This document shows positions 1 through 64,000 of a DNA stretch of 64,000 bases, one piece after another. Under the pieces are notes generated by a model. That model was not told the DNA's origin. It worked only from the letters and a program-made list of their open reading frames with translations, and did no database searches. The stretch comes from Nannocystis bainbridge (GTDB taxonomy: Bacteria; Myxococcota_A; Polyangia; Nannocystales; Nannocystaceae). The stretch is from NCBI RefSeq assembly GCF_028368995.1, contig NZ_JAQNDL010000002.1, forward strand, positions 609,724 to 673,723, in the 5' to 3' direction. Positions within the stretch are counted from its first letter, which is position 1; each line of letters begins with the position of its first letter. The translations under genes were made by a program, and so were the position numbers.

Positions 1-2047
1 CCTCTACTATCCGCGCCGGCACTACCTCCTGGCCGACGAGTTGGCTGGTCTTCAGGACAGGTTGTCCGACGACGGCCTGCGCGCCGCGGCCCGCGAGCTG
101 CGGCGCCAGCTCGGTCTGCCGACCTCGGGGGTGATCAAGCAGATCGCGCCGGCCGACCCGCTGCTGGCCTATCCGACCCAGCTGCGCCGGCTCGAGGCGG
201 CCCAGGGCGGCGGCGTCGGGCTGCGCGACGGGCACTTCGTGGCCGAGGACCAGCACGCGCTGGTGATGCTGGCGACCCGCGGCTCGCCGTTCGACGCCAC
301 CGAGCAGGGGCCGCTGCAGGCGGCGATCGAGGCCGCGTTCGCCGAGGTCGACGCGCAGTCGGGCGGGCGCCTGGCGCTCGAGCAGTCGGGCGTGGCCCGC
401 TTCGCCCTCGCCGCCGAGACCAGCATGCGCGCCGACATCGGCCGGATCTCGACGGTCTCGCTGGTCGGCATCATCGCCCTGTTCCTGCTGATGTTCCGCT
501 CGCCGCGGCTGGTGCTGCTGTCGCTGGCGCCGCTGGCGGCCGGGGTGACGGCGGCCCTGGCGGCCTGCCTGGCGCTGTTCGGGGCGGTCCACGGGTTGAC
601 GCTGGCGTTCGGGGCGACGCTCATCGGCGTGTGCATCGACTACTCGGTGCACCTGTTCAACCACCACATGCTCGACCCGCCGCGCGGCGGGCCGCGGGAG
701 AGCGCGCGCCGGATCTGGCCGGGGCTGCTGCTCGGGGCGCTGACGACCGTGGCGGGCTTCGCCGGGCTGGCGTGGACCAGCTTCCCGGGGCTGCGCGAGG
801 TGGCGCTGTTCGCCTCGATCGGGGTGCTGGTGGCCGCCCTGGCGACGCGCTACTGGCTACCTGACCTTTTGCCCATGGCCCCAAAGCCAGGTTGGTTGCA
901 GCGGCGGGCGGCGGCCGGGCTGGCGCGCATGGTGGCGGCGATGCGACGGCGACGCTCGGCGGTGGCGGTGCTGCCGGCGGCGGCGCTGGGGCTGTGCGTG
1001 GTCGGGCTGCCGCAGATCGAGTGGTCCGACGACGTGCGGCTGCTGACGGCGCTCGACCCGGGCATGCTGGCCGAGGACGAGCGGGTGCGGGGGCGGGTGT
1101 CGCGGATGGACGGCGGCCGGTTCGTGGTCGCGTTCGGGGCCGACGACGAGGCGGCGCTGGCCGGCAACGACGCGGTCGCGGTCCGCCTGCGCGCGGCCCA
1201 GGCGGCCGGCGAGATCGAGGCGTTCCGCAGCCTGCACGCGCTGGTGTGGTCGACGGCGCTGCAGCGAGACAACGCGACGGCGCTGGCCGACCCGAGCCTG
1301 CCGGCCCGGCTCGACGCGGCGTTCGTGGCCGAGGGCTTCCGCGCCGGCTCGTTCGCCAAGTTCTTCGCGGACATGTCCCATGGGCCAGACGTGATGCGGC
1401 CGGCCGACCTGGTCGGGACGCCGCTGGCCGAAGCGGCGCGCACGTTCCGGGCCGAGATCGAGGGCGGCGAGGTGGCCCTCGTGACGCTGCTGCGCGGGGT
1501 CGGCGACGCGACGGCGCTGCAGGCCCGCCTGGCCGATCTGCCGCAGGTGCGCTACTTCGACCAGCAGGGCATGATGCAGGCGGCGTTCGGCCGCTACCGC
1601 GCGCGCACGCTCGAGCTGGTGGGGTTCGGGCTGTTCGCGGTGCTGGCGATGGTGTGGCTCCGCTACCGCAAGCTGGGGCTGGCGCTGGCGGCGTTCACCC
1701 CGGCGGTGCTGGCGGCCGCGACGGCGCTGGCGGTGGTGGCCCTGTCGGGGGTGACGATCGGGATCCTCCACGTGGTGGCGCTGCTGCTGGTGCTCAGCAT
1801 GGGCGTCGACTACGGGGTGTTCCTGGCCGAGAGCCGGCGCGACCCGGGCGGCTTCGACGCGACGGTGCTCAGCGTGCTGCTGGCGTGCCTCTCGACGGTG
1901 CTGGCGTTCGGCCTGCTGGCGATGTCGCAGAGCCCGGCGCTGCAGGCGATCGGGGTCACGGTCGGGCTCGGGGTGCTGCTCAGCCTGGTGCTGGCCCCGG
2001 CCGCGCTGGTGCTGGCGGGCGCGGGCGAGGAGAAGGATCGGGGATGA
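1..2047 (+). CDS. RND superfamily / MMPL-type membrane exporter, 5'-truncated (gene continues upstream of window; ORF table starts at a TTG at 41 but the frame is open to position 2)
   Basis: Long hydrophobic ORF with two 6-TM blocks (..ALFLLMFRSPRLVLLSLAPL.., ..VVALLLVLSMGVDYGVFLAE..) typical of RND/MMPL exporters. Coherent non-low-complexity protein in this frame, unlike the Arg/Pro-rich antisense ORF 857..2059. Confidence 0.6.
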   Translation, partial: LYYPRRHYLLADELAGLQDRLSDDGLRAAARELRRQLGLPTSGVIKQIAPADPLLAYPTQLRRLEAAQGGGVGLRDGHFVAEDQHALVMLATRGSPFDATEQGPLQAAIEAAFAEVDAQSGGRLALEQSGVARFALAAETSMRADIGRISTVSLVGIIALFLLMFRSPRLVLLSLAPLAAGVTAALAACLALFGAVHGLTLAFGATLIGVCIDYSVHLFNHHMLDPPRGGPRESARRIWPGLLLGALTTVAGFAGLAWTSFPGLREVALFASIGVLVAALATRYWLPDLLPMAPKPGWLQRRAAAGLARMVAAMRRRRSAVAVLPAAALGLCVVGLPQIEWSDDVRLLTALDPGMLAEDERVRGRVSRMDGGRFVVAFGADDEAALAGNDAVAVRLRAAQAAGEIEAFRSLHALVWSTALQRDNATALADPSLPARLDAAFVAEGFRAGSFAKFFADMSHGPDVMRPADLVGTPLAEAARTFRAEIEGGEVALVTLLRGVGDATALQARLADLPQVRYFDQQGMMQAAFGRYRARTLELVGFGLFAVLAMVWLRYRKLGLALAAFTPAVLAAATALAVVALSGVTIGILHVVALLLVLSMGVDYGVFLAESRRDPGGFDATVLSVLLACLSTVLAFGLLAMSQSPALQAIGVTVGLGVLLSLVLAPAALVLAGAGEEKDRG

Positions 2048-2688
2048 ATCTTCGGACATGGTCGATCGGGCATGTCTTATGGGCCATGCTCATCGGGGCC
2101 TGCGCGAAGGGACAGGCGAGCGGGTCGGCCGCGCCGCCCGAGCTGAAGGACGCCGACTACCCGGGGGCGCTGGCGACGACGCTGGCCGGGCCCGACTTCA
2201 TGGCCCGCCAGCGGCTGCGCGGGACCGCCCGCGGGCGCGAGTTCGGCGGCGAGGTGGTGCTGCAGAAGCAGGGCGACGGGCTGACGCTGATCGGGCTGAC
2301 GCCGTTCTCGACCAAGGCGTTCGTGGCCAAGCAGCAGGGCGCCGCGGTGCAGGTCGACGTGTTCGCGCCGGAGGGCAAGCTGCCGTTCCCGCCGCGCTTC
2401 ATGCTGCTCGACGTGCATCGGGTCCAGTTCCTCGGGCTGCCGGGGGCGCCGCTGGCCGACGGGACCCACGCGGGCGAGGTCGGCGAGGAGGCGGTGACCG
2501 AGGTGTGGCAGGGCGGGGCGCTGCTCGAGCGCCGCTTCGAGCGCAAGGACGGCAAGCCGGCCGGGACGATCGTGGTGACCTACGAGGGCGGGATGAAGGA
2601 CGGCGCGCTGCCGGCCCGGCTGAAGCTGGTCAACGGGTGGTTCGGCTACGAGATCGCGGTCGAGACGCTGCAGTGGCAGCCGCTGTGA
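2044..2688 (+). CDS. Lipoprotein paired with the exporter (LolA/DUF3261-like); start ATG overlaps upstream stop (ATGA)
   Basis: N-terminal signal peptide with lipobox-like LIGAC. 4-nt start/stop overlap with the exporter suggests translational coupling. Real start is internal to six-frame ORF 892..2688. Confidence 0.55.
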   Translation: MNLRTWSIGHVLWAMLIGACAKGQASGSAAPPELKDADYPGALATTLAGPDFMARQRLRGTARGREFGGEVVLQKQGDGLTLIGLTPFSTKAFVAKQQGAAVQVDVFAPEGKLPFPPRFMLLDVHRVQFLGLPGAPLADGTHAGEVGEEAVTEVWQGGALLERRFERKDGKPAGTIVVTYEGGMKDGALPARLKLVNGWFGYEIAVETLQWQPL

Positions 2689-2749
2689 GGCGGGGACAGC
2701 GGCGCGCCGACGTTATCGAGGCGGCCGAGACACCGCGCGGCGTGAACCG

Positions 2750-2830
2750 CGGTGCTCGAAGAGCATGTCCCAAAGGGCATGTTCGTTGCGACATGTGAAA
2801 ACGGCCATGTCCTTGGGGACATGGCCGAAG
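2750..2830. repeat. REP-like hairpin repeats (CATGTCC-N4-GGGCATG / CATGTCC-TTGG-GGACATG)
   Basis: gagcatgtcccaaagggcatgttcg...ggccatgtccttggggacatggcc: perfect 7-bp inverted arms around 4-nt loops. Confidence 0.6.
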
Positions 2831-2870
2831 AGGCTGGCACGATCGGCGCCGGGGGGAGCGGCGCCGGGGC

Positions 2871-3230
2871 TCAGCGGTTCTCGAGCTTGAAGCCGGTCAG
2901 GCAGCGCTCGCCGCCGTTGCCGGCCTTGTAGGTCGGGGTCACCTCGACCTGCTTGCGGGCGCGCATGGCCTCGAACAGCAGGTTGATCCCGCTGGCGCTG
3001 ACGTCGCGGCCAGGGCACAGCGAGCCGCCCCACTTGTAGTCGCGCTTCTGTCCGGTCTTCTCCTTGAGGGTGACCGAGCCGTTGAACATGGCGTGGTTGT
3101 CGCTGCTGCTCTCGTAGAGGGTGACGGCTTCGACGTTGCCGGCGACTCCGTTGGAGTCGGCGAAGGCGACGGCGGGGAGCAGGAGCGCCGACAGGGCGGC
3201 GATCAGGGACAGGCGGGGACGGTGCGACAT
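2871..3230 (-). CDS. Small secreted protein, hypothetical
   Basis: 119-aa ORF with N-terminal signal peptide (LIAALSALLLPAVAFA). GGAGAA RBS about 8 nt upstream of ATG at 3230. Non-repetitive composition. Confidence 0.5.
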   Translation of the reverse strand: MSHRPRLSLIAALSALLLPAVAFADSNGVAGNVEAVTLYESSSDNHAMFNGSVTLKEKTGQKRDYKWGGSLCPGRDVSASGINLLFEAMRARKQVEVTPTYKAGNGGERCLTGFKLENR

Positions 3231-3399
3231 GGTGATTCTCCTGGGGGGTGACCCGTGGGTGCGGGTCGGATTGCGGGGGCAAGAGTCCTATTTGCGTCCT
3301 CGACCTGCAACACCTCGTGCGCCGACGATCTGCGCGGGATCATGCGCCAGGGCGCGTGAGCGCCCGTTGCGGGCGAGCGGCGACAGGTCCGGCCTGGAG

Positions 3400-3720
3400 A
3401 CAGAGATGTCTCTCGGGACATGTCGATGAAACGCGTTCCAGGGACAGGTGACCGGGCTCCGAGAAGGACGTGTCTCTCGGGACATGTCGAAGCATCACGG
3501 GTCTGGGACAGGTGACCGGGCCGGAGAACCATGTGTCTCTCGGGACAGGTCGAAGGCGCGCGCTCCGGGGCCGGGCGGCGCCGAGAGCGGCATGTCCTCG
3601 GGGACATGTCGATGGAGCGCGGTCCGGGGACAGGTGGCCGTCCGGAGCGGCGGGATGGCTCCCGGGACATGTCAAACGCGACATGCCCCGAGGGACAGGT
3701 CTAGCCGCGCTGACGCAGGG
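3400..3720. repeat. Tandem array of REP-like GGGACATGTC / GGGACAGGTG hairpin repeats with 63-66 bp higher-order unit (3 copies)
   Basis: Repeated blocks gtctctcgggacatgtcga[a/t]g ... gggacaggtgaccgggc[c/t]..gagaa ... gtg seen three times, plus further single copies up to 3710. Confidence 0.75.
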
Positions 3721-4621
3721 CACCGCGCAGCTTGACGAGGGTGTCGTCGAGGCGCGAGGCGGGCACGCTGACGCGCGTCGGCATGCCGCCGCCGAGGCCG
3801 AGCAGAGTGACGAAATCGAGGCCGCTCTCGAAGCCGGCGGCGATGTTGAGGGTCTGGCCGTCGATGACCACGGCGATGGTGGCGCGCTGCTGGCCGAGCA
3901 GCAGCAGCTCGGTCTTGTCGAACGGGCGCGGGTTCGCGGGCACGCGCACGAGCGCGACGCCGTCCTCGACGACGTAGGCGCGGGCGAGCGCGGCGGCCTC
4001 GGCGGCCATGGCGTCGAAGTCGGCGGCGGCGGCGGCGATCGCCTCCTGCTCGGCGCCGCGCGGGCGACCGGCGACCAGCCAGCGCACGATCTTGATCAGG
4101 AGGACGGTGTCCTCGTAGTGGGCGCGCAGGGCCTTGTCGACGAGGGCGCCGATCGGGCCGACTTCGCCGGTGCGGGTGTCGACGGCGCGGGCGTCGGCGT
4201 CGGCGCCGGGGTAGGGCTCGACGCCGCCGAGCAGCCACTTGGCGGCGGAGTAGAGGCCGTCGAGGTCGAAGTGGGCGACGATGGTGTCGACCGGACCTGT
4301 CTCCTGGACCATCTGCGGCGTGATGATCTCGGGGCAGGCGCCGTGCTCGGCCTTGGTGTGGAGCACGAAGCGAGCGTCACCGCGGAACTGCGCGTGGCGC
4401 TCGTGATCGTGGTGATCGACCCACCGGGCCAGGCGCGGGCCGAGGCCGTGGAGGAACTTGCCGGTGATCTTCTCGAAGCCGCTGCCGATGCCCTCGGCCG
4501 CAAAGGCGACGTCGAGCACGACGACGCGGCCGCGCAGGCTGGCCGGCTTCGGCAGCCGCCGCGGGCTGGCGAACACCAGGTCGATCGCGGCGGCGTGGGC
4601 GAGGTCGGGCGTGGCCTTCAA
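3701..4621 (-). CDS. Hypothetical protein (contains VDHHDHERH motif; possible DHH-like phosphoesterase, uncertain)
   Basis: 306-aa ORF with balanced composition. 4-nt overlap with the downstream TPR gene suggests an operon. Confidence 0.4.
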   Translation of the reverse strand: MKATPDLAHAAAIDLVFASPRRLPKPASLRGRVVVLDVAFAAEGIGSGFEKITGKFLHGLGPRLARWVDHHDHERHAQFRGDARFVLHTKAEHGACPEIITPQMVQETGPVDTIVAHFDLDGLYSAAKWLLGGVEPYPGADADARAVDTRTGEVGPIGALVDKALRAHYEDTVLLIKIVRWLVAGRPRGAEQEAIAAAAADFDAMAAEAAALARAYVVEDGVALVRVPANPRPFDKTELLLLGQQRATIAVVIDGQTLNIAAGFESGLDFVTLLGLGGGMPTRVSVPASRLDDTLVKLRGALRQRG

Positions 4622-4929
4622 CCTTCCAGCCCGGCGCGAGCGGACTCGAGCTCGCCGAGCGCGTGCGAGTCGCCGGCCTGGCGGGCGATCTCGACGCCGG
4701 CGTCGAGGACCGCCCGCGCGCCCGCGGGATCGCCGGCCTCGAGGAACGTGTTGCCGGCCATCAGGTAGGTGGGCACGTATCCGGGGACGCGCGCGATGAG
4801 CTCCTGGAACTCGGCGATCGCCTCGGCGAGCTGCCCGCGACGCTTGAGCTCCATGGCCAGGCCGTAGCGCGGGAACGCCTCACCTGGCTTCTGGGCCACG
4901 AACTGTCGGAGCATCTCGAGGCGATCCAC
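4618..4929 (-). CDS. TPR-repeat protein
   Basis: 103 aa with tetratricopeptide-like helices (..AEAIAEFQELIARVPGYVPTYLMAGNTFLEAGDPAGA..). Confidence 0.5.
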   Translation of the reverse strand: MDRLEMLRQFVAQKPGEAFPRYGLAMELKRRGQLAEAIAEFQELIARVPGYVPTYLMAGNTFLEAGDPAGARAVLDAGVEIARQAGDSHALGELESARAGLEG

Positions 4930-4936
4930 GCGGACC

Positions 4937-5495
4937 TCAGGAGGCGGCCTGCTGACGCATGCGCGGCTTGTAGGTCTGCTTGTGCTTCTCGATGTACTCG
5001 CCGGCGGCCGCGTCCTCGACGCCGAGGGCCTTGAGGACCTCGGGGGTCTGGTCGAACACCGGCGTGTCCTGCAGGTGGCCGATCAGCAGCAGGTAGCTGG
5101 CGACGTGGGCCGGCGGGTACTTCTTGAGCAGCTCGGCGACGCCCTCGCGCAGCTTCTCGGGCGGGTTGGTGACGCAGAAATCCTCGTCGGTCTCGCCCAT
5201 GGTGTGCTTGACGCCGAGGAAATCGAGGTAGTCGACCAGCATCTGGCGGTGGTGACGCATCAGCCACTCGAGCAGGAGCGCGAGCGCGAGGTTGTCGTTG
5301 CCGCCCGTGAGCTCGGCGTCGAAGCGGCGGCGCCACGCGCGGCGGCGGGCGGCCTGGGTGTACGCGGTCGGGGGGACGTTGACGCTGCAGCCGCCGGCCT
5401 TGAGCACTTCGCGGACTTCCTTGCCGGAGAGCTCGTCGTAGTACGCGTCGATGTGGCCTTGGCCCAGGTGTTGACAGATCTCGATCGGCTTCACA
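4937..5495 (-). CDS. Hypothetical protein (real gene is the C-terminal ~186 aa of six-frame ORF 4937..6016; GTG start preceded by AGAGGGAAG RBS)
   Basis: N-terminal 170 aa of the long ORF are Arg/Gln/Pro low-complexity (antisense artefact). Coherent sequence begins VKPIEICQHLGQGHIDAYYDEL. Confidence 0.45.
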
Positions 5496-5587
5496 GCGCT
5501 TCCCTCTGGAGGGCGGCACCCTAACCGCCCTGCCGGTTCCGCGCAACCCGGACGCGCCGCGAACGCCGTGCGGGCGCGGGCCGGCTG

Positions 5588-8494
<2,907 letters not shown>

Positions 8495-8625
8495 GCGGCG
8501 GGATGTCTTCGAGGGCATGTCCCGATGGACATGTCTTGGAGAGAATGTCCTCGGGGACATGTCGATGTGAGCATGTCATTCGGGACATGTTCTTGAGGGC
8601 GTGATACGCAGCACGGCCGTGGTTT
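8495..8625. repeat. REP-like CATGTCC/GGACATG repeat cluster
   Basis: gggatgtcttcgagggcatgtcccgatggacatgtcttggagagaatgtcctcggggacatgtcgatgtgagcatgtcattcgggacatgttc. Confidence 0.65.
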
Positions 8626-8646
8626 GCGTGGTGAGGGCCGCCGGGC

Positions 8647-9504
8647 ATGCCTGAAGACAGGGTGGCGATGCGAGTGAGGGATTGTCCCAGGCGGCGCGGA
8701 CGCGGAGCGGTGGTGGCCCTGGCGCTGCTGGGTTGCCCGGCGGGCGAGGTCGCGGAGCTCGAGGGGGAGGAGCCGGCCTGCGCGCGGCCGGGCGGGCGCG
8801 GGTTCGCATTCTCGGGGGCGCCCGAGACGTTCGTGGTGCCCGAGTGCGTGACGAGGCTGACGGTCGAGCTGTGGGGCGCGCAGGGCGGGCCGAGCCGCTG
8901 CGGGACCGACGAGGGGTCTGCTCTGCCGGACCTGCAGATGGACGGCGGACGCGGCGGCTGGCTGCGCGCCGAGGTGCCGGTCCGCCCGGGCGAGGTGGTG
9001 CTGGTGCGCGTGGGCGGGCGCGGCGGCCTCGACGGCGCGCCGGGCTGGAACGGCGGCGGGCGCGGGGGCCGGTGGGCCGGCGGGGGCGGCGGTGGATCGG
9101 ACTTCCGGATCGGCGGGGCGAGCTTGATCGATCGCGCGCTGGTGGCCGGCGGCGGAGGCGGCGGTTCGTGCGGCTTTCCGGACCACGGGGCGGGCGGCGC
9201 CGGCGGCGGGCTGGTGGGCGAGGACGGGACTGTCGGCGAGGCGCCCTGGATCGCGGGCGGTGGCGGCCGACAGCTCGCGGGCGGCGAGGCAGGTTCAGCG
9301 CCGGGGCAGGCGGGGGTGTTCGGGCTCGGCGGCGGGGCAGCCCGCTACCACGTGGCCGGCGGCGGGGGCGGCTGGTACGGGGGTGGCGGGGCGTACGGGG
9401 CGGGCGGCGGCGGCGGTTCGTCGCACGCGAGCGGGGAGGCGAGCGCGGTGGAGAGCGAGGCGGGGGCGCGCGGCGGAGACGGGGCGGCGCAGATCTACTG
9501 GTGA
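8647..9504 (+). CDS. Glycine-rich secreted protein/lipoprotein (Gly_rich-like family); start possibly ATG at 8671
   Basis: Signal peptide with LLGC lipobox, an ordered N-terminal region (FVVPECVTRLTVELWGAQGG), then GGGGG-rich repeats. Composition differs from antisense artefacts (Tyr/Trp/Phe present). Confidence 0.45.
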   Translation: MPEDRVAMRVRDCPRRRGRGAVVALALLGCPAGEVAELEGEEPACARPGGRGFAFSGAPETFVVPECVTRLTVELWGAQGGPSRCGTDEGSALPDLQMDGGRGGWLRAEVPVRPGEVVLVRVGGRGGLDGAPGWNGGGRGGRWAGGGGGGSDFRIGGASLIDRALVAGGGGGGSCGFPDHGAGGAGGGLVGEDGTVGEAPWIAGGGGRQLAGGEAGSAPGQAGVFGLGGGAARYHVAGGGGGWYGGGGAYGAGGGGGSSHASGEASAVESEAGARGGDGAAQIYW

Positions 9505-9524
9505 GACCGAAGGGAAGACGGGCG

Positions 9525-9725
9525 TCGAGGCGTGGGGGCGATGGAGATGTCCGAGAGGACATGTCGAGATCGGCGAGCGCATCGGGTCATCGCGGTGGAT
9601 GATGGTGTCTTTGGGGACATGTCCATGGGGACATGTTTCGAGCGGGTGGGTCGGGGCGCGTCGCCGAGGATGTGTTTCGGACATGTCTCGAAGGACATGA
9701 CAAAAGCTCGCGGGTGACGGGGGAC
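9525..9725. repeat. REP-like CATGTCC/GGACATG repeat cluster
   Basis: gagatgtccgagaggacatgtcgag ... ggggacatgtccatggggacatgtttcgag ... gtttcggacatgtctcgaaggacatgac. Confidence 0.65.
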
Positions 9726-9978
9726 ACAGCGTGGTTTGCGTGCCCGCCTGCTGCGCTTCATGCCTACAGAGCGCAGGGGTGGCCGTGCGGAGCGTGTTCG
9801 AAGGTCGAGGGTCGGGGGTGCTCCCGAGCGTCGGCCCATCCCGGCTGCCGGGGCGACGGCGGCGGTAGATCCTGCGGCTGAAACAGACCTCCACTCGACC
9901 CGCCGGCCCGGCTTCCCCCCTCTGTCGCGGCCGGCGGGTTTTCTTTTGCCGGGGTCGTGGGGCATCCTCGCGGCGCGC

Positions 9979-10860
9979 ATGTCCGCCCCCGATCGCTGCA
10001 TCTTCGCCGCCGATGGCACCCGTGTGGTCTACCGCCGCGAGGGCGAGGGGCCGGCGCTGCTGCTCTGCAATGGGATCACGACCTCGGGGTTCTTCTGGAC
10101 CCATCTGGTGCCGCGGTGGGCCCGGCGGTTCACGGTGATCACGTGGGACCTCAAGGGCCACGGGCGCAGCGAGCCGGCCCGGTCGGCGGCGGGCGTCGAG
10201 ATCCCGGCGCTGGCGCGCGACGCGTTGCAGATCCTCGACGCCGAGGGGCTGGCCGACGCGGTGCCGGTGGGGTTCTCGATGGGCTGTCAGGTGGCGCTCG
10301 AGATCTATCGCGCGGCGCCGCAGCGGGTGCGCGGGCTGGTGCTGCTGCTCGGGTCGTCGGGGCGGGTGTTCGACACGGCGCTCGGGCCGGTCGGGCCGGC
10401 GCTGCACGGGCTCATCGCCCGGCTGTCGCGGCCGGGCTTTCGCGTGGCGTTCGGCGGGCTGCGCCGGATCGTGGGCATGCCGGGCGGTCGGCGGCTCGGC
10501 CGGCTGCTCGGGCTCGTCGGCCCCGCGGCCGAGCCGGCCGACGTGCAGCTGTTCATCGACCACTTCGTGCGCGAGCTCGACCCGGGTACGCTCGCGGCGA
10601 TGGCGCTGGCGGCCCAGCGGCACAGCGCGGCCGACCTGCTGCCGCGTATCGCGGTGCCGTCGCTGGTGGTGGCCGGCGACCGCGACGTGTTCGCGCCGGC
10701 GCTCCGGGTGGGGCTGCCGCTGCATCGCGCGATCCCGGGCAGCCAGCTGCTCCGCCTGGCCGAAGGGACGCACACCAGCCTGTTCGAACACCACGAAGAG
10801 ATCGGGGCGGCGGTCGAACGGTTCTGCGAGGGCCTCACGGGGCGCCGCGAGGTCGGGTAA
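9979..10860 (+). CDS. Alpha/beta hydrolase fold protein
   Basis: HGxP-like oxyanion region (LLLCNGITTSGFFW), nucleophile elbow GFSMGC, C-terminal Asp/His region. Real start MSAPDRCIF is internal to ORF 9736..10860. Confidence 0.7.
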   Translation: MSAPDRCIFAADGTRVVYRREGEGPALLLCNGITTSGFFWTHLVPRWARRFTVITWDLKGHGRSEPARSAAGVEIPALARDALQILDAEGLADAVPVGFSMGCQVALEIYRAAPQRVRGLVLLLGSSGRVFDTALGPVGPALHGLIARLSRPGFRVAFGGLRRIVGMPGGRRLGRLLGLVGPAAEPADVQLFIDHFVRELDPGTLAAMALAAQRHSAADLLPRIAVPSLVVAGDRDVFAPALRVGLPLHRAIPGSQLLRLAEGTHTSLFEHHEEIGAAVERFCEGLTGRREVG

Positions 10861-10869
10861 AACGGCGGC

Positions 10870-12156
10870 ATGCGCCGCTTCGCCTCGCTTACTCTCCTCC
10901 TCGCCGCCTGCAGCACCGCTGCGGCCACCACCGGCCCCGATCCGAGCGCCGGGGGCACCGACAGCTCGGACTCGCAGAGCGGCTCGACGACGCTCGACGA
11001 CCTGACGGCGCCCGGCGGCACGACCGGAGGCTCCGGGGTGCCGACCACCGGCGAGGGGACCGACACGCTCGATCCGAACGCCACGGGCACCACCAGCGGC
11101 GGCGCCGAGCAGGACTACGAGGCGCCCGGGCCGGCGCCGGTCGGCAACGCGACGTTCTCGGTGGTCGCCGGCGATCGCACGCTGCTCGTGGAGGCGTGGT
11201 ACCCGGCCGACGCGTCGGCGCAGGCGGCCGCCGAGGCCGGGCACCCGATCGCGGAGTTCGTGCCGGAGGGCCCGCAGCGCGACGAGATGGTGGCGCTGCT
11301 GGGCCAGCTGTCGGAGCACGGGCAGGTCGGCGTGCGCGAGCAGACCCGCTCGGCCCGCGGGGCGGCGTCGGCGGGCGCGGGGCCGTACCCGCTGGTGATG
11401 TTCTCGCACTGCCACGGCTGCGTGCGCTTCTCGATGTTCACGATCGCCGAGCGCCTGGCTAGCCACGGGTTCGTGGTGGTCGCGCCCGATCACACGGGCA
11501 ACACCCTGTTCGACGAGCCGCAGGCGCCGCTCGACGAGGCGTTCCTGCAGGTCCGCGTGGCTGACCAGCGCGCGGTGCTCGACGCGGTGCTTGACGCCGG
11601 CAACTCGGCGGTCCCGGAGGCGATCCGCGGGGCCATCGATGCGACCCGGATCGGGGCGATGGGGCACAGCTACGGGGCGGCGACGGCGGGGCGGCTGGCG
11701 CAGGAGGACGACCGGATCGTGGCCGCGCTGCCGATCGCGGCGCCGGTGCAGAACCCGATCTTCTCCGGCACCAAGCTGGCCGAGATCGTCGAGCCGCAGC
11801 TGTTCGTGCTGGCGGTCGAGGACAACAGCATCGGCAAGATCGGCAACCAGCTGATCGAGTCGAACTTCGACGCCGCGGCGACGCCGACCTACCTGGTGCG
11901 GATGAAGGACACCGGCCACTGGGGCCCGACCGACATCTGCGGGCTGGCCGAGCAATTCGACGCGGGCTGCGGGCCCGGCACGCGCCAGACCGACGGCAGC
12001 GAGTTCGTGTACCTGGCGCCGGTCGAGGCGCGGGCGATCGTGGCGAGCTACGCGGTCGCGTTCTTCGACCACCACCTGCGCGGCAACGCGGAGGCGCAGG
12101 CGTTCCTGCAGACGGCGACGCCGCCCGAGGTGGTCGAGGTCGAGGCGCGGCTGTAG
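10870..12156 (+). CDS. Secreted lipoprotein alpha/beta hydrolase (lipase / PAF-acetylhydrolase-like)
   Basis: Signal peptide with LAAC lipobox, Thr/Gly/Ser-rich linker, GHSYGA nucleophile elbow, PDHTGNT motif. Confidence 0.6.
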   Translation: MRRFASLTLLLAACSTAAATTGPDPSAGGTDSSDSQSGSTTLDDLTAPGGTTGGSGVPTTGEGTDTLDPNATGTTSGGAEQDYEAPGPAPVGNATFSVVAGDRTLLVEAWYPADASAQAAAEAGHPIAEFVPEGPQRDEMVALLGQLSEHGQVGVREQTRSARGAASAGAGPYPLVMFSHCHGCVRFSMFTIAERLASHGFVVVAPDHTGNTLFDEPQAPLDEAFLQVRVADQRAVLDAVLDAGNSAVPEAIRGAIDATRIGAMGHSYGAATAGRLAQEDDRIVAALPIAAPVQNPIFSGTKLAEIVEPQLFVLAVEDNSIGKIGNQLIESNFDAAATPTYLVRMKDTGHWGPTDICGLAEQFDAGCGPGTRQTDGSEFVYLAPVEARAIVASYAVAFFDHHLRGNAEAQAFLQTATPPEVVEVEARL

Positions 12157-12254
12157 CGGAATCATCTGGCTAAAAGGACAGCTAGCGATCGGGCTCACGC
12201 GGCGAGCGGACGCGCGGGCCAATTGATCGCGGGTCCAAAGTCACCGACCCTTCG

Positions 12255-13991
12255 ATGTCGTCCGACGCACCGCTCATTCACCAGCTCCTGGAGCAGCTCG
12301 AGCTCGAGGGGATCACGCACGTCTTCGGGGTGCCGGGCGGGCCGCTCAGCGCGCTGTTCGAGGCGCTCAAGGCCCGCGGACGCATGCGCTTCGTGCTGGC
12401 GCGGCACGAGGCGGGCGCGGCGTTCATGGCCAACGCGTACGCGCGGGTCCGCGGCGAGCCGGCGGTCTGCTGCGTGACCTCGGGGCCGGGGGCGACCAAT
12501 GCGCTGACGGGGGTGGCCTCGGCGCACGCGGACTCGCTGCCGGTCCTCTACCTGACGGGGCAAGTGGCGACGGGGATGTTCGGGCTGGGGGCGATCCAGG
12601 AGAGCACGTGGCACGGGGTCGACGTGGTCGAGATCCTGCGGCCGGTGACGAAGCTTTCGACGATGGTGGTGACGGCGCAGATGGGGATGCGGCTGCTGCG
12701 GCACGCGCTGCGCACGGCGACGACGGGCCGCCCTGGGCCGGTCCACCTCAACATCCCGGCCGACCTGGCGCGGGTGAAGGTGCCGTACGAGGTGCGCGAG
12801 CCGGGCAGCTACCGCCCGCCGTGCGTGTCGGTGGCGCGGGCCGAGGACGTCGAGCACGCGGCGCGGCTGCTGGCAGGCGCGCGCAGGCCGACGCTGTTCG
12901 CCGGCCACGGGGTCGCGCTGGCGAGAGCCGAGCCGGCGCTGCGGCGGCTGGCAGAGCGGCTGCAGGCGCCGGTGGTGACGTCGCCGAAGGGCAAGTCGGT
13001 GTTCCCCGAGGATCACCCGCTGTCGCTCGGCGTGTTCGGGATGGGCGGCCACACGCGAGCGGACCGCTGGCTCGAGGACGACGACGTGATCCTGGTGATC
13101 GGCTCGAGCCTCGGCGAGTTCGCGTCGAGCGCGTGGAGTCAGCGGCTGCGCGCGCCGGTGGCGTTCGTGCAGGTCGACGTCGATCCGCTGCAGATCGGCA
13201 AGAACTACCCGGTGACGCTCGGCCTGGTCGGTGACGCGCGCGCGACCGTGGAGGCGATCACGGCGGCGCTGCCGGGGGGTCCGTCGCGGCCGGCGTCGGA
13301 GGCGGTGGCGAAGCTGAAGCGCGAGGTGCCGCGGTGGGAGCAGCCGGAGCAGCGCAGCGCGGAGGCGTCGCCGCTCTCGCCGCCGCGGGTGATCACCGAG
13401 CTGCGCGCGGCGCTGCCCGATGACGGGCTGCTGTTCGTCGACACCGGCAATTCGAGCCTGTGGGCCGGCCATCACTTCGAGGCGCGGCGGCCGGGCACGT
13501 ACTTCATCGACATGGGATTGGCGGCGATGGGCAGCGCGGTGGCAGGGGCGATCGGCGGGGCGCTGGCGGCCCCGGGGCAGCGGGTGGTGGTGCTGACCGG
13601 CGACGCCGCGTTCGCGATGCACGGCTTCGAGGTCCACACCGCGGTCGAGCTCGGGCTGCCGGTGACGTGGGTGGTGCTCGACAACGCGGGTCACGGGATG
13701 ATCCAGCAGGGCGAGCAGCTGGCGTTCGGCGGCGACGCGGGCTTCTACGGGTTCCGTCACCGGATCGACGCGGCGATGGTGGCGCGTGGGTTCGGGGCGG
13801 TCGGGGTCGAGGTCGAGGACGTGAAATCACTGCGGTCGGCGCTGCGCGAGGCGCTGGCGGGATCGCGGCCGACGGTGATCAACGTGCGCGTCGACCCGAC
13901 GGTGATGGCGCCGACGCTGGCCCGCCGCGCCAGCGCGGTGGCAGAGTTCTTCGGCACGGCGCGCGCGCTCGGCCCGGCAGGTGCGGCGTGA
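12255..13991 (+). CDS. Thiamine-diphosphate-dependent enzyme, acetolactate synthase large-subunit family (possible acyloin synthase)
   Basis: N-terminal Pyr domain (GITHVFGVPGGPLSALFEAL ... AFMANAYARVRGEPAVCCVTSGPGATN), central domain, C-terminal ThDP-binding motif (VVVLTGDAAFAMHGFEVHTAVELGLPVTWVVLDNAGHGMI). Confidence 0.8.
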   Translation: MSSDAPLIHQLLEQLELEGITHVFGVPGGPLSALFEALKARGRMRFVLARHEAGAAFMANAYARVRGEPAVCCVTSGPGATNALTGVASAHADSLPVLYLTGQVATGMFGLGAIQESTWHGVDVVEILRPVTKLSTMVVTAQMGMRLLRHALRTATTGRPGPVHLNIPADLARVKVPYEVREPGSYRPPCVSVARAEDVEHAARLLAGARRPTLFAGHGVALARAEPALRRLAERLQAPVVTSPKGKSVFPEDHPLSLGVFGMGGHTRADRWLEDDDVILVIGSSLGEFASSAWSQRLRAPVAFVQVDVDPLQIGKNYPVTLGLVGDARATVEAITAALPGGPSRPASEAVAKLKREVPRWEQPEQRSAEASPLSPPRVITELRAALPDDGLLFVDTGNSSLWAGHHFEARRPGTYFIDMGLAAMGSAVAGAIGGALAAPGQRVVVLTGDAAFAMHGFEVHTAVELGLPVTWVVLDNAGHGMIQQGEQLAFGGDAGFYGFRHRIDAAMVARGFGAVGVEVEDVKSLRSALREALAGSRPTVINVRVDPTVMAPTLARRASAVAEFFGTARALGPAGAA

Positions 13992-14944
13992 TCGGCGAGG
14001 TCGGGATCCTCGGCTTCGGCCACGCGCTGCCGGACTGCATCCGTCACAACGACGATCCGCTGTTCGCCGCGCTGCCGCCGGCGGGGCCGTTCACCGGGTT
14101 CCGCGAGCGCCGGGTGCTGGCCGCGGGCGAGCGCGTCGAGACGCTCGGGGTGCGCGCGGCCCGGGCCGCGCTGGCGGACGCGGGCGTGGCGGCGGGGGCG
14201 ATCGATCGCCTGTACGGCGCGGTGTCGCCGTCGGAGCACCTGCTGCCGAGCGGGCTGTTCGCGCTGCACGCCGAGCTCGGGCTGCGCAGCGACGCGACGG
14301 TGGTGCCGATCGGCGGCGAGTTCGTCAACTTCGTGGTCGCGCTGACGAGCGCGTGTGAGGCGGTGGCGGCCGGCCGCTGCGAGCGGGCGCTGGTGGTGGT
14401 GGCGGCCGGCTGGAGCCGCGTGGTCGACTACGGCGACGCGGGCGCGTTCGGGGTCGGCGACGGGGCCGGGGCGGTGGTGGTCGGCCGCGGCGGATCGCTG
14501 CGCTTCGTCGACGAGATCGGCGAGACGCACGGGGCGCTGCACGCGGCGATGACGGTGCAATTGCGGGCGCCGCGGCACGCCGAGCCGGGCGCAGGGCCGC
14601 GGCCGACGTTCGTGTTCGAGGCGGCGGCCCGCCGCGTGTACGCCGAGCTTTCGACGGCCGCGCCGGCGCGGCTGTGGGGCGCCTTGCTGGCGCGTCACGG
14701 GCTCGTGCCGGCCGAGGTCGCGCTCGTGACCCATCAGCCGAATCAGCCGGCGCTGGCGGCCTGGCAGCAGCAGCTCGGGCCGGGCGAGCTGCCGAGCGTG
14801 GTCGAGACGCTCGGCAACTGCACGCTGGCGACGTCGGCGATCGTGCTGTCGCTGCACGCCCGCACGCTGCGCTGCCGCCACGTGGTGGTGCTGGGGCTGG
14901 GGATCGGCCAGAACTTCTCGGCGCTGCTGTTGCGGCGAGAGTGA
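13988..14944 (+). CDS. 3-oxoacyl-ACP synthase III (KAS III / FabH-like) family protein; GTG start overlapping upstream stop
   Basis: FabH-like fold signatures (active-site Cys in ALTSACEAVAAG, His/Asn region ..VTHQPNQP.., ..TLGNCTLATSAIVL..). The first ~175 aa of ORF 13460..14944 are Arg/Gly low-complexity (not coding). Confidence 0.75.
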   Translation: MIGEVGILGFGHALPDCIRHNDDPLFAALPPAGPFTGFRERRVLAAGERVETLGVRAARAALADAGVAAGAIDRLYGAVSPSEHLLPSGLFALHAELGLRSDATVVPIGGEFVNFVVALTSACEAVAAGRCERALVVVAAGWSRVVDYGDAGAFGVGDGAGAVVVGRGGSLRFVDEIGETHGALHAAMTVQLRAPRHAEPGAGPRPTFVFEAAARRVYAELSTAAPARLWGALLARHGLVPAEVALVTHQPNQPALAAWQQQLGPGELPSVVETLGNCTLATSAIVLSLHARTLRCRHVVVLGLGIGQNFSALLLRRE

Positions 14945-14984
14945 AGAGATGGCCCGAAGGACAGGTCGAGGGCGCGGACGCGGC

Positions 14985-15115
14985 GGGGAGTCCGGAGCTC
15001 GCCGTAAGAGCGGGGCATGTCCTCGTGGGCATGTCCTCGCGGGCATGCCTTGAAGGACATGTCTTCATAGACATGCCGAAACGGGCATGTCCCCGGGGAC
15101 ATGCTCAGCGGCGCA
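14985..15115. repeat. REP-like repeat cluster (GCATGTCC-TCGY-GGGCATG iterated about 6x with a ~14-bp period)
   Basis: ggggcatgtcctcgtgggcatgtcctcgcgggcatgccttgaaggacatgtcttcatagacatgccgaaacgggcatgtccccggggacatgctc. Confidence 0.7.
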
Positions 15116-16440
15116 GCAGGGCCCGGCGCAGGACGCTCGGGTGGAACAGGGCGTGGCTCGGGCGCATCAGGTGCAGCACCTCGACCAGGCGCAGGTGGAT
15201 CTCGGGCGAGCGGGTCGCCGCGGCGAAGATCCGGTCGACGAGGCGGTGCATGAGCTTGAGGCCGGGCGAGACCTTGCCGGTGGTGCCGGGCCAGCGCAGG
15301 TCGTCGCTGCTGGCGGTCATGAAGGCGGCCAGGTTGCCGGCGGCGAGGCGCTTCTGGAAGCGCAGGCCGAGCGGCTGCTCCGGGCGCGCGCGCAGGGCGG
15401 CGTCGAGCACGGTGGCGGCGACGGCGGCGACGCTCATGCCCTGGCCGTAGACGGGGTTGAGGGCGCAGGCGGCGTCGCCGAGCACGACCAGGCCGGCGGG
15501 CCAGCGGCGCAGCTTCTCGTAGTGACGCAGGCGGTTCTCGGTCTTGCGGTAGCCGTGGATCGCCGAGCACGGGACCGCGCCGACGAGGGCGTCGCGCAGG
15601 GCCGGGGTCTCGAGCGCGCCGGCGAACTCGAGGAAGCCGGCCTCGTCGACGGGCGGGAAGGTGCCGCCGTAGCCGACGAGGGTGACGATGTGGCGGCCGC
15701 CCTCGACCGGATAGACGACGCCGCCGCGCGGGTTCTTGCCCGGCTTGCCCATGGCGTAGAGGACCTTCCAGTCGGGCCGCGCGGTCAGCTCGTAGAGCCG
15801 GGTGGCGTAGCCGAGCTGGGCGTCGATGACGGTCTCGGGCGGCTCGGGGTAGCCGAGCGCGGCCAGCCAGGTCGGGGCCTTCGAGGCGCGGCCGCTGGCG
15901 TCGACGACGAGGTCGGCCCGCAGGTCGTCGTCGGCGAGCTCGGGGGCGCCGCTGCGGCGGTGGACCTGGACGCCGACGATGCGCTCGCCCTGCGCCTGCA
16001 GGCCGGTGACCTCGACGCCCGAATGGACGCGCACGCGGGCGTCGGCGATCAGGGCCTCGCGCGCGAGGTACTCGAGCAAACCGCGGGTGCAGGCGCGCGA
16101 GCGCAGCTGCGAGGGCACGCGCGGGGCCTCGCCGAACGGGGTGTGCCAGGCGACGTCGTCGAGCCAGTCGATCTCGTGGGCGCCGGCGGCGGCGAGGGCC
16201 GGGCCGAGGTCGGGGAACAGCTCGCTCATGATCCGCCAGCCGCGGGTCAGGAGGACGTGCACGTGGTGGCTCTGCGGGGCGCCGGCGCGCGGGTCGGGCC
16301 CGGCCGGCAAGAGGTCGCGGTCGAGGATGGTGACGCGCTCGAAGTGACGCGTGAGCACGCGGGCGGCGAGGAGGCCGGCGATGCCGCCGCCGACCACGAT
16401 CGCGCGGCGCCGGGCCGGCGCGGAGCCTGAGGTGGACATG
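15105..16440 (-). CDS. FAD-dependent oxidoreductase / flavin monooxygenase
   Basis: N-terminal Rossmann GxGxxG (AIVVGGGIAGLLAARVL). About 445 aa with coherent sequence. The upstream part of six-frame ORF 15105..18206 is artefact. ATG at complement 16440. Confidence 0.75.
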
Positions 16441-16559
16441 GCGCAGTGATACGACAGGGGGGCGACGGCCGGAAGCGGGCGGGACCCGCGTCGATGGTCG
16501 GGGCGTGTGCGCGAGGCCCAGCTCCGCGCGGCGGTGAGAAGGACCGCGCGCGGACGGGC

Positions 16560-16730
16560 GCGATCGCCCGCGGGGCGTGCTGGTCGAAGGGACAGGTGGC
16601 GCGGGGCTCGAAGGCGCGGGTGATGCCGGGTTCGAGCCGCGTCGATGTCATCTGGCCGAAGAGACAGGTCCGCGGCGGGCGAGCGATGGATGTCCGAAGG
16701 GACAGGTCGTCGATAAGCCGCGGCCTCGCG
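16560..16730. repeat. REP-like repeat cluster, GGGACAGGTS variant
   Basis: gaagggacaggtggcg ... gaagagacaggtccgcg ... gaagggacaggtcgtcg. Confidence 0.6.
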
Positions 16731-17027
16731 CTGTGATCGCAATCGCAAGCGGCGCGGGCGTCGGCATTCACGGGTCTGCACCTCGGAGGTTCCGCACGGG
16801 CCTTCGCCTTGACCGCCCACCGGACCGCGTGTATCCCCAAATCGATGCTCCGGCGCGCCACCACCGCGACTACCACGACCACCCTTTCGGGTGGGGTCGG
16901 TCGCGTGCGCGTGCGCTGAGAGCCTTCTCGTCACGTCCTGCGAAGCCCCGCCCGAACCGGCGGGGCTTTGGCGCGCCTGGTGGCGTCGCTCCGTCCGGTC
17001 GGCCCTTTCGACCCGGAGAACGCCGTC

Positions 17028-18248
17028 ATGAGCCACGAACACAGCCCCCATTCCGTCCTCGACGCCCACGATCACCGCGCCCTCGGTCCGCGCCTCGGCC
17101 TGTTTCATCTGCAGGAAGAGGCGCCGGCGATGGTGTTCTGGCACCCCCGCGGGCTGGTCCTCGCCCGCGCGCTCGAAGACGCGGCCCGCCGCCGCGCCCG
17201 CGCCGATGGCTATCAAGAGGTGCGCACGCCGCAATTGCTGCGACAGCCGATCTGGGAGAAGAGCGGCCACTGGCAGCATTTCCGCCAGGGAATGTTCGCA
17301 GTCGCGGACGAGGGCTGCGGGGCGGCGCTGAAGCCGGTGAGCTGCCCGGGCCACATCCAGATCGCGCAGCGCCAGGCGCTCTCGTACCGCGACCTGCCGC
17401 TTCGCCTGTGCGAGTTCGGGCTGTGCCACCGCGACGAGCCGAGCGGGACGCTGCACGGGCTGTTCCGGCTGCGGCAGTTCACGCAGGACGACGGGCACGT
17501 GTTCTGCGCGGAGGACCAGATCGCGGCCGAGATCGTGCGCTTCTGCCAGGGCGCCCGCCAGTTCTATGCGGGCTTCGGATTCGACGAATTCGCGGTGGGG
17601 CTCTCGACGCGCCCGCCGGAGCGGGTCGGCGACGATGCGCTGTGGGACCGCGCAGAGGCGCAGCTGGCGGCGGCAGCCCGCGAGGCGGGGCTGGAGTTCA
17701 ATGTGCAGCCAGGCGAGGGCGCGTTCTACGGGCCGAAGCTCGAGTTCTCGCTGCGCGACCGCCTGGGCCGATCGTGGCAATGCGGGACGATCCAGCTCGA
17801 CTTCAACCTGCCAGAGCGGTTCGGGCTGCACTACATCGACGAGGCAGGCCAGCGCCGCCGGCCGGCGATGCTGCACCGGGCGATCTACGGCAGCCTCGAG
17901 CGGTTCCTGGCGATCGTGCTCGAGCAACACGCAGGGTCGCTGCCAGCCTGGCTGGCGCCGGTGCAGGTGGTGGTGGCGCCGGTCGGTCCGGAGCAACAGG
18001 CGGCGGCGGCGGCGGCGGTGGCGGAGATGGCGGCGGCGGGGATCCGCGCGGAGCTGGACGACCGCCGCGAGACGCTGGCCCGCCGGGTGGCAGAAGCCCA
18101 CGCGCACGGGGTGCCGATGATCGCGGTGATCGGGGCGCGCGAGGCGAGCAGCGAATCGCTGACGCTGAGGGTCGGGGCGGCGCAGCAGGTGCTGCCGCGC
18201 ATGCAAGCGGTGGCGCAGATCGCGAGGGACTGCGCGCCGCCGGTGTGA
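17028..18248 (+). CDS. Threonyl-tRNA synthetase paralog: catalytic core plus anticodon-binding domain only (lacks N-terminal TGS/editing domains)
   Basis: Class II aaRS/ThrRS motifs: QLLRQPIWEKSGHWQHFRQGMF, zinc-site CPGHIQI, motif 2 ..RLCEFGLCHRDEPSGTLHGLFRLRQFTQDDGHVF.., motif 3 ..GAFYGPKLEF... C-terminal anticodon-binding-like alpha/beta domain. Start ATG 17028 with GGAGAA RBS. Confidence 0.75.
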   Translation: MSHEHSPHSVLDAHDHRALGPRLGLFHLQEEAPAMVFWHPRGLVLARALEDAARRRARADGYQEVRTPQLLRQPIWEKSGHWQHFRQGMFAVADEGCGAALKPVSCPGHIQIAQRQALSYRDLPLRLCEFGLCHRDEPSGTLHGLFRLRQFTQDDGHVFCAEDQIAAEIVRFCQGARQFYAGFGFDEFAVGLSTRPPERVGDDALWDRAEAQLAAAAREAGLEFNVQPGEGAFYGPKLEFSLRDRLGRSWQCGTIQLDFNLPERFGLHYIDEAGQRRRPAMLHRAIYGSLERFLAIVLEQHAGSLPAWLAPVQVVVAPVGPEQQAAAAAAVAEMAAAGIRAELDDRRETLARRVAEAHAHGVPMIAVIGAREASSESLTLRVGAAQQVLPRMQAVAQIARDCAPPV

Positions 18249-18385
18249 TGGCGGATGCCGCCGCCCGCGCAGAGCGGGCGGCGGCTGCTCTGCAAGAGCC
18301 TGCTCGTCGGTAGGCCGAAATCCTGCGAGGGAGCGCCCAAGAGCGAGTTCAAGGAAGGCTGCTCGTCGCTACCGAAACGTCCTTC

Positions 18386-19726
18386 TTGAAGGTGCGAGAC
18401 GGGCGGCGGTGCCTGGCCGCCAGGATGCCGACGTGGTACGGAAGAGCGGTGCAGATCCGCGACATCGAGCTCACGAACTTCCGCGGCTTCGAGACGCTCA
18501 AGTGTGAGCTCAACCCCGAGTGCACACTGTTCGTGGGGATCAACGGATCTGGCAAGACCAGTGTACTTGATGCGATCGCGGCGCTGCTATCGATGTGGAT
18601 GCGTGCTGTGGCCGGTCGATTGGATGGGGGGAGGCTCGAGCCCGACGACCGGCGGCTAGTCCGGCGGATCATCAAGGGGGTCCCGAGCCTTGAGGTTGCG
18701 GGGCCCGTGGTCGTCCATGGAACCATCTCTGGAAGAGAGGGTGAATCGCACCTTGAACGCGTGTCGTTGGACGGCACAGATTTTGTAAACAGTTCCCTCC
18801 TGTCGGAAGGGTATCGCACTGTCGAATCGGTCAGTGCAGGAGCGCAGGAAGAACTGCCGCTCTTCGCTTACTACTGCACCGGTAGACTGTGGCAAACGAG
18901 CGATGTGCAGGGAAACCTGAGGTTGCAAAGCGTGTTCGATGGCTACCGTGATTGTCTGCGCGCGGCTGTTAACCATCAGCTTCTTCAGAGCTGGATGTCG
19001 TGGCGGGAATCCGTCCGCCTGCAGGAGATCGGTCTCGCCGTGGAAAGCGGCCAGGAAATCAGGTCGGTACGAGAACCGCTGCTCGAGGTAGTTGCAAACG
19101 CAGTTACCGATTGTGTGGAAGGGGCAAAGCGGTTCTACTATTCCGTAAACCACGAGGAGCTTCGGGTCGACTTCAAGGACGGGCGAACGCTGCCCTTCCG
19201 CATGTTGTCGGACGGGTACCGCAACTTGCTGGCGCTCGTCGGCGACATCGCCTGGCGCGCCGCGCGGCTCAATCCTCATCACGGGGTAGATGCGGCCAAG
19301 GAGACCGCAGGCGTGGTGCTGATCGACGAGCTCGATCTTCACCTGCACCCGAGCTGGCAGCGGAGCGTGCTGCCGAACTTGCGGCGGGTCTTCCCGAAGA
19401 TCCAGTTCATCGCCACGACCCACTCGCCGCAAGTGCTGTCCACGGCCGAGCCGGCGTGGATCCGCGTGCTCCATCCGGACGGCAGCGTGGGCACCGTCGA
19501 GCATACGCACGGACGTGACTCCAACAGCCTGCTCGAGGACGTGTTTGGCGTCCCCGAGCGGCCCGTCGAGACGCGCGACGACATCCGGCGGCTGTTCGAC
19601 CTCATCGATCGCGGCGCGTTCGACGAGGCCGAAGCGTTGCGGGAGAAGTTGCAGGAGGACCTCGGTCCGGACGACCCTGACATCGTGCGGGCTCGAACCG
19701 CGATCGATCTCGAGAGGAATCTATGA
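18386..19726 (+). CDS. AAA/ABC-type ATPase, PtuA-like (Septu-type defence ATPase); true start possibly ATG 18425
   Basis: RecF/SMC-like Walker A (FVGINGSGKTSVLDAI), Walker B/D-loop (VVLIDELDLHLHP), H-loop (IATTHSP). GC content about 55-62%, well below flanks. Confidence 0.65.
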   Translation: MKVRDGRRCLAARMPTWYGRAVQIRDIELTNFRGFETLKCELNPECTLFVGINGSGKTSVLDAIAALLSMWMRAVAGRLDGGRLEPDDRRLVRRIIKGVPSLEVAGPVVVHGTISGREGESHLERVSLDGTDFVNSSLLSEGYRTVESVSAGAQEELPLFAYYCTGRLWQTSDVQGNLRLQSVFDGYRDCLRAAVNHQLLQSWMSWRESVRLQEIGLAVESGQEIRSVREPLLEVVANAVTDCVEGAKRFYYSVNHEELRVDFKDGRTLPFRMLSDGYRNLLALVGDIAWRAARLNPHHGVDAAKETAGVVLIDELDLHLHPSWQRSVLPNLRRVFPKIQFIATTHSPQVLSTAEPAWIRVLHPDGSVGTVEHTHGRDSNSLLEDVFGVPERPVETRDDIRRLFDLIDRGAFDEAEALREKLQEDLGPDDPDIVRARTAIDLERNL

Positions 19727-20349
19727 TCTCGGCCCCAAAGGGGAGCGCGCCGTCCTGTCTCACCACGCTGGCCGCCACGCCGGGGGCCGACTGGGACAGC
19801 GTGTACGGCGACCAGAAGCAATCGATGCGGGATGCGCTCGTGCGTGACCAGGGGTCGCTCTGCGCGTACTGTCAGCGGCGAGTGAAGGCGACCGAGGCCG
19901 ACATGCGCATCGATCACTGGCACCCGCGCGAGCGCGGCGGAGGTGTGTTCCAGTGGAACAACCTCGTCGGCTCGTGCGCCGATCGTGTGACCTGCGACGC
20001 GGCGAAGCAGGAGACCCGGCTGTTCCTTCATCCTGCGCGCGGGCTGGGGCCCGATCCGCGGCAGTTCCTGCGCTACACCGGCTCGGGCGAGGTGGTCGCC
20101 GACGACGAGCGGGCGCGTGCCGACACGCGTACGCTCGGTCTCAACGACGATCGCCTGGTCCGGGCCCGGCGGGCGGTGCTGGACGCCCTCCGCGGATGGA
20201 TCGCGCGGCGCGAGCGGTCAACGGCAGAGCTCCAGCGACAGATCGTGCTCCTGGAGTCGCCTGCAGGCGAGGCCCCGGAGTATGCGGCGACTCGTGCCTA
20301 CTATTTCCGCAAATGGTCGAGGGCGCGGGGAGCAGCCGTGGAGCGGTGA
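19723..20349 (+). CDS. HNH endonuclease, PtuB-like partner of the ATPase
   Basis: CAYCQRR ... DHWHPRERGGG ... WNNLVGSC = Cys-rich HNH/His-Me finger. ATGA overlap with upstream ATPase. Confidence 0.6.
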   Translation: MISAPKGSAPSCLTTLAATPGADWDSVYGDQKQSMRDALVRDQGSLCAYCQRRVKATEADMRIDHWHPRERGGGVFQWNNLVGSCADRVTCDAAKQETRLFLHPARGLGPDPRQFLRYTGSGEVVADDERARADTRTLGLNDDRLVRARRAVLDALRGWIARRERSTAELQRQIVLLESPAGEAPEYAATRAYYFRKWSRARGAAVER

Positions 20350-20674
20350 CAGCATTCGCTCGTAGCAAGGCGAGCAGACGCGGCTGCGCTCCACCGCGGG
20401 GAGCCGTGAGACCGCCGACGATCTGCGTTACGCCGATGCGCCCGCAATTGCTGCGAGACAATTTCGCTGCGCTCGTCTCCATGCCAGCACGTCGTCCCGA
20501 CTTGGCGAGCGTGTGGCGAGCTGGAGGATCTGCAGTGGATCCCCGACGCCTGCGACCGTGGTCGTGCCGAGGAGATCGCGTCTTGCGTCTTGGTCAGGCG
20601 CGGCGCTCGTTCCGCCTGCCACTCTTGTAAACTGGCCTGGGGGGCCGTAGCCGCGGGTCTGGCTCGGGGCGTTG

Positions 20675-20699
20675 GGCGAAAACGCGCGCTGTTTTCGCC
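20675..20699. promoter_or_regulatory. Inverted repeat GGCGAAAAC-N7-GTTTTCGCC upstream of the O-methyltransferase gene (operator or terminator candidate)
   Basis: Perfect 9-bp inverted arms about 55 bp upstream of ATG 20754. Confidence 0.3.
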
Positions 20700-20753
20700 G
20701 GACTGTGCCACTCGTCGGCGGGGCCGGGGTGAGCGAAAGTCTGGGCCGCCGGC

Positions 20754-21824
20754 ATGACCGTCAACGTCCCCAAGCCCATCACCGCGCTCGAGGCGCTGGA
20801 GCGCGCGCAGTGGATCGCGTTCGCTCCGTTCGTGTTTCAGGCCGCCCGCGTGCTGCGCGACCGCGGGATCCTCTTCGCCATCGAACGCAGTCGGGACGGG
20901 CTCACGCTCGAGGAGGTCGCGGCGGCGGCGGAGCTGCCGATCTACGGGACGCGGGTGGTGCTCGAGGCGGGGCTGGGGATCGGGCTCGTGACCGAGGTCG
21001 AGGGCCGCTATCGCATCACCAAGACCGGCGTGTACGTGCAGCACGATGCGATGACGCGCGCCAACTTCGACTTCACGCGCGACGTGAACTACCACGGGAT
21101 CGCGGGGCTCGACGCGGCGGTGGCGTCGGGCAAGCCGGAGGGGCTGAAGGTGTTCGGCGAGTGGCCGACGGTGTACGCCGGGCTGTCGCAGCTGCCGGAG
21201 TCGGTGCGCAAGTCGTGGTTCCAGTTCGACCACTACTACTCCGACGGGGCGTTCGGCGCGGCGCTGCCGCTGGTGTTCGCAGGCAAGCCGAAGCGGCTGC
21301 TCGACATCGGCGGCAACACGGGCAAGTGGGCGACCGCGTGCATGAAGCACGACCCCGACGTCGAGGTGACGCTGATGGACCTGCCGGGGCAGCTGCGCAA
21401 CGCGGAGCAGAACCTGCGCGCGGCGGGGCTGCTGGCGCGGGCGCGCTTCCACGAGGCGGACCTGCTCGACGACGCCACGGCGATCCCGGGCGAGTTCGAC
21501 GCGATCTGGATGAGCCAGTTCCTCGACTGCTTCTCGGAGGCCGAGATCGTGTCGATCCTGCGCCGCTGCGTGGCGGCGGCCGGGCCCAATTGCAAGATCT
21601 ACATCCTCGAGGCGTTCTGGGACCGTCAGCGCTTCGAGGCCGCCAGCTTCTGCCTGCAGATGACTTCGCTGTACTTCACGGCGATCGCCAACGGCACCAG
21701 CCAGATGTACCGCTCGACGACGTTCCTCGCGTGCGTGCACGCGGCCGGCCTCGAGGTCGAGCGCGAGTACGACGAGCTCGGGGTCAGTCACACGCTGCTG
21801 GTGTGCCGGCCACGCGCGATGTGA
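20754..21824 (+). CDS. Class I SAM-dependent O-methyltransferase (family 2, with N-terminal dimerisation domain)
   Basis: SAM motif LLDIGGNTGKW, MDLP, and a C-terminal region typical of plant/bacterial small-molecule O-MTs. Confidence 0.8.
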   Translation: MTVNVPKPITALEALERAQWIAFAPFVFQAARVLRDRGILFAIERSRDGLTLEEVAAAAELPIYGTRVVLEAGLGIGLVTEVEGRYRITKTGVYVQHDAMTRANFDFTRDVNYHGIAGLDAAVASGKPEGLKVFGEWPTVYAGLSQLPESVRKSWFQFDHYYSDGAFGAALPLVFAGKPKRLLDIGGNTGKWATACMKHDPDVEVTLMDLPGQLRNAEQNLRAAGLLARARFHEADLLDDATAIPGEFDAIWMSQFLDCFSEAEIVSILRRCVAAAGPNCKIYILEAFWDRQRFEAASFCLQMTSLYFTAIANGTSQMYRSTTFLACVHAAGLEVEREYDELGVSHTLLVCRPRAM

Positions 21825-21883
21825 GCGACGCGGCCCGCGGGTGAAGAAGGGTCGCCGGGTCCGATCGGCGACCGCGGCGCCGC

Positions 21884-23203
21884 GTGGCGAGCGTACGCTA
21901 CGTTGGCACGATGCTCGCCGCCGTGCTCGCGCTGCTCGCCGCCCCGATCGTGACGCCGGGCCAGGACGCGCACTACTGGCTGAGCAACGGGCTCGAGGTG
22001 ATCCTGCGCCACGATCGGCGGGCGCCGCTGGTGGCGGTGCGGCTGCGGATCCACGCCGGCAGCGTCGACGATCCGCGCGGTCTCGGCGGGCTGGCCCACG
22101 TGGTCGAGCACGTGGCCCACGAGGGCTCGCGGCACGTCGACCGCGAGCGCCGCGAGACGCTCGAGTACATGCTGTCGGCCCACGCCAACAACGCGGAGAC
22201 CGGGTTCTACGCGACGGAGTACTACTACACGGCGCCGGCGCAGGCGACCGAACACGTGCTGTGGTTCGAGGCCGATCGCCTGGGCTTCGTGCGCGGGCAA
22301 CACGGGGCGCCGACGCTGGCCAACGTGCGGCGGATCGTGGTCAACGAGCGACGCGAGCGGGCCGAGCAAGATCCGCTGGCGCGGCTCGAGATCCAGGCGC
22401 TGGCGGCGTTGTTCCCTGCGGGGCACCCGTACCACGCGGCGATCATCGGCACCGCGGAGGAGCTGGCGGCGGCGACGATCGCCGATGTCGACGCGTTCGT
22501 GGGCGAGTGGATGCACCCGGGCAACGCGACGCTGGTGATGGTCGGCGATCTGCCGGCCGAGACGCCGGGGTGGATCGAGCGTCAATTCGGCAACCTGCCA
22601 GCGACGCCGCGACCGCCGGCCCGCGCGGTGCCGATAGTGACCCGAACGAGCGAGCTGCGATTGAGCGCCGAGCGACCGGTGGGCGCTGCACCGGCGGTGC
22701 TGCTGGCGTGGCCATCGCCAGCGCTCGACGCCGACGGTGACGCGGCCGCCGATGTGCTGGCGGAGGCGCTGGAGCGCGGTGGATTCGCCCGGCTGGCACG
22801 GTCCGGGGTGCCGACGGAGACGGCCGAATTCCAGGCGGTCCAGCGCAGCTTGCCGAACCAGTCGGTGTTCTTCGTGCGGGCGCTCGGGCGCGTCGGCGGC
22901 GATCCGACGCGGCTGCTGGCGGAGGTCGATCGGGTGCTGGGACGCGTGGCCGCGGGGGCGCTGGACGAGGCCGCGGTGCGTCGCGCGCGGCTGCGGATCG
23001 CGCGAGCGCATCGCAGCGCGCAGCAGGATCTGCAGGACCGCGCGGAGCTGCTGGCGAGCGAGGCGGCGGCCGGCAAGCCGCTCGGTGGTTCGCAAGATGT
23101 CGCGGAGTGGTCGGCGGTGACGCCCGCGGCGGTGGCCCGGTTCGCGCGCGAGGTGCTGCGGCCCGACGCGCGTGTGGCAGTGCTGGCGGAGGGCGAGCGA
23201 TGA
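21884..23203 (+). CDS. M16 family zinc peptidase, active subunit (HxxEH)
   Basis: HVVEHVAHEGS inverted zinc-binding motif, downstream Glu region, signal-like N-terminus. Confidence 0.75.
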   Translation: MASVRYVGTMLAAVLALLAAPIVTPGQDAHYWLSNGLEVILRHDRRAPLVAVRLRIHAGSVDDPRGLGGLAHVVEHVAHEGSRHVDRERRETLEYMLSAHANNAETGFYATEYYYTAPAQATEHVLWFEADRLGFVRGQHGAPTLANVRRIVVNERRERAEQDPLARLEIQALAALFPAGHPYHAAIIGTAEELAAATIADVDAFVGEWMHPGNATLVMVGDLPAETPGWIERQFGNLPATPRPPARAVPIVTRTSELRLSAERPVGAAPAVLLAWPSPALDADGDAAADVLAEALERGGFARLARSGVPTETAEFQAVQRSLPNQSVFFVRALGRVGGDPTRLLAEVDRVLGRVAAGALDEAAVRRARLRIARAHRSAQQDLQDRAELLASEAAAGKPLGGSQDVAEWSAVTPAAVARFAREVLRPDARVAVLAEGER

Positions 23204-24666
23204 AGACCGCGAGAGGCAGCGGCGGGTCGTCGCGTGCGGGCGACGCCGCGAAAGACGGCGCGAAGGTTGCTGGGCCGAGGCGCGGCGGAGACGGACCCGT
23301 GCGAGCGGCTCGTGAGGCGATGCGAGGGCCGCGAGCGTGGTGGTTGGCGCTGGGGCTGGTGAGCGCGTGCGCGGGCAATCAGTCGTGGCGAGACTCGGGG
23401 CCGCCGCTGCCGACGACGGCGCCGTCGGTGGTGGCGCCGCGGATCGAGCAGCTCGGGCCGTCGCTGCTTCAGGTGCGGCGGGCGGGCCCGACGACGGCGA
23501 TCGGCCTGGTCTTGCGGACAGGTCCGGAGGTCGACGCGCCGCTGGCCAGCTTCACGCTCGAGCTGCTGGCGCGCGGGCCCGATCGCGCGGTCGAGGACGC
23601 GCTCGGCGAGCTCGGCGGGGCGATCGAGGTGGTGTGGCTCGGCGACGCGGCGCTGCTGTGCGTCGAGGTCGAGGCGACGCGGTGGCGCGAGGCGCTGGCG
23701 ATCGTGACGGGGGCGGTGCGCGGGGCCGAAATTACGGAGGAGGACGTCGCGCAGCTGCGACGCGAGCGACTCGCGGCCCTGCAGCGGCGCGACGGCGATC
23801 CTGCCGCGCGTGGGCGTCATGTGCTGACGCGCAGGCTGGCGCCCGGGCTCGATGCGCTGGGCCAATCGCACAGGGTCGAGAGCTGGTCGATCGAACATGT
23901 GCGAAAGGCACAGCAGCAGTGGCTGGGCGGGGACCGGCCGACGCTGGTGGTGGTGGGCGCGGCGCCGCGGGCCGAATTGCAGAGGGCGGCCGCGGACGCG
24001 CTGGCGGGCTGGCAGACAGTGTCGGCGCCGCGCTGGCCTGCGCCTGGGCCCGTCGAGCCGCGCGGCGAGGTGCTGGTGGTGCCGCGGGTCGGGCTGGCGC
24101 AGACGGCGATCGTGGTCGGCCGGGCGATCCCCGGCGACGCCGACGCGCTGGCGCTGGAGCTGGCCTCGGCGGTGGTCGGCTCGGCCCTGCGCGAGGTGCT
24201 GCGGCGCGATCGCGGCGACACGTACAGCGTGGCGGTCGGTCACGCGCCGGCCCGCGGCGGCGGTCTGCTGACCATCGAGACCCAGGTCGACGCGGCCGCC
24301 ACCGGCGCGTCGCTGAAGGCGATGTTCTCGCAGCTGCACGCGCTGCAGGGCCGGTTCCTGAGCGGCGACGTGCTGCGCCTGCTCGGCCGCGCGTTCCAGG
24401 TCGAACGCATGCTCGAGCACCAGCGGCTGGCGGCGGTGGTCGAGGCGGTGGCGCGAGTGCCGGCGGGGGGCCGGCCCGAAGGCGCGCTGGCGGCCGAGCT
24501 GCGCCGGCTCGGCGCCGTCCGCGACGACGACCTCGAACAGGCGCTGGCGCGGTGGTTCGCGCCTGCCGAGCTGCAGGTGGTGCTGGTCGGAGACCCCGCG
24601 GCGATCCGCGCCCAGGTCGAGCCGCTCGGGCTCGGTCCGATCAAGGTGATCGACGACCAGCGCTGA
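23200..24666 (+). CDS. M16 family peptidase, non-catalytic partner subunit
   Basis: M16 C-terminal-domain-like architecture without HxxEH. ATGA overlap with the preceding active subunit. Signal/lipobox-like SAC. Confidence 0.6.
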   Translation: MKTARGSGGSSRAGDAAKDGAKVAGPRRGGDGPVRAAREAMRGPRAWWLALGLVSACAGNQSWRDSGPPLPTTAPSVVAPRIEQLGPSLLQVRRAGPTTAIGLVLRTGPEVDAPLASFTLELLARGPDRAVEDALGELGGAIEVVWLGDAALLCVEVEATRWREALAIVTGAVRGAEITEEDVAQLRRERLAALQRRDGDPAARGRHVLTRRLAPGLDALGQSHRVESWSIEHVRKAQQQWLGGDRPTLVVVGAAPRAELQRAAADALAGWQTVSAPRWPAPGPVEPRGEVLVVPRVGLAQTAIVVGRAIPGDADALALELASAVVGSALREVLRRDRGDTYSVAVGHAPARGGGLLTIETQVDAAATGASLKAMFSQLHALQGRFLSGDVLRLLGRAFQVERMLEHQRLAAVVEAVARVPAGGRPEGALAAELRRLGAVRDDDLEQALARWFAPAELQVVLVGDPAAIRAQVEPLGLGPIKVIDDQR

Positions 24667-24780
24667 CGAAAATGTCTCATTGGACATGTTTGTTTGAACA
24701 TGTCCTTATGCGTCTGTCGTCGAATCGTCGAGGACATGTTCATAAGAACATGTCCGATTGAACATGCGTCAGGGCGGGCG
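24660..24780. repeat. REP-like repeat cluster (AT-richer variant)
   Basis: tcattggacatgtttgtttgaacatgtccttatg ... gaggacatgttcataagaacatgtccgattgaacatgcg. Confidence 0.6.
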
Positions 24781-24789
24781 CTCCGGGGC

Positions 24790-26130
24790 TCACGACTTGG
24801 GCGGCAGCACGCGCAGGGCGATCCGGCGGTTGTGGGCCCGGCCCTGCTCGGTGTCGTTGGCGGCCACCGGGTGCTGCTCGCCGTAGCCCTCGGTCTCGAT
24901 GTGGTCGCCGGGCACGCCGCGCTCGACCAGCGCCTTCTTGACGTTGTCGGCGCGCTCCTGCGACAGCTTGAGGTTCGCCTCGGGGTTGCCGGTGTTGTCG
25001 GTGTACCCGCCGATCTTGACGTGGATGGCGGGGTAGGCGTTGAGGATCGCGGCCAGGTTCTCGAGCTGCTCGTGCGAGCTCGCGGCCAGCGTCTGCTTGT
25101 TGGTGTCGAACACGAGGCGGTCGAACTCGAACCAGGTCTTGTCGTCGGCCTTGGCGCCCCTGTCGCGCAGGAACGCCAGCAGCTTGGCCTCGATGCCGGT
25201 GTCGGCGAACCGCAGCTCGCGGTTGACCTCGGCCACGTGGACCGACTTCATCGGCGCCGCGGCCTGGGTCGGCGCGGTCGCGGGGGACGGGGTCCCGGGT
25301 GTCGGGGAGGTCGCGGGGGCGGTCGCGGGCGCGGGCGGCCTGGCGGGTGCGGGCTTGCTCGCGGGCGGAGGGGTGCGCGTGGCGACGGCCGCCGGGGTCT
25401 CGTGGCGCGCGGCGGTCGTGTCGAGCTGCTTCTCGGGTCGGCGGTCGCCGAGGAACCACCAGGCGAGCAGCGCCAGCGGCAGCAGGGCCAGCGGGATCGC
25501 CCACCAGGGCGGTCGCTTGGCCGCGAGGACAGACGGGTGCGCGAGGTGGGGCAGGTGCGCCTGGCCCTCGCGGACGACGTCGTAGATCTGGGCCCGGCCG
25601 ACGATGTTGGCCAGCGGCGCGGGCACGGCGTTCATGATCTCGCTCTGGTGACCGAGCAGCGTCTGGCCGAGCGAGGCGACGGTGACGCCGCCGCCGCGCA
25701 CCAGACCGCCGAGCGCCCGCAGCACCAGCGGCGCCGCCAGGCCCATCAGCGACGCGGCCGCGGTGGTGCCGACGTCGGCGTGACGCGCGAGCGCGGCGAT
25801 GATGTCGTCGGTGCGCCCGCCGAACAGCGTCGAGATCGCGTGGGTGCCGAGCTCGCGGGCGCGCACGGCCTCGGCGGTGCCGCCGAGCAGACGGGCGGGA
25901 TCGTCGAGCGCGGCGCTGCCGAGCGCGGGGTCCTGGACCATGTCGAAGACTTCGCCGAGCGCCAGCGGATCGCGGGCCTTGTTGGTCAGCGCCGCCAGCA
26001 TGGCCGAGCCCGCGGCCCCCATGGCCTTCGAGGCCGACGCGGCCGAGATCCCGAGGGCGGACGCCGCTCCATGGACGATGCCGCCGGAGGTCAGCGCGTC
26101 GCGCACTGTGTCTGTCAGGGAGAATGTCAT
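24790..26130 (-). CDS. DUF937 (YidB-like) N-terminal domain / Pro-rich linker / OmpA-family C-terminal domain protein
   Basis: C-terminal OmpA/MotB peptidoglycan-binding motifs (..HVKIGGYTDNTGNPEANLKLSQERADNV ... NRRIALRV), central TM segment, Pro/Ala/Thr linker. Confidence 0.65.
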   Translation of the reverse strand: MTFSLTDTVRDALTSGGIVHGAASALGISAASASKAMGAAGSAMLAALTNKARDPLALGEVFDMVQDPALGSAALDDPARLLGGTAEAVRARELGTHAISTLFGGRTDDIIAALARHADVGTTAAASLMGLAAPLVLRALGGLVRGGGVTVASLGQTLLGHQSEIMNAVPAPLANIVGRAQIYDVVREGQAHLPHLAHPSVLAAKRPPWWAIPLALLPLALLAWWFLGDRRPEKQLDTTAARHETPAAVATRTPPPASKPAPARPPAPATAPATSPTPGTPSPATAPTQAAAPMKSVHVAEVNRELRFADTGIEAKLLAFLRDRGAKADDKTWFEFDRLVFDTNKQTLAASSHEQLENLAAILNAYPAIHVKIGGYTDNTGNPEANLKLSQERADNVKKALVERGVPGDHIETEGYGEQHPVAANDTEQGRAHNRRIALRVLPPKS

Positions 26131-26249
26131 CGTGTTCCTTTCGAGTCCGCGCAAAGAGTAATCAGGTCGCGCGCGGCGACAAGCCGCGGCTGCTGCCGTC
26201 CGCCGCCCGCACGAGCGCCGGCGGTCGCGCCGCTTCGAGGCGGGTCACG

Positions 26250-26350
26250 AGAATGACCTCAAGGACATGTCCTGAAGGGAATGTCCGTGGTCGCTCGCTC
26301 GCTCGCTCGCGGTCATGAACGCTCGGGACATGTTCGAGAGGACATGTCCC
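26250..26350. repeat. REP-like repeat cluster
   Basis: aaggacatgtcctgaagggaatgtccgtgg ... gggacatgttcgagaggacatgtcccgtg. Confidence 0.6.
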
Positions 26351-26392
26351 GTGCGTCGAGCTCGCTGCGACTCAGCGGTCGGCCGCTCGCGT

Positions 26393-28699
26393 TCACGCGG
26401 CCGTGGGCGCGCCGTCGAGGATCCGCCGCACCAGGGCGACGAGGGCGTCGCCGGTGAACGGCTTGGCGATGAAGCTGGCGCCGACCTCGAGCTCGGCGGC
26501 GGCCTGCACCGCGCGCTCGGGCGAGCCGCTGGTGAACAGCACGCGCAGCTCGGGGCAGCGGGCGGCGAGTCGCTGGGCCAGGTTGACGCCGGTGGTCCAC
26601 GGCATCACCAGGTCGGTGACGAGCAGGTCGATCGCGCCGCCGTTGCGCTCGCACAGCAGCAGGGCCTCGGCCGCGTCGACGGCCGTGAGCACGCGATAGC
26701 CGGCCGCCCCGAGCACGCGCAGCACGAGGCGTCGCACCGGCTCGCTGTCTTCGACCAGCAGGATGAGCTCGCCGCCCGGCTCGCGCGGCAGCGGAGCGGG
26801 CGCCGGCGGGTGACGGCGCGGCAGCGGCTCCTGGTCGCGCGGGAAGTAGATGCGGAAGCTCGTGCCGCGGCCCGGGTGGCTGTCGACGACGATCGCGCCG
26901 CCGGCTTGACGGATGATGCCGTAGACGATCGCCAGCCCCATGCCGGTGCCGAAGCCGGGCGGCTTGGTGGTGAAGAACGGCTCGAAGATCCGCGCCCGTG
27001 TCGCCTCGTCCATGCCGCTGCCGTCGTCGCGCACGGTCATGACGACGCGCGGACCGGGCGGCAGATCGAGGTAGTGACCGTCGTCGTCGCCGGCCGCGAG
27101 CGTGGCGGTGGTGATGACGATGCGGCCGCCGGCGCGGGTGGCGTCGCGGGCGTTGATGACGAGGTTGACGAGCAACTGATCGATGTGACCGGGACCGATC
27201 CGCACCGGGCACGGCGCGCCGGCCAGCGAGACCGTCAGGCTGCGCTCCTCGCCGAGCAGGCGGACGAGCATGCCGCGGAGCTCGCGGACCTTGGCGCCGA
27301 GGTCGATGACCTCGGGGGCGACGATGTCGCGCCGGCCGAAGCCCAGGAGCTGCTGCGTGAGCGCGGCGGCCCGCTCGCCGGCCTTGCGGATCTCGCCGAG
27401 GTCGGCGACGTCGCCGCTGGCCGCGTCGGCGGTGATGCTCTTCTCGAGCATGCCGGTGTAGCTGAGGATCACGGTGAGGAGGTTGTTGAAGTCGTGGGCG
27501 ACGCCGGCGGCCATGCGCCCGAGCACCTCCATCTTTTGCGCCTCCTGGAAGCGCCGCTCGAGCTGGCGCTCGCGGGTGACCTCGACGACGTGGGTGAGCA
27601 CGAGGTCGGGCGGGATGAAGCCGAGCGAGACGACGTAGATCGCGGGCAGGCCGGCGGACGTGGGGACCTCGACCTCGCGGCGCAGGGCCGACTCGGTGGC
27701 GGCGCAGGTCCGCATGGCGTCGACGAGCTCGGGGCGGTCGGGCAGCAGCTCGACGAGCTCGCGGCCGACCCACGCGGGCACGTGGCCGTCGCTGAGGATG
27801 AAGGCGGAGCGGTTGTGAGCGACGAGCACGAAGGCGTCGCCGCGCTGCTGCCATACGACGGTGGCGATCGGCAGGTGCTCGTAGAGCTCGCGGGCGTGGA
27901 TCTCGCTGGTCCGCAGCGCCTCGACGATGTCGGCTCGCTCGACCAGGGCGCCGATCCGGCCGGCGACGGCGTCGAGCAGCTCCTGCTCCTCGCGCAAGAA
28001 ATAGCGGGCGCACGGGACGGAGGAGTCGGCGATCCGGCACACCTCGAGCACACCCGCGAGTCGGTCGCCGACGCGGATCGGTGCGGTCTGGCGGCAGCGA
28101 TCGGCGGCGAACCGCGGCGAGCTGTAGAGCCGCTCGCCGAGCTGGATCTGGGCCGCGACCTCCGGCGGGTAGGTGTAGCCGCGCGGGATCCGCTCGGCGA
28201 TCTGCCACAGCGCCTCGTCGAGCGTGAGGTCGTCGCTCACGATCGACGAGACCTCGTAGAGCACCTCGATCTCTTTGACCCGCTCGCGCAGGTCGTGCTC
28301 GGCCCGCCGCAGCGGCGTGATGTCGGTGACGAAGCCCTCGAGCAGGGCGCCGCTGCCCTCGCCGCGCAGCAGCCGACCGCGCTCCCACACGTGCTTGGTG
28401 CGGCCGGCGCGATCGCGGATCCGGTACTCGACGGTGAACGACTGGCCGGCGGCCACGGCCGACTCGACGGCCGCCTCGACCGCGCGGCGATCCATGGGCA
28501 GGATGAGATCGGCGTAGGCGCGGCGCTCGCCGGCCAGCAATTCGTCCGGGCGAAAGCCGGTGAGCTCGAGGGCGCCGGCGCTGACGAAGTCGAGCGTCCA
28601 GGCGCGATCGGCCCGGCAGCGATAGACCATACCCGGCAAGCTGTCGATCAGCGCGGCGAGGTCGTGTGGAGTGCAGGCAGCTCCCTCGGACTCGGGCAT
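26393..28699 (-). CDS. Hybrid sensor histidine kinase / response regulator with PAS domains (start uncertain, 28699 or 28783)
   Basis: PAS signatures, HisKA H-box ([15 protein letters not shown]), HATPase N/G boxes ([27 protein letters not shown]), C-terminal REC ([12 protein letters not shown] ... [10 protein letters not shown]). Confidence 0.75.
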
Positions 28700-28894
28700 A
28701 CGCGGTTCAGCATAGCGGACCGACTGCGCATATTCCCGGTCGCGCGATAGTTGACGACGTTCGCGGCGCGGCGGCCGCGGCACCTGCTGCGAAAGATCGG
28801 CGCCTCGCCGCGACTGTGGTCATTGACCCGTCTCGACCGTCGAGCGCGCGGAGGTCCGCGCCGGTCCCCACCTGGGGGCCGCGCTCCTCTCCTG

Positions 28895-28945
28895 GCACAG
28901 CCATCAATGGCTTTTTGGACATGTCGACGAGGACATGTCCCGGAG
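28895..28945. repeat. REP-like repeat pair
   Basis: tttttggacatgtcgacgaggacatgtcccggaggtc. Confidence 0.55.
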
Positions 28946-28946
28946 G

Positions 28947-29972
<1,026 letters not shown>

Positions 29973-30027
29973 CGGCGCGACTCTACCTCGCTTGCGCGCG
30001 CGCGTGCGCCGGCCTACCGTCGCGGCC

Positions 30028-30651
30028 ATGGGCACCTGGGACGACGGCCTCTACGACAATGACTCCGCGCTCGACCTCGTCGGCAGGCTCGTGAAGCTGC
30101 CAGCGCTCGACGCCCCACCGAGCGAGTTGGTGGTGGGCATCGGCCTGGTGGCGTGGCTGCAGCCGGTGGTGTTGAAGCTGCGCGGGGCGGGCCACGTGGA
30201 GGCCGCGCTGGCCCACGGCGAGGCGCTGCCGGCCGACGCGCGCGAGGTGCTGGCCGGGCTCGCGCGCGATCTCGAGGGCGGGCTCGCGGTGCGCTCGCGC
30301 AGCGCGGCCGCGAAGGCGGCGCTCGGCGGCTACAACAACGGGACGCGGTTCGACGCGCTGCTGCGCGTGCCCGGCGGGCAGGCGGGCATTGACGCGCTCG
30401 GCGAGCGCGCGGGCGAGGTCCTCGATGGCGCCGACGACGGCGATCTTTACGAGGCCGCGGGCGACTTCGCGGCGCTCGGCGTGATCGTCGAGCTGGTCGA
30501 CGCCGGGCTGTGGAAGCCCGCACCGGCGCGCGTGGCCGAGTGGCGGGCCCGGTTCGAGCGCGCCGACGCGGGCTCGCGCGAGGAGCGGGAATTCTGGGAC
30601 AGCTACGCCGCGCGCGTGCGCCTCGGCTTCGACCTCGTCTCGCGCGCGTGA
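30028..30651 (+). CDS. Hypothetical protein (DUF4259-like)
   Basis: Coherent 207-aa ORF beginning MGTWDDGLYDNDSALD. Confidence 0.45.
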   Translation: MGTWDDGLYDNDSALDLVGRLVKLPALDAPPSELVVGIGLVAWLQPVVLKLRGAGHVEAALAHGEALPADAREVLAGLARDLEGGLAVRSRSAAAKAALGGYNNGTRFDALLRVPGGQAGIDALGERAGEVLDGADDGDLYEAAGDFAALGVIVELVDAGLWKPAPARVAEWRARFERADAGSREEREFWDSYAARVRLGFDLVSRA

Positions 30652-30752
30652 GCGCGCCTGCGCGATCGTGAGGCGCGGCCGCGGGGCTGCCGTCGCGCTG
30701 CATCGGCTCGTATTCTCGGGGCCCGCGACTTCGCCGTCGCGACAGGAGCCCC

Positions 30753-38532: not shown

Positions 38533-40215
38533 ATGCGGACGCCGTCGTTTTTCGCCTTTGGCTCGGCTCATGGCGGGGTGGGCCGCACGCTGGCGGTGTG
38601 GGGCGTCGGACGCGTGCTGGCGGCGCAGGGGCTGCGGGTGCTGCTCGTCGACCTGGACCTCGAGTCGCCGGGGCTGACGCGGCTCGTGGAGGCGCAGGGC
38701 GAGGGGATCGTCGAGGCGGGGGCCGATGCGGTGTGGCTGACGATCGCGGAGGGGTTGCGGGTGCTGCCGGCGGGGCGGCTCGATGCGGCGTACTGGGATC
38801 GGCTCGATGCGTGGACGGCGAGCGAGCAGGCGGCCGCGTGGGGCGAGTTGCGGCGGAGCATTGCGGCTGTCGACGATGTCGATATGGTGCTCGTCGACGT
38901 CGGAGCGGGCTCGTCGCGGGCGACCGAGCGGGCGCTGCGGGCGCTGGCCGAGCGAGTGGTGCTTTTTACGGCGCTGAATCGCCAGCACGTGGCGGGCACG
39001 GCCGAGCTGGTGCGGCGGTGCGAGGCGGCCGGGCTGGCGACGCGGGTGGTGGGCAGCCTGCTGCCGCTCGGCGAGGACGAGTTGACGGCGGCGCGCGAGG
39101 CGGCGGCGCGCGAGGCAGGGATCGAGCTGTCGCTGGCATTCGGGCAGCACCCCCGGGTGTCGCTGGACGAGCGGGCGAGCGAGCGCGGGCCGGTGCTGGC
39201 AGGGCACGTCGAGCTGGCGCGGCTGGTGCTGCGCGAGGCGGGCTTCGAGGTGGGGACGATCCTGCGGGCGATGGCGGCGGCGATCGCCGAGGGGGCGTGG
39301 TCGCGGGTGCTGTCGCTGGTGCGGGTGGCGAAGGTGGTGGAGCCGGAGGGTGCGTCGTTGACGAGCACGCTGGGGTGGCTGCGCGAGCACGCGACGCCCG
39401 ATGCCGCGAGCGATCCGGTGTTCGCGGCGCTGGTCCAGGCGCTGCCGGCCGATTCGCCGGTGCATGCGAGCTTCGCGACGGCGCTGCACCGGGCCGGCAA
39501 TGCGTTGGCGCGCGGGTTCTACGAGCAATTTTTGAAAGAAGTGCCGGACCACGCGGACATGCTCGGCAACTTCGCGGCGCTGCTCAGCGACGTGTGCGGC
39601 GAGCACGACCTGGCCGAGGACTACTATCAACGGGCGCTGGCGGCCGACGACGAGGACGCGGATCATCGCGGCAACTTCGCCAACTTCCTGGCGCTGGTGC
39701 GCGGCGATCGGGCGCGCGCCGACGCGTGTTATCGCGAGACGATCGCGCGGGCGCCGGAGGACGCGCATCACCTCGGCAACTACGCGAACTTTCGCATCAG
39801 TGCGTTCGCCGATTCGGCCGGCGCGGAGGCGCTGTACCGCCGGGCGCTGGCGGTGGAGCCGGACGATGCGAACTTGCTCGGCAACTTCGCCCGGTTGCTG
39901 CTGGCGGAGGGGCGGGCGGAGGATGGTCGCGCGCTGCTGGGGCGAGCGCTGGCGGGGTCGGAGGCCGGTTCGGCGCTGCGCTGCGAGCTGTGCTTCTACG
40001 CGCTGGCGCACGCGCCCGAGCTGTGCCCCGACGCGATGACGCAGCTGCTCGCAATGCTGGAAGACGGGGTGCGCTCGCCGGGCTGGGACCTGCGTGCGAA
40101 CGTGGCGCGGGCGCGAAGCGACGGGCATCCGCGGCCGGAGCTGCTGGAGGCGCTGGCAGCCGTGATCGCCGACGAGGCGCCGCTGGCCGCGCTCGACGTG
40201 TTCCAGCTCGGGTGA
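38533..40215 (+). CDS. ParA/MinD-like P-loop ATPase domain fused to C-terminal TPR repeats
   Basis: Deviant Walker A-like FGSAHGGVGRT, Walker B-like VLLVDLDLESPGL, C-terminal repeated HLGNYANF / LLGNFARLL / MLGNFAALL / HRGNFANFL TPR motifs. Confidence 0.55.
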   Translation: MRTPSFFAFGSAHGGVGRTLAVWGVGRVLAAQGLRVLLVDLDLESPGLTRLVEAQGEGIVEAGADAVWLTIAEGLRVLPAGRLDAAYWDRLDAWTASEQAAAWGELRRSIAAVDDVDMVLVDVGAGSSRATERALRALAERVVLFTALNRQHVAGTAELVRRCEAAGLATRVVGSLLPLGEDELTAAREAAAREAGIELSLAFGQHPRVSLDERASERGPVLAGHVELARLVLREAGFEVGTILRAMAAAIAEGAWSRVLSLVRVAKVVEPEGASLTSTLGWLREHATPDAASDPVFAALVQALPADSPVHASFATALHRAGNALARGFYEQFLKEVPDHADMLGNFAALLSDVCGEHDLAEDYYQRALAADDEDADHRGNFANFLALVRGDRARADACYRETIARAPEDAHHLGNYANFRISAFADSAGAEALYRRALAVEPDDANLLGNFARLLLAEGRAEDGRALLGRALAGSEAGSALRCELCFYALAHAPELCPDAMTQLLAMLEDGVRSPGWDLRANVARARSDGHPRPELLEALAAVIADEAPLAALDVFQLG

Positions 40216-40221
40216 GGGCGT

Positions 40222-40644
40222 TCACAGATACGCGGTGATCTCAGGCGGGCGGTCCTGGCGGTCGCGCTTGCCGTCCTCGTAGATGATCGGCGCTGCCGCC
40301 AGCTCCACCTCGCTGGCGTCGTCGAGGCAGGCGACGTTGACCGCCCAGAAGTCGCCGCCCATCTCCTTCTCGAGGTAGCCGCGCGAGAACACGTGCGCGC
40401 CGCAGGTGCCGCAGTGATAGTGGTTGATGTCGCCGGGCGGCCAGTGCAGGGGCGTCGGCTGGTAGTCCTTCATGACTTCGCGGCCGGCGGTGATGCGCAG
40501 GGCTTCGTAGGGGATGAGCGCCTTGCGGTAGCCGAGCTTCAAGCAGAAGCTGCAGTTGCAGCGGCGGATCCCGGCGCCGAGGTCGATGTCGGCGTCGAAG
40601 CGAATGGCGCCGCAGTGGCAGCTGCCGCGGTAGGTCTTGGGCAT
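40222..40644 (-). CDS. GFA family protein (glutathione-dependent formaldehyde-activating enzyme / CENP-V-like zinc protein)
   Basis: CHCGAIRF ... CNCSFCLKLGY ... CGTCGAHVF cysteine pattern. ATG at complement 40644. The upstream part of ORF 40222..40968 is artefact. Confidence 0.7.
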   Translation of the reverse strand: MPKTYRGSCHCGAIRFDADIDLGAGIRRCNCSFCLKLGYRKALIPYEALRITAGREVMKDYQPTPLHWPPGDINHYHCGTCGAHVFSRGYLEKEMGGDFWAVNVACLDDASEVELAAAPIIYEDGKRDRQDRPPEITAYL

Positions 40645-40777
40645 GGTCGGGTCTCCGCGGGCAGCATGGGCGAGGCCGCGCCGGGGCGCCAGTCGTGGGC
40701 CCGTGCGTGTCACAGACGCGCGAGGACCCGCGGGCCGGAGCGCGCGGGTCCTCGAGGTGGCCGAATCAACCTGTCTC

Positions 40778-42196
40778 TCAGGCCAGGAGCTCGGCGAACT
40801 CGCCTTGCTCGAGGCCAGCGCGGCCGAACTGGGTGATCGGGGCGCCATTGTCGGTGCAGCCGACGGCGTTGAGCAGGGTGATGAGCAGGCGGTTGTGCGG
40901 GTGGGTCTGGACCCACGGGTCCTGGCCGTTGATGAGGTCGATGTAGTGGCCCTGCTTGAGGTAGCCACCGGCGCCGCCGGCGATCACGACCGGGAGGTCG
41001 AGGTACGAGTGGTCCTTGCCGTCGGACAGCTCGTTGAACCAGACGACGGCGCTATTGTCGAGCACGGTGCCGTCACCCTCGCTGTACGAAGCGAGGCGGT
41101 CGAGCAGGTGGCGGTACTGCTCGGCGTGCCAGCGATCGATCTGGGTCAGCATCTCGTGATAGCCGGCGACCTCTTCGCCCGAGTTGTCGTCCTTGGTGTT
41201 GCCGTGCGACAGCTTGTGGTGGTTGAACTCGTGGTTCATGCCGTCCCACTTGTAGATCGGGCCGCCCGAGCCGGAGCCCCACTGGATGCTGCCGGCGCTG
41301 GTGGCCCCGCAGGCGATCGCCATGGCGAGGATGTCGAGCTGCATCAGGCCGATGGTCTTGAACTGCCAGTCCTCCATGACGGAGTCAGGGTCGATGGCCT
41401 CGATCTCGGCGGCGCGCGCCGGGTCGAGGGCGCACTCGATGAGGCCGTTGCCGACCATGCCGACCTCGAGGTCGCGGATCGAGTCGGCGTGCATCTCGAG
41501 CTTCTGCGCGTCGGCCTGGCTGAGGTTCTTGGCCTTGAGCGACTTGAACTCGTCCTCGACCAGATCGAGCACGCTCTGGCGGCGCGCGGCGATCTGCATC
41601 TTGACCATCTCGTCGAGGCCGCCCAAACCCATGAGGTCCTGGTAGGTCAACCACGGGTTGCCCTCGGGCGTGACGGGGGTGTTGTTGCCGGAGTACGAGA
41701 TGTGGCCGAGCCAGTTGCTGTGGCGCCAGCCGACCGAGAGCGTCATGGCCGGGCCGCCGTCCGCGTTGAGCTTCTGGGCCGCGAACTGGTCGACCGAGAT
41801 GCCGCGCGCGTAGAGGGTGCCGGGATCGAGGGCCTCGGCGGTGAGCTTGTGGCCCATGCCCTTGGCGTGATCGTCCCCGGGGGTGTCGGCGTCCTGGCCC
41901 CAACCCTTGGGCACCATGTGCATGCCGCGAGGGATGAGCAGCTTGCTCGCGTAGTCGGCGATCGGCTCGAGGCTGGTGCCCATCAGCGAGGCCGCGGTCA
42001 GCGGGCCGGCGGCGGCGGGGAAGAAGGTCTCCATGTTGACGCCGTTGCACATGAAGAACACGACCAGCCGCTTGCCGCCCGGATCGGCGGCGCGGGCGGT
42101 CTTGATGAAGCGCCGCCAGCCCAGCGACTCGAGGAAGGGCAGGGCGACCGCGACGCCGCACGCGCCACGCAGGAAGTTGCGCCGTCTCATGGTCAT
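40778..42196 (-). CDS. DUF1552 family protein with twin-arginine (Tat) signal
   Basis: MTMRRRNFLRGACGVAVALPF Tat motif. GGAGGAG RBS. Pairs with the upstream DUF1592-type gene as in Planctomycetes/Myxococcota. Confidence 0.7.
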   Translation of the reverse strand: MTMRRRNFLRGACGVAVALPFLESLGWRRFIKTARAADPGGKRLVVFFMCNGVNMETFFPAAAGPLTAASLMGTSLEPIADYASKLLIPRGMHMVPKGWGQDADTPGDDHAKGMGHKLTAEALDPGTLYARGISVDQFAAQKLNADGGPAMTLSVGWRHSNWLGHISYSGNNTPVTPEGNPWLTYQDLMGLGGLDEMVKMQIAARRQSVLDLVEDEFKSLKAKNLSQADAQKLEMHADSIRDLEVGMVGNGLIECALDPARAAEIEAIDPDSVMEDWQFKTIGLMQLDILAMAIACGATSAGSIQWGSGSGGPIYKWDGMNHEFNHHKLSHGNTKDDNSGEEVAGYHEMLTQIDRWHAEQYRHLLDRLASYSEGDGTVLDNSAVVWFNELSDGKDHSYLDLPVVIAGGAGGYLKQGHYIDLINGQDPWVQTHPHNRLLITLLNAVGCTDNGAPITQFGRAGLEQGEFAELLA

Positions 42197-43965
42197 CACT
42201 CCTCCACCGCGCGGAAGCGGAAGGTTCGGGTCAGGGTGAGGGACACCAGCAGCTCCTTGATGTTGTAGCCGGAGGCGGCGAGCTCGGCGTCGAGGGCGTC
42301 GATCGTGCAACGATCGATCGGGGCGACGTCGCGGCCGTAGCCGTAGCGGAACCAGTTGGTGAGGTAGCAGCGGGTGCCGTTGGCGGACTCGCCGATCTGG
42401 CCGACCATGTCGACGGCGTCGGTGAACGCGAACACCCACGCGCCGGAGACGGACTCGCCGCTGGCGTCGACAGGAGCGCCGTTGTCGAGGTCGCGCCACT
42501 TGCCGAGCGCGTCGTAGTGCTCGAAGGCGAAGCCGGGCGGGTTGATGACGCTCTTGTGACAGCCGGCGCAGTACGGATCCTGCTCGGTGTGGGCCTCGAC
42601 CTGGTCGCGGGTGGTGACGATGTCGTCGCTCGGCGCGGGCAGGTTGGGGTCGATGCCGCCGGGCGGGGGCGGGGGCGGGGTGCAGAGGATCTGCTTCTGC
42701 ATGAAGGCGCCGCGGAAGATCGGCGAGGACGAGCTCTGGTAGGCGTGGGTGGCGAGGAAGCTGGGCTGGGTGAGGATGCCGGCGCGCTTCTGCGGGTCGA
42801 GGGCGGCCTCGGTGAACTCGGCGCCGTACTGGCCCTCGAGGCCGTAGAGGGCGGCGAGCTCGGCGTTGACGAAGGTGACGGGGGCGGTGAGCAAAGCGGC
42901 GTAGTCGCCCTCGAGCTCGAACACGACGTGCCGCACGAACCGCTGGGTCTCCTCGCGCATGGCGCCGGCGAGGGCCTTGTTGAACTCGGGGTAGAGGTCG
43001 CCGTTTTTCTGGAGGTTGTCGACCTTGTCGAGCTCGAGCCACTGACGATGGAAATCGGCGACGGGAGCCTCGGCCTTGGGGCTGTCGAGGAGGCGGCGGG
43101 CGTGCGCCTCGACGCCCTCGGGCGTGTCGAGCTCGCCGGCCCCGGCGGCGGTGAGCAGGAGGTCGTCGGGCATGCTGCCCCACAACAAGTAGGAGAGGCG
43201 CGAGGCGAGCTCGTAGCCGCCGAGCGGGATGACCTGGTCGCTGTCGGCGCTGTCGCTCAGCTCGACGCGGTAGAGGAAATGACCCGACTGCAGCATGGCC
43301 TCGATGATGAAGCGAATGCCCTGCTCGAACGCGGTGCCCTCGGGGTAGAGGCCGGGGCCCTGGGTGAACAGGCCGCTGTAGGTGGTCTGCTCGGCGGGCG
43401 TGAGCGGGCGACGGAAGGCGCGGCGGCCGAACTCGGCGACGAACTGGGCGGCGCACTGCGAGCCGTCACCCTCGGGCTGGCACGGCAAGATGGCGGCGAG
43501 GGCCGCGGGCGCGACGGCCTCGGCGGCGAGGCGCTCGGCGGCGCGGCGGTAGTCGCGACCGAGGCGGTCCTTGACGACCATCTGCGCGGCGTTGTTGTCG
43601 AAGCCAGCGACCGCGGGATCGGCGAGGAACTCGGCCGAGGGCAGCGGGTCGAGGTTCAACTTCAGGAGGTCGGCGACGGTGAGGTCGTACTGCTGGTGGG
43701 TGAGCCGCACGAGCCGCGGCATCGGCCCCGGCTGCGGGCCTTCGTCGCACTTGACGGGCTCGCCGCCGTCAGTCGGATCGGCGCTGGTGTCGGTGCCACC
43801 CTCGGTCGGATCGCTGGTGTCGGTGCCGGCAGAACCCTCGCTCGGACCGGGGTTCTCCGTGCCGGCGGTGGGACCATCGGTGCCGCCGCCGCCGCCGCCG
43901 CCGCAGGCGATCGCGGGCGCGATCAGGGCCAGCGCGGCCAGGTATCGTGGTAGGTGTCGTGACAC
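42196..43965 (-). CDS. DUF1592/DUF1595/DUF1585-family secreted protein with a CxxCH motif
   Basis: Signal peptide/lipobox-like AIAC, Thr/Gly/Asp linker, conserved LSYLLWGSMPDD, DPYCAGCHKS haem-binding-like motif. Confidence 0.65.
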   Translation of the reverse strand: MSRHLPRYLAALALIAPAIACGGGGGGGTDGPTAGTENPGPSEGSAGTDTSDPTEGGTDTSADPTDGGEPVKCDEGPQPGPMPRLVRLTHQQYDLTVADLLKLNLDPLPSAEFLADPAVAGFDNNAAQMVVKDRLGRDYRRAAERLAAEAVAPAALAAILPCQPEGDGSQCAAQFVAEFGRRAFRRPLTPAEQTTYSGLFTQGPGLYPEGTAFEQGIRFIIEAMLQSGHFLYRVELSDSADSDQVIPLGGYELASRLSYLLWGSMPDDLLLTAAGAGELDTPEGVEAHARRLLDSPKAEAPVADFHRQWLELDKVDNLQKNGDLYPEFNKALAGAMREETQRFVRHVVFELEGDYAALLTAPVTFVNAELAALYGLEGQYGAEFTEAALDPQKRAGILTQPSFLATHAYQSSSSPIFRGAFMQKQILCTPPPPPPGGIDPNLPAPSDDIVTTRDQVEAHTEQDPYCAGCHKSVINPPGFAFEHYDALGKWRDLDNGAPVDASGESVSGAWVFAFTDAVDMVGQIGESANGTRCYLTNWFRYGYGRDVAPIDRCTIDALDAELAASGYNIKELLVSLTLTRTFRFRAVEE

Positions 43966-44107
43966 TCCGTCGCCTCCTCGGAAGCCACGGTAAAAGCCGG
44001 CCAGAGGGCTTGCAACGCGGAATCCGCGGGGGGCCCGAGGCCCCGCCCGGAGCCGCCCGAGGGCCAGCGACGCGGCCCCGCGGCCACGGACGCGCTATGG
44101 TCGGCGC

Positions 44108-44518
44108 ATGTCCGACCGAGAGGTGACCAAGACCGACGCGGAGTGGCAAGCGACGCTGACCCCGGAGCAGTACCGGGTGCTGCGCCAGGCGGGGACCGAG
44201 CGCGCGTTCACGGGCGCGTACTGGGACGAGAAGGCGCCGGGCAAGTACCGCTGCGCCGGCTGCGGGGCGCTGCTGTTCGACGCGACCACCAAGTTCGACT
44301 CGGGCTGCGGCTGGCCGAGCTTCTTCGACGCGGTCGACCGCGAGGCGATCGAGGAGCGGGCCGACACCAGCCACGGGATGCGCCGCGTCGAGGTCGTGTG
44401 TCGCCGCTGCGGCGGTCACCTGGGGCACGTGTTCCCCGATGGTCCGCAGCCGACACGTCTGCGTTATTGCATCAACTCGCTCAGCCTCGAGTTCGATCGC
44501 CAGGACGGATCGAAGTAG
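44108..44518 (+). CDS. msrB: Peptide-methionine (R)-S-oxide reductase
   Basis: Canonical MsrB: two CxxC zinc motifs ([17 protein letters not shown]) and RYCINS active-site Cys. Confidence 0.9.
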
Positions 44519-44529
44519 ACGATCCCGGC

Positions 44530-45123
44530 TCAGTCGCTCAGCCAGTGGCTGCGAAAGCGCGCGCCGTCCCAGTAGAGGAGCGCGCTCGAGGACTCGAGCT
44601 TCATCATGACGATGCCGTCGCCCTGGAGCGCGGGCGGCTTGCCGCCGGGCCCGCCGGGCACGGAGGTGCCGCGGTCGTGGACGTACCAGGCGTCGCGCGC
44701 GGGCAGGGTGAGGCCGGCCTTGGCGTCGTCGTCGAGCCAGACGGCCGGGCGCCCGCCGCCGCGCAGCACGACCAGCCGCGGCAGCGCGCCGGCGCCGAGC
44801 TTGGGCACGACGCTGACGAGGTAGTCGGGCGCGGCGTCGCCGTCGAAATCGCCGCGCAAGTAGAAGGGGTTGATGCCGCGATCGATGGCGTGCTCGGCCC
44901 AGATCTTGGCGGCGGCGCCCCGCTCGAGCAGCTCGGGCGGGGTGTTGGCGTCGCCGAGGCGATCGGCGAGGGCGGCGTCGTCCTGGGCCGGCGGCGGCGG
45001 CGGTAAGGGCGTTGCGGCAGGCGGCTCGGCCTTCGCGGGCGCGGGCGCGGGCGTCGCCGCGGGCGCGGAGCAGGCGAAGGCGGACAGGCCGAGGGTGACG
45101 AGGAGGTCGATGCGGACGCTCAT
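44530..45123 (-). CDS. Secreted protein/lipoprotein, hypothetical
   Basis: Signal peptide MSVRIDLLVTLGLSAFAC, Pro/Ala linker. The upstream part of ORF 44530..45648 is repeat DNA (not coding). Confidence 0.45.
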   Translation of the reverse strand: MSVRIDLLVTLGLSAFACSAPAATPAPAPAKAEPPAATPLPPPPPAQDDAALADRLGDANTPPELLERGAAAKIWAEHAIDRGINPFYLRGDFDGDAAPDYLVSVVPKLGAGALPRLVVLRGGGRPAVWLDDDAKAGLTLPARDAWYVHDRGTSVPGGPGGKPPALQGDGIVMMKLESSSALLYWDGARFRSHWLSD

Positions 45124-45334
45124 GGGAGGGTGCGGAGCGGGGCGACAACGGCGAGGGCCGGCGGCGCATTCCGTCGCGCGACGGGATAGCACGCACGCCG
45201 GCGGCGCCCAGCCCCGAGGGCGGCCGCGGGGGCGCAGGCGGGCCGGCGAGGCGCGCGCCCGGAGCCGCGCGGATGGCGGCGGGCGGGCTCGGCCGGGCTG
45301 GCGTGGGGCGATCGCCGAGGGTGATGCATGGGCC

Positions 45335-45660
45335 ATGGCGGGAGGGACATGGGCTTTGGGACATGTCGGTCGGGCCAGAGGCGGGATGTCAGGGGGGACA
45401 TGTTGGACCTGGTGAAGCGGGCGCGTCATGCTCCGGCACGAGGCATGTGGCGCGAGAGACATGTCCCGATCCACATGCTCGATTCGACATGTCCTGATCG
45501 ACATTCCTGAATGGACATGTTGGGCCTGGTGGAGCGTGCGCGGCCATGCGCTGTTACGAGCCATGCAGCGCGAGAGATGTCCCGATTGACATGCTCTATT
45601 CGACATGTCTGGATCGACATGTCTCGATAGACATGTCTCCGCGGACATGTCCCGCGGCGC
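45335..45660. repeat. Large REP-like repeat array (about 20 CATG-core units)
   Basis: gggacatgggctttgggacatgtcggtcgggc ... gggggacatgttggacctgg ... gagacatgtcccgatccacatgctcgattcgacatgtcctgatcgacattcctgaatggacatgttggg ... gacatgctctattcgacatgtctggatcgacatgtctcgatagacatgtctccgcggacatgtcccgcgg. Confidence 0.75.
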
Positions 45661-45667
45661 GACGGCC

Positions 45668-46642
45668 TCAGCGCGGGCGCGAGATGCCGGGGCCGGGGTC
45701 GGGGCCGATCGGGGCGGGCTTGGGCGAAGGGTCGGGCGGGGGCGGTTCGGGAGGGGCCTGCGGGGTCGTGGCGGCGGTGCCGAGCTCGGTCTCGGCGCTG
45801 ACGTCCTCCGGCAGCACGGGCGCGTCGTAGGGGCGGAAGCGGGTCTTGCCGGCGCGGCCGGCGTTGAGGCGCTCCAGCTCCGCGTCGGTGAACGCCTGCG
45901 GGGTGCCGTACGGCGCGACCTGGCGGACGAAGGCCTCGATCTTGGCGCGGGCGGTGCGGGCGACCTCGAGGCGCATGCGATCGACCTCGGTGCGGCGGTT
46001 GGTGGTCGGGTCCTCGCACTCCTCCCAGCGCTCGAAGATCCGCCGCTTGCGCTCGGCGAGCGGCAGCTTGGCGTCGCGCCACACCTCGGTGAGCTGGCCG
46101 CCGAGGTCGGCGAGCTCGCTGCGCAGGCGCTGCCGGTACCAGGCGTTGGCGAGGTGGAAGCGCAGCTGCTCGGTGGCGATCATGAACGCCTGCTTGGCGC
46201 TCTTGTGGCGGTTCTTGCGGCGGCCGTCGGCGAGGCCGCCGAAGCGGGCGCCGAAGCCGGCGAGGATCGGGGCGGCGCCGAACGGGGCGGCGCGGCGCGG
46301 GTACACGGCCTCGTCGATCACGCCCATGAACCACGGCGGGTGACGCTCGGGCTCGGGCTCGCGGAGGCGACGGCGCCACAGGTCGAGGCCGAGGAAGTTG
46401 ATGTCGGCGGTGCCGCCGTGGTCGCGGAACTCGACCGAACCGTCGGGGTAGATGACGGCGGTGAAGCCGTCGCCGCGGTGCTTGAGGCGGCCGGCGCTGT
46501 CGGGCTCGAGGTCGACGGAGGGCCGCGGGATGTCGGGCGGGAGCTTGGCCGGGGCGGCGTGCAGCGCGGGCGCGACGGCCAGGCCCAGCACGACCGCGCT
46601 CGCGCGCACGAGACGGGAGCTGAGCGAGGAGCGCGGGCGCAT
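45668..46642 (-). CDS. Secreted hypothetical protein
   Basis: Signal peptide (VVLGLAVAPALHAAPA), coherent 324-aa sequence with a Pro-rich C-terminus. Confidence 0.45.
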   Translation of the reverse strand: MRPRSSLSSRLVRASAVVLGLAVAPALHAAPAKLPPDIPRPSVDLEPDSAGRLKHRGDGFTAVIYPDGSVEFRDHGGTADINFLGLDLWRRRLREPEPERHPPWFMGVIDEAVYPRRAAPFGAAPILAGFGARFGGLADGRRKNRHKSAKQAFMIATEQLRFHLANAWYRQRLRSELADLGGQLTEVWRDAKLPLAERKRRIFERWEECEDPTTNRRTEVDRMRLEVARTARAKIEAFVRQVAPYGTPQAFTDAELERLNAGRAGKTRFRPYDAPVLPEDVSAETELGTAATTPQAPPEPPPPDPSPKPAPIGPDPGPGISRPR

Positions 46643-46796
46643 GGACGGGGTTCCGGCACAACCCGGCGGGCCGGACCGACATTTCCGGGCCGCGTGGGGC
46701 CTTCAGTTCATCGCTGAACGCGGTGGCTGTAAAGCGGCGCGGCGATCGCTGGCGACGCGGGCGGGGCTCGGCCGAGTTGCCGGGGTCGCGGCGAAA

Positions 46797-47909
46797 TCAG
46801 TCGCCCTGGCCGCGGCTGCGCGGGTCCCTGTAAAAGGCGCGCAGAGACCGGTGGTCGGCCTTGCGGGCGCGGTTTCGCGCGGCGGTCTCGCGGTCCTTGG
46901 CCAGCGAGGCGAGCTCGGCGACCAGCTTGCGGTAGCTGTCGAGGCGCTCGGGCTCGATCGTGCCGGCGGCGGCGGCGGCGACCACGGCGCAGCCGGGCTC
47001 GTGGGCGTGGGTGCAGTCGCGGAAGCGGCAGTTCTCGGCGACCGCGGCGATGTCGGCGAAGGCCTCGGGCACGCTCTCGTCGGCGTTCCACAGCCCGAGC
47101 TCGCGCATGCCGGGGGTGTCGATGACGAGGCCGCCGCGTGGCAACACCAGCAGCTCGCGGTGGGTGGTGGTGTGGCGGCCCTTGCCGTCGTCGCGCAGCT
47201 CGCCGGTGAGGAGCCGCTCCTCGCCGAGCCAGCGGTTGATGAGCGTGCTCTTGCCGACGCCCGAGGCGCCGATCAGGGCGGTGGTCTGCGGGCGGGCGAT
47301 GTAGGCGTCGAGCTCGTCGAGGCCCTGGCCGCTGACGCTCGAGAGGACGTGGATCGGGACCGGGCGCTCGCCAGCGACGCGGGCGAGCAGCGGGCGGATG
47401 GCTGAAAGCACAGGTTCGGCGGTCTCGACCAGATCGGCCTTCGTCAGGGCGAGCACGGGGGCGGCGCCGCTGGCGAGGGTGATGGCGAGGTAGCGCTCGA
47501 GCCGGCGCAGGTTGGGGGCCTGGTCGAGCGGGTGGACGATGAAGACGCTGTCGACGTCGGCGGCGACGATCTGCGGGGCGGCGGCGCCACGGCCGGCGGC
47601 GCGGCGGGTGAGCACGGTCTTGCGCGGCAGGACGGTGTGGATGGTGGCGGTGCCGAGCGCGGCGTGGATGTCGAGCGCGACCCAGTCGCCGACAGCCGGC
47701 TTCTGCATGGCGTCCTTGGCCGCGGCCTTGCGCAGCCTGCCGGCCAGCTCGCCGCGAAACTCGCCGGCGGCGGCGAGCACGACGTAGCCGCCGCGGTGCT
47801 CGGCGGCGACGCGACCGGGCAGGTTGCCGTCGCCGCGGTGGGCCGCCCAGGCGCCGGCGGCGTGCTCGTCCCAGCCGAGTCGCGCCAGCGGGTCGGGGGC
47901 GTCGCTCAT
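46797..47909 (-). CDS. rsgA: Ribosome small-subunit-dependent GTPase A
   Basis: Circularly permuted GTPase motifs (..LTKADLV.., ALIGASGVGKSTLINRWLG, DTPGMRELG) and C-terminal zinc knuckle CRFRDCTHAHEPGC. Confidence 0.85.
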   Translation of the reverse strand: MSDAPDPLARLGWDEHAAGAWAAHRGDGNLPGRVAAEHRGGYVVLAAAGEFRGELAGRLRKAAAKDAMQKPAVGDWVALDIHAALGTATIHTVLPRKTVLTRRAAGRGAAAPQIVAADVDSVFIVHPLDQAPNLRRLERYLAITLASGAAPVLALTKADLVETAEPVLSAIRPLLARVAGERPVPIHVLSSVSGQGLDELDAYIARPQTTALIGASGVGKSTLINRWLGEERLLTGELRDDGKGRHTTTHRELLVLPRGGLVIDTPGMRELGLWNADESVPEAFADIAAVAENCRFRDCTHAHEPGCAVVAAAAAGTIEPERLDSYRKLVAELASLAKDRETAARNRARKADHRSLRAFYRDPRSRGQGD

Positions 47910-49393
47910 GGTTTTTTGCTCATGTTGATGATGACCTTCCGCGAGCCGGTATGGACCACGGGGCGCGGGTCGGCGAACTTGCGCACGCAGGCGACGCCGT
48001 CGCCGAACGGGCCGGCGCCCTCGTAGATGGGCTCGATGACGATGCGGCCGCTGCGGTCGATGAAGCCCCAGCGGTGATCGACGCGCACGGCGGCGAGGCC
48101 CTCGCTGAAGCTCTGGGCCAGGTCGAAGCGCGGGTCGATGACCATGCGGCCCTCGCGGTCGATGAAGCCCGTCTTGGCGCCGACGCCGACCGGGGCCAGG
48201 CCCTCGGCGAAGTTGCCGGCGCGGAGGAAGCGGTAGTCGATCACGGCGGTGCCGCTGCGATCGCTGTAGCCGTACTGGCCGCTGTCGCCGACGGCGGCGA
48301 GGCCGTCGTGAAAATCACCGGCGTCGGTGAAGCGCGGCTCGATGGCCCAGGCGCCGCTGGTGTCGATGAAGCCGAACAGGTCGTCCTGCTGGACGCAGGC
48401 GAGGCCCTCGCAGAACTCGCCGGCGTAGTCGAAGCCGGCGGGCACGACGACCTGGCCGGCGCGATCGATGTAGCCCCACGCGGGCACGCCCATGCGCGAC
48501 AGGGCGCGGAACGGGGCCCGGCCCTCGGCGAACCGGCCGAGCTGCGAGGCCTGCGGCGGGGCGGCGACGAACTCGCCGGCGCGGTCGCAGTAGCCGGTGT
48601 GATCGCCGAGCTGCACGCAGGCGAGGCCGTCGGCGAAGCTGGCGGCGGCGACGAAGCGGGCCGGGATGACGAGCTCGCCGCGGACGTCGATGAAGCCCCA
48701 GCCGCCGTCGAGCTTGACGGCGGCGAGGCCCTCGCTGAAGCCGAGCGTGAGCGCGTAGGCCGGGGCGAGCGCGACCTCGCCGTCCGGGCGGACGAAGCCG
48801 AAGCGGTCGCCGTCGCGGACCGGCAGCAGGCCGCTGGCGTGGGGCAGGGCGAACCGCAGCGCCGAGGCGGCCAGCACCTGGCCGCGCGGATCGATCAGCT
48901 GGAACGCGCCGGGCTCGCCGTGCGGGTTGACGTAAGGGAAGTCGATGTTGCGCAGCAGGGCGCCCATCAGCGCGTCGGCCGACTCGGACAGGTCGGCGCC
49001 GGACTCGACGCGGCTGGCGAGGCGGTCGAGCAGGGCGACGACCTCCTTCATGCCGATCGGCGCGTCGCCGAGGTAGGTGCCGAACTCGTGGCCGAGCCGC
49101 AAGGTGCAGCGCGACTTCTTCTTCGGCCCCTCGAGCACCTCGATCTCGTGCTGGTAGTCGGCCATGGCGTCGCCGTGCAGGCCGGTCGCGGCCTTGAAGC
49201 CGTACTGCGCGAGGCGGCCGAGGATGTCGCCGTAGACGTCGGGTGGCAGCTGGACCTCGCACTGCCGACCCTGCGAGCTCCACGTGGCCCGACCGTCGGG
49301 CTCGAGCGTCAGCGTGTCGACCTCGCTCGAGTGACGGGAGCCGACGCGATAGACGATCTGGGTCGCGCGGCTGAGGGTGCCGGTGGCGTTCAT
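47906..49393 (-). CDS. WG-repeat (KWG/Leptospira-type beta-propeller repeat) protein
   Basis: Many repeats of GxxGFIDxxGxxVIxPxFxxAxxFxEGLAxV. 4-nt overlap with rsgA. Confidence 0.7.
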   Translation of the reverse strand: MNATGTLSRATQIVYRVGSRHSSEVDTLTLEPDGRATWSSQGRQCEVQLPPDVYGDILGRLAQYGFKAATGLHGDAMADYQHEIEVLEGPKKKSRCTLRLGHEFGTYLGDAPIGMKEVVALLDRLASRVESGADLSESADALMGALLRNIDFPYVNPHGEPGAFQLIDPRGQVLAASALRFALPHASGLLPVRDGDRFGFVRPDGEVALAPAYALTLGFSEGLAAVKLDGGWGFIDVRGELVIPARFVAAASFADGLACVQLGDHTGYCDRAGEFVAAPPQASQLGRFAEGRAPFRALSRMGVPAWGYIDRAGQVVVPAGFDYAGEFCEGLACVQQDDLFGFIDTSGAWAIEPRFTDAGDFHDGLAAVGDSGQYGYSDRSGTAVIDYRFLRAGNFAEGLAPVGVGAKTGFIDREGRMVIDPRFDLAQSFSEGLAAVRVDHRWGFIDRSGRIVIEPIYEGAGPFGDGVACVRKFADPRPVVHTGSRKVIINMSKKP

Positions 49394-49478
49394 CTCGGGG
49401 GACCTCGGGGGGCCCGACTATAGCGCGGCGATCGGGCGCGGGAGGCCGCCGCGCCGGCGCTCGCGCCGACGCGCGCGC

Positions 49479-50132
49479 TCACGAGCCGGTCGCGGCCGGG
49501 TCGCCGTCGTCGCGGTCGAGGGCGCGGCGGATGCTGGCGGCCCAGCCCTCGAGGTCGGTGAGGGTGGCCTGGAGCTCGGCCGGCGAGCGGGCCAGCTCGG
49601 CGAGGCGGGCCCGCAGCTGGTCCTTGCCGAGCCGCAGGCGCCCGCGCACGGTGCCCTCGGGCACGCTGAGCAGCTCGCTGATCTCGCGCCCCGAGAGGCC
49701 CTCGAAGATGTTGAGCTCGAGCACGATTTGCTGGTCGAGCGGGATCTCTCGCAGCGCCAGCACCAGCAATTGGGCCTCGCGCCGGCGCATGACGATCGAG
49801 CTCATCGACGACGGCGACAGGTCCTTGACGCACAGCGCCCCGAAGTCGAGCGCCTCGCCCTGGCGCTTGTGCTTGGTGCGGATGTAGAGCCGGAGGACGT
49901 TGAGGGCGATGGCGAAGACGAACCGCTTGAAGCTGGTCTCGCCGCGGAAGCCGTCCTTCGCCTTGGTACACTCGAGGAAGGTCTGACTGACGAGGTCGGC
50001 GGCGTCGTGCTCGCTCGAGACCTTGTTGCGGAAGAAGCGGGCGATCGCGCCGAAGTGTCGCTTCACCAGCCGCTCCCCCGCGCCGCGGTCGCCGGCCCGC
50101 CAGGCCGAGAGCAGTTCCCAGTCGGGGTCCAT
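49479..50132 (-). CDS. ECF-type RNA polymerase sigma factor (sigma-70 regions 2 and 4)
   Basis: Region 2 (..DLVSQTFLECTKAKDGFRGETSFKRFVFAIALNVLRLYIR..) and region 4 HTH (..LSGREISELLSVPEGTVRGRL..). Confidence 0.75.
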   Translation of the reverse strand: MDPDWELLSAWRAGDRGAGERLVKRHFGAIARFFRNKVSSEHDAADLVSQTFLECTKAKDGFRGETSFKRFVFAIALNVLRLYIRTKHKRQGEALDFGALCVKDLSPSSMSSIVMRRREAQLLVLALREIPLDQQIVLELNIFEGLSGREISELLSVPEGTVRGRLRLGKDQLRARLAELARSPAELQATLTDLEGWAASIRRALDRDDGDPAATGS

Positions 50133-50206
50133 GGCGCCTCGATCTTACCTCGACCTGCGCCGCCCGCGGGGCCGCGTCGCCTGTTATCTTCTCCGCCCCT
50201 CCGACG

Positions 50207-53200
50207 ATGTCGACGCCGCCCGACACGCCGCCCGACACGAAGGCCGCCCGCGGTGCAGGTGCGGGCACGTGGGCCGACGTCGACGTCCATCGTCTCCATG
50301 CGCGCGTGATGGGCCGGCTGTTCGGCGAGCCGGCCGCGCCCACCATGATCGGCAGGTTCCATGTCGAGCGCCGGCTGGGGTCGGGGGCCATGGGCGTCGT
50401 CTATGCGGCCGTCGACGCCCAGCTCAATCGCCGGGTCGCCATCAAGCTGCTGCACCCGCACCTGCAGGGCGACGAGCAAGGCCGCGCTCGACTGCTGCGC
50501 GAGGCCCGGGCGATGGCCCGCCTCGAGCACGATCACGTGGTGCGGATCTACGAGGTCGGCGCGTGGGGCGACCAGATCTACATCGCCATGGAGCTGATCG
50601 AGGGGGTGACCCTCGACGCGTGGCTGCGCGAGCGCCCGCGGGCCTGGCAGGCGGTGCTGACGGTGTACCTGCAAGCGGGGCGGGCGCTGGCGGCGGCCCA
50701 CCACGCGGGGCTGCTGCACCGCGACTTCAAGCCCGAGAACGTGCTCGTCGACCACCGCGACCGCGCCCGCGTCCTCGACTTCGGGCTGACGTGCGCGCTC
50801 GATGCCGGCGAGGCGCTCGACGACGAGCTGATGCCGCTGACCCGCACCGGCAGCATCCTCGGCACGCCGGCGTACATGGCCCCCGAGCAGCAGCGCACCG
50901 GCAACGCGGAGCCGCGCTCCGACCAATTCAGCTTCTGCGTGGCGCTGTTCGAAGGTTTGTTCGGTCTGCGGCCGTTCGGCTCGGTTCCGCGCTTCGGTCA
51001 GGTCGAGATCGCGCCCATTCCGCGGGAAAGTCGCGTCCCTTTGCGCATCCGCCGCGCGATCTTTCGCGGCCTGTCCGAAAAGCCAGATGCGCGCTGGCCG
51101 GGCATGGACGACCTGCTGGCGGCCTTGCAGGCGCCGCGCCGGTTCGTCGGCGGGCCCGAGGACGGGCGGGCGCGGCCGTGGCTGCTGGCGGGCGGAGTGA
51201 CGCTCGCGGCCGCGGGGCTGGTGGCGCTCGGCGTGTCGCTGGCGCAGCCGGAGACGGGCGATGCGGTGGCGGAGGGGCCAGAGCCGGGGCCGCTCGCGAG
51301 CGCGCCCGACGAGGCGCAGGCCGACGCGCTGGCGACCGAGCGCGCGGCCGCCGAACGCCAGGCCCACGCGCTGCGGGTCCGCGACGCCGCGCTGTCGCTG
51401 CTGCCCCGCGATCCGACGACGGCGGCGCTGCTGCTGCGCGAGCTCGACGATCCCGGAGCGCTGGCCCAGCGGGTGCTGGCGGAGCCGATCAGCGCGGCGA
51501 TCCTGCGCGGCCACGACGGGCCGGTGGTGGCGGTGCGCTGGATCGAGGCTGTCCCGGGGGACAGGGGCGCGGTGCCGGGGGCGGCGAGCGAGGCTGTCCC
51601 GAGGGACAGGTCGCATGGCGCGCCGGCAGGGTCCGCGAGCGCGGCGGTGCTGGCGAGCGGTTCTGTCCGTGCGGGCAGCGGCGGGGCTGTCCTCCGGGAC
51701 AGGTCGGGCGGCGAGGCGGCGCTCCTTGGGAGCGGGTCGATGCCGCACGACATGGCTGTCCTCGGGGACAGGTCACGAGTGAGCGGTACGGCTGGCCTTT
51801 CGGACAGTTCACGCGCGCGTGAGCCGATCGAAAAGACTGTCCTTCGGGACATGTCGCGAGCGAGCGGAGCGGCGGTGCTGGCGAGCGGCGTCGGCTCACC
51901 TGTCCCGGGGGACAGTTTGGCGTCGCCTGTCCCGCAGGACAGCTCGAGAACACCGCCGGCGGAGCTGCGCGGCGCGGTCGAGACCGTCGACGCCTCCGGG
52001 CACGTGCGTCGGTTCGCGATCGCCGGCGGGCCGCCGACCCCCGGCGCGGGCAGCTTCGGCGCCGACCCGCGCCGCGGCCCTGCGGGCGAGGAGCTGCGGG
52101 TCGACGCTCGCGGCGGCGTGTCGCTGGTCGCCGGCGAGCGCGTGACGGCCCTGCGCGGCGTCGTCGGCCCGCTCGCGGCGGTCGCCTGGAGCCCCGACGG
52201 CCAGGAAATCGCCGCGGCCGGCCCGCGCGGCGAAGTGTGGCGGATCGCCGGGGGGCGCCCGATCGCCGTCGGCGAGCGCGGCGCGGCCGTCGGCGCGCTG
52301 GCGTGGGACCGCGGCGGGCGGCACCTCGCGATCGGCCGCGACGACGGCGGGGTCGAGGTGTGGCGTATCGACGGCGCGGCGCGGCGGATAGCGGCGGTGG
52401 TCGGCGACGGCGGCGTCACCGGCCTGGCTCTCGGGACAGGTTGGTTCGCCAGCGGCAGCGACGACGGCAGCGCGCGGGTGTGGCGGATCGGCGGGGTCGG
52501 GCGGCCCTTCGTGCTGCGTGGTCACACCGGGCCGGTTCGGGCGCTGGCGTTCGCGCCCGGCGGTGTCCGCCTGATCACCGGCAGCGACGACGGCAGCGCG
52601 CGGGTGTGGCGGCTCAGCCCGGCGGCGGTGCGCGAGCACGACCTCGGCGCGGTCGTGCACGCGCTCGCCTGGAGCCCCGACGGCACCGCGCTGGCGGCCG
52701 CCGGGGCGCGCAGCGTGTGGCTGCTGCCGACCGACGGCGGGCCGGTGCGCCGGCGCGACCACGCCGGCACCGCGCTGGCGCTGGCCTGGCGCGGCGACGG
52801 TCAGGAGCTGGCGGTCGCCGACGACGGCGGCGCGATCACGTGGATCCCCCGCGGCGAGGGCGAGCCGCGGCGGGCCAGCGTCGACCGCCGCCCGCTACCC
52901 GCGCTGGCCTGGGATCCTCGGTCCTCGCGCCTGGCCGCCGGCGGCAGCGACGGCGCGTTCTTCATCTGGCCTTCAGGACATGACTTCAAGGACATGGCCG
53001 ATCCGACCCGCGCGCCGCAGGGCCGCGGGGCCATCGCCGCGCTGGCCTGGTCGCCGGTCGACGATCGACTGGCGGCCGTCACCGCGTCCGGCTACGTGCT
53101 CGTGCGCACCGAGCAGACCGTGTTCATCGAGCTCGGCCAGCCGCTGCGCGGGCTGGCGTGGAGCCCCGCCGGCGACGCCCTGGCGATCGTCGGCGACAAT

Positions 53201-53623
53201 CGGGCGCTGGTGCGCATCGCCGCGGCCACTGGCGTGCGTACCGAGCTGGGGCGGGCCGCGGCGGCGCTGACGAGCGTCGCCTGGGACCCGCGCGATCGCT
53301 GGATCGTCGCCGGCGCGGCCGACGGCGGGCTGCTCCACTGGTCGCTGCAGAGCGAGGGCGGGCCCGAGCTGCTCGTGGGCCACGGCGGCGGCATTCATGC
53401 CCTGGCGTTCGACACCGCCGGTGACCGCTTCGCCTCGGCGGGCGGCGACGGCCGCGTCGTCGTCTGGCCGCGCCCGGGCGAGGGCCTGCGCGCGCGCATC
53501 GCCGACGCCACGCGCGCCTGCCTGCAGCCTGCGGATCGCCGGCGTCATCTCGGTGAATCGCAGGACATCGCCGACGCAGGAGCCGCGGCTTGCGAGCGAT
53601 CATTTGGTAATGTGGATTACTAA
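50207..53623 (+). CDS. Serine/threonine protein kinase with disordered repeat linker and C-terminal WD40 beta-propeller
   Basis: Hanks kinase subdomains (GSGAMGVVY, AIK, HRDFKPEN, DFG, APE), then a linker encoded by REP-like repeats (51545-51950), then WD40 repeats (GHDGPVVAVRW, GHTGPVRALAF ... GSDDGSARVWR). Confidence 0.8.
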   Translation: MSTPPDTPPDTKAARGAGAGTWADVDVHRLHARVMGRLFGEPAAPTMIGRFHVERRLGSGAMGVVYAAVDAQLNRRVAIKLLHPHLQGDEQGRARLLREARAMARLEHDHVVRIYEVGAWGDQIYIAMELIEGVTLDAWLRERPRAWQAVLTVYLQAGRALAAAHHAGLLHRDFKPENVLVDHRDRARVLDFGLTCALDAGEALDDELMPLTRTGSILGTPAYMAPEQQRTGNAEPRSDQFSFCVALFEGLFGLRPFGSVPRFGQVEIAPIPRESRVPLRIRRAIFRGLSEKPDARWPGMDDLLAALQAPRRFVGGPEDGRARPWLLAGGVTLAAAGLVALGVSLAQPETGDAVAEGPEPGPLASAPDEAQADALATERAAAERQAHALRVRDAALSLLPRDPTTAALLLRELDDPGALAQRVLAEPISAAILRGHDGPVVAVRWIEAVPGDRGAVPGAASEAVPRDRSHGAPAGSASAAVLASGSVRAGSGGAVLRDRSGGEAALLGSGSMPHDMAVLGDRSRVSGTAGLSDSSRAREPIEKTVLRDMSRASGAAVLASGVGSPVPGDSLASPVPQDSSRTPPAELRGAVETVDASGHVRRFAIAGGPPTPGAGSFGADPRRGPAGEELRVDARGGVSLVAGERVTALRGVVGPLAAVAWSPDGQEIAAAGPRGEVWRIAGGRPIAVGERGAAVGALAWDRGGRHLAIGRDDGGVEVWRIDGAARRIAAVVGDGGVTGLALGTGWFASGSDDGSARVWRIGGVGRPFVLRGHTGPVRALAFAPGGVRLITGSDDGSARVWRLSPAAVREHDLGAVVHALAWSPDGTALAAAGARSVWLLPTDGGPVRRRDHAGTALALAWRGDGQELAVADDGGAITWIPRGEGEPRRASVDRRPLPALAWDPRSSRLAAGGSDGAFFIWPSGHDFKDMADPTRAPQGRGAIAALAWSPVDDRLAAVTASGYVLVRTEQTVFIELGQPLRGLAWSPAGDALAIVGDNRALVRIAAATGVRTELGRAAAALTSVAWDPRDRWIVAGAADGGLLHWSLQSEGGPELLVGHGGGIHALAFDTAGDRFASAGGDGRVVVWPRPGEGLRARIADATRACLQPADRRRHLGESQDIADAGAAACERSFGNVDY

Positions 53624-53944
53624 ATGATCGAATGAGGCTCACCGCGAGCCGCAATGCGCATAGGCGATCGCATGGCGGCCCGCGGCCCCCAGGTCCGGCC
53701 TCGACCGGGGCAGCCGCGCGCGGTCGGCGGCAAACCGCTGGTCATACATCTGTTACGACGCTTTCGAGAATTTTTTGTCGGTGACGGTGATCGATCGGGC
53801 GGGCCTCGTTACTCGAGGGACAGGTCGGGTCTCGCGGTCGTCGCGGTGATCCCGCCCATGCGCCACGGATGGTGCTCTGCCACGGAGGCTGTCTCTCAGG
53901 CCAGGATGGCCACATCTATTCCTCGCGGTCCGTCAGGCCGTCGC

Positions 53945-53964
53945 CAGCCTTGCATGTGCATGCA
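53945..53964. promoter_or_regulatory. 20-bp palindrome CCTTGCATG-TG-CATGCAAGG about 70 bp upstream of gene 54035 (operator candidate)
   Basis: Perfect 9-bp inverted arms with CATG cores in a 410-bp intergenic region that also carries an AT-rich patch (gaattttttgtcg). Confidence 0.35.
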
Positions 53965-54034
53965 AGGCCGGCCTGTTGGACAGCATCGTCGCCGCGCGTC
54001 GCGCTTCGCGGCCGCGGCCCTCTAAGGAGAGCAC

Positions 54035-55027
54035 ATGTCGACAGTACGATCGCAGGGGCGCCGTTCGCTCCTGAAGGTGGGGATCGCATTGTCCCTGGTG
54101 GTTCCGGCGCCCGCGTGGGCCGCCCAGCCTGGGGAATCCTCGAGCGGATGGAAGACTGAATCGGCCGCGTCGGCGGACGGCGACACCGTCGTCCTCGACG
54201 ACTCGCCCGAGCCGGCCAAGCGCAGCAAGAGCAGCGGCAAGAAGAAGGCCCCCAAGGCCCAGCCGCGCGAGGCGATGATCAAGGCTCAGGTCGAAAAGGC
54301 CGAAGCCGAGCGCGCGCCGCTGCAAGATCAGGCGCAGCAGCTGTCCGACGCCGGCAACCTCGAGGGGGCCGTCGGCCTGCTCGCGGGCGGCGCCGAGGCG
54401 CTGCGCGATCCGGTGCTGCACCTCGCGGCCGCCGACGCCCGGCAGAAGCTCGCGCGCAAGCGCAGCGCCGATCAGGCCAAGGCCGAGTGGGAGGCCAGCC
54501 TGCGCCACATCGACCGCGCCGACGCGCTGCTCGCCGCCAACAGCGGCGGGGCCGTCGACGGCCTGCGCGTCAACCCGGACGACCTCGAGACCATGCACGC
54601 GTGGAGCGTCGAGCTGCGCGGCGCCGCCGATGGCGCGCTGCCGGACCTCGTGCGGCGCACCAACCCGGTCCGTCGCAACGCCCGCGGCGAGCTGATCGCC
54701 GGCTCGATCTTCCTCGCCGGCGGCCTCGCGGCGCTCGGCGTCATGGGCGGCGGCATCTACCTCAGCAAGTCGGCCGACCGCGAGCTGCCCAAGGCCGATG
54801 GCAACCCCGAGTACCTCGCCCCGCTCGAGGCGCAGAAGAAGCAGGGCGACACCATGATCGCCGCGGGCGCGGTCGCGGGCGTCCTCGGCGTCGCGCTCGG
54901 CGTCACTCTGGTGGCGCTCGGCGCCACCGACTTCAAGAAGGCGCGCCAGGAGCAATTGGCGCGCCTCCGCGTCGCGCCCGCCGTCTCGCCGACGTTCGGC
55001 GGCCTGTTCCTGTCCGCTCGCTTCTGA
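54035..55027 (+). CDS. Secreted/membrane-anchored hypothetical protein
   Basis: Signal peptide (SLLKVGIALSLVVPAPAWAAQP), Lys-rich segment, C-terminal TM helices. Confidence 0.45.
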   Translation: MSTVRSQGRRSLLKVGIALSLVVPAPAWAAQPGESSSGWKTESAASADGDTVVLDDSPEPAKRSKSSGKKKAPKAQPREAMIKAQVEKAEAERAPLQDQAQQLSDAGNLEGAVGLLAGGAEALRDPVLHLAAADARQKLARKRSADQAKAEWEASLRHIDRADALLAANSGGAVDGLRVNPDDLETMHAWSVELRGAADGALPDLVRRTNPVRRNARGELIAGSIFLAGGLAALGVMGGGIYLSKSADRELPKADGNPEYLAPLEAQKKQGDTMIAAGAVAGVLGVALGVTLVALGATDFKKARQEQLARLRVAPAVSPTFGGLFLSARF

Positions 55028-55121
55028 CCCCCCGGCCTGAGGGCCGCGATCGTCGCCCTGGCCCGGGCCCCGCGATCCCCACCTGTCCTACGGGCCACTT
55101 CTTTCAGGAGCACCTACGACC

Positions 55122-56963
55122 ATGTCTCAGCGATTCTCTTCATCGATCCCGCTCGTCACCGCCGCCGCGCTCGCGCTGCTGGCCGGCGGCGCTTGCAAGA
55201 CCGTCGTCCTGCCCGGCAACGACAGCGGCGACGAGACCGAGGGCACCAGCGGCGGCACCAGTGCGGGCGGCACCGAGGGCGGCAGCAGCACCGGCAACGA
55301 CGGCGAGCAGGGCACGGCCAACTGCGGCGAGCTGTCGGCGCAGACCGTCAACATCCTCGACAAGAACTGCAAGCAGTGTCACGGGGCCGACAGCGCGGCG
55401 CTCGGCAGCATCAACTACATCACCAACCTCGACGCGCTGATCTCGAACGGCAAGGTCGTGCCGGGCGAGCCGAACAACTCGGCGATCTACCGCCGCATGG
55501 CCGCCACCATGGCGCCGATGCCCCCCGAGGGTCAGGAGCCGCGGCCGACCGAGGACGACATCCGCGCGGTCGAGCAGTGGATCGGCGAGTGTGCCGGCGT
55601 GACCGGGTGTGACGCGAACCCGTGGATGACGCGCACGCAGGTGATCGACCTGATCCGCAACGACCTCCTCAACACGCAGGAGATCTCGGCGGACGCGCGG
55701 CCCTTCATCCGCTACTTCAGCCTGGTCCACCTCTACAACTACGGCTGGTGCGACGACCAGATCGAGGTCTACCGCCACGCGCTGTCGAAGCTGGCCAACA
55801 GCCTGTCGAACGAGATCAAGGTCGTGGCGCCGGTCCCGATCGACAAGGACAAGCTGGTCTTCCGCATCGACATCCGCGACTACGACTGGGACGCGCCGGG
55901 CCGCGTGCTCGACCCGGTGTCGAACACCTTCGTCGAGGAGTTCCGCGACACCTGGGAGCTCATCGCCAACAAGGACCCGTACGCGATCGAGTTCATCGGC
56001 GACAGCGCCGAGGACGTGAAGCAGGCCACCAACACCAGCTTCTTCCTGCTGCAGGCCGACGCGTTCGTCGAGGTGTCGGCCCAGCCGCCGCTCTACCACG
56101 ACATCCTGCGCATCCCGGCGACCCGCTTCGAGCTCGAGCAGAGCTTCGGCATCGACGTCGACGCCAACGTCACCGAGGAGGTCGAGACCAACCCGAACCG
56201 GGTCGCGCGCGCCGCGTTCCACGAGTCGGGCGTGTCCGAGAACCACCGCGTGATCGAGCGTCACGACTTCCCGAACGCCAGCAACCGCGTCTACTGGATC
56301 AGCTACGACTTCCAGAGCAACGCCGGCGACGCCAACGTGTTCGTCGACCCGTTCAACTTCGTCGAGGACGGCAGCGAGATCATCTACAGCCTGCCGAACG
56401 GCCTCCAGGGCTACATGATCGTCGATGCCGTCGGCTTCCGCATCGACGACGCGCCGATCCAGATCGTGCAGGACAAGAACGCTCCGGACGGGGTGGTCCG
56501 CAACGGCAAGTCGTGCATGGGCTGCCACAGCGTCGGCATGATCAACAAGGAGGACGACCTGCGCTGGGAGGTCGACGCGAACCTCGGCGAGGGCGACTTC
56601 GACGACAACGAGCTCGACGCCATCCGCGCCCTGTATCCGCAGCGCGACGACTACAACGGCCTGCTCGCGCTCGACGCCGACCGCTTCAACCTCGCGGTCA
56701 AGGCCGCGGGCGTCCCGATCGGCGGCGACAAGGAGCCGATCGTCACCGCGTTCAACGCCTTCGACGAGGACGTCGAGATCCGCCGCGCCGCCGCCGAGCT
56801 GTGGACCACCGAGACGACCCTGCGCGAGAAGCTCGGGCAGCTGAGCCCAGATCTCGACGATCTCGGCAAGAGCCAGACCGGCGTCCGCCGCGACGTGTTC
56901 ACCGCCGCCTACGCCGACGCCGTCTGCCAGCTCAAGGTCGGTATCACCAAGGCCTGCAAGTAA
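55122..56963 (+). CDS. Secreted c-type cytochrome-like lipoprotein (two CxxCH motifs)
   Basis: Signal peptide plus Cys (LAGGAC), Thr/Gly/Ser linker, CKQCHG and CMGCHS haem-binding motifs. Confidence 0.55.
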   Translation: MSQRFSSSIPLVTAAALALLAGGACKTVVLPGNDSGDETEGTSGGTSAGGTEGGSSTGNDGEQGTANCGELSAQTVNILDKNCKQCHGADSAALGSINYITNLDALISNGKVVPGEPNNSAIYRRMAATMAPMPPEGQEPRPTEDDIRAVEQWIGECAGVTGCDANPWMTRTQVIDLIRNDLLNTQEISADARPFIRYFSLVHLYNYGWCDDQIEVYRHALSKLANSLSNEIKVVAPVPIDKDKLVFRIDIRDYDWDAPGRVLDPVSNTFVEEFRDTWELIANKDPYAIEFIGDSAEDVKQATNTSFFLLQADAFVEVSAQPPLYHDILRIPATRFELEQSFGIDVDANVTEEVETNPNRVARAAFHESGVSENHRVIERHDFPNASNRVYWISYDFQSNAGDANVFVDPFNFVEDGSEIIYSLPNGLQGYMIVDAVGFRIDDAPIQIVQDKNAPDGVVRNGKSCMGCHSVGMINKEDDLRWEVDANLGEGDFDDNELDAIRALYPQRDDYNGLLALDADRFNLAVKAAGVPIGGDKEPIVTAFNAFDEDVEIRRAAAELWTTETTLREKLGQLSPDLDDLGKSQTGVRRDVFTAAYADAVCQLKVGITKACK

Positions 56964-57177
56964 TCCTCACCCACCAGACCGCCCGGGCAGATCTGGCGAC
57001 CTGCCCGGGCGGTCGTCTGTCTTGCGTTCGACCTGTCTGAAAAGACATCTTGCGCGCGGCCGCGGCGGCGCGGTCCCCGGGCCGCGCGTGGCCCGGCGCA
57101 CGGCGGAGTGGGGCATGCGCGCCCGTGCGCGATAGCGTCCTCGATCGAGGGCCATAGGTCGTGTACCGTGGTCGGCG

Positions 57178-60048
57178 GTGGGAGCCCGCTCGCCCGACGA
57201 CGTGTGCTCCGGGCCCTCCGGCCCGGACCTGCTCGCGACCACCGACGCGAAGTCGCCGGCGCTGGACGTCACCGCCCGCGCCGGCGCCAGCCCGATCGAG
57301 AAGACGGTCCTTGCAGCACCTGTCCGCAAGGACAGCACGCCGCACGTGAGCGCCGGCGTCAGCCTGCGCGCCGCGATCGCGCTCGACGACTCGCTGCTCC
57401 GGCAGTCGCGGCGGATCGGTCGCTACGCGATCCTGAGCGAGCTCGGCGAGGGCGGCATGGGCGTGGTCCTGTCGGGCTACGACGAGGTGCTCGAGCGCCG
57501 CGTCGCCATCAAGGTGCTGCGCTCGCACAACCGCCAGGACGGGCGCCTGCAGGCCCGCCTGCTGCGCGAGGCGCAGGCGCTGGCCCGCCTGTCGCACCCC
57601 AACGTGGTCCAGGTCTACGAGGCCGGGGCGCTCGGCGACGAGCTGTTCATCGCCATGGAGTTCGTCCGCGGCGTCACGCTCTCGGCGTGGCTGGCCGACC
57701 GCGCGCGCACGCAGCAGGAGATCCTCGCGGTGTTCGCCGAGGCCGGGCGCGGGCTGGCGGCGGCCCACCGCGTCGGCCTCACGCACCGCGACTTCAAGCC
57801 CGGCAACGTGCTCGTCGACCTCGAAGGCCGCGTGCGCGTGGTCGATTTCGGCCTGGCCGCGCTCGCCGAGCAGGCCGAGCGGCCCACCAGCGAGGAGCTG
57901 GCCGGCGTCGGCGTCGAGCGCACCGGCGTGCTCGCCGGCACGCCGGCGTACATGGCCCCCGAGCAGTGGCTCGGCGAGCAGGTCGACGCCCGCACCGATC
58001 AGTTCAGCTTCTGCGTCGCGCTGTGGGAGGCGCTGGTCGGCGCCCGGCCGTTCACCGGCGACAGCGTCGACGAGCTGCGCGACCAGGTCCTGGTCGCCGA
58101 TCTGCCCGAGCGCGTGCACGTCGGCCCGCGGATCGGCAAGCGGCTCTACCGGGTGCTCGCGCGGGGCCTCGCGCGGGTCCCCGACGGCCGCTATCCCAGC
58201 ATGGACGCGCTGCTGGCCGACCTCGCCGGCCCGCAGGTGCGCGCCCGCCATGCGGTGCTCGGGCTCGGGCTCGGCGCCGTGATCGGCCTGGCCGCGGCCG
58301 CGTGGAGCTTCCAGGACGAGGGCCGCTGCCTCGGCGCCGAGGCCCGGCTCGTCGGCGTGTGGGACCCGGCCCGCCGCGACGCCGCCGCCGACGCCTTCGA
58401 GGCCGCCGGGGTCGGGTTCGCCGACGAGGCGTGGACGCAGGTCGCCGGCCGCCTCGACGCCCGCGCCGACGCGATCGTGGCCATGCACCGCCACGCCTGC
58501 GAGGCCCACGCCCGCGGCGAGCAGTCCGAGCACCTGCTCGACCTGCGCATGGCCTGTCTTTCGCGCCATGTCCATGAGGTCAGGGCCGTCACCGACCTGC
58601 TGGTGGCCGCCGACGCCGGCGTGGTCGAGCGGGCCGTCGACGCCGTGGCCGCGCTGCCGCCGATCGAGCGCTGCGCCGACGTCGCGCTGCTGACCGCCGA
58701 GGTCGCGCCGCCGGCCGATCCGGCCACCGCGCTGGCCGTCGACAACGTCCGCCGCGCGCTCGCCAACGTCGCCGCGCTCGAGCACACCGGCCGCTACGAG
58801 GCCGGCCGGCTCGGCGCCGAGCAGGCCGTCGCCGCCGCCGAGGCCACCGCCTACGCCCCGGCCGTCGCCGAGGCCCAGCTCGCGCGCGGCCGCTTGCTCG
58901 CGCTCGTGCAGCGCGACGGCGAGGCCGAGACCAGCCTGCGCGCCGCCTTCACCACCGCCACCGCCAGCCACCAGGACGCGGTCGCCCGCGACGCCGCCGC
59001 CGCGCTCGTCGAGACCCTCAACACCCTCGGCCGCCTCGACCACGCCCAGGTCTGGCTCGAGATCGCCGCCGCCGCCCAGGCCCGCGCGCCCGACGACGGC
59101 GCCGCCGCTTTCCTCGATCTCGCGCGCAGCAAGCTGCTGTGGTCGCTCGGGCGCTACGCCGAGTCCGAGGCCGCCATCGAGCGCAGCGTCGCCGCCTACG
59201 ACGCCCTCCACGGCCCCGACAACCCCGCCACCGCGCGCGCGCGCCAGTGGTTCGGCACCGCGCTGTGGGCCCGCCAGGAGTTCGCTCGCTCCAAGGCTGT
59301 CCTTCCGGACAGCCGCGCCCGCCTCGAGCGCCTCTACGGCCCCGAGCACCCCGAGGTCGCCGCCGCCCTGCGCTTCGAGGGCAACCTCTACTTCGCGCTC
59401 ACCGACTTCGACGCCGCCCTCGCGACCTGGCGCCGCGGCCTCGACATCATCCTCCGCACCCGCGGCGAGGACGACCCGCTGGTGGTCGTGCTGCAGGGCA
59501 ACATCGCCGCCGCGCTGGCCCGCGCGCGCCGCCCCGTCGACGCCGTCGCCGCCTTCGAGGCCGTCGTGCGCACGCTCGAGCGCCGCCACGGCCCCGACCA
59601 CATCGAGCTGTGCACCCAGCTCGACAACCTCGGCGCGTCCTACCTCGAGGCCGGCCAGCTCGGCCCCTCGCGCCTGGCCATCGACCGCTCGCTGGCGATC
59701 CGCCGCCGCGTCCTCGGCGAGGGCCACGCCGAGGTCGCGCGCTCGCTGCTCGGCCTCGGCGAGTGGGGCCTGCACGCCCGCGACTACGCCACCGCCATCC
59801 CCGCGTTCGAGCGCGCCCTGGCGATCCGCGCCGGCACCGACGTGCACGCCCTCCTGCGCGGCCGCGCCGAGTACGGCCTGGCCCGCGCGCTGTGGCTGTC
59901 GGACCGCGACCGCGGCCGCGCCCGCGCCCTCATCGATCAGGCCGTCGCCACCTTCACCTCGCTCGGCCAGGCCGGCTCGCTCGACCTGAACGAGGCGACG
60001 GCCTGGCGCACCGAGAACGTGCCGCCCGCGGTCGCGCCGAAGCGCTGA
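57178..60048 (+). CDS. Serine/threonine protein kinase with C-terminal TPR repeats (start uncertain, possibly near 57300)
   Basis: Hanks kinase subdomains (GEGGMGVV, AIKVL, HRDFKPGN, DFG, APEQ) followed by many TPR-like helices. Confidence 0.75.
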   Translation: MGARSPDDVCSGPSGPDLLATTDAKSPALDVTARAGASPIEKTVLAAPVRKDSTPHVSAGVSLRAAIALDDSLLRQSRRIGRYAILSELGEGGMGVVLSGYDEVLERRVAIKVLRSHNRQDGRLQARLLREAQALARLSHPNVVQVYEAGALGDELFIAMEFVRGVTLSAWLADRARTQQEILAVFAEAGRGLAAAHRVGLTHRDFKPGNVLVDLEGRVRVVDFGLAALAEQAERPTSEELAGVGVERTGVLAGTPAYMAPEQWLGEQVDARTDQFSFCVALWEALVGARPFTGDSVDELRDQVLVADLPERVHVGPRIGKRLYRVLARGLARVPDGRYPSMDALLADLAGPQVRARHAVLGLGLGAVIGLAAAAWSFQDEGRCLGAEARLVGVWDPARRDAAADAFEAAGVGFADEAWTQVAGRLDARADAIVAMHRHACEAHARGEQSEHLLDLRMACLSRHVHEVRAVTDLLVAADAGVVERAVDAVAALPPIERCADVALLTAEVAPPADPATALAVDNVRRALANVAALEHTGRYEAGRLGAEQAVAAAEATAYAPAVAEAQLARGRLLALVQRDGEAETSLRAAFTTATASHQDAVARDAAAALVETLNTLGRLDHAQVWLEIAAAAQARAPDDGAAAFLDLARSKLLWSLGRYAESEAAIERSVAAYDALHGPDNPATARARQWFGTALWARQEFARSKAVLPDSRARLERLYGPEHPEVAAALRFEGNLYFALTDFDAALATWRRGLDIILRTRGEDDPLVVVLQGNIAAALARARRPVDAVAAFEAVVRTLERRHGPDHIELCTQLDNLGASYLEAGQLGPSRLAIDRSLAIRRRVLGEGHAEVARSLLGLGEWGLHARDYATAIPAFERALAIRAGTDVHALLRGRAEYGLARALWLSDRDRGRARALIDQAVATFTSLGQAGSLDLNEATAWRTENVPPAVAPKR

Positions 60049-60108
60049 CGTCCGGCGCGCCACCATCGCCGCTGGCGCCTGGCCACGCGGGCGCGCTACG
60101 TTCCGCGC

Positions 60109-60852
60109 ATGCGCCACGCCATCGTCTTCGGGGCCACCTCTGCCATCGCCGCCGAGGTGTGCGCGCGCTGGGCCGCGCGCGGCGATCGGCTCCACCTGGT
60201 CGGGCGTGACTCCGACAAGCTCGCGGCCGTGGCCGCCCGCTGCGGCGCCGCCGAGGTCACCACCGCCGCGGGCGATTTCACCGACCTCGCGCGCGCCGAG
60301 GCCCTCGCGCACGAGGCTGTCGCCGCGCTCGGCGGCCGCGTCGACGTCGTCCTCGTCGCCCACGGCGACCTCGGCGATCAGCAGCGCAGCGAGCACGACG
60401 TCGCCGAGGCCGCGCGCATCGTCCAGACCAACTTCCTCTCGGTCGTCGCTCTGCTGGTCCCGCTGGCGAACGTGCTCGAGCGCCAGCGCAGCGGTACGCT
60501 CGCCGTCATCACCTCCGTCGCCGGCGAGCGCGGCCGCCCGCGCAACTACACCTACGGGGCCGCCAAGGGCGCCCTGCACGTGTACCTGCAGGGGCTGCGC
60601 AGCCGCCTCTACCCCGCGGGCGTCACCGTCACCACCCTCAAGCTCGGCCCGGTCGACACCCCCATGACCGTCGGCCACCCCCGGAACGCCCTGTTCGCCA
60701 CCCCGCAGCGGGCCGCCCGCGACATCGATCGCGCCATCGCTCGCCGGGCCGTCGTCGCCTTCGTCCCGTGGTACTGGCGCCCGATCCTGTTCGTCGTCCG
60801 CCACACCCCCGAGCCGCTGTTCCAGCGCCTCGGCTTTCTCTCCGGCCGCTGA
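60109..60852 (+). CDS. SDR-family short-chain dehydrogenase/reductase
   Basis: Cofactor-binding region VFGATSAIAAEV, NFLS, catalytic YxxxK (YTYGAAKGAL). Confidence 0.8.
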   Translation: MRHAIVFGATSAIAAEVCARWAARGDRLHLVGRDSDKLAAVAARCGAAEVTTAAGDFTDLARAEALAHEAVAALGGRVDVVLVAHGDLGDQQRSEHDVAEAARIVQTNFLSVVALLVPLANVLERQRSGTLAVITSVAGERGRPRNYTYGAAKGALHVYLQGLRSRLYPAGVTVTTLKLGPVDTPMTVGHPRNALFATPQRAARDIDRAIARRAVVAFVPWYWRPILFVVRHTPEPLFQRLGFLSGR

Positions 60853-60894
60853 CCGGCCCGCGCCGCGCCGCTCCGCGCGGTCACCGACCGCGGC

Positions 60895-61010
60895 GATCTA
60901 TCGATCGTCGTCTTGGAGACATGTACCGAAGGTCATGCCCCAAAGGTCATGCCTGTATGGACATGCTCGATCGAGCATGCCTCGTCGACCATGTCGTCTC
61001 AGCCGAGCTC
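60895..61010. repeat. REP-like repeat cluster (CATG/CCATG variant)
   Basis: ggagacatgtaccgaaggtcatgccccaaaggtcatgcctgtatggacatgctcgatcgagcatgcctcgtcgaccatgtcgtc. Confidence 0.55.
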
Positions 61011-62864
61011 GCCCCAGCGGACGATCGTGCCGTCCTCCGAGCTGCTCCACAGCGCCCCGTCGGCCCACGTCAGCGCCCGCACCGCGTCGGTGTGAAAGCG
61101 CAGCGTCGCCACCGTCGCCCCGTCGGCGACCCGGTGCTGCACGATCGGCCCGGCGGGGTGGCCGACGAACAGCCAGCGCCCCGCGTCGTCGAAGCAGAGG
61201 CAGCGGTGGAATTCCGGCTCGCCGTCCAGCTCGGCCGCCAGTTCGACGGTCGTCCCCGCGGCCACGTCGACGAGCCGCGGGCGATCGACGCCGATCACGC
61301 CCACGTGCGCGCCGTCGCGGCTGATCGCCACGCTCAAGGCGTTCGTCGGCAGCGTCAGCGACTGCAGCGGCTTGCCCTTGGCAAGACCCACCACCACCAG
61401 CGCGGCGCCGACGGCCACCGCCGCCGCGGAGTCGCACAGGGCGATGCGAGGGAAGCGGCCGGGCAACTTGAGGTTCTTGGCCCATTTCGTCGCTCCGAAC
61501 GCGCGCCACTGGGCCTGTGCCGTCGGCTCCGTCATCCGCGACGCCGGGTAGTTGGACGAAGTCACGCCCCAGGTCCGGCCGTCGGGCGCCAGCGCCAGCT
61601 CGCCGGCGCGGCGCTGGACCTCGAGCAACTCGCCCGGTTGGCCGGCGGCGTCGAACTGGGTCACCTTCAGCGGCTGGAGCGGGTAGGACTCGTGGAACAC
61701 CAGCAGGCGCTGCCCGTCGGCGGTCGTGGCGATGTCGTGGACCTCGCGCACGTCCAGCAGCTTCCGCGCGCCGCTGCCGAGCTCGAGCTTCACCACCGAC
61801 GGCCTCGAGTTGGCCGGCTGACACGACTGCAGCGTCAACCTCTCGCCGTGGACGAACAGTCGCTGCGCGCCGGGGCTGTAGCCGGTGATCGTAGCGAGCG
61901 GCTGCTCCGGCCGATCGACGCGCCAGATCCTCACCGTCGCGGTCGCGTGATCGATGGCCGCGACGTGGCCCGCGCTTGCGGCCGCAGCCTGGCCGGCCCA
62001 GCCCGACATCTGCCCGGTGGCGCTCTCCAGCTCGACGCTGAAGACCACCCGCTGCTCGGCGACGTCCCACACCTGCACCGCGCCCTGGATGGCGTGGAGG
62101 GCGATCCGGCTGCGGTCGTACGCGATCGACCCGCCGTCGGCTCGGCGGGGCAGGTCGCCCTGCCGCACGATCGCGCCGTCGACGAACGCGACCCGCTCGC
62201 CGCTCTTACCCACCATCCCGCGGGCGTCGGCGAAGAACGGCTTGAAGGCGCCGAAGAACGGCGCGTCGTCGAGCGCCTCGAGCCGCCCGTCGGGATGGAC
62301 CGCCACCATCGCGTCGCCCCGCAGGTACACCACCCCGTCGGGACGCACCGCCAGCCACAGCGCCTCCGCGACCTCCGGCGGCAGCGCCACCTCGCGGAGG
62401 GGCGCCCCCGTCGCCGCGTCGACGAAGCACAGCGCCGGAGACGGGCCCTCGCGCCGCCACACCAGCTGCGCGCCGTCGGGTGAGACGGCGCCGCAGAAGT
62501 GCTCGCCGAATGGTTCGCTCGCCAGCAGCTCGACCACGCGTCCGGTCGCCGGCCACACCCGCGCGACGACGCGACCGCTCGCGCCGTGGGCCCACGCCAG
62601 CACCGATTCGCCGTCAGGGTGCGCGACCATCCACGCCACGCCGACCACAGCGACGCTCGCCCGCGGCGGTGACGGTGCCGACGGATCGTGCAGCGTGATC
62701 CCGTGGCTGCCGCCGACCACCAGCGACCCGTCGGCGAGGAACGCCAGCGCGTGCGGCTTGCCGGCGAAGATCCGCAGCGAAGGCGCGCGCGGGGCAGGGG
62801 GCAGGTGGACGATCGGGGCCGAGGGGAGCGGATTCCAGGTCATGACGGGCAGCGCAACCTCCAT
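60999..62864 (-). CDS. Beta-propeller (WD40/PQQ-like) repeat protein, hypothetical
   Basis: 621-aa coherent ORF with repeated ..DG..L..GS.DG.I.VW.. strands. Ends ..EDGTIVRWGELG. Confidence 0.5.
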   Translation of the reverse strand: MEVALPVMTWNPLPSAPIVHLPPAPRAPSLRIFAGKPHALAFLADGSLVVGGSHGITLHDPSAPSPPRASVAVVGVAWMVAHPDGESVLAWAHGASGRVVARVWPATGRVVELLASEPFGEHFCGAVSPDGAQLVWRREGPSPALCFVDAATGAPLREVALPPEVAEALWLAVRPDGVVYLRGDAMVAVHPDGRLEALDDAPFFGAFKPFFADARGMVGKSGERVAFVDGAIVRQGDLPRRADGGSIAYDRSRIALHAIQGAVQVWDVAEQRVVFSVELESATGQMSGWAGQAAAASAGHVAAIDHATATVRIWRVDRPEQPLATITGYSPGAQRLFVHGERLTLQSCQPANSRPSVVKLELGSGARKLLDVREVHDIATTADGQRLLVFHESYPLQPLKVTQFDAAGQPGELLEVQRRAGELALAPDGRTWGVTSSNYPASRMTEPTAQAQWRAFGATKWAKNLKLPGRFPRIALCDSAAAVAVGAALVVVGLAKGKPLQSLTLPTNALSVAISRDGAHVGVIGVDRPRLVDVAAGTTVELAAELDGEPEFHRCLCFDDAGRWLFVGHPAGPIVQHRVADGATVATLRFHTDAVRALTWADGALWSSSEDGTIVRWGELG

Positions 62865-62924
62865 AGCAGCGCGCGGGTCGCGTCCGCAAGCGCCCCCGAC
62901 GCGTGCCCCCTGATAGGAACGAAA

Positions 62925-62990
62925 GACAGGACGCGAGGGACATTCTCACGAGATGTCCCTTCAGACATGTCCCCAAGAACACCCGCTCAG
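62925..62990. repeat. REP-like repeat cluster
   Basis: gagggacattctcacgagatgtcccttcagacatgtccccaag. Confidence 0.55.
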
Positions 62991-63994
62991 TACAGCCGCA
63001 GCACCACCACGCACGCGTCCCACACCACGTGGCAGACCAGCACCGCGAACAGGCTGCGGGTCTTGAGCCCGAGCCAGGCCCAGAAGAACCCCGCGCCCGC
63101 GGCCGCCACCACCAACGCTGGCACCCCGAGGCTCACGTGGGCCACCGCGAACGCGGCCGCCGACGCCGCCGCGCCCCACCACGGGCCCGCGCGCGACGCC
63201 ACCGCGAACGCCACCGCCCCGCGCCACACCACCTCCTCCGCCGCCGCGATCAGCGGCAGCAGCACCGCCGCCGCGCCGGCCGGAAGCAGGTAGACCCAGC
63301 CGTACACCGCGGCCACCTGGACCCGCGCCTCCGGCGTCACCGCGAACAGCACCTGGCTCCCGATCCACCCGGCCACCAGCAGCGCCGCCGCGGCGACGAT
63401 CCCCCGGGCCAGCCCGCGCAGGCTCGGCCGCCACAGCTCCCGCCACGGCAGCCGCACCAGCGCCAGGCACAGCGGCACCAGCACCACGTTGGCCGCCAGC
63501 ATCCGCCACCACACGTGCGGCGTCAGCGACCCGAGCGCCCAGATCAGCCCCACCGCCAGCGGCACCAGCCAGGCCAGGTGGACAGCGCCTTTGGAACATG
63601 TCTTGAAGAACATGTCCTCATCGCCACGTCGCAGCCGCAGCGACAGCCCCAGCCACGGTTCGACCCCCGCCGCCAGCTCCACGATCCGGGCCTCCGTCAG
63701 CGGCTGCGTCACCACCCCCAGCTCGGCCGCCGCCGGCCCCGGATCGCCGACCAGGCCGTGCGTCAGCAGCCCGAGCTGCGAGCGCGTCAGCAGCGGAGCC
63801 GGCAGCTTCTCGAGCCCCGCCACCGCGACTGCCAGCAGCGGCGCAGGGCAGGGGATGAGCGTCACCGGCAGCCCCAGCGCGTCGGCCACTCGCTGCACCA
63901 CCGCGCGCAGCGTCAGCACCTCCGGCCCTACAACGTCGTAGCAGCGCCCGATCGCCGCCGGCCGCTCCAGCGCCGCCGCGACCGCCCGCGCCAC
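62987..63994 (-). CDS. Continuous ORF: NAD(P)-binding NDUFA9/NmrA-like C-terminal region (continuing beyond the window end) joined without a stop to a CPBP-family (CAAX) intramembrane protease domain; a REP-like repeat lies at the junction
   Basis: CPBP motifs EEVVWRG (EExxxR), FAVAHV, HVVWDA in the last 200 aa. Upstream part YDVVGPEVLTLRAVVQRVADALGLPVTLIP..PLLTRSQLGLLT resembles the C-terminus of NDUFA9-like epimerases. Junction ..RRGDEDMFFKTCSKG.. is encoded by the repeat at 63580-63620. Confidence 0.45.
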   Translation of the reverse strand: MARAVAAALERPAAIGRCYDVVGPEVLTLRAVVQRVADALGLPVTLIPCPAPLLAVAVAGLEKLPAPLLTRSQLGLLTHGLVGDPGPAAAELGVVTQPLTEARIVELAAGVEPWLGLSLRLRRGDEDMFFKTCSKGAVHLAWLVPLAVGLIWALGSLTPHVWWRMLAANVVLVPLCLALVRLPWRELWRPSLRGLARGIVAAAALLVAGWIGSQVLFAVTPEARVQVAAVYGWVYLLPAGAAAVLLPLIAAAEEVVWRGAVAFAVASRAGPWWGAAASAAAFAVAHVSLGVPALVVAAAGAGFFWAWLGLKTRSLFAVLVCHVVWDACVVVLRLY

Positions 63995-64000
63995 GTCCTC

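What the first reader, a model, noticed from the sequence alone, without database searches (positions are those of the whole stretch)
2750..63620. Window-wide family of REP-like hairpin repeats (CATGTCC-N4-GGACATG) filling nearly every intergenic region
At least 17 intergenic regions carry 2 to 20 tandem copies of a short inverted repeat. These are 2750-2830, 3400-3720, 8495-8625, 9525-9725, 14985-15115, 16560-16730, 24660-24780, 26250-26350, 28895-28945, 34855-34940, 38125-38445, 45335-45660, 52970-53000, 57030-57050, 60895-61010, 62925-62990 and 63580-63620. The arms are 5-8 bp of GC-rich sequence ([C]ATGTCC ... GGACAT[G], with GGACAGGTC as a frequent variant). They surround a 4-nt loop that is often a stable tetraloop type (TTCG, TCGG, TTGG). 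Successive units repeat every 10-14 bp. This is the dominant non-coding signal of the window. It behaves like the REP/BIME elements of enterobacteria, but the sequence is different and the iteration is unusually dense. No such family is described, to my knowledge, for high-GC Myxococcota-like genomes. Possible roles are 3'-end mRNA stabilisers, attenuators or terminators, phased binding sites for a nucleoid-associated or regulatory protein (the spacing is close to one helical turn), a clustered CATG methylation motif, or a target or relic of a REP-associated transposase (RAYT)-like mobilisation mechanism.
Basis: seen in the sequence. Interest (0 to 1): 0.85.

Follow-up and report, generated by a model that had tools for sequence, protein, structure and literature searches.

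The report
Nannocystis gene-end palindrome repeat arrays
A 10-base palindrome (GGACATGTCC), repeated head to tail exactly every 14 bases, sits just after the ends of many genes in this Nannocystis genome and its relatives; it resembles the REP/BIME repeats of enterobacteria but has a different, apparently undescribed architecture, and its function is not known.

Summary
The palindrome GACATGTC occurs 25 times against 0.76 expected, and CATG cores sit exactly 14, 28, 42 or 56 bp apart. Units are about 56-fold denser in intergenic than in coding DNA.

About 13 of the 17 listed regions hold clear arrays. Two lie inside genes and two are weak or decayed. The repeat step is strictly 14 bp, not 10-14, which is 1.33 helical turns rather than one. 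The 4-nt loop shows no stable-tetraloop preference.

The window comes from a Nannocystis species. The motif is spread across at least ten Nannocystis or Nannocystaceae assemblies and is essentially absent elsewhere.

Arrays start a median 13.5 nt after stop codons. They occupy 27 of 56 convergent, 22 of 119 tandem and 1 of 54 divergent intergenic regions. That excludes a promoter or operator role.

They fold very stably but have no U-tract. They show no transcript-sense wobble bias, and no copies longer than 23 bp are shared between sites. No transposase lies in the window.

My best reading is a lineage-specific, REP/BIME-like hairpin array in the 3' UTR. It probably acts as a two-way transcript-end barrier, with rapid gain and loss of units. 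A phased DNA-binding protein or a selfish mini-element remain live rivals. No published description was found.

The parts
2761..2826 (.). Array of 5 phased CATG-centred units in a convergent intergenic region. It includes the perfect 9-bp-stem hairpin gcCATGTCCttggGGACATGgc, which on the minus strand is followed by GUUUU.
3381..3702 (.). Compound array with a 64-bp higher-order repeat. Each copy has one GGACATGTC hairpin and one GGACAGGTG unit. It abuts the stop codon of minus-strand gene 3701-4621.
8503..8592 (.). Array with 5 in-phase CATG cores across 6 unit positions, starting 9 nt after the stop of the VWA gene (5588-8494). It folds as one long hairpin (-59.2 kcal/mol, z = -8.5).
9543..9702 (.). 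Three unit pairs downstream of the glycine-rich-domain gene (stop at 9504). The last pair, GGACATGTCtcgaaGGACATG, is identical in the relative L001, including its loop.
14959..15106 (.). Seven-unit phased array that fills a convergent intergenic region from one stop codon to the other. It is colinear with a seven-unit array in L001.
16590..16709 (+). Weak GGACAGGTC-variant units (cgaagGGACAGGTc) in a divergent intergenic region. L001 has similar repeats there. This is not a phased CATG array.
24673..24766 (.). Array in a convergent intergenic region. It contains two copies, 50 bp apart, of GGACATG-N10-CATGTCC, with CATG still at 14-bp steps. L001 has an array at the same place that cannot be aligned to it.
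26254..26349 (.). Two unit pairs downstream of the minus-strand histidine kinase gene (stop at 26393). The next gene's start lies 100 bp beyond.
28917..28949 (.). Two units, GGACATGTCgacgaGGACATGTCC, 6 nt from the stop of minus-strand gene 28947-29972.
34876..34935 (.). Three to four units downstream of the radical SAM gene (stop at 34736).
38141..38450 (.). Sparse units downstream of gene 35658-38081: one hairpin, TGTCCtgagGGACATG, and two degenerate groups.
45334..45657 (.). The largest array. It has three phased blocks, the longest with 6 in-phase CATG cores across 7 unit positions (four of them exact GACATGTC at 45602, 45616, 45630, 45644), plus a 116-bp higher-order duplication. It ends 15 nt from the stop of minus-strand gene 45668-46642.
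51545..51945 (+). Nine TGTCC-N4-GGACAGGTC-type hairpins inside the linker of the kinase-WD40 gene. All are in one reading frame and read as AV[P/L]xDRS. The array is expanded compared with the N. radixulma orthologue.
57030..57050 (.). One decayed unit. The matching site in N. radixulma has the intact hairpin TGTCCtttcGGACATGTC.
60907..60997 (.). Six phased CATG cores with degenerate flanks (GGTCATGCC and similar). They fill a convergent intergenic region to within 2 nt of the stop at 60999.
62937..62981 (.). Two to three units 14 nt from the stop of the minus-strand Rce1-like gene (62987 onward).
52976..52996 (.). GGACATG-N7-GGACATG inside WD40 coding sequence, conserved in the N. radixulma orthologue. 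A coding look-alike, not an intergenic array.
63590..63617 (.). Two CATG-centred units 14 bp apart inside the Rce1-like gene. They lie in coding DNA, not intergenic DNA.

Best explanation
**What it is (high confidence)**
This is a repeat family found throughout the genus Nannocystis. Its unit is the palindrome GGACATGTCC followed by a free 4-nt spacer. Units are chained at an exact 14-bp step. Equivalently, the chain is a run of back-to-back hairpins, TGTCC-N4-GGACA, whose junctions create CATG. The arrays sit at the 3' ends of transcription units.

**How it most likely works (inferred)**
- Many arrays begin within about 15 nt of a stop codon, so at least their first units must be transcribed into the 3' UTR.
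- There the RNA folds into a stack of short hairpins, or one long imperfect hairpin.
- That structure would act as a 3'-end barrier: it would block 3'-to-5' exonucleases and/or pause RNA polymerase.
- Because each unit is its own reverse complement, one array could serve both genes of a convergent pair.
- In this respect the arrays work like REP/BIME elements. They would substitute for the unique GC-rich, U-tract-less hairpins found after other genes in this 73% GC genome.

**How arrays change (inferred)**
Arrays gain and lose whole 14-bp units quickly through a DNA-level process. Candidates are hairpin-mediated slippage, template switching, or an unidentified enzyme. The CATG core and the register are held constant throughout.
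For: **Shown**
- Enrichment is strong and the register is exact at 14 bp.
- Placement: arrays occupy 27 of 56 convergent, 22 of 119 tandem and 1 of 54 divergent intergenic regions in 73 Nannocystis loci. The median distance from stop codon to first unit is 13.5 nt. The median from last unit to the next start codon is 174 nt. In the window, all 4 convergent regions carry arrays.
- Arrays fold much better than shuffled controls, with z from -5.5 to -8.5 in seven of eight folds. The degenerate 60905-61000 array gives only z = -1.7.
- Arrays are capped by half-units on the inner side only, and these complete the terminal hairpins.
- The first 90 nt after a stop codon reach the same predicted stability with arrays (63% GC, -39.7 kcal/mol) as without (72% GC, -39.8). 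Both are more stable than divergent 5' regions or coding controls (-36.8).
- Classical hairpin-plus-T-run terminators are not enriched: 2 found against 4.0 expected in the first 20 kb.
- Arrays sit in the same orthologous intergenic regions in a relative whose DNA is about 90% identical, but with different unit content. In one colinear seven-unit array, CATG is 93% identical, flanks 62% and loops 33%.
- The motif is frequent in loci that were not chosen for it, at 0.24-0.61 units per kb against 0.02-0.03 expected.

**Inferred**
- That the arrays are transcribed.
- That they act as a barrier or terminator.
- How units turn over.
Against: - No U-tract follows the arrays. The signal simply fades into degenerate in-phase CAT(G).
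- Single-sided stem changes show no transcript-sense G.U preference: 61 G.U against 64 A.C. The bias follows the G-rich replication strand instead, 247 against 149.
- There is no pair-specific covariation beyond what shared variants give.
- A rigid 4-nt loop, an exact 14-bp register and a CATG core more conserved than the loop-closing G-C pairs are not what hairpin energetics alone predict. They point to sequence-specific recognition or templated generation.
- No RNA data are available.
Confidence: 0.45

Rival explanations
1. The arrays are phased binding sites on double-stranded DNA. A lineage-specific dimeric protein binds the CATG-centred palindromes cooperatively at 14-bp steps, three units per four helical turns. 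It coats gene 3' ends and acts as a transcription roadblock or insulator, or as a site that manages DNA supercoiling, as gyrase does at BIME-2.
For: - The register is exact at 14 bp with no tolerance of one base either way, and the spacer is invariably 4 nt.
- CATG is the best-conserved part within arrays (90-94% against 71-85% for the flanks) and between orthologous arrays (93% against 33% for loops).
- Spacers have a dyad-symmetric Y-Y-R-R bias.
- Outer halves of terminal units are as conserved as internal ones.
- There is no RNA-sense wobble bias.
- Arrays are most frequent in convergent regions, where positive supercoils build up. That link to supercoiling is an inference.
Against: - No candidate protein has been identified.
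- Half-unit caps on the inner side only fit pairing across the 4-nt spacer better than symmetric decay of binding sites.
- Unit number changes quickly between close relatives, which is unusual for conserved binding arrays.
- 14 bp puts neighbouring sites on different faces of the helix.
Confidence: 0.25
2. The units are selfish or semi-selfish mini-elements. They are spread by a DNA-level enzyme such as a RAYT-like or other HUH transposase, or by a process that targets CATG so that each event adds 10 bp plus a 4-bp CATG duplication, giving 14 bp. Their position at gene ends would then only mark where insertions are tolerated.
For: - Unit content at conserved positions turns over quickly. Aligned orthologous units look like independent draws from the family profile: flanks 62% and loops 33% identical, against 86% at third codon positions next door.
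- The family is restricted to one lineage.
- Units are absent around the recently acquired Septu-like island.
- Every unit carries a new CATG, which would explain growth in tandem at a fixed step (inference).
- Strand asymmetries follow the replication strand.
Against: - No transposase or Y1 (Y1_Tnp) domain protein is found among the roughly 43 window proteins scanned against Pfam.
- No dispersed copy longer than 23 bp exists, so nothing resembles a REPIN or MITE master copy.
- Neighbouring units do not share loops: 32% identity against 27% at random. That argues against recent copying.
- There is no GTAG-type head.
- CATG stays in phase between species, which suggests constraint rather than neutral relics.
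- A 10-bp element is smaller than any known transposase substrate (from my own knowledge).
Confidence: 0.2
3. The arrays are clusters of CATG methylation sites, read by a methyltransferase or a methylation-sensitive binding protein.
For: CATG is the most conserved element and is strictly phased.
Against: - The conserved motif extends well beyond CATG to GGACATGTCC.
- Outside the arrays CATG is near its compositional expectation: 244 in total, of which roughly 90 are in arrays, against about 160 expected. This is my own estimate.
- No methylation data or CATG methyltransferase is at hand.
Confidence: 0.04
4. The arrays are promoter-proximal operator, enhancer or attenuator sites that control the downstream gene.
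For: They are palindromic and occur in arrays, as some operators do (for example tandem met boxes; from my own knowledge).
Against: - Only 1 of 54 divergent intergenic regions carries an array, against 27 of 56 convergent ones.
- Arrays hug the upstream stop codon (median 13.5 nt) and lie far from the next start (median 174 nt).
Confidence: 0.02

Closest known systems
REP / BIME elements of enterobacteria and pseudomonads (including BIME-2 tandem arrays and REPIN-RAYT systems)
   Same: - Lies outside genes and is palindromic.
- Placed at 3' ends of transcription units and between convergent genes, and excluded from promoter regions.
- Occurs singly or in tandem clusters.
- Restricted to one lineage, with an estimated thousands of copies per genome.
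- Copy number varies between close relatives at the same position.
   Different: - The unit is a perfect 10-bp palindrome (a 14-18-nt hairpin), not a 20-40-nt imperfect palindrome with an asymmetric head such as GTAG.
- The register is exact at 14 bp with a fixed 4-nt spacer.
- Orientation cannot be defined, so there is no Y/Z-type alternation.
- No similarity extends beyond the unit.
- No RAYT has been identified.
HIP1, the highly iterated palindrome GCGATCGC of cyanobacteria
   Same: A lineage-specific 8-bp palindrome that is enormously over-represented.
   Different: HIP1 is scattered through coding and non-coding DNA and is not arrayed. This motif is about 56-fold enriched outside genes, phased, and tied to gene ends.
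Inverted pairs of DNA uptake sequences (Neisseria DUS, Haemophilus USS) that form terminator-like hairpins
   Same: A short motif of about 10 nt with thousands of copies, often forming hairpins just after genes.
   Different: DUS and USS are not palindromic, are common inside genes, and act in DNA uptake. They do not form 14-bp arrays.
U-tract-less (I-shaped) terminators and the TRIT repeat motif of mycobacteria
   Same: Hairpins without U-tracts at 3' ends in a high-GC genome, including a repeated motif concentrated between convergent genes.
   Different: TRIT is a single, longer hairpin motif with far fewer copies. It is not a chain of 14-bp units with a fixed CATG core.
Tandem met-box operators bound by MetJ (a functional analogy only)
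   Same: An 8-bp palindrome repeated head to tail at a fixed register, read by cooperatively binding dimers.
   Different: Met boxes lie in a handful of promoters with an 8-bp step. These arrays are at gene ends, genome-wide, with a 14-bp step.

Membership tests
REP/BIME (REP-RAYT) | Lies outside genes, at 3' ends or between convergent genes, and avoids promoters | tested here: met
   Arrays occupy 27 of 56 convergent, 22 of 119 tandem and 1 of 54 divergent regions, and start a median 13.5 nt after the stop codon. In the window all 4 convergent regions carry them.
REP/BIME (REP-RAYT) | Imperfect palindromic unit of about 20-40 nt with a conserved asymmetric head (GTAG or similar) | tested here: not met
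   The unit is the perfect palindrome GGACATGTCC plus a free 4-nt spacer. No conserved flanking head appears in the position matrices.
REP/BIME (REP-RAYT) | A cognate RAYT (Y1 HUH transposase) gene flanked by the repeats | not testable with these tools
   No transposase or Y1 (Y1_Tnp) domain was found among the roughly 43 window proteins scanned.
REP/BIME (REP-RAYT) | Doublets (REPINs) or clusters whose copies are similar over tens of bases | tested here: not met
   The longest dispersed match within the window is 23 bp. Longer repeats are only local duplications of 64 and 116 bp.
Intrinsic (Rho-independent) terminator | A stable hairpin shortly after the stop codon | tested here: met
   z-scores from -5.5 to -8.5 in seven of eight arrays folded.
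Intrinsic (Rho-independent) terminator | A U-tract immediately 3' of the hairpin | tested here: not met
   There is no T enrichment after the last unit in the RNA sense. A single exception is the 2806 hairpin read on the minus strand.
HIP1-like highly iterated palindrome | A short palindrome over-represented genome-wide, in coding as well as non-coding DNA | tested here: not met
   It is over-represented, but 34 of 39 near-perfect units lie in the 11% of the window that is non-coding.
MITE | An element of 50-500 bp with terminal inverted repeats, a target-site duplication, and dispersed near-identical copies | tested here: not met
   No dispersed copies longer than 23 bp.
CRISPR array | Direct repeats of 23-47 bp separated by unique spacers of similar length | tested here: not met
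   The repeat is 10 bp and the spacers 4 bp.
Promoter operator or enhancer array | Lies upstream of regulated promoters | tested here: not met
   Only 1 of 54 divergent regions carries an array, and arrays are far from the next start codon.
Known Rfam RNA families | Reaches the gathering score of any of 4227 covariance models | tested here: not met
   No matches in the window.

The most novel reading that the evidence does not exclude
The strictly phased CATG palindromes are read at the DNA level by a Nannocystis-specific factor. One possibility is a protein that polymerises on gene 3' ends as a genome-wide roadblock terminator or insulator, in a genome that lacks U-tract terminators. The other is an enzyme that adds 14-bp units at CATG, which would be the smallest self-propagating DNA element known. 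Either would be a mechanism without a described bacterial counterpart.
Probability: 0.15. Interest if true: 0.85.

Novelty: new variant of a known kind. Interest (0 to 1): 0.55.

Why it matters
How transcription units end in very GC-rich bacteria is poorly understood, because classical U-tract terminators are scarce there. Myxobacteria with large genomes, such as Nannocystis, are of interest for natural-product work.

If these arrays are the 3'-end signals for about a third to a half of transcription units, they offer several uses:
- a simple sequence handle for predicting operon ends
- a part for designing expression constructs
- an entry point to studying mRNA decay and termination in this group

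The exact 14-bp register and the CATG core also make a clean bait for finding a partner protein. The genus restriction gives a usable taxonomic marker. If the arrays turn out to be only tolerated selfish DNA, they would still extend the REP concept to a much smaller unit and a new phylum.

Tried and rejected
- **Rfam:** the gathering-score scan of the window found nothing.
- **Stable tetraloops:** loops are Y-Y-R-R. UUCG-like loops are only slightly above what the per-position frequencies predict, and loops oriented by the gene strand show no tetraloop preference. The strand bias follows GC skew.
- **U-tract after arrays:** absent.
- **Compensatory changes:** compared across the spacer and within a palindrome. 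The rate is the same as in a non-adjacent control, so the test is uninformative.
- **Transcript-sense G.U bias:** absent.
- **Array growth by recent tandem duplication:** neighbouring loops are barely more alike than random pairs.
- **Dispersed longer elements (MITE or REPIN):** none.
- **Source genome:** three exact look-ups of window proteins found nothing. The source was placed instead by RsgA, 91% identical to N. radixulma.
- **Viral contigs:** only 5 hits, and none is Nannocystis-like.
- **dif site near the GC-skew turn:** nothing within 11 mismatches of the E. coli site.
- **GGACAGGT strand bias:** 73 against 21 on the G-rich strand. About 2.2-fold of the 3.5-fold bias is what base skew alone predicts, so I did not pursue it as a polar signal.
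- **Literature:** seven searches found no description.

Full report

The window is 73% G+C. The 8-base palindrome GACATGTC occurs 25 times, against 0.76 in dinucleotide-preserving shuffles. Three related patterns are also far above chance:
- TGTCC-N4-GGACA with up to one mismatch: 54 against 1.6.
- GGACATGTCC with up to one mismatch: 39 against 1.5.

I built a gene map from GC3 frame analysis and Pfam. On that map, 34 of the 39 near-perfect units lie in the 6.9 kb of non-coding DNA and 5 in the 57 kb of coding DNA. That is about a 56-fold difference in density.

The spacing is quantised. Distances between CATG cores are 14 (43 times), 28 (25), 42 (16) and 56 (11), against about one each at 13 and 15. 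Tandem Repeats Finder independently reports period-14 and period-28 arrays.

About thirteen of the seventeen listed regions hold clear arrays. The others are as follows:
- 52970-53000 lies inside the WD40 part of a kinase gene.
- 63580-63620 lies inside an Rce1-like gene.
- 16560-16730 is a weak GGACAGGTC variant.
- 57030-57050 is a decayed single unit. Its N. radixulma counterpart is an intact hairpin.

"Nearly every intergenic region" is too strong. About 14 of 31 regions of 40 bp or more carry units.

**2. Anatomy**

The unit is GGACATGTCC plus four free bases. Read another way, the array is a chain of hairpins, TGTCC-N4-GGACA, joined without a gap, and each junction creates CATG.
- The spacer is always 4 nt. 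All 147 perfect matches have a 4-nt spacer, and none has 3, 5 or 6.
- Spacers lean towards Y-Y-R-R.
- Within units CATG is the best-kept part, at 90-94%. The flanking triplets are at 71-85%.
- Arrays end with a half-unit on the inner side only, which completes the last hairpin. Even so, the outer halves of terminal full units are as conserved as internal ones.
- Every unit is self-complementary and the spacers are quasi-symmetric, so whole arrays fold into long hairpins. An example is 8500-8600, at -59.2 kcal/mol and z = -8.5. Seven of the eight arrays folded give z between -5.5 and -8.5; the degenerate 60905-61000 array gives -1.7.
- Nothing longer than 23 bp is shared between different arrays. 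The 64-bp repeat (3407-3640) and the 116-bp repeat (45396-45620) are local duplications.

**3. Where it occurs**

RsgA from the window is 91% identical to that of Nannocystis radixulma. A truncated ThrRS-like gene led to a syntenic metagenome contig, L001, with about 85-90% DNA identity.

Of these, 73 come from Nannocystis or Nannocystaceae: RBIL2 20, radixulma 12, pusilla 10, punicea 8, exedens 8, and five MAGs. They are spread along the chromosomes. In the complete N. punicea genome, for example, hits run from 2.3 to 11.2 Mb. The other loci are scattered hits, mostly one or two per genome and at most three, from unrelated taxa.

Loci that were not chosen for the motif (window, L001, L002, L116) carry 0.24-0.61 units per kb, against 0.02-0.03 expected. 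Extrapolated, that is a few thousand units per 11-13 Mb genome; this figure is an inference. Viral contigs gave only five hits.

**4. Position relative to genes**

In the 73 Nannocystis loci, arrays of two or more near-perfect units occupy the following:

| Type of intergenic region | With array | Total |
|---|---|---|
| Convergent | 27 | 56 |
| Tandem | 22 | 119 |
| Divergent | 1 | 54 |

In tandem regions the first unit starts a median 13.5 nt after the upstream stop codon (interquartile range 8-32). The last unit ends a median 174 nt before the next start codon. In the window all four convergent gaps are filled from stop to stop. About 16-17 of 44 genes have an array within 100 nt of their stop codon.

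This rules out promoter, operator and enhancer roles. It also means that at least the first units must be transcribed.

**5. Tests of mechanism**

- *Terminator features.* No U-tract follows the arrays. The signal fades into degenerate in-phase CAT(G). Classical hairpin-plus-T-run sites are not enriched, at 2 against 4.0 expected in the first 20 kb.
- *Structure at 3' ends.* The 90 nt after a stop codon are equally stable with arrays (63% GC, -39.7 kcal/mol) and without (72% GC, -39.8). Both are more stable than divergent 5' regions or coding DNA (-36.8). Gene ends without arrays often carry unique GC-rich hairpins. Arrays therefore look like one of two ways of giving a transcript a structured end.
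- *RNA-level selection.* I found no positive evidence for it. Single-sided stem changes give 61 G.U against 64 A.C in the transcript sense. On the G-rich strand the counts are 247 against 149, so the asymmetry follows replication skew. Double changes are compensatory no more often than in a non-adjacent control.
- *Evolution.* Arrays sit in the same orthologous intergenic regions in L001 and N. radixulma, but differ in unit number and sequence. One seven-unit array is colinear between the window and L001. In it CATG is 26/28 identical, flanks 26/42 and loops 8/24, while third codon positions of the adjacent gene are 86% identical. Neighbouring units in an array barely share loops. So the register and the CATG core are held, and everything else turns over fast.
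- *Mobility.* No transposase or Y1-type protein is in the window. The recently acquired Septu-like island has no units beside it.

**6. Interpretation**

With high confidence, this is a lineage-specific palindromic repeat family at gene 3' ends that behaves like REP/BIME.

I rank the possible mechanisms as follows:
1. Transcribed hairpin arrays acting as two-way 3'-end barriers, about 0.45. This fits the placement, the folding, the inner half-unit caps and the equivalence to other 3' hairpins.
2. Phased DNA-binding arrays, about 0.25. This best explains the exact register, the fixed spacer and the CATG conservation.
3. A tolerated self-propagating mini-element, about 0.2. This best explains the turnover and the lineage restriction, but no enzyme and no master copies were found.
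4. CATG methylation clusters, and promoter-type roles. Both are minor or excluded.

The first three are not mutually exclusive.

**7. Comparison with known systems**

The family fails two defining REP features, and a third could not be tested:
- It has no imperfect 20-40-nt unit with an asymmetric head.
- Its copies are not similar over tens of bases.
- A cognate RAYT could not be searched for genome-wide.

So I do not file it as REP. I describe it as working like REP/BIME. It is also not any of the following:
- HIP1-like, because it is not found throughout coding DNA.
- A MITE.
- A CRISPR array.
- A classical intrinsic terminator.
- A member of any Rfam family.

Seven literature searches found no description. 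That library is incomplete, so absence is not proof.

**8. An extra finding**

Nine TGTCC-N4-GGACAGGTC hairpins lie at 51545-51945, inside the linker of the kinase-WD40 gene. All are in one reading frame, with spacings of 45, 69, 24, 69, 36, 45, 63 and 27 nt. They are translated as AV[P/L]xDRS. The N. radixulma orthologue has about four. The same variant forms the 64-bp compound repeat at 3381-3702. Repeat units of this family can therefore expand inside a disordered coding linker.

**Verdict**

The feature is real and apparently undescribed: a new variant of a known kind. Interest is 0.55.

Noticed in passing
window 18386-20349: A PtuA/PtuB (Septu-like) defence gene pair sits in a 65.7% GC island that is missing from the syntenic relative L001. 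The intergenic regions on either side carry no repeat units.
   Followed up: partly
window ~53000-55000: Cumulative GC skew peaks here: the plus strand is G-rich to the left and C-rich to the right. This may be the replication terminus. No site within 11 mismatches of E. coli dif was found.
   Followed up: partly
window 51545-51945: Nine hairpin units of the GGACAGGTC variant lie in one reading frame inside the linker of kinase-WD40 gene 50207-53623, and read as AV[P/L]xDRS. The N. radixulma orthologue has only about four.
   Followed up: yes
window 30753-33248: This gene encodes a protein with major-vault-protein shoulder, Vault_3 and Band_7 domains, which is an unusual bacterial homologue.
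   Followed up: no
window 16733-17027 (L001 8584-8866): A non-coding stretch upstream of the truncated ThrRS-like gene is about 89% identical in L001, far better conserved than the other intergenic DNA. It has no Rfam match and may be a leader or regulatory RNA.
   Followed up: no
window 9921-9948 and 9700-9880: A classical GC hairpin plus TTTTCTTTTG is conserved in L001 (about 2640-2668). The stretch before it looks like the 5' remnant of a second glycine-rich-domain paralogue that L001 still has.
   Followed up: partly
window 52473-52558: ARAGORN calls an 86-nt tRNA-Glu here. It lies inside WD40 coding sequence and is probably a false positive.
   Followed up: partly
window 53947-53968 (L116 ~4184-4205): The palindrome gccttgCATGtgCATGcaaggc lies upstream of gene 54077-55027 and is conserved in N. 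radixulma. It may be a regulator binding site.
   Followed up: no
L111 (IMG/VR contig, 44% GC) and L093 (Bryobacter MAG): Unrelated low-GC sequences also carry many GGACATGTCC-like sites: 12 in 14.7 kb and 6 in 8 kb. This may be an independent use of the same palindrome.
   Followed up: partly
L047, L084, L087, L061, L079, L080: Several Roseobacter contigs (Sulfitobacter sp. DFL-14, Roseovarius) match GACATGTC-N6-GACATGTC more than once but lack the GGACATGTCC form. They may hold a separate repeat family.
   Followed up: no

Follow-up and report, generated by a model that had tools for sequence, protein, structure and literature searches.

The array at positions 3361–3703 of the Nannocystis bainbridge DNA analyzed here (a stretch of 64,000 nucleotides, hereafter the window) is a locus-specific minisatellite, in which a segment of ~60–64 bp by the 3′ end of the gene at 3701–4621 has been duplicated head-to-tail. 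Each unit of the array consists of one copy of a dispersed palindromic repeat family followed by ~45 nt of sequence specific to this locus, in which there is a degenerate half core. The explanation we favour, with moderate confidence, is that a local minisatellite grew on a REP-like Nannocystis repeat, with the conserved gene-proximal hairpin as its working part and the internal units as by-products. The array itself is an ordinary minisatellite, the consequence of closely spaced identical repeats, and not a new kind of system.

Structure of the Array and Its Neighbouring Genes

The window has a GC content of 72.9%, and a WD40 protein that it encodes at 60999–62864 matches an N. bainbridge entry with 100% identity. 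Tandem Repeats Finder (TRF), run on the window, reported a period of 64 with 3.8 copies, 74% matches and a score of 227 at 3407–3640. A repeat search found a 61-nt unit in four copies with 67–80% identity to the reference copy, and a 25-nt core block in five copies at spacings of 64, 63, 59 and 63. The 18-mer GACATGTCCCGAGAGACA, allowing up to 3 mismatches, matches the window 19 times against 0.05 expected. An earlier reading made from the letters of this DNA (the sequence-only reading) had described three tandem units of 63–66 bp; the periodicity agrees with the TRF period, but the number of units is five (64, 64, 63, 59 and 63 bp), arranged head-to-tail, with a gene-proximal hairpin in addition. 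The gap of 10 nt that had been placed between the two motifs of the unit is actually 12 nt.

Every unit starts with GACATGTCCCGAGAGACA(Y), and most have GGTCACCTGTCCC about 20 nt further on. In the layout of the gene strand (all pieces are on the minus strand) the array begins with a proximal 30-nt piece, w0, at 3674–3703. Unit w1 (3611–3673, 63 bp) has the hairpin block GACATGTCCCGGGAGCCAT and the second motif GGCCACCTGTCC, and w2 (3552–3610, 59 bp) has the hairpin GACATGTCCCCGAGGACAT (−13.2 kcal/mol) and a degenerate second motif. These are followed by w3 (3489–3551, 63 bp) with GACCTGTCCCGAGAGACAC and GGTCACCTGTCC, w4 (3425–3488, 64 bp) with GACATGTCCCGAGAGACAC and GGTCACCTGTCC, and the terminal unit w5 (3361–3424, 64 bp) with GACATGTCCCGAGAGACATCTCTGTCTCC and GACCTGTCGCC, which is orthologous in all four species compared (that of the window, N. 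exedens, N. radixulma and Nannocystis sp. RBIL2). Units w4, w3 and w1 have an intact GGGACAGGTGACC motif (in w1 with 1 mismatch), which is degenerate in w2 and takes the form GACAGGTCCGGCC in w5.

The flanking genes had been described correctly; those called on a public contig of 99.6% identity (L081) agree with them. The upstream gene (3701..4621, minus strand, stop codon TAG at 3701–3703) encodes 306 aa and closes a same-strand cluster of a 185-aa, a TPR and the 306-aa gene; Pfam assigned TPR to 4618–4929 and returned no match for the 306-aa and 185-aa proteins. The 306-aa gene has orthologues of 90–92% identity in N. exedens, N. radixulma and RBIL2. A 470-bp gap with the array in it separates this gene from the same-strand downstream gene (2871..3230, minus strand), whose 119-aa product has no Pfam match and an N-terminus resembling a signal peptide; beyond it lies a convergent DUF3261 gene. 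Between the array and the 119-aa gene, 5′ of the latter and outside the array, is a non-repeat block (3231..3360, minus strand) that is a putative promoter or 5′ UTR. This block can be aligned across the four species, even though N. radixulma is without the internal units.

Local Duplication and Unit Number at the Orthologous Locus

The first block of the unit belongs to the dispersed family, unlike the second motif GGTCACCTGTCC, for which we found 10 matches against 6.2 expected, with all 3 close matches inside the array. This confinement of the second motif to the array argues that the unit was duplicated in place and not inserted repeatedly. Together with the alignment of all units to the conserved terminal unit and the variation in unit number among orthologues, it upholds the view of the sequence-only reading that a composite unit was duplicated, as opposed to independent insertions; both the unit alignment and the comparison of orthologous copy number were checks that reading had put forward. 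The approximate unit number is 1 in N. radixulma, 3 in N. exedens, 4 in RBIL2 and 5 in the window, of which 0, 2 (one decayed), 3 and 4, respectively, are internal units. The orthologous intergenic regions retain the terminal unit at one end of the array and, at the other, the proximal hairpin by the stop codon, and TRF reported a period of 58 with 3.6 copies for the orthologous array of RBIL2. The only close strain compared, 99.6% identical, has the same unit number and 2 SNPs in the array. Between species, the orthologous intergenic regions are too diverged to be aligned for an insertion or empty-site comparison, and the close strain has no indels.

The terminal unit w5 is 89–90% identical to the terminal units of N. 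exedens and RBIL2 (84–86% outside the 19-nt hairpin block) and 73% identical to that of N. radixulma. The internal units, within and between species, have a mutual identity of just 45–65% outside the hairpin block, and their 19-nt block, loop included, is 91% identical to the consensus, compared with ~50% for the rest of the unit. Unit r1 of RBIL2 can be aligned to the terminal unit across ~35 nt, which points to w5 as the apparent template of the internal units.

A Dispersed Palindromic Family in Nannocystis

The core of the family is the 8-bp self-complementary GACATGTC, and the family consensus is RRATGTC-N6-GACATGTC. With up to 1 mismatch, GGACATGTC has 125 matches in the 64-kb window against 12 expected, and these fall into ~15 intergenic clusters. 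The spacing between cores is strict: 25 pairs are 14 bp apart, whereas a single pair is 13 bp apart and none is 15 bp apart. Since the core is self-complementary, neighbouring cores can pair to give a stem of 8–10 bp and a loop of 4–6 nt, and the 14-bp phase is the sum of the 8-bp core and a 6-nt loop. Among 80 Myxococcota loci encoding the flanking gene, phased cores are found in the four Nannocystis loci only. Within the genus, the family is spread throughout the genomes of N. punicea, N. pusilla, N. exedens, N. radixulma, SCPEA4 and RBIL2, with a core density of 0.14 to 1.7 per kb depending on the genome region. The value of 0.14 comes from a 1.49-Mb contig of N. exedens (L205) that is rich in IS elements (IS66, ISL3, DDE transposases, reverse transcriptase) and has zero GC skew. 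No description of the GACATGTC family was found in the literature searched, and the family appears to be very abundant, genus-specific and undescribed.

Phasing is not limited to cores that can pair. Direct, non-palindromic core arrays in 14-bp phase are found in Nannocystis locus L003, where GACATGCC occurs four times and neighbours cannot pair well. In L004, a Nannocystis sp. MAG, six direct non-palindromic copies of GACCTGTC at 4678–4760 are in exact 14-bp phase and are followed by an inverted GGGACAGGTG, which indicates that the phase persists even where neighbouring cores cannot pair. A metagenome scan for GACATGTC-N6-GACATGTC was discarded as it mostly recovered unrelated organisms (33–66% GC), with a handful of ~75% GC contigs being Nannocystis-like. 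Two metagenome contigs of ~41% GC carry dense GACATGTC tandem arrays with other periods (L105 5560–5700 and L112 3700–3840) that are unrelated to the Nannocystis family. Four non-Nannocystis metagenome contigs of 63–66% GC (L082, L089, L124 and L150) have TGACATGTCA cores at the same 14-bp spacing, with AT-rich spacers and 2–4 cores per cluster; these may represent a related binding-site or repeat family.

Relative to genes, the family is extragenic, concentrated directly 3′ of stop codons and depleted from divergent promoter regions. Computed on the window and five annotated loci, the density is 8.3 cores per kb in convergent intergenic regions, 5.6 in tandem regions, 1.6 in divergent regions and 0.53 in genes. 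Stop codons are followed by a core within 40 nt in 30, and within 120 nt in 37, of the 92 genes annotated in eight loci; before the start, the counts at these distances are 3 and 9. Nannocystis genomes (11–13 Mb, 72–74% GC) appear to bear a palindromic element after about one third of their genes. The family could serve as an annotation marker of gene 3′ ends where canonical U-tract terminators are not seen: the 29 gene-proximal chains have no U-tract behind them (T makes up 16% of the next 12 nt), and a scan of 2600–4000 for canonical promoters and terminators gave no site.

The window holds further clusters of the family. Five cores in 14-bp phase lie between convergent genes at 2762..2826, a cluster at 14949..15097 fills a convergent intergenic region, a cluster at 8503..8591 with a 28-bp higher-order period lies 8 nt after the stop of a VWA-domain gene, and another at 45335..45652 lies 16 nt after a gene stop and has its own 116-bp higher-order tandem duplication. 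Higher-order periods are also found outside the window (96 bp in L002, 84 bp in L206 and 95 bp in L210), so that local amplification around the hairpins is recurrent and locus-specific. The 116-bp repeat occupies 45396–45620, downstream of the gene at 45668–46642, with 1.9 copies and 82% matches, and after it four perfect cores in 14-bp phase occur at 45601–45652.

The region downstream of the VWA gene was compared between the window (8470–8640), L001 (5600–6150), L002 (5520–6150) and L003 (5920–6080). It is ~100 bp long in the window and in RBIL2 and 450–560 bp in the other two, N. exedens and N. radixulma, both of which have a higher-order repeat of their own on family hairpins. Turnover here is very fast compared with the flanking genes, which are 91–93% identical. 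The family explains such fast turnover of intergenic DNA between species, and it points to candidate loci of variable copy number, for example the array at 3361–3703.

A family-related class of motifs, CTGTCC-N4-GGACAG, is found inside the ORF at 50207–53623 (window 51550–51930 and 52966–52998). These fall in the linker between a Ser/Thr kinase and WD40 repeats (~aa 448–575), where GC3 dips, and the same class forms an 84-bp array in a kinase-WD40 gene of N. pusilla (L206 21118–21565). The genic class is flanked by C..G and the intergenic class by A..T.

Hairpins at the Gene 3′ End

The gene-proximal hairpin (3661..3692, minus strand) starts 8 nt after the TAG stop and is formed by two family cores paired across a 6-nt loop; an extra core, GACCTGTC at 3694–3701, overlaps the stop codon of the gene at 3701–4621. 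Folded as RNA, the hairpin has a free energy of −25.3 kcal/mol (z −3.63), and 0 of 200 shuffled sequences were as stable. All four species have it, in the same place with respect to the stop codon, and its consensus structure has −23.8 kcal/mol and a 14-bp stem. In this stem, one-sided changes retain G·U on the sense strand at 5 pairs, 1 pair is retained after a two-sided change, and 2 pairs are broken, each in one sequence. Family pairs of the form core-N6-core fold at −14 to −23 kcal/mol (z −4.3 to −5), and the hairpin of the first two cores of the 14949–15097 cluster (15010–15045) folds at −23.4 kcal/mol (z −4.3). The internal units are no more stable than shuffled sequence, at −4 to −7 kcal/mol (the local hairpin of w3 has −4 kcal/mol and z +1.1, that of w4 −6.8 kcal/mol and z −0.7), and w2 has −13.2 kcal/mol. 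With the proximal hairpin stable and conserved and the internal units weak, we read the proximal hairpin as a functional 3′-end structure.

The substitutions of neighbouring cores were tested for a trace of pairing. Where a core deviates from the consensus, its neighbour may show the complementary mirror change, as expected of a hairpin, or it may repeat the change position for position, as expected of a direct copy. Compensating neighbours numbered 26 in the window against a shuffled expectation of 13.5 (P = 0.0065), and 24 against 12.3 in four independent loci (P = 0.0115); in the same test, direct-sense identity between neighbouring cores was not enriched. Examples of compensated pairs are GACATGTT-N6-AACATGTC, GACATGCC-N6-GGCATGTC and GACATGCT-N6-AGCATGTC. 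This test replaced one based on covariation of the bases flanking TGTC-N6-GACA (A..T vs C..G), in which the high odds ratios (92 for the window, 7.6 for the metagenome set) proved to be a mixture artefact: once the intergenic A..T class was split from the genic C..G class, the odds ratio was 1.2 (P = 1), and the signal vanished within classes.

The sequence-only reading had offered the whole array as a terminator or insulator. This is plausible mainly for the conserved proximal hairpin, given its stability and its presence in four species, and it is weakened by the missing U-tract and by the poor folding of the internal units.

Proposed Origin and Function of the Array

In the explanation we favour, the proximal hairpin at the stop codon would be the working part, forming a hairpin at the 3′ end of the transcript. 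There it could act as a barrier to exonucleases, as a U-tract-independent terminator insulating the 119-aa gene, or as both. The identical hairpin blocks of 18–19 nt would provide substrates for replication slippage or unequal recombination, and slippage or unequal exchange would have produced between 1 and 5 units in different species, leaving internal units that are presumably weakly folding, fast-diverging by-products. Two observations run counter to a 3′-end hairpin model, namely the lack of a U-tract and the direct arrays of L003 and L004, which are unable to pair. In addition, a pure by-product model fails to explain the 91% conservation of the 19-nt block in the internal units, which hints at sequence-specific recognition or gene conversion. 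For expression work in myxobacteria, the family is a source of candidate parts for terminators or insulators.

The conservation of this block would be accounted for by a broader proposal, in which the GACATGTC family is a genus-specific, sequence-recognized 3′-end signal read by a dedicated protein at about one third of gene ends, and arrays are insulators tunable by copy number. The 19-mer would then be held at 91%, loop included, in units that have otherwise decayed to ~50%. The reader, which would recognize stem and loop sequence, may be a factor that binds RNA or ssDNA or else a HUH transposase that has been domesticated. We regard this proposal as speculative and rather unlikely as it stands.

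A rival explanation is a true REP/BIME system, in which a RAYT (REP-associated tyrosine transposase) would spread the hairpins on single-stranded DNA and the array would be a BIME-type cluster made by that enzyme. The elements are short, extragenic palindromes of high copy number at gene 3′ ends, and their hairpins are maintained. They also show a one-sided polarity in the window: between positions 1 and 53600, clusters on the plus strand, which is the G-rich (leading) strand, place the half core (RRR-ATGTC) first and the full core last in 13 cases against 4 in reverse, as activity on the lagging-strand template could give. However, independent Nannocystis loci show no such bias, and the idea that element polarity is tied to the replication strand was dropped when a skew-independent classification found no association in them. 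The position-weight-matrix version of the polarity measure (log-likelihood vs GC skew, P = 9e-8) is confounded by base composition, and the excess of T..G over C..A spacers, the former being far commoner in the window, can be put down to compositional skew. The units of the array are moreover head-to-tail and without inverted pairs, and the family consensus is without a GTAG/CTAC end motif. No Y1-transposase domain (PF01797) was found on the ~140 genes of ten Nannocystis contigs, which cover <2% of a genome; RAYTs are usually single-copy, and so this is weak evidence. Taken together, a RAYT-made array seems improbable to us.

The skew in the window changes along its length. On the plus strand, GC skew flips from ~+0.1 to ~−0.1 across ~52–56 kb, and genes on either strand show a like flip in their skew at third codon positions. 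A 32-bp palindrome rich in AT, GATCATTTGGTAATGTGGATTACTAAATGATC, lies at 53594–53627, just past the stop of the ORF at 50207–53623, and coincides with the flip. The palindrome is a candidate dif site that fits the E. coli dif consensus only loosely, and the flip and the palindrome together suggest that the window probably spans the replication terminus.

A third possibility is that the array binds protein as dsDNA, either as a multi-site operator, as the sequence-only reading had also suggested, or as a nucleation site for a nucleoid protein, with a dimer on the core or on the 19-mer tuning the 119-aa gene. The conservation of the 19-mer (loop included) and of the 13-mer GGTCACCTGTCCC within units that otherwise diverge would fit such binding, as would a period of 63–64 bp, close to six helical turns. 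Direct, non-palindromic core arrays at 14 bp in L003 and L004, and TGACATGTCA cores at the same phase in unrelated metagenome contigs of 63–66% GC, are also in its favour. Against this, the periods of other arrays (58, 28 and 36 bp) are not multiples of the helical repeat, and the compensation between neighbouring cores favours a hairpin. The position of the family argues against an operator, for which sites would be expected upstream of regulated promoters: the family is scarce in divergent regions (1.6 vs 5.6–8.3 cores per kb) and within 40 nt upstream of starts (3/92), and N. radixulma is nearly without the array, yet has kept the gene and its upstream block. We therefore think an operator unlikely, and hold out little prospect for a protein-binding array in general.

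A structured small RNA, or a riboswitch-like leader in the 5′ UTR of the 119-aa gene, is very improbable. The whole array is somewhat more stable than its shuffles (minus strand z −2.7, plus strand z −3.4), but good folding of both strands is what palindromic repeats should give. Rfam gave no match in the whole window at the gathering threshold and nothing meaningful in 2600–4000 under permissive settings, and the internal units show no conservation from one species to another and are missing from N. radixulma. A small RNA was thus rejected, as was a coding function of the array. A degenerate CRISPR-like array of ~25-nt repeats and ~39-nt spacers is refuted, for its period of 59–64 bp is within the CRISPR range but its repeat blocks are just 72–84% identical, its "spacers" have a common motif, its repeat is a family dispersed across the genome, its terminal unit is common to four species, and the neighbouring genes have no Cas domains, so that near-identical repeats, unrelated spacers and adjacent cas genes are all missing.

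Comparison with Known Systems

The Nannocystis hairpins resemble intrinsic (Rho-independent) terminators in being stable, GC-containing hairpins 0–40 nt from a stop codon, and differ from them in having no U-tract behind them and a stem sequence that is common genome-wide. The DUS of Neisseria and the USS of Haemophilus serve DNA uptake and are also common inside genes. In inverted pairs, they are an over-represented short sequence that forms hairpins just after genes where two copies are near each other, and it is the stem sequence that is conserved, beyond the mere capacity for pairing. The Nannocystis family is alike in these respects; unlike DUS and USS, its core lies mostly outside genes (0.53 per kb within them), and it has no apparent tie to competence.

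The array itself can be set beside the MIRU-type VNTRs of Mycobacterium tuberculosis, which are likewise head-to-tail arrays of 40–100 bp units between same-strand genes, with unit numbers that vary between related genomes. MIRU units are dispersed at many loci, however, whereas the unit of the array is not dispersed and is instead built around a dispersed hairpin element. The variation that we observed is also between species, the two strains compared being identical in unit number.

BIMEs and REPINs consist of two REPs in inverted orientation (PMC6006769). They recur with the same architecture at many loci, in contrast to the composite of the array, which is locus-specific. The "BIME-like mosaic" of the sequence-only reading thus does not hold in the strict sense, as the units are head-to-tail and the 64-bp composite is restricted to the array locus, and the family as a whole has neither the inverted doublets nor the GTAG end motif. 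REPs have a conserved GTAG/CTAC tetranucleotide at their end, and in E. coli the REP hairpins at transcript 3′ ends protect the upstream mRNA from exonucleases. The features that the family does share with REPs are its hairpin-forming palindrome and its high-copy, extragenic distribution. Like the REPs of Escherichia, Pseudomonas and Stenotrophomonas, the elements are imperfect or perfect palindromes of ~22–26 nt that are clustered and very numerous, occupy gene 3′ ends and convergent intergenic regions, seldom occur in divergent promoter regions, and have maintained their potential to form hairpins. Unlike in REPs, the Nannocystis core is itself an 8-bp palindrome that is chained directly at 14 bp, and each core is able to pair with either of its neighbours.

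What the first reader, a model, noticed from the sequence alone, without database searches (positions are those of the whole stretch)
9979..16440. Compact candidate acyloin-type biosynthetic locus (ThDP enzyme, KAS III, flavin monooxygenase, two hydrolases)
Two alpha/beta hydrolases lie head-to-tail (9979..10860, and lipoprotein 10870..12156). They are followed by an acetolactate-synthase-family ThDP enzyme with no small regulatory subunit (12255..13991) and a translationally coupled FabH-like KAS III (13988..14944, GTGA overlap). A convergent FAD-dependent monooxygenase follows (15105..16440, minus). ThDP-dependent carboligases paired with KAS III-like acyltransferases are the core of acyloin natural-product pathways (e.g. 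xenocyloin XclA/XclB/XclC, sattabacin-type). No PKS or NRPS is present. A small diffusible acylated acyloin or a signal molecule is the most economical prediction.
Basis: inference. Interest (0 to 1): 0.55.

Follow-up and report, generated by a model that had tools for sequence, protein, structure and literature searches.

The report
Two-gene ThDP plus KAS-like cassette
Only two of the five flagged genes form a conserved unit: a thiamine-dependent carboligase coupled to a cysteine-less FabH-like enzyme, a small natural-product cassette of the kind known from cyanobacterial and myxobacterial butenolides, so the locus is a modest new example of a known kind.

Summary
All five ORFs exist as described. 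One correction: the flavoenzyme is 15105..16439, not ..16440. The window matches Nannocystis bainbridge.

Only ThDP enzyme 12255..13991 and KAS III-like 13988..14944 (GTGA overlap) form a conserved unit. DNA homology to three other Nannocystis genomes covers only 12199..14963. No hydrolase, flavoenzyme or ThrRS homologue appears in any related locus.

The ThDP enzyme is not IlvB. Its best solved relative is BbmA (547 bits, against 269 for E. coli ALS I). The literature describes BbmA and CsmA as CybE homologues, that is, alpha-hydroxy-beta-keto acid synthases of furanolide-type pathways.

The partner has a KAS III fold but cannot be FabH. Cys112 is replaced by Phe after an acidic residue; His and Asn are kept. 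This Cys-less family (about 185 clusters at 50% identity) lies next to BbmA- or CsmA-like ThDP genes in Myxococcota-type MAGs, a Brevibacillus-type contig and Thermosporothrix, and is twice fused to them.

Most likely function: two 2-oxo acids are joined, and the product is then processed into an acylated acyloin or butenolide.

I could not test membership in the CybF family itself, because no CybF sequence was reachable. Interest is modest.

The parts
12199..12254 (+). Conserved leader of the cassette. It is the only part of the 98-bp ABH2-ThDP spacer shared with other Nannocystis genomes.
   Evidence: blastn homology to L003 starts at 12199, and to L001 and L002 at 12220. Sequence read.
12255..13991 (+). 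[quoted passage not shown]
   Evidence: TPP_enzyme N, M and C domains. Below every NCBIfam acetolactate-synthase cut-off. Best PDB match is BbmA 8x3x: 547 bits, residues 7-576, 46% identity by BLASTP. 91-92% identical orthologues in N. exedens, N. punicea and N. pusilla.
13988..14944 (+). Cys-less KAS III-fold partner, 318 aa, translationally coupled to the ThDP gene by a GTGA overlap.
   Evidence: Overlap read. 100% identical to the NCBI entry '3-oxoacyl-ACP synthase [Nannocystis bainbridge]'. FabH Cys112 is replaced by Phe112, preceded by Glu111, while His249 and Asn277 are kept. AlphaFold2 model has pLDDT 89.3, with TM 0.85-0.90 to FabH, PqsD and PqsBC.

Best explanation
The functional unit is a self-contained two-gene cassette, window 12199..14944. 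It is not a five-gene cluster.

Gene 1 is a ThDP-dependent carboligase of the CybE/CsmA/BbmA type. By analogy with those enzymes, it decarboxylates a donor 2-oxo acid (probably an arylpyruvate) on ThDP. It then adds the resulting carbanion to the keto carbon of a second 2-oxo acid. The product is an alpha-hydroxy-beta-keto acid, a bulky analogue of acetolactate.

Gene 2 is translationally coupled to gene 1. It has a KAS III fold but has lost the nucleophilic Cys (Glu-Phe in its place), while keeping the His/Asn pair that in ketosynthases stabilises the enolate formed on decarboxylation. I infer that it binds the labile beta-keto acid made by gene 1 and decarboxylates it. It would then couple the enediolate, without an acyl-enzyme intermediate, to an acyl thioester from primary metabolism. 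The result would be an acylated acyloin that cyclises to a butenolide (furanolide-type gamma-lactone).

Shown here: domain content, the closest relatives, loss of Cys, conserved pairing, gene fusions, and the lack of conserved neighbours.
Inferred: substrates, the chemistry of gene 2, and the lactone product.

My estimates: about 0.9 that this is a two-gene specialised-metabolite cassette of the BbmA/CsmA/CybE kind, and about 0.45 that the product is a butenolide or furanolide.
For: Relatives of the ThDP enzyme:
- BbmA (547 bits) and CsmA (277 bits) are the top solved relatives, above all acetolactate synthases (at most 269 bits).
- BbmA is a Brevibacillus protein.
[quoted passage not shown] Pairing with the KAS-like gene:
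- A ThDP gene lies next to a Cys-less KAS-like gene in the window, L001-L003 (Nannocystis), L004-L009 (metagenomes and MAGs), the P0021 locus, L013 (87% BbmA homologue), L016 and L080 (Thermosporothrix hazakensis).
- L008 pairs a CsmA-like ThDP gene (387 bits to CsmA) with a Cys-less KAS-like gene.
- Fusion proteins exist in both orders: P0186 and P0202.

Extent of the conserved unit:
- Homology with other Nannocystis genomes ends at the cassette borders.

Active site of the partner:
- 82 of 128 near-full-length family sequences carry [ED][FY] at the Cys112 site, with His and Asn kept.
- No Cys or Ser is invariant in the family alignment.

Other support:
- L080 adds a prephenate dehydratase, a supplier of phenylpyruvate.
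- The furanolide literature describes CybF as catalysing 'decarboxylative O-acylation' followed by ring closure (PMC13288894).
- Plesiocystis and Enhygromyxa, myxobacteria that PMC8777810 links to (deoxy)enhygrolide production, carry bare cybE/cybF pairs without the rest of the cyb operon (PMC8777810).
Against: - No CybF, MacF or myxobacterial CybF-homologue sequence could be reached, so similarity to a characterised furanolide synthase is untested.
- Known CybF homologues are 368-376 aa (PMC8777810, Table S6). The window protein is 318 aa and its family median is about 328 aa.
- A second, Cys-bearing, ThDP-linked KAS III clade of 352-378 aa exists. On length it may be the true CybF clade. It is only 26-32% identical to the window protein.
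- No ammonia lyase, CoA ligase or ACP is present in the 64 kb window.
- FabH's CoA-contact residues W32, R36 and R151 have no counterpart in the alignment, so use of an acyl-CoA is uncertain.
- Some ThDP homologues at 52-53% identity have no KAS partner.
- One weak family member, L018, shows no ThDP gene in the 1.4 kb upstream that is available.
- I know of no furanolide reported from Nannocystis. This rests on my own knowledge and was not searched exhaustively.
Confidence: 0.6

Rival explanations
1. ABH1, ABH2 and the convergent flavin monooxygenase would be tailoring or turnover enzymes for the ThDP/KAS product, for example lactone opening by enol-lactonase- or dienelactone-hydrolase-like enzymes and epoxidation or hydroxylation by the Lsd18-like enzyme.
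For: - Tight spacing on one strand: ABH1 to ABH2 is 9 bp and ABH2 to ThDP is 98 bp, with no consensus promoter or terminator found between them.
- ABH1's best NCBIfam hits are 3-oxoadipate enol-lactonases, and ABH2 hits the dienelactone hydrolase and PETase families. Those families act on butenolide-type lactones.
Against: - The three other Nannocystis genomes share only 12199..14963 with the window.
- None of the four neighbours has a homologue within 10 kb on either side there, or in any other fetched locus.
- All ABH hits are far below family cut-offs, for example 97 bits against 256 for PcaD, so the lactonase reading rests on a generic fold.
- ABH2 is an exported lipoprotein.
- The flavoenzyme is convergently transcribed. 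Its relatives Lsd18 and MonCI act on polyether polyketides.
Confidence: 0.12
2. The cassette makes a free or C-acylated acyloin with no lactone, as in the sattabacin, kurasoin or xenocyloin type. The Cys-less KAS-like protein would act only as a dedicated beta-keto-acid decarboxylase or stereocontrol partner, or as a non-catalytic scaffold like PqsB in PqsBC.
For: - Loss of the nucleophile with His and Asn retained mirrors decarboxylating KS variants such as KSQ/CLF (established knowledge; residues).
- CoA-contact residues are absent, and no acyl-activating gene is nearby.
- Thermosporothrix hazakensis, a reported acyloin producer (own knowledge: Park et al. 2014), has a homologous pair.
- PqsBC is among the best structural matches, with TM up to 0.90.
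Against: - alpha-Hydroxy-beta-keto acids decarboxylate spontaneously (noted as a shunt in PMC8777810), so a dedicated enzyme conserved this strongly, and twice fused to the ThDP enzyme, suggests more than decarboxylation.
- The many invariant polar residues (R19, N21, D22, D23, R41, R42, H94, N114, Y148, D158, H249, N277) argue against a pseudo-enzyme.
Confidence: 0.22
3. Primary metabolism: an IlvB-type acetolactate synthase and the housekeeping FabH.
For: Generic annotations only: 'acetolactate synthase large subunit' and '3-oxoacyl-ACP synthase' in the public records.
Against: - The ThDP enzyme is below every ALS equivalog cut-off and far closer to BbmA.
- No ilvN or ilvC is present in the window.
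- The KAS-like protein lacks Cys112 and scores 69-92 bits against FabH models whose cut-offs are 249-292.
- The family is small and patchy in distribution.
Confidence: 0.02

Closest known systems
BbmA (Brevibacillus, PDB 8x3x/8x3y/8xod) and CsmA (PDB 8x3z): ThDP-dependent alpha-hydroxy-beta-keto acid synthases (Liu et al., Nat. Chem. 2025; known here only through citations in PMC12395478 and PMC13307353)
   Same: - Full-length match to BbmA: 547 bits, 46% identity. CsmA scores 277 bits.
- The gene next to an 87% BbmA homologue is a Cys-less KAS-like protein of the same family as the window's, 37% identical, with motif PIHSDFSNY.
- A CsmA-like ThDP gene is likewise linked to a Cys-less family member.
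   Different: - Different phylum (Myxococcota rather than Firmicutes) and only 46% identity.
- Substrate-lining residues were not compared.
- The primary paper could not be read, so I do not know whether its authors characterised the KAS-like partner or any end product.
CybE/CybF furanolide core pathway (cyanobacterin, nostoclide and maculalactone in cyanobacteria; proposed for enhygrolides and deoxyenhygrolides in Plesiocystis and Enhygromyxa)
   Same: - Same two-enzyme logic: a ThDP acyloin-type condensation of two 2-oxo acids, followed by a protein annotated as 3-oxoacyl-ACP synthase III that builds the lactone.
- In the myxobacterial examples only the E/F pair is co-localised, as here (PMC8777810).
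- BbmA and CsmA are called CybE homologues (PMC12395478).
   Different: - Cyanobacterial clusters carry four core genes, B, C, E and F, including an ammonia lyase and a CoA ligase (PMC13288894). Neither is in this window.
- CybF homologues are 368-376 aa, against 318 aa here.
- The window protein has no catalytic Cys. A separate Cys-bearing, ThDP-linked clade of 352-378 aa exists and may be the real CybF clade.
- Direct sequence comparison with CybF was not possible.
FabH / KAS III and KAS III-like enzymes PqsD, PqsBC, CerJ and DpsC
   Same: Same fold: TM 0.85-0.90 for the model, and 21-28% identity. The His and Asn of the catalytic triad are conserved.
   Different: - Cys112 is replaced by Phe, with an acidic residue at position 111 and Asn at 114 (motif PIxxEF[TS]NF).
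- No alternative invariant Cys or Ser exists.
- Residues corresponding to FabH W32, R36 and R151 are missing.
- It therefore cannot work through the usual acyl-Cys intermediate.
Xenocyloin XclA/XclB/XclC
   Same: General idea only: a ThDP acyloin synthase plus KAS III-like acylating proteins. This rests on my own knowledge of Proschak et al. 2014.
   Different: No Xcl sequence was available, so this was not tested. The window has one KAS-like gene rather than two. The nearest characterised ThDP relatives found were BbmA and CsmA, not XclA.

Membership tests
CybE/CsmA/BbmA-type ThDP alpha-hydroxy-beta-keto acid synthases | Three-domain ThDP enzyme (TPP_enzyme N, M, C) of the acetolactate-synthase superfamily | tested here: met
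   Pfam E-values 2.7e-36, 5.4e-44 and 2.2e-36.
CybE/CsmA/BbmA-type ThDP alpha-hydroxy-beta-keto acid synthases | Closer in sequence to a characterised member than to AHAS, ALS or other ThDP families | tested here: met
   BbmA 547 bits and CsmA 277 bits, against E. coli ALS I 269, yeast AHAS 251 and HACL 209. CybE itself was not available.
CybE/CsmA/BbmA-type ThDP alpha-hydroxy-beta-keto acid synthases | Encoded next to a KAS III-like gene rather than ilvN/ilvC | tested here: met
   GTGA overlap in the window. The same adjacency is seen in L001-L009, L013, L016 and L080.
CybE/CsmA/BbmA-type ThDP alpha-hydroxy-beta-keto acid synthases | Catalyses coupling of two 2-oxo acids to an alpha-hydroxy-beta-keto acid | not testable with these tools
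   Needs an enzyme assay.
CybF-type furanolide synthase | KAS III (thiolase-like) fold | tested here: met
   ACP_syn_III hit. AF2 model pLDDT 89.3, TM 0.85-0.90 to FabH, PqsD and PqsBC.
CybF-type furanolide synthase | Significant sequence similarity to CybF, MacF or the P. pacifica or E. salina homologues | not testable with these tools
   No such sequence was reachable.
CybF-type furanolide synthase | Protein length about 368-376 aa, as in the four described homologues | tested here: not met
   The window protein is 318 aa and its family median is about 328 aa, against 1107-1131 bp genes in PMC8777810 Table S6. Length is only a weak criterion.
Furanolide BGC (cyanobacterial cyb, ncl and mac type) | Four core genes: ammonia lyase (B), CoA ligase (C), ThDP enzyme (E) and furanolide synthase (F) | tested here: not met
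   No aromatic ammonia lyase or AMP-binding ligase among the window ORFs scanned. The myxobacterial pairs in PMC8777810 also lack B and C nearby.
FabH (KAS III of fatty-acid synthesis) | Cys112-His244-Asn274 catalytic triad and a score above the TIGR00747 or NF006829 cut-off | tested here: not met
   Phe at the Cys112 position. Scores of 69.4 and 92.2 bits against cut-offs of 292 and 249.
IlvB / biosynthetic acetolactate synthase | Reaches the TIGR00118 cut-off and is encoded with ilvN (ilvC) | tested here: not met
   385.5 bits against a cut-off of 538.35. No ilvN or ilvC in the window.
Polyether epoxidases Lsd18 / MonCI (for the neighbouring flavoenzyme 15105..16439) | Sequence similarity, plus location in a polyether PKS cluster | tested here: inconclusive
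   Similarity is met: 249.5 bits to Lsd18/LasC and 221 bits to MonCI. No PKS is present in the window. The substrate is unknown.
Xenocyloin XclABC | Sequence similarity to XclA (ThDP) and XclB/XclC (KAS III-like) | not tested

The most novel reading that the evidence does not exclude
The [Glu/Asp]-[Phe/Tyr] Cys-less KAS III-fold proteins that accompany BbmA- and CsmA-like ThDP enzymes could be an uncharacterised enzyme family. They would be distinct from the Cys-bearing, ThDP-linked clade that may contain CybF. On this reading they form C-O or C-C bonds on a ThDP-made alpha-hydroxy-beta-keto acid without any acyl-enzyme intermediate, and possibly without a CoA thioester. The product would be a scaffold other than the known furanolides. 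The family is widespread: about 185 clusters at 50% identity, seen here in Nannocystis, myxobacterial MAGs, a Brevibacillus-type contig and Thermosporothrix.
Probability: 0.3. Interest if true: 0.6.

Novelty: new member of a known kind. Interest (0 to 1): 0.35.

Why it matters
The result shrinks a speculative five-gene cluster to a precise 2.7-kb, two-gene target. That target could be cloned directly from Nannocystis bainbridge to look for a butenolide- or acyloin-type metabolite. I know of no such compound reported from this genus.

It also flags an enzymological question. A whole family of FabH-fold proteins is always linked, and sometimes fused, to BbmA/CsmA-type carboligases, yet it has replaced the catalytic cysteine with Glu-Phe. 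How it handles the labile beta-keto acid product is unknown from the literature I could read.

Furanolide-type butenolides include phytotoxins, antibiotics and signalling mediators. New family members therefore have some value for biocatalysis and chemical ecology. As a genomic finding, however, this is one more small orphan cassette of a recently described kind.

Tried and rejected
1. The cause was a one-base frame error, now corrected.
2. Literature searches for BbmA, CsmA and 8X3X found nothing relevant, and the primary paper is not held. The link came indirectly through PMC12395478 and PMC13307353.
3. I tried to obtain a CybF sequence in several ways. The SI of PMC8777810 and PMC12395478 has only images or no sequences. 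tblastn against plasmids gave no match. Cluster look-ups gave no organism names. A PDB search with a Cys-bearing relative found no CybF or MacF structure. afdb50 was unavailable.
4. The metagenome scan with the family alignment used a generic FabH motif ([IV]GDGA[GA]A[VA]V). It returned mostly ordinary FabH genes, and only L016-L018 were family members.
5. Composition-based picking of a cyanobacterial CybE among the ThDP hits was uninformative.
6. I considered the truncated ThrRS as a self-resistance marker for the cassette and rejected it. It is absent from all other cassette loci.
7. I considered the primary-metabolism IlvB/FabH reading and rejected it.

Full report
**What is there**

The window is about 73% GC. 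Its KAS III-like protein is 100% identical to an NCBI entry from Nannocystis bainbridge.
- ABH1, 9979..10860.
- ABH2, 10870..12156, a lipoprotein with N-terminus MRRFASLTLLLAAC.
- A three-domain ThDP enzyme, 12255..13991.
- A KAS III-like gene, 13988..14944, whose GTG overlaps the ThDP TGA.
- A convergent flavoenzyme.

The flavoenzyme's true coordinates are 15105..16439. I found no ilvN, ilvC, PKS, NRPS, ACP, ammonia lyase or CoA ligase among the ORFs scanned across the 64 kb.

**How far the unit extends**

A genome scan with the KAS-like protein found orthologues in N. pusilla, N. exedens and N. punicea (L001-L003, 83-87% identity). tblastn of 15 window proteins against those 21-kb loci recovers only the ThDP enzyme and the KAS-like protein. 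The reverse search agrees. blastn places the homology at window 12199/12220..14944/14963. That is the two genes plus 35-56 bp upstream.

The conserved unit is therefore a 2.7-kb, two-gene cassette that sits in different neighbourhoods in different genomes. In N. bainbridge it lies a few kb from a low-GC Septu (PtuAB) island.

**The ThDP enzyme**

It falls below every NCBIfam acetolactate-synthase cut-off; for TIGR00118 it scores 385 against 538. Against solved structures the best match is BbmA (8x3x): 547 bits over residues 7-576, and 46% identity by BLASTP. CsmA follows at 277 bits. E. coli ALS I scores 269, and eukaryotic AHAS 251 or less.

UniRef names the 8x3x sequence BbmA from Brevibacillus. 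[quoted passage not shown] The primary paper (Liu et al., Nat. Chem. 2025) is not held.

CybE is the ThDP enzyme of cyanobacterin biosynthesis. It condenses two 2-oxo acids (PMC12395478, PMC13288894).

**The KAS III-like protein**

It scores only 69-92 bits against FabH models whose cut-offs are 249-292. Alignments to FabH and PqsD put Phe112 at the catalytic Cys position, while His and Asn are kept.

Its close family is small in the word-indexed search, at about 21 proteins. A profile search of 1.84 billion representatives gives 185 clusters at E <= 1e-30.

Among 128 near-full-length sequences from these searches, 82 carry Phe or Tyr at the Cys112 position. An acidic residue almost always precedes it, and His244 and Asn274 are retained. 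The 35 sequences with Cys are FabH-like proteins or belong to a separate clade. The family alignment has no invariant Cys or Ser. Its invariant polar residues are R19, N21, D22, D23, R41, R42, H94, N114, Y148, D158, H249 and N277.

An AlphaFold2 model (pLDDT 89.3) superposes on FabH, PqsD and PqsBC with TM 0.85-0.90. The protein is therefore a KAS III-fold enzyme that cannot use the canonical acyl-Cys mechanism. That alone excludes it as the housekeeping FabH.

**Linkage of the two genes**

Every family member with enough flanking sequence lies next to a ThDP gene.

| Locus | Arrangement |
|---|---|
| L001-L003 | Nannocystis orthologues |
| L004/L005, L006/L007, L009 | Adjacent, often overlapping |
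| L008 | CsmA-like ThDP (387 bits to CsmA), O-methyltransferase, KAS-like |
| P0021 locus | Divergent neighbours |
| L013 | 87% BbmA homologue followed by a KAS-like gene, 37% identical to the window's, motif PIHSDFSNY |
| L016 | ThDP C-terminus upstream of the KAS-like gene |
| L080 | Thermosporothrix hazakensis: ThDP, KAS-like (38% identical, PINSEFSNF), prephenate dehydratase, MFS transporter |

Two representatives are fusion proteins, one in each order: P0186 is ThDP-KAS and P0202 is KAS-ThDP.

There are exceptions:
- ThDP homologues at 52-53% identity are followed by a 144-aa ORF and a SnoaL-like gene instead of a KAS-like gene.
- One weak family member, L018, has no ThDP gene in its short available flank.

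**Relation to CybF**

The furanolide literature describes CybF, annotated as a 3-oxoacyl-ACP synthase, as the enzyme that fuses the CybE product with coumaroyl-CoA. [quoted passage not shown]

Plesiocystis pacifica and Enhygromyxa salina are marine myxobacteria. They carry co-localised cybE/cybF homologues without the rest of the cyb operon, and these are proposed to make deoxyenhygrolides and enhygrolides (PMC8777810). The window cassette has the same architecture.

I could not obtain any CybF sequence, so direct membership is untested. Two observations urge caution:
- The described CybF homologues are 368-376 aa, against 318 aa here.
- A second KAS III-like clade of 352-378 aa keeps the Cys. 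In the two cases I examined it is also ThDP-linked: L014 is ThDP-VOC-KAS and L079 is ThDP-KAS. It is only 26-32% identical to the window protein.

On length, CybF may belong to that clade. On the other hand, both structurally characterised 'CybE homologues' have relatives that pair with the Cys-less family. I leave this question open.

**Mechanism proposed**

Step 1 rests on homology to BbmA, CsmA and CybE. The ThDP enzyme decarboxylates a donor 2-oxo acid and adds it to a second 2-oxo acid, giving an alpha-hydroxy-beta-keto acid. The prephenate dehydratase in the Thermosporothrix locus hints at arylpyruvate substrates.

Step 2 is inferred. The KAS-fold partner uses its retained His/Asn oxyanion site to bind and decarboxylate this beta-keto acid. 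It then couples the enediolate to an acyl thioester directly, without an acyl-enzyme, and ring closure gives a butenolide.

Some observations count against step 2:
- FabH's CoA-contact residues are missing.
- No acyl-activating gene is nearby.

A free acyloin, or some other product, therefore remains a serious rival.

**Neighbours**

ABH1 and ABH2 hit enol-lactonase and dienelactone-hydrolase-type families, but far below the family cut-offs. The flavoenzyme resembles the polyether epoxidases Lsd18 and MonCI. A species-specific tailoring or turnover role cannot be excluded. It has no comparative support, and ABH2 is exported.

**Verdict**

I file the cassette as a new member of a known kind, the CybE/CsmA/BbmA-type carboligase with a KAS III-like partner. 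There is a residual chance, about 0.3, that the Cys-less partner family represents chemistry not yet described.

Noticed in passing
window 16968-18248 (+): A threonyl-tRNA synthetase of only 426 aa. It matches TIGR00418 positions 170-548, so it lacks the N-terminal TGS and editing domains. About 530 bp of apparently non-coding sequence lies upstream. It could be an auxiliary or antibiotic-insensitive ThrRS copy. It is absent from all other cassette loci.
   Followed up: partly
window 18386-20349 (+): A Septu-type defence pair: PtuA (NF041760, 244 bits) and PtuB (NF041761; TIGR02646 above its cut-off). It lies in a GC dip (0.657 against about 0.74), which suggests a horizontally acquired island next to the cassette.
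   Followed up: no
window 15105-16439 (-): A flavin monooxygenase with strong similarity to the polyether epoxidases Lsd18/LasC (249.5 bits) and MonCI (221 bits), yet no PKS is present in the 64 kb window. Its substrate is unknown.
   Followed up: partly
window 20754-24666 (+): A 'FlxJ family' O-methyltransferase (488 bits, cut-off 560) followed by two M16-family peptidase genes (21884-23203 and 23299-24666).
   Followed up: no
window 30672-33248 (+): An 858-aa protein with major vault protein Shoulder and Vault_3 repeat domains plus a Band_7 domain, that is, a bacterial MVP-like protein.
   Followed up: no
window 8647-9504 (+): A 285-aa protein matching the ALK/LTK glycine-rich domain (PF12810, E 4e-19), a domain best known from animal receptor kinases.
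   Followed up: no
L001 8239-9974 (Nannocystis pusilla Na p29): The ThDP orthologue is split into two frames (8239-9198 and 9195-9974) and is annotated as a 319-aa protein (P0066). This is either a frameshift or pseudogene in that strain, or an assembly error.
   Followed up: no
P0186 (928 aa) and P0202 (935 aa), metagenomic proteins: Natural fusions of the ThDP enzyme and the Cys-less KAS-like enzyme, one in each domain order.
   Followed up: yes
L014 7798-11119; L079 2023-4926: A second KAS III-like clade that keeps the catalytic Cys (352-378 aa) is also encoded directly downstream of ThDP enzymes. In L014 a glyoxalase/VOC gene lies between them. It may be the clade that contains CybF.
   Followed up: partly
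L080 6001-9575 (Thermosporothrix hazakensis sequence): A ThDP enzyme (50% identical to BbmA), a Cys-less KAS-like gene, a prephenate dehydratase and an MFS transporter. This organism is a reported acyloin producer, and the locus hints at phenylpyruvate as substrate.
   Followed up: partly
L010-L012 (myxobacterial MAG contigs): ThDP homologues 52-53% identical to the window enzyme have no KAS partner. Instead a conserved convergent 144-aa ORF follows, usually with a SnoaL-like gene. This may be a different downstream chemistry for the same carboligase clade.
   Followed up: no

Follow-up and report, generated by a model that had tools for sequence, protein, structure and literature searches.

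The window, a 64-kb stretch of Nannocystis DNA, carries a short-form threonyl-tRNA synthetase (ThrRS) gene at 17028–18248 (+ strand). The ORF starts with ATG, has a GC3 of 0.89, and is preceded by the Shine-Dalgarno (SD) sequence GGAG (17015–17018), nine nt 5′ of the start codon. Its 406 aa product consists of a catalytic core and an anticodon-binding domain, matching Pfam tRNA-synt_2b (residues 97–301, 4e-45) and HGTP_anticodon (residues 313–384, 2e-14) and no other Pfam families; TGS and tRNA_SAD domains gave no Pfam match in the protein. Against NCBIfam TIGR00418 (thrS) it scores 452.5 bits (cutoff 383.65), while covering only positions 170–548 of the 565 in the profile. Residues 14–383 align without gaps to residues 242–611 of E. 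coli ThrRS, and the zinc ligands C106, H157 and H283 (motif VSCPGHIQI) correspond to E. coli C334, H385 and H511. A first-pass annotation had described a truncated ThrRS that retains the class II core, the zinc site and the anticodon-binding domain, and on these points the Pfam and TIGR00418 matches, the E. coli alignment and the zinc ligands all agree. The loss of the N-terminal TGS/editing region, also noted there, is borne out by the late start of the TIGR00418 match and by a tblastn search with E. coli ThrRS residues 1–241, which found no match in the 64-kb window or in any fetched locus. The start of the protein corresponds to about E. coli residue 242, and the TGS and editing domains are therefore absent. 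An exact-sequence look-up of the window protein returned no record.

The best 120 protein matches are all 369–426 aa in length, and every organism named among them is myxobacterial. The best 80 genome loci cover the Nannocystaceae, Polyangiaceae/Sorangium, Kofleriaceae, Myxococcaceae and Archangiaceae, and the window protein shows 92–93% identity to the orthologs of Nannocystis exedens, N. pusilla, N. punicea and Nannocystis sp. RBIL2. By these comparisons it is an ortholog of a ~400 aa ThrRS conserved across the Myxococcota. The NCBI name for this family is plain threonine--tRNA ligase. Members share an N-terminus, ML(D/A)EHDHR, that corresponds to about E. coli residue 242, and a GGAG SD. 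The zinc ligands and residues R363, E365, R375, Q381, D383, Y462, K465, Q479, T482, Q484, S517 and R609 (E. coli numbering) are invariant in 119/119 members, while R520 is kept in 118 and E600 in 117 of the same 119. One active-site change, M332V, beside the zinc site, is fixed family-wide, and the family also carries Y313F. The predicted product has everything needed for aminoacylation and for binding the tRNA anticodon, but no domain for editing Ser-tRNAThr. Its conserved residues predict that it charges tRNAThr, and editing by this enzyme in vivo is presumably absent.

Upstream of the ThrRS gene are a ThDP enzyme gene (12186–13991) and a KAS III-like gene (~14000–14944), both identified by Pfam/NCBIfam, followed by an FAD oxidoreductase gene (15105–16430, − strand) that is divergent from ThrRS; these are the ThDP, KAS III and flavin-dependent neighbours that had been described previously. 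The long, repeat-bearing 5′ region mentioned in the same description is an intergenic region of 597 nt (16431–17027), in which three direct repeats of CGAAGRGACAGGTS lie at 16585–16708 (+ strand), each with the near-palindromic core GACAKGTC. This motif has five matches in the 64-kb window (0.1 expected). Four other Nannocystis loci carry 3–5 copies in the same orientation and in the same intergenic region, with a single copy in L014; 1.9 Mb of other loci contain four matches. The repeats sit between the divergent FAD oxidoreductase and ThrRS genes, 5′ of the leader promoter described below, and may lie outside the ThrRS control region altogether.

A short leader ORF at 16845–16919 (+ strand) encodes MLRRATTATTTTTLSGGVGRVRVR (24 codons, then a stop codon), with a run of seven Thr in eight codons at 16860–16883. 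Leader ORFs with a Thr run were found in 78 of 80 related loci, compared to 1.8% of 3624 control windows. One further locus (L086) carries its Thr-run leader further upstream, bringing the loci with a leader to 79/80, and in another (L083) the contig ends inside the leader. The leaders contain 5–10 Thr codons across the family, and a 91%-identical relative (L001) has the same leader peptide with its Thr codons swapped synonymously. A putative leader promoter (16809–16837, + strand), read from the sequence, comprises a −35 element (TTGACC, 16809–16814), a 17-nt spacer and a −10 element (TATCCC, 16832–16837). In 60 of the 79 distinct loci a TTG[AC][CA] motif stands 35–41 nt before the start codon of the leader (at exactly 36 nt in 38), and 44 of the 79 have an A at −12. 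A promoter scan based on the E. coli consensus made no call for the leader promoter. Transcription probably starts at or beside the leader ATG, and with this predicted start the leader mRNA would therefore be leaderless. Rfam searches of the window gave no meaningful match at either gathering or permissive thresholds, and the M. xanthus leader reached 15.5 bits with the Rfam model of the enterobacterial Thr_leader, whose gathering score is 55.

The minimum-free-energy fold of 16845–17030 has an energy of −103.1 kcal/mol (z = −4.9), and the predicted helices, all on the + strand, involve six segments. Region 1 (16865–16884), which contains the last Thr codons, is predicted to pair with region 2, GGGUGGGGUCGGUCGC (16889–16905), forming hairpin 1:2 (16865–16905). 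Region 2 lies inside the leader ORF and spans its Gly-Gly codons, and its GG.GG core is invariant in 40 leaders. Further downstream is a predicted GC-rich, terminator-like hairpin, 3:4 (16942–16969), with arms GAAGCCCCGCC (16942–16952) and GGCGGGGCUUU (16959–16969), then GG. Alternatively, region 3, CCCCGCCC (16946–16953), may pair with the first part of region 2 (16889–16896) as an antiterminator helix, 2:3. The RNAalifold consensus on 44 leaders is this 2:3 helix (42–44 of the 44 sequences paired per position), and regions 2 and 3 are invariant across the compared leaders. Hairpin 5:6 (16978–17028) is predicted to sequester the ThrRS ribosome-binding site (RBS) by pairing an anti-SD sequence, CUCCG (16989–16993), with CGGAG (17014–17018), and in the alternative hairpin 4:5 (16956–16999; dG −26.5) region 5 (16988–16999) would pair with region 4 (16956–16966). 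The U-tract 3′ of hairpin 3:4 is weak in the window (UUU, then GG) and not conserved in the family, 42 of 57 parsed relatives having 0–2 U in the next 9 nt. A scan with E. coli-type consensus rules, which may not hold for Myxococcota, found no intrinsic terminator.

On the alignment, helix 3:4 is 79% paired, compared to 11–50% in slid controls, and is nearly invariant, with no covariation. Helix 4:5 is 73% paired (slid controls, 38–63%) and shows weak covariation, while helix 5:6 is 68% paired (slid controls, 34–51%), with a covariation score of 0.221 vs 0.177 that was reached by 2 of 500 shuffles. Covariation was counted on a sequence-only alignment of the leaders, in which these columns hardly vary and a number of rows are out of register; the counts therefore support 5:6 modestly, 4:5 weakly and 3:4 not at all. 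Support for the predicted leader helices is mainly from conservation, with modest covariation for 5:6. An equilibrium model gave an SD that is mostly paired in both the free and the stalled state, with no separation between them, and the energy cost of opening the RBS was calculated, with a shuffled control, in place of the equilibrium SD-unpaired probability. In the window, the modelled opening cost falls from 16.0 to 7.9 kcal/mol once the Thr-run region is masked. Masking the footprint of a stalled ribosome lowers the modelled cost by 4.1 kcal/mol on average, with 63 of 79 loci showing a fall of 2 kcal/mol or more, compared to a drop of 0.65 kcal/mol when regions 2–4 are shuffled (p = 9e-16).

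The leader appears to sense charged tRNAThr and to set ThrRS expression. The gene probably encodes an auxiliary, editing-less ThrRS that is induced by ribosome stalling at the leader Thr codons. In the proposed mechanism, transcription would begin at the leader start codon and a ribosome would translate the 24-codon ORF with its seven Thr codons. When Thr-tRNAThr is ample, the ribosome would pass through region 2, allowing hairpin 3:4 to form and 5:6 to lock the ThrRS SD. When Thr-tRNAThr is short, the ribosome would stall at the Thr run and region 2 would pair with region 3; region 4, now free, would bind segment 5, which carries the anti-SD, and ThrRS would be made through transcription readthrough, exposure of the RBS, or both. 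Stalling at the Thr run is presumed here, and the dominant output would be either termination or translation. Since the extra 5:6 segments sequester the SD, it may be translational.

Myxococcus xanthus DK1622 carries a full-length thrS, MXAN_3591 (1929 nt), with TGS, tRNA_SAD, core and anticodon-binding domains, adjoining rpmI-rplT-pheST (PMC9548883 supplement). Its short-form ThrRS is MXAN_2352 (1203 nt; PMC6791715 supplement), and according to these transcriptome supplements the canonical thrS and the short form coexist in this species. Over 0–96 h of development, the RPKM values of MXAN_2352 were 30, 51, 50, 50, 213, 149 and 194; expression is low in growth and increases about 9-fold in the late stages of the development that starvation induces (PMC6791715 supplement). 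Because the peak comes at 48 h and not straight after starvation, further regulators may be involved. A full-length thrS is presumably also present in this Nannocystis genome, and the short ThrRS is most likely an auxiliary synthetase alongside the canonical enzyme. The first-pass view that the gene is an extra, non-housekeeping ThrRS copy is very likely correct, given that its M. xanthus ortholog coexists with full-length MXAN_3591. Two sequences considered as sources of a myxobacterial full-length ThrRS were set aside: a high-GC representative (P0157) is from Acidobacteriota, and P0150 was uninformative.

An alternative that we consider improbable is that the job of the short ThrRS is mainly non-canonical, with charging secondary: it might form Ap4A-type alarmones in development, or partner full-length ThrRS in a heterodimer. 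Its late-developmental expression in M. xanthus would fit such a role. Kimura et al. 2018 is reportedly a study of Ap4A-forming enzymes. The eLife supplement attaches this reference to MXAN_2352, and heterodimers of ThrRS paralogs are possible (PMC4787780). However, the residues that activate Thr, bind zinc and recognise the anticodon are all conserved, and the leader appears specific to Thr decoding, for which a charging function is the best fit.

It is very unlikely that the short ThrRS serves the ThDP / KAS III / flavin-monooxygenase locus, whether in self-resistance or by activating an amino acid for biosynthesis, as had been suggested from the position of the gene. A second ThrRS-type gene does adjoin small-molecule enzymes, but both gene and leader are conserved phylum-wide in contexts that differ, and are unrelated, from genus to genus, and no neighbouring gene is common to the short ThrRS loci outside Nannocystis. 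In none of the other Nannocystis loci compared does ThrRS have ThDP or KAS III genes beside it; by this comparison the two genes are a strain-specific insertion, while the divergent FAD gene adjoins the short ThrRS only inside Nannocystis. No PKS or NRPS core genes or carrier-protein genes were found in the Pfam-scanned ORFs (roughly 5.5–49 kb of the window). With such varied contexts, a role tied to the adjacent locus is unsupported. A charging-sensitive leader would presumably also respond to an inhibited housekeeping ThrRS, which would suit resistance, as might the fixed active-site change M332V and the Y313F change of the family. Inspection of the inhibitor-pocket residues argues against it: the full-length resistance enzyme ObaO carries G463S and L489M, and owes its resistance to G463S, L489M alone giving none (PMC11252418), whereas 119/119 members of the short ThrRS family have G463 and lack the G463S marker. 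At position 489 the window ThrRS has Leu (in the family, L in 104 and M in 15). Against a biosynthetic role, the anticodon-binding residues are kept, and the retention of E600 and R609 therefore favours tRNA charging over carrier-protein loading. An aaRS-like amino acid:carrier-protein ligase was likewise rejected, since the protein keeps its anticodon-binding domain, contact residues included, and no carrier protein was seen nearby in the scanned ORFs.

The least probable reading, that the short ThrRS is the sole ThrRS, a short-form housekeeping enzyme under homeostatic attenuation like that of E. coli pheST, would fit a leader-peptide attenuator equally well and agrees with the simple NCBI family name, but M. 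xanthus has a canonical thrS in addition to the short form, which is low in growth. Work on Anabaena also argues for selection against a misacylating ThrRS in the housekeeping role (PMC4787780).

Read as the control region of a stalling-induced auxiliary ThrRS, the leader resembles E. coli thrL (RF00506) and the pheST leader pheM in having a short ORF in which codons of the regulated amino acid follow one another, and segments 1–4 that form either hairpins 1:2 and 3:4 or hairpin 2:3; as with pheM, the regulated gene is an aminoacyl-tRNA synthetase. Unlike both, the myxobacterial leader is without a significant Rfam match, is probably leaderless, has a weak or absent U-tract, adds the SD-sequestering 5:6 hairpin, and regulates a truncated paralog. 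Bacillus subtilis has a second, backup ThrRS gene, thrZ, which is not expressed during ordinary growth; uncharged tRNAThr induces it once charging falls. The thrZ product is full-length and its gene is under T-box riboswitches, whereas the myxobacterial short ThrRS is probably under a leader peptide. In Streptomyces lividans, leaderless leader peptides precede leuS, trpS, alaS and thrS (PMC8079986). They share with the myxobacterial leader a high-GC host, a leader ORF at the transcription start (here predicted), hairpins without clear U-tracts, and a thrS target, but in Streptomyces thrL the Thr codons number only two, and the gene that follows is a normal thrS (PMC8079986). The myxobacterial leader has 5–10 Thr codons, precedes an editing-less second copy and is found phylum-wide.

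Among duplicated synthetases, Anabaena ThrRS T2 is stress-induced and editing-defective, and the constitutive paralog can edit Ser-tRNAThr in trans; zinc limitation induces T2 via Zur, T2 still has a degenerate editing domain, and a laboratory construct without N1 and N2, T2ΔN, does not edit (PMC4787780). Unlike T2, the myxobacterial enzyme is entirely without an editing domain and appears responsive to Thr decoding. ObaO (obafluorin) and BorO (borrelidin) are likewise extra ThrRS copies of soil bacteria. ObaO is a full-length protein of 637 aa, encoded in a biosynthetic cluster, and confers resistance by G463S (PMC11252418), in contrast to the myxobacterial family with its G463, variable context and no cluster. 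The same two-domain architecture is found in crenarchaeal ThrRS-cat, yeast mitochondrial MST1 (PDB 3ugq) and the E. coli ΔN construct 242–642 (PDB 1evk), and the gapless alignment to the latter makes the short ThrRS a natural equivalent of the laboratory ΔN-ThrRS. Each of those is the only such enzyme of its compartment, the partner of a separate protein for editing, or an artificial construct, whereas the myxobacterial short ThrRS is a paralog under apparent regulation, whose hosts retain the full-length enzyme as well.

A more far-reaching version, which we regard as rather unlikely, is that the locus is a dedicated fidelity switch, in which low Thr-tRNAThr would act through the Thr-codon leader and its six RNA segments to bring in a proofreading-less ThrRS with its unique M332V change. 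If true, it might be triggered by starvation, sporulation, or a ThrRS inhibitor from prey or competitors, and would imply either a programmed tolerance of Ser-for-Thr mistranslation, or editing-independent accuracy or inhibitor tolerance via the altered pocket.

The extra ThrRS genes found beside biosynthetic genes in myxobacteria are a conserved core-genome paralog and not a marker of ThrRS-targeting natural products, which removes a false lead for resistance-guided genome mining. The leader is apparently an undescribed regulatory RNA, with no Rfam match and no description found in the literature searched, and would couple the decoding of Thr codons to the expression of an editing-less synthetase across the phylum. 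It raises the question of how leader-peptide control operates in high-GC bacteria without U-rich terminators. The short ThrRS itself raises the question of whether a non-proofreading synthetase is used deliberately in starvation and development, and the fixed Met332-to-Val change beside the zinc site that of its effect on the enzyme. M. xanthus, with MXAN_2352, offers a genetically tractable organism for these questions.

The gene at 17028-18248 (+) is the only frame of its region with a coding-type GC3 (0.89), in a window of about 73% GC, and it starts with an ATG preceded by GGAG at 17015-17018. Its 406-aa product matches two Pfam domains and no others, tRNA-synt_2b (4e-45) and HGTP_anticodon (2e-14), and passes the NCBIfam thrS equivalog (452.5 bits, cutoff 383.65), of which it covers only positions 170-548 of 565. 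The alignment of its residues 14-383 with E. coli ThrRS 242-611 is gapless, the zinc-site motif VSCPGHIQI is present, and the closest solved structure is matched at E = 3e-126. As a tblastn search of the whole window with E. coli residues 1-241 gave no match, the protein is a ThrRS cut down to its catalytic core and anticodon-binding domain, just as the first-pass annotation had described it.

The window protein is 92-93% identical to the orthologs of Nannocystis exedens, N. pusilla, N. punicea and Nannocystis sp. RBIL2, which places the window in a species of that genus (Myxococcota). The best 120 protein matches are all 369-426 aa long, and every organism name given among them is myxobacterial (Sorangium, Myxococcus, Corallococcus, Stigmatella, Pyxidicoccus, Melittangium). 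The 80 best loci in species-representative genomes belong to Nannocystaceae, Polyangiaceae, Kofleriaceae, Myxococcaceae and Archangiaceae, with a few MAGs under other labels. Clustering at 50% reduces this short family to one or two representatives, and all full-length ThrRS representatives fall below 50% identity to it. Family members begin with ML(D/A)EHDHR, matching the junction of the laboratory E. coli ΔN construct. Twenty-seven of the 150 best cluster representatives are ThrRSs of about 400 aa from outside the myxobacterial family (P0126, P0142, P0146, P0164, P0177, P0198 and others); many start near the DHR motif and a few resemble truncated gene calls. From these, editing-less ThrRS paralogs seem to be more widespread than the Myxococcota. 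One divergent relative (P0159, 309 aa) has KPVNCPAH in place of KPVSCPGH and has apparently lost the motif 2 arginine (FGVSHEADPGG); it could have branched off the short family as a degenerate, non-catalytic form.

Across 119 family members (E. coli numbering), the zinc ligands C334, H385 and H511 are invariant, and so are nearly all other residues of known importance: arginines of motifs 2 and 3, residues that bind Thr or ATP, and E600 and R609, which contact the anticodon. R520 and E600 show one or two exceptions each. The enzyme thus looks catalytically competent, as a prediction from conserved residues. Two positions ahead of the zinc-binding Cys, where E. coli has Met332, 119/119 family members carry Val (V104 of the window protein, codon at about 17337-17339, +), against Met in 88/88 full-length and 26/27 other short representatives. 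Y313F is also nearly fixed in the short family, and together the two changes would represent a family-specific remodelling of the active-site pocket.

The first-pass annotation had favoured a role in self-resistance or biosynthesis, tied to the adjacent genes. The neighbours it named were located by Pfam and NCBIfam searches: a ThDP-dependent, acetolactate-synthase-like gene (12186-13991, +), directly followed by a KAS III-like gene (about 14000-14944, +), both below their NCBIfam equivalog cutoffs, and an FAD oxidoreductase. The proposed tie fails on context. Within Nannocystis the conserved order is a hydrolase, a PAF-AH-like hydrolase, a variable stretch, the FAD oxidoreductase (minus strand), ThrRS, a second variable stretch, an O-methyltransferase and two M16 peptidases. 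No counterparts of the ThDP and KAS III genes were found in the other Nannocystis loci, suggesting that the pair is a strain-specific cassette in place of a different segment of about 1.5 kb. None of the window neighbours adjoins the short ThrRS outside the genus, and the loci of Sorangium, Stigmatella, M. xanthus and an uncultured relative have no gene in common with the window. The Pfam scan of ORFs, over roughly 5.5-49 kb of the window, revealed no gene for a PKS, an NRPS or a carrier protein. In ObaO, the full-length immunity protein for obafluorin, resistance comes from G463S, and L489M by itself gives none (PMC11252418); G463 is retained in 119/119 family members and window residue 489 is Leu. 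By the known markers the short ThrRS does not look inhibitor-resistant, and a resistance gene of the ObaO/BorO type was rejected on every feature that could be tested.

Immediately 3′ of ThrRS, a Septu anti-phage pair of lower GC (0.657), PtuA (18386-19726, +; PADLOC, 2e-117) and PtuB/HNH (19723-20349, +; 4e-37), is inserted before the O-methyltransferase; among the Nannocystis loci N. pusilla (L012) alone shares this insertion with the window. Further downstream, an 858-aa ORF (30672-33248, +) with MVP_shoulder (6e-30), Vault_3 (1e-9) and SPFH/Band_7 domains encodes a predicted bacterial MVP-like protein. ARAGORN calls an 86-nt tRNA-Glu (anticodon ttc) at 52473-52558 (+) within a long high-GC ORF (49991-53623), and either the tRNA or the ORF call is probably spurious.

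The view of the gene as an extra, non-housekeeping copy holds better than the resistance link. In M. xanthus DK1622 the gene listed as thrS, MXAN_3591 (1929 nt), encodes TGS and tRNA_SAD domains besides the class II core and the anticodon-binding domain, and is directly followed by rpmI, rplT and pheS (PMC9548883 supplement). The same genome has a 1203-nt threonine--tRNA ligase gene, MXAN_2352 (2732618-2733820; PMC6791715 supplement), whose place relative to msrB (MXAN_2350) agrees with the M. xanthus locus of the short family. MXAN_2352 belongs to developmental group 8 (8.9-fold change), with RPKM values of 30, 51, 50, 50, 213, 149 and 194 at 0, 6, 12, 24, 48, 72 and 96 h (PMC6791715 supplement). 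Therefore the short family is, at least in Myxococcus, a second, conditionally expressed ThrRS. The late induction, at 48 h, fits starvation and is no proof of Thr-specific control. By extension from Myxococcus, the Nannocystis gene would also be a second, conditional copy.

The 597-nt intergenic region 5′ of ThrRS contains repeats, as noted at first pass. These are direct copies of CGAAGRGACAKGTC at 16585-16708, in the same orientation, whose core GACATGTC is a perfect palindrome. Arrays of 3-5 copies, equally co-oriented and irregularly spaced at 40-130 nt, lie at 8141-8540 of a related locus (L001) and in the intergenic regions of L010, L011 and L012, with a single copy in L014. The array is confined to the Nannocystis FAD-oxidoreductase/ThrRS intergenic region and looks like a set of putative regulator binding sites.

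In an alignment with a 91%-identical relative, conservation is higher over the final 230 nt or so ahead of the ThrRS ATG than over the remaining spacer. This part holds a leader ORF with a run of Thr codons (16845-16919, +; MLRRATTATTTTTLSGGVGRVRVR), the only one of its kind in the window; the relative keeps the Thr positions and uses different Thr codons. M. xanthus (VSFVITTTTTGTTTRFGGRGTVRVTW), Sorangium (VSVFTATTTTTTRTGGTGLVCVR), Stigmatella and others have a counterpart ahead of the gene, and a systematic scan found such ORFs at 78/80 loci versus 66/3624 (1.8%) control windows of the same loci. The exceptions are L086, with the leader farther upstream behind a tandem-repeat insertion, and L083, where the contig begins inside the leader. 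In these two Polyangiaceae MAGs (L086, 5560-6000; L083, 1-362), about 330 nt with tandem GCAGTTACCTTGAGCT lie between leader and ThrRS, which would part the putative sensor from the ribosome-binding-site hairpin. A TTGAC-type -35 element occurs 35-41 nt 5′ of the leader start codon in 60/79 distinct loci (exactly 36 nt in 38), with an A-rich -10 position at -12, a spacing by which transcription is predicted to begin at or near the start codon. In Streptomyces lividans, experiments have found the leader peptides 5′ of leuS, trpS, alaS and thrS to be leaderless in the same manner (PMC8079986). Across 76 distinct loci, ACC and ACT make up 67% of leader Thr codons versus 38% of those in the ThrRS genes that follow, in which ACG is the main Thr codon; the bias may stem from sensing of a single tRNAThr isoacceptor, or merely from the need for ACC in region 2 pairing.

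The window leader folds at -103.1 kcal/mol (z = -4.9 versus shuffles), with six pairing segments (regions 1-6) in or 3′ of the ORF. In the predicted fold the Thr codons pair with GGGUGGGGUCGG (hairpin 1:2), GAAGCCCCGCC pairs with GGCGGGGCUUU (GC-rich hairpin 3:4), and CUCCG pairs with CGGAG of the Shine-Dalgarno (hairpin 5:6). Region 1 is similar to region 3, as is region 2 to region 4, likenesses that would amount to classical attenuator logic. The most invariant columns are region 2 (GGCGGG-type, encoding a conserved Gly-Gly) and region 3 (CCCGCC-type), and the RNAalifold consensus helix is 2:3, with 42-44 of the 44 sequences paired at each position. A second possible partner of region 4 is the anti-SD segment, region 5 (hairpin 16956-16999, dG -26.5). 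In a sequence-only alignment, helix 3:4 is paired in 79% (slid controls 11-50%) with no covariation, its columns being nearly invariant; 4:5 in 73% (38-63%) with weak covariation; and 5:6 in 68% (34-51%) with modest covariation, including a UA/AU swap, at a score reached by 2/500 shuffles. Masking the 5′ part of the leader, which mimics a ribosome stalled in the Thr run, shifts the predicted window structure to 2:3 + 4:5. Over a set of 79 leaders, the energy needed to open the ribosome-binding site of ThrRS falls under this mask from 13.5 to 9.4 kcal/mol (mean drop 4.1; at least 2 kcal/mol in 63/79), versus merely 0.65 kcal/mol when regions 2-4 are dinucleotide-shuffled (Mann-Whitney p = 9e-16). 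A ribosome stalling on the Thr codons would thus favour 2:3 and 4:5 and make that site cheaper to open. In the equilibrium model the SD is mostly paired in the free and stalled states alike, and they differ in energetics only. Hairpin 3:4 is followed in the window by a weak U-tract (UUU then GG) and in most relatives by none, and consensus scans called neither promoter nor terminator. Accordingly, the output may lie in translation (SD release), in transcription under rules that differ in high-GC bacteria, or in both.

A literature search found no account of the myxobacterial short ThrRS or its leader, no Rfam family matched, and the enterobacterial Thr_leader model scored a sub-threshold 15.5 bits on the M. 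xanthus leader. The proposed mechanism falls under leader-peptide attenuation, a well-known class (thrL, pheM). B. subtilis thrZ is among the closest functional analogues of the short ThrRS, and editing is lost in E. coli ΔN-ThrRS. For aminoacyl-tRNA synthetase genes, actinobacterial leader peptides provide the precedent (PMC8079986). Another close functional analogue is the stress-induced, editing-defective Anabaena T2, and there the constitutive paralog corrects the errors of T2 in trans; in the T2ΔN construct, removal of N1 and N2 abolishes editing (PMC4787780). On these precedents the short ThrRS would be expected to release Ser-tRNAThr unless edited in trans. Taken from sequence and folding models, it is predicted to be a phylum-wide, editing-less auxiliary ThrRS under the control of a Thr-codon leader with a six-segment, alternative-pairing relay.

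Follow-up and report, generated by a model that had tools for sequence, protein, structure and literature searches.

The question raised by this locus is whether its two neighboring genes, one for an ATPase and one for an HNH nuclease, together form an anti-phage Septu system, or whether they are better understood as the leftover effector of a retron, as a selfish or decaying cassette, or as part of a housekeeping repair machinery. After analysing the surrounding 64-kb stretch of Nannocystis bainbridge DNA (the window), we assign the locus with high confidence to the stand-alone (type I) Septu defence operons, ptuA-ptuB, with the role of the cassette being predicted from its sequence. The pair is complete and represents an ordinary two-gene Septu of a well-known kind. 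While the practical value of this is modest and the picture of Septu in general is unchanged, the locus adds a confidently assigned stand-alone Septu in the myxobacterial genus Nannocystis.

Both open reading frames proposed in an earlier, sequence-only reading, at 18386..19726 and 19723..20349 on the + strand with an ATGA overlap at 19723-19726, were recovered there, and the motifs it quoted were found in both proteins. The genes are co-directional and share 4 nt, with the ATG of ptuB lying within the overlap with the ptuA stop and an SD-like GAGAGGA preceding it at 19712-19718; ptuA and ptuB are translationally coupled. While the reading frame of the ATPase held, its proposed length of 446 aa did not, as this was counted from the first TTG at 18386, whereas a start at the GTG at 18449 yields 425 aa. 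We consider this GTG to be the ptuA start because the PtuA profile begins to align there, because the query is covered over its full length (100%) by homologues of 424-427 aa, and because the resulting product is identical to RefSeq WP_272087734.1; an SD-like GGAAGAG is located 5' of it at 18440-18446. The neighbors were also as proposed: upstream lies a 426-aa class II aaRS core (ThrRS-like) and, past 404 bp of non-coding DNA, an O-methyltransferase gene follows downstream. The features of the locus are collected in Table 1.

Table 1. Features of the ptuAB locus and its edges, in positions of the window.
Feature	Position	Strand	Description or basis
ptuA	18449..19726	+	425-aa ABC-type (AAA_15/AAA_21) ATPase; PADLOC PtuA1 and 8ee4 match
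ptuB	19723..20349	+	208-aa HNH (beta-beta-alpha-Me) nuclease with C-terminal three-helix domain; PADLOC PtuB1, TIGR02646, AF2 model
PtuA Walker A, G30-T37 (GINGSGKT, K36)	18536..18559	+	G30, N32, G35, K36 invariant in 40 homologues
PtuA hypervariable central part, most GC-poor stretch	18599..19150	+	column entropy, N. pusilla allele comparison, GC
PtuA ABC signature LSDGYR (residues 253-258)	19205..19222	+	S254, G256 invariant in 40 homologues
PtuA Walker B and D-loop VVLIDELDLHLH (D293, E294)	19313..19348	+	L291-E294, L297-P301 invariant in 40 homologues
PtuA H-loop ATTHSP (H325)	19412..19429	+	T324, H325, S326, P327 invariant in 40 homologues
PtuB catalytic core: zinc ligands C47, C50, C85, C91; catalytic H65; N80; D92	19861..19998	+	20-homologue conservation
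Perfect 12-bp GC hairpin just past the ThrRS-like stop (18248)	18257..18285	+	inverted-repeat search
~2.3-kb variable segment with ptuAB	18271..20550		blastn and tblastn against five Nannocystis genomes
Non-coding spacer: ~200 bp cassette-specific tail, then conserved O-methyltransferase upstream region	20350..20753		flat positional GC; no Rfam match

The proposed Septu architecture was borne out by full-length matches of both proteins to the PADLOC PtuA and PtuB profiles. PtuA matched PtuA1 (PDLC00278) at 2e-117, with residues 23-444 (counted from the TTG start) covering profile positions 2-429 of 436, and it scored above the Pfam cut-offs for the two families that had been suggested for it, AAA_15 (81.5 versus 32.1) and AAA_21 (77.2 versus 27). 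Its best solved match was the PtuA of the E. coli Septu, PDB 8ee4 (E 2.8e-59, residues 1-423, 36% identity). All nucleotide-binding motifs, namely the Walker A Lys, the Walker B Asp-Glu, the signature, and the H-loop, were intact. An N-terminal P-loop likeness to SMC_N, RecF, and Rad50, together with weak PDB matches to AriA and an OLD-family nuclease, could be taken to suggest a housekeeping SMC/RecF/SbcCD-like repair ATPase with its nuclease, or another ATPase-nuclease defence system (Gabija/OLD, PARIS AriAB, MADS). The RecF, Rad50, and SbcC models, of which RecF and SbcC are among the families that the sequence-only reading had named as competing assignments (RecF/RecN/SbcC), however reached only a P-loop stretch of ~45 residues (23-68) and stayed far under their cut-offs (RecF TIGR00611, 42.4 versus 172; Rad50, 18-28 bits versus 700-1087; SbcC, 11.3 versus 478.5), and for AriA the match was partial (E 3e-6), compared to the full-length match to PtuA. 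As, furthermore, the gene is missing from most congeners and its partner is a PtuB-type HNH rather than a TOPRIM or Mre11-type nuclease, we regard both of these origins as refuted, with a negligible probability.

For PtuB, the family-specific profiles gave clear matches (PADLOC PtuB1 PDLC00322, 3.8e-37 over residues 1-197; TIGR02646, 66.8 versus a cut-off of 52.15), while the general Pfam families HNH (20.0 versus 21.4) and Endonuclease_7 (23.3 versus 23.6) ended slightly under their gathering scores, a shortfall offset by the PtuB-specific profile matches and by the fold. The AF2 model (pLDDT 90.5, pTM 0.87) retrieved 11 PtuB chains from the PDB with Foldseek at E <= 1.2e-6 and TM 0.60-0.72, including every solved PtuB, with the Cas9 HNH domain as the next-best match after these. 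E. coli Septu 8eea_G was among these (TMq 0.72). A PtuB family profile matched the Septu PtuB 8ee7_C at 7.9e-14, whereas a single-sequence search misses 8ee7 because of the strong divergence, which leaves a profile or the fold as the only ways to find it. As modeled, PtuB has the fold of its family together with the C-terminal helical domain which docks onto PtuA in solved complexes. Across 20 homologues, C47, C50, H65, C85, C91, and D92 were invariant and N80 was present in at least 90%. C47/C50/C85/C91 and H65 correspond to C43/C46/C78/C90 and H57 of retron PtuB, and in retron-Eco7 mutation of C43, C46, H57, or C78, with which the N. bainbridge residues align, abolished defence (PMC12673091). 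Similarly, defence by the E. coli Septu needs K43, D316, H75, and N91, and is abolished in Walker A/B mutants (PMC13096335); the equivalents of these four residues are intact here. The same homologues conserve K6, G7, P10, and W24 near the N-terminus, within the 26 conserved N-terminal residues that are missing from PtuB in the public annotation, which truncates the protein.

The relation to retrons deserved closer attention, as the RefSeq product name for PtuB reads "retron system putative HNH endonuclease". According to such an assignment, ptuAB would be the effector part, orphaned or degenerate, of a type I-A retron (Septu type II), controlled by an RT-msDNA encoded nearby or elsewhere. Both proteins indeed matched retron profiles, from PADLOC (ATPase_I-A, 6.8e-77; HNH_I-A, 2.2e-33) as well as from NCBIfam (retron Ec78 PtuA, 4e-72; PtuB, 3.3e-27), and the PtuB model also resembled retron PtuBs (TM 0.60-0.70). 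These profiles, however, scored well below the stand-alone ones and under their cut-offs (243.8 versus 500, NF041760; 95.8 versus 150), and retron PtuAs (542-552 aa) aligned only to the C-terminal half of the protein, from query position ~160-235 to ~420. Retron PtuA binds RT and msDNA through an N-terminal extension together with a coiled-coil/helical flap (PMC12819146, PMC12673091), and the 425-aa PtuA has no space for either. Nor does the locus offer a place for the remaining retron components: the flanks are core genes conserved in all congeners, and the spacers of 200 and 404 bp on the two sides are such that no RT gene fits. Pfam annotation revealed no RT among the neighbors in the window, Rfam returned no match to a retron RNA (gathering mode over the whole window, E-value mode over 18100-20900), and the 404-bp downstream spacer folded no better than its shuffles (z = +0.54). 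No RT adjoins any close homologue either; at four homologue loci, including an independent N. pusilla assembly, PtuA lies adjacent to a PtuB of ~210-230 aa without RT. We therefore consider a retron origin very improbable and largely refuted, and the locus is a stand-alone (type I) Septu. The public annotation is corrected twice, in a product name that implies a non-existent retron and in the PtuB N-terminus cut by 26 residues.

A comparison with the closest known systems places the stand-alone Septu of N. bainbridge further. The E. coli stand-alone Septu PtuAB (PDB 8EE4/8EE7/8EEA; Li et al. 2024 as cited in PMC12819146, PMC12673091) and Septu Ec-B88 (PMC13096335) share the ptuA-ptuB order and have no RT. 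Further likenesses to E. coli Septu are a short PtuA without the retron insertions, which aligns end to end and carries the full set of motifs (Walker A/B, signature, D-loop, H-loop), as well as a PtuB with a Cys4 zinc finger, catalytic His and Asn, and a C-terminal helical domain. The differences lie in the length of PtuA (465 aa in E. coli versus 425 aa here, at 36% identity), in the signature, where E. coli has LSDGLR (Leu) and N. bainbridge LSDGYR (Tyr), and in the host, a 73%-GC myxobacterium. Type I-A retrons (Retron-Eco7 = Ec78, Retron-Eco4 = Ec83) share a homologous ATPase core in PtuA and a homologous HNH nuclease in PtuB, whereas their RT, msr/msd RNA, N-terminal extension, and coiled-coil/helical flap are all missing here, in line with a PtuA of 425 versus 542-552 aa. 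The nearest sequence family is a Myxococcota PtuAB clade (Myxococcus fulvus, Pyxidicoccus, Corallococcus, Polyangium, Nannocystis sp., metagenomes) with 43-66% aa identity and lengths of 420-450 aa, which has the common ptuA-ptuB arrangement and the signature Tyr, found at position 257 in 34 of the 40 PtuA homologues; beyond the genus, the most similar allele (66%) differs in its genomic context. In retron Ec78, the equivalent of this position is Gln361 (PMC12819146). Because of the Tyr in LSDGYR, as opposed to Leu or Gln, the ATP hydrolysis behaviour is not transferable from E. coli Septu or retron PtuA.

By analogy with characterised Septu systems, PtuA would oligomerise and keep PtuB inactive while ATP is bound. 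For E. coli Septu, a PtuA6:PtuB2 assembly with an ATP-inhibited nuclease is described, as it is cited in PMC12819146, PMC12673091, and PMC12640716. Upon phage infection, which might be sensed via a structural protein of the phage and/or a drop in ATP, the HNH nuclease would be released or activated, and could then nick DNA and/or cut host tRNA-Tyr in the variable loop. The substrate of the nuclease is disputed even in the E. coli systems, where in vitro work shows DNA nicking and in vivo work shows cleavage of tRNA-Tyr (PMC13096335, PMC12819146, PMC12673091, PMC12640716). Phage replication would thereby be halted, with host growth paid as the cost in an abortive-infection-like manner. Since Septu can cleave tRNA-Tyr, we also considered a functional link to the ThrRS-like neighbor, which we rejected, as the aaRS-like gene is 88-92% conserved in five of five congeners with or without ptuAB.

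We found the cassette to be compositionally foreign and its presence to vary among congeners. The lower GC content noted earlier for the segment proved to be the global minimum of the window, but the dip is mostly that of ptuA (62.2% GC, GC3 0.77), with ptuB at 70.3% and a GC3 of 0.84, against a background of 73.3 +/- 2.4% GC and a GC3 of 0.94 +/- 0.023 in 25 genes. The lowest 400-bp windows of ptuA, at 57.8-59.3% GC, fall in the central part of PtuA, where residues 51-125 showed a column entropy of 2.3-2.9 bits compared to 0.8-1.1 at the motifs and where, over 18689-19150, the identity to the N. pusilla allele was 58% at the amino acid level with saturated dS. This hypervariable, GC-poor part is likely a specificity or sensing surface. 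On its left side, the variable segment is bounded by the hairpin at 18257..18285, which is probably the terminator of the ThrRS-like gene, and homology to the genomes with an empty site stops at 18248-18270. At the right edge, the conserved GAGGGAGATCGC core resumes at ~20560-20582, as seen upon alignment of the regions upstream of the O-methyltransferase, while the spacer tail is not conserved relative to N. pusilla (~50% identity). A sigma-70-like promoter scan returned none, and terminator-like sites occurred at chance level.

The suggestion that the pair occupies a defence or variable region stood in part: the pair sits in an intergenic hotspot of variable content, with core genes on either side, but this is not, according to PADLOC across the window, a defence island. 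Among the 28 other proteins of the window, PADLOC returned only generic domain matches (SAM methyltransferase, OmpA/MotB domain, radical-SAM protein, Ser/Thr kinase) and no other defence system. No integrase or transposase was found nearby, no meaningful direct or inverted repeats at the cassette flanks, and no tRNA near the cassette, the sole one being a tRNA-Glu at 52473. Close relatives on plasmids or phages were likewise not found, with only distant homologues of at most 37% identity.

Horizontal acquisition, as had been proposed, gained support both from the confirmed compositional anomaly and from synteny, as the pair was missing at the syntenic site in four of the five Nannocystis relatives compared (N. 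punicea, N. exedens, Nannocystis sp. RBIL2, and N. radixulma), with the flanks conserved. The fifth, N. pusilla, carries a divergent intact ptuAB allele at the same site, with 75% and 80% aa identity in PtuA and PtuB, respectively. Between these two species, dS was ~1.0-1.4 in the cassette versus 0.15-0.33 in the flanks. The dN/dS values of 0.18 for ptuA and 0.09 for ptuB across such a deep allelic divergence indicate sustained purifying selection, under which both genes stand. This bears on whether ptuAB could be a selfish or decaying cassette, that is, a toxin-like pair kept by addiction or hitch-hiking, or heading to loss, with no current defence role. The site was lost or never filled in four of five congeners, un-neutralised retron-type PtuAB is toxic (PMC12819146), and the N. 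pusilla type-strain assembly has two 1-bp frameshifts in ptuA, all of which would suit such a cassette. The frameshifts, however, are missing in an independent, 99.8%-identical assembly, and the type-strain assembly has 1-bp indels in a core FAD-monooxygenase gene as well, so that they most likely are assembly or sequencing errors, and we rejected the N. pusilla ptuA as a pseudogene. With both N. bainbridge genes intact in all catalytic residues and with the low dN/dS, we judge a selfish or decaying cassette to be improbable, and retain the stand-alone Septu with a predicted defence role. Indirect support for phage resistance comes from the purifying selection and from one homologous ptuAB pair that lies within a BREX operon.

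The distribution furthermore leads us to a tentative proposal, which may well not hold: the gap between the ThrRS-like and O-methyltransferase genes could be a fixed hotspot in Nannocystis free of mobility genes, in which whole ptuAB alleles that long predate the species are exchanged by homologous recombination through the conserved flanks, with the central part of PtuA driving the turnover as a phage-sensing surface, and the Tyr-signature clade may differ from E. coli Septu in ATP handling or substrate. Four empty sites versus two deeply diverged intact alleles at one site provide a natural comparison for the turnover of a defence cassette without mobile-element genes, and this comparison could reveal the part of PtuA that determines phage specificity.

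The two-gene locus is an uncharacterised member of the Septu family, and the sequence-only reading that had proposed such a system was correct and well described. Full-length matches were obtained to the PADLOC profiles PtuA1 (2e-117, for PtuA) and PtuB1 (3.8e-37, for PtuB), while PtuA scored well over the cut-offs of both Pfam AAA_15 and AAA_21, and PtuB scored above that of NCBIfam TIGR02646 and marginally below those of Pfam HNH and Endonuclease_7. A RecF, Rad50 or SbcC identity for PtuA was rejected, as the corresponding NCBIfam models reach only a ~45-residue P-loop stretch; the PtuA of the stand-alone E. coli Septu (8ee4) aligned with it end to end (E 2.8e-59, 36% identity). Upon building a profile from 20 PtuB homologues, we recovered all solved PtuBs (Septu 8ee7_C at 7.9e-14). 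An AlphaFold model of PtuB (pLDDT 90.5, pTM 0.87), whose predicted fold includes C-terminal PtuA-docking helices, matched 11 solved PtuB chains at TM 0.60-0.72, of which E. coli Septu 8eea_G was closest by query-normalised TM (0.72); after the PtuB chains, the Cas9 HNH domain came next.

Both proposed ORFs were borne out, as was the claimed ATGA overlap at 19723-19726, in which the ptuB start codon shares bases with the ptuA stop codon, but the ATPase length of 446 aa had been counted from the first TTG of the ORF and is revised to 425 aa. Position 2 of the PADLOC PtuA profile aligns to ORF residue 23, which places residue 1 of PtuA at GTG 18449, with GGAAGAG ahead of it at 18440-18446; the 425-aa protein is covered 100% by homologues of 424-427 aa and matches RefSeq WP_272087734.1 (Nannocystis bainbridge) exactly. 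For PtuB, RefSeq WP_272087735.1 starts at GTG 19801 (182 aa) and lacks 26 residues (window 19723-19800), of which K6, G7, P10 and W24 are invariant or nearly so in homologues. Because of these conserved residues and a Shine-Dalgarno-like GAGAGGA 4 nt upstream of ATG 19723, the 208-aa form is the better gene model. The RefSeq product name of PtuB, "retron system putative HNH endonuclease", derives from TIGR02646 and is misleading, as there is no retron here.

Coordinates and properties of the features (window positions unless a locus is named; PtuA motifs numbered on the 425-aa form)
Feature	Position	Particulars
TPP-dependent enzyme and KASIII-like gene	12186-14941	upstream of the FAD-monooxygenase gene
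ThrRS-like gene	16968-18248	426 aa; class II aaRS core and anticodon-binding domain, without N-terminal editing domains
ATPase ORF, first reading	18386-19726 (+)	
ptuA	18449-19726 (+)	GC 62.2%, GC3 0.77; dS 1.05, dN/dS 0.18 (two Nannocystis alleles)
PtuA Walker A		GINGSGKT, K36
PtuA signature	residues 253-258	LSDGYR
PtuA Walker B / D-loop		VVLIDELDLHLH, D293/E294
PtuA H-loop		H325
ptuB	19723-20349 (+)	GC 70.3%, GC3 0.84; dS 1.35, dN/dS 0.09 (two Nannocystis alleles)
PtuB zinc ligands		C47, C50, C85, C91
PtuB catalytic residues (predicted)		H65, N80, D92
25 other window genes		GC 73.3 +/- 2.4%, GC3 0.94 +/- 0.023 (minimum 0.89)
Four flanking genes		dS 0.15-0.33 (may be depressed by strong GC3 bias), dN/dS 0.18-0.38
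Conserved blocks upstream of OMT	20560-20753	GAGG(G)AGATCGC core and CTGGGG..CCGTAGCCGCGG block
Ser/Thr kinase gene	57136-60045	970 aa
GGACATGTCC clusters	2803-2826, 3416-3674, 8513-8592, 9543-9688, 15013-15092, 24696-24755, 26263-26349, 28917-28940, 34876-35100, 45359-45652	
Gap, N. punicea (L004)	L004 8757-9884	1128 bp unrelated filler, including tandem array of ~100-nt unit (…GGCTGTCCTTCGGGACATCTGAGGGCGTTGCGCGGAGGGAGGTCCTCACGAGCGCGG…), at least 4 copies
Gap, N. exedens (L005)		444 bp unrelated filler, CATG-palindrome repeats
Gap, Nannocystis sp. RBIL2 (L007)		757 bp unrelated filler
Gap, N. radixulma (L008)		289 bp unrelated filler, CATG-palindrome repeats
Gap, N. pusilla (L006)		ptuAB, divergent allele
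Indel-bearing stretches, N. pusilla Na p29 long-read assembly	L006 7536-9606, 4074-5406	single-base indels in ptuA, ptuB and FAD-monooxygenase gene
PtuAB within BREX operon (Logan SRR22388222)	L001 1-17317	
AAA_15/AAA_21 ATPase and DUF4276 gene pair	L002 12919-14786	

Alignments of homologues showed every tabulated PtuA and PtuB motif residue to be invariant or almost invariant. Their counterparts include C43/C46/C78/C90 and H57 of retron-Eco7 PtuB, mutation of which abolishes defence (PMC12673091), and the mutated K43/D316 and H75/N91 of the E. coli Septu Ec-B88 (PMC13096335). At the signature position, which has been discussed in the literature in relation to ATPase activity, PtuA carries Tyr, as do 34 of 40 clade members, against Leu for E. 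coli Septu and Gln361 for retron Ec78.

The locus is a stand-alone Septu without a retron module. Type I-A retrons, which constitute type II Septu and account for ~7.6% of Septu systems (PMC12640716), also encode an RT and an ncRNA, and their PtuA is enlarged by a coiled-coil/helical flap and an N-terminal extension (PMC12819146, PMC12673091); none of these features was found at the ptuAB locus. A retron module was rejected, given that the 425-aa PtuA is without retron-type insertions and that the flanks are the class II aaRS core and the OMT (O-methyltransferase) gene, with spacers of only 200 and 404 bp. Rfam yielded no match at the gathering threshold and a chance-level match only in E-value mode, and RNA folding of the downstream spacer was no better than that of shuffled sequence (z = +0.54). 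The NCBIfam retron-Ec78 equivalogs remained far under their cut-offs (PtuA 243.8 vs 500; PtuB 95.8 vs 150), the match to retron PtuAs of solved structure (542-552 aa) was confined to the C-terminal half of PtuA, and close homologues at other loci are PtuAB pairs without RT. Elsewhere, one 50%-identical pair lies inside a BREX operon (in the order BrxC/PglY-like, PglX methylase, an unannotated gene, a PLD-domain gene, PtuA, PtuB, PglZ, BrxL), one defence system nested in another, and ~3 kb from another PtuAB homologue the ATPase-DUF4276 gene pair may likewise act in defence, as a second ATPase-nuclease pair there.

Scanning with the OMT recovered the syntenic regions of five Nannocystis species, all of which keep the order FAD-monooxygenase, ThrRS-like, gap, OMT, M16 peptidase pair, OmpA-family protein and next gene, with flanking proteins 67-96% identical, while ptuAB occupies the gap in one of the five. 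Homology to the empty-site genomes ends at 18248-18270 and is clear again from 20637, a degenerate conserved core starting already at ~20560. The blocks upstream of OMT are kept in six of six Nannocystis genomes and probably form its promoter or a regulatory element. The ThrRS-like protein, 88-92% identical at the same position in all five relatives, is possibly a paralogue whose role is non-canonical or lies in self-resistance. Neither the TPP-dependent enzyme nor the KASIII-like gene is matched in the five relatives within 10 kb of the syntenic region; the two represent a second strain-variable segment.

In the N. pusilla type-strain assembly, ptuA carries two 1-bp frameshifts, yet it is intact in L042, an independent short-read contig 99.8% identical to L006. 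As the indels of the long-read assembly are absent from L042 and a core gene of L006 carries 1-bp indels as well, errors of assembly are a likelier cause than pseudogene formation. The N. bainbridge and N. pusilla alleles share 75% (PtuA) and 80% (PtuB) protein identity, and the low dN/dS of both genes indicates a functional cassette under purifying selection. By their dS, the alleles long predate the split between the flanks, although strong GC3 bias may depress flank dS. This age favours a single hotspot at which alleles were replaced or independently acquired over plain vertical inheritance. Standard defence-annotation tools would detect ptuAB, and RefSeq already lists it under names that are generic or misleading. 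What is added here is confined to the annotation corrections and to this hotspot, whose alleles are deeply diverged.

The low GC ascribed to the island proved real but unevenly distributed, with ptuA holding most of the dip: the minimum of the entire 64-kb window is a 1.3-kb stretch over this gene. In other hosts of 72% GC, homologous pairs are also GC-poorer than their own flanks, as expected for genes drawn from a shared mobile pool. The lowest-GC DNA overlaps 18689-19150, where the two Nannocystis alleles show 58% protein identity and saturated dS. Across 40 homologues, PtuA is most variable at residues 51-125 (column entropy 2.3-2.9 bits vs 0.8-1.1 at motifs), and we infer that the variable stretch may form a specificity or sensing surface. 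Around the ptuAB segment there is no integrase, transposase or tRNA, nor are there flanking repeats; a 66%-identical pair occurs in a different genomic context (L003), and plasmid and phage contigs held only distant PtuAB relatives.

In this intact operon the two genes are translationally coupled, and their ATPase and HNH/zinc-finger motifs are complete. By analogy with characterised Septu systems, which form a 6:2 PtuA:PtuB complex whose DNA nicking is inhibited by ATP, ATP-bound PtuA oligomers would restrain PtuB until a phage cue switched on the complex; the reported cue for stand-alone Septu is a tail-fibre protein, plus a fall in ATP. The result would be akin to abortive infection. For the E. 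coli systems themselves the nuclease substrate is in dispute, DNA being nicked in vitro and tRNA-Tyr cleaved in vivo.

A wider defence island was rejected, as PADLOC gave only generic domain matches for the 28 other window proteins. The Ser/Thr kinase was matched by the PADLOC model PD-T4-6 and by kinase models, at best at 7.5e-79; because the kinase repertoires of myxobacteria are very large, a generic domain match is the most likely explanation, rather than a defence gene. The palindromic decamer GGACATGTCC (at most one mismatch) occurs 39 times in the window vs 1.7 expected, in intergenic clusters, and similar CATG-palindrome clusters occupy the empty ptuAB sites of N. exedens and N. radixulma. 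The clusters at 8513 and 15013 share an identical internal spacing of 14/28/28 nt, which points to repeats of a REP/MITE-like family or to a clustered binding site.
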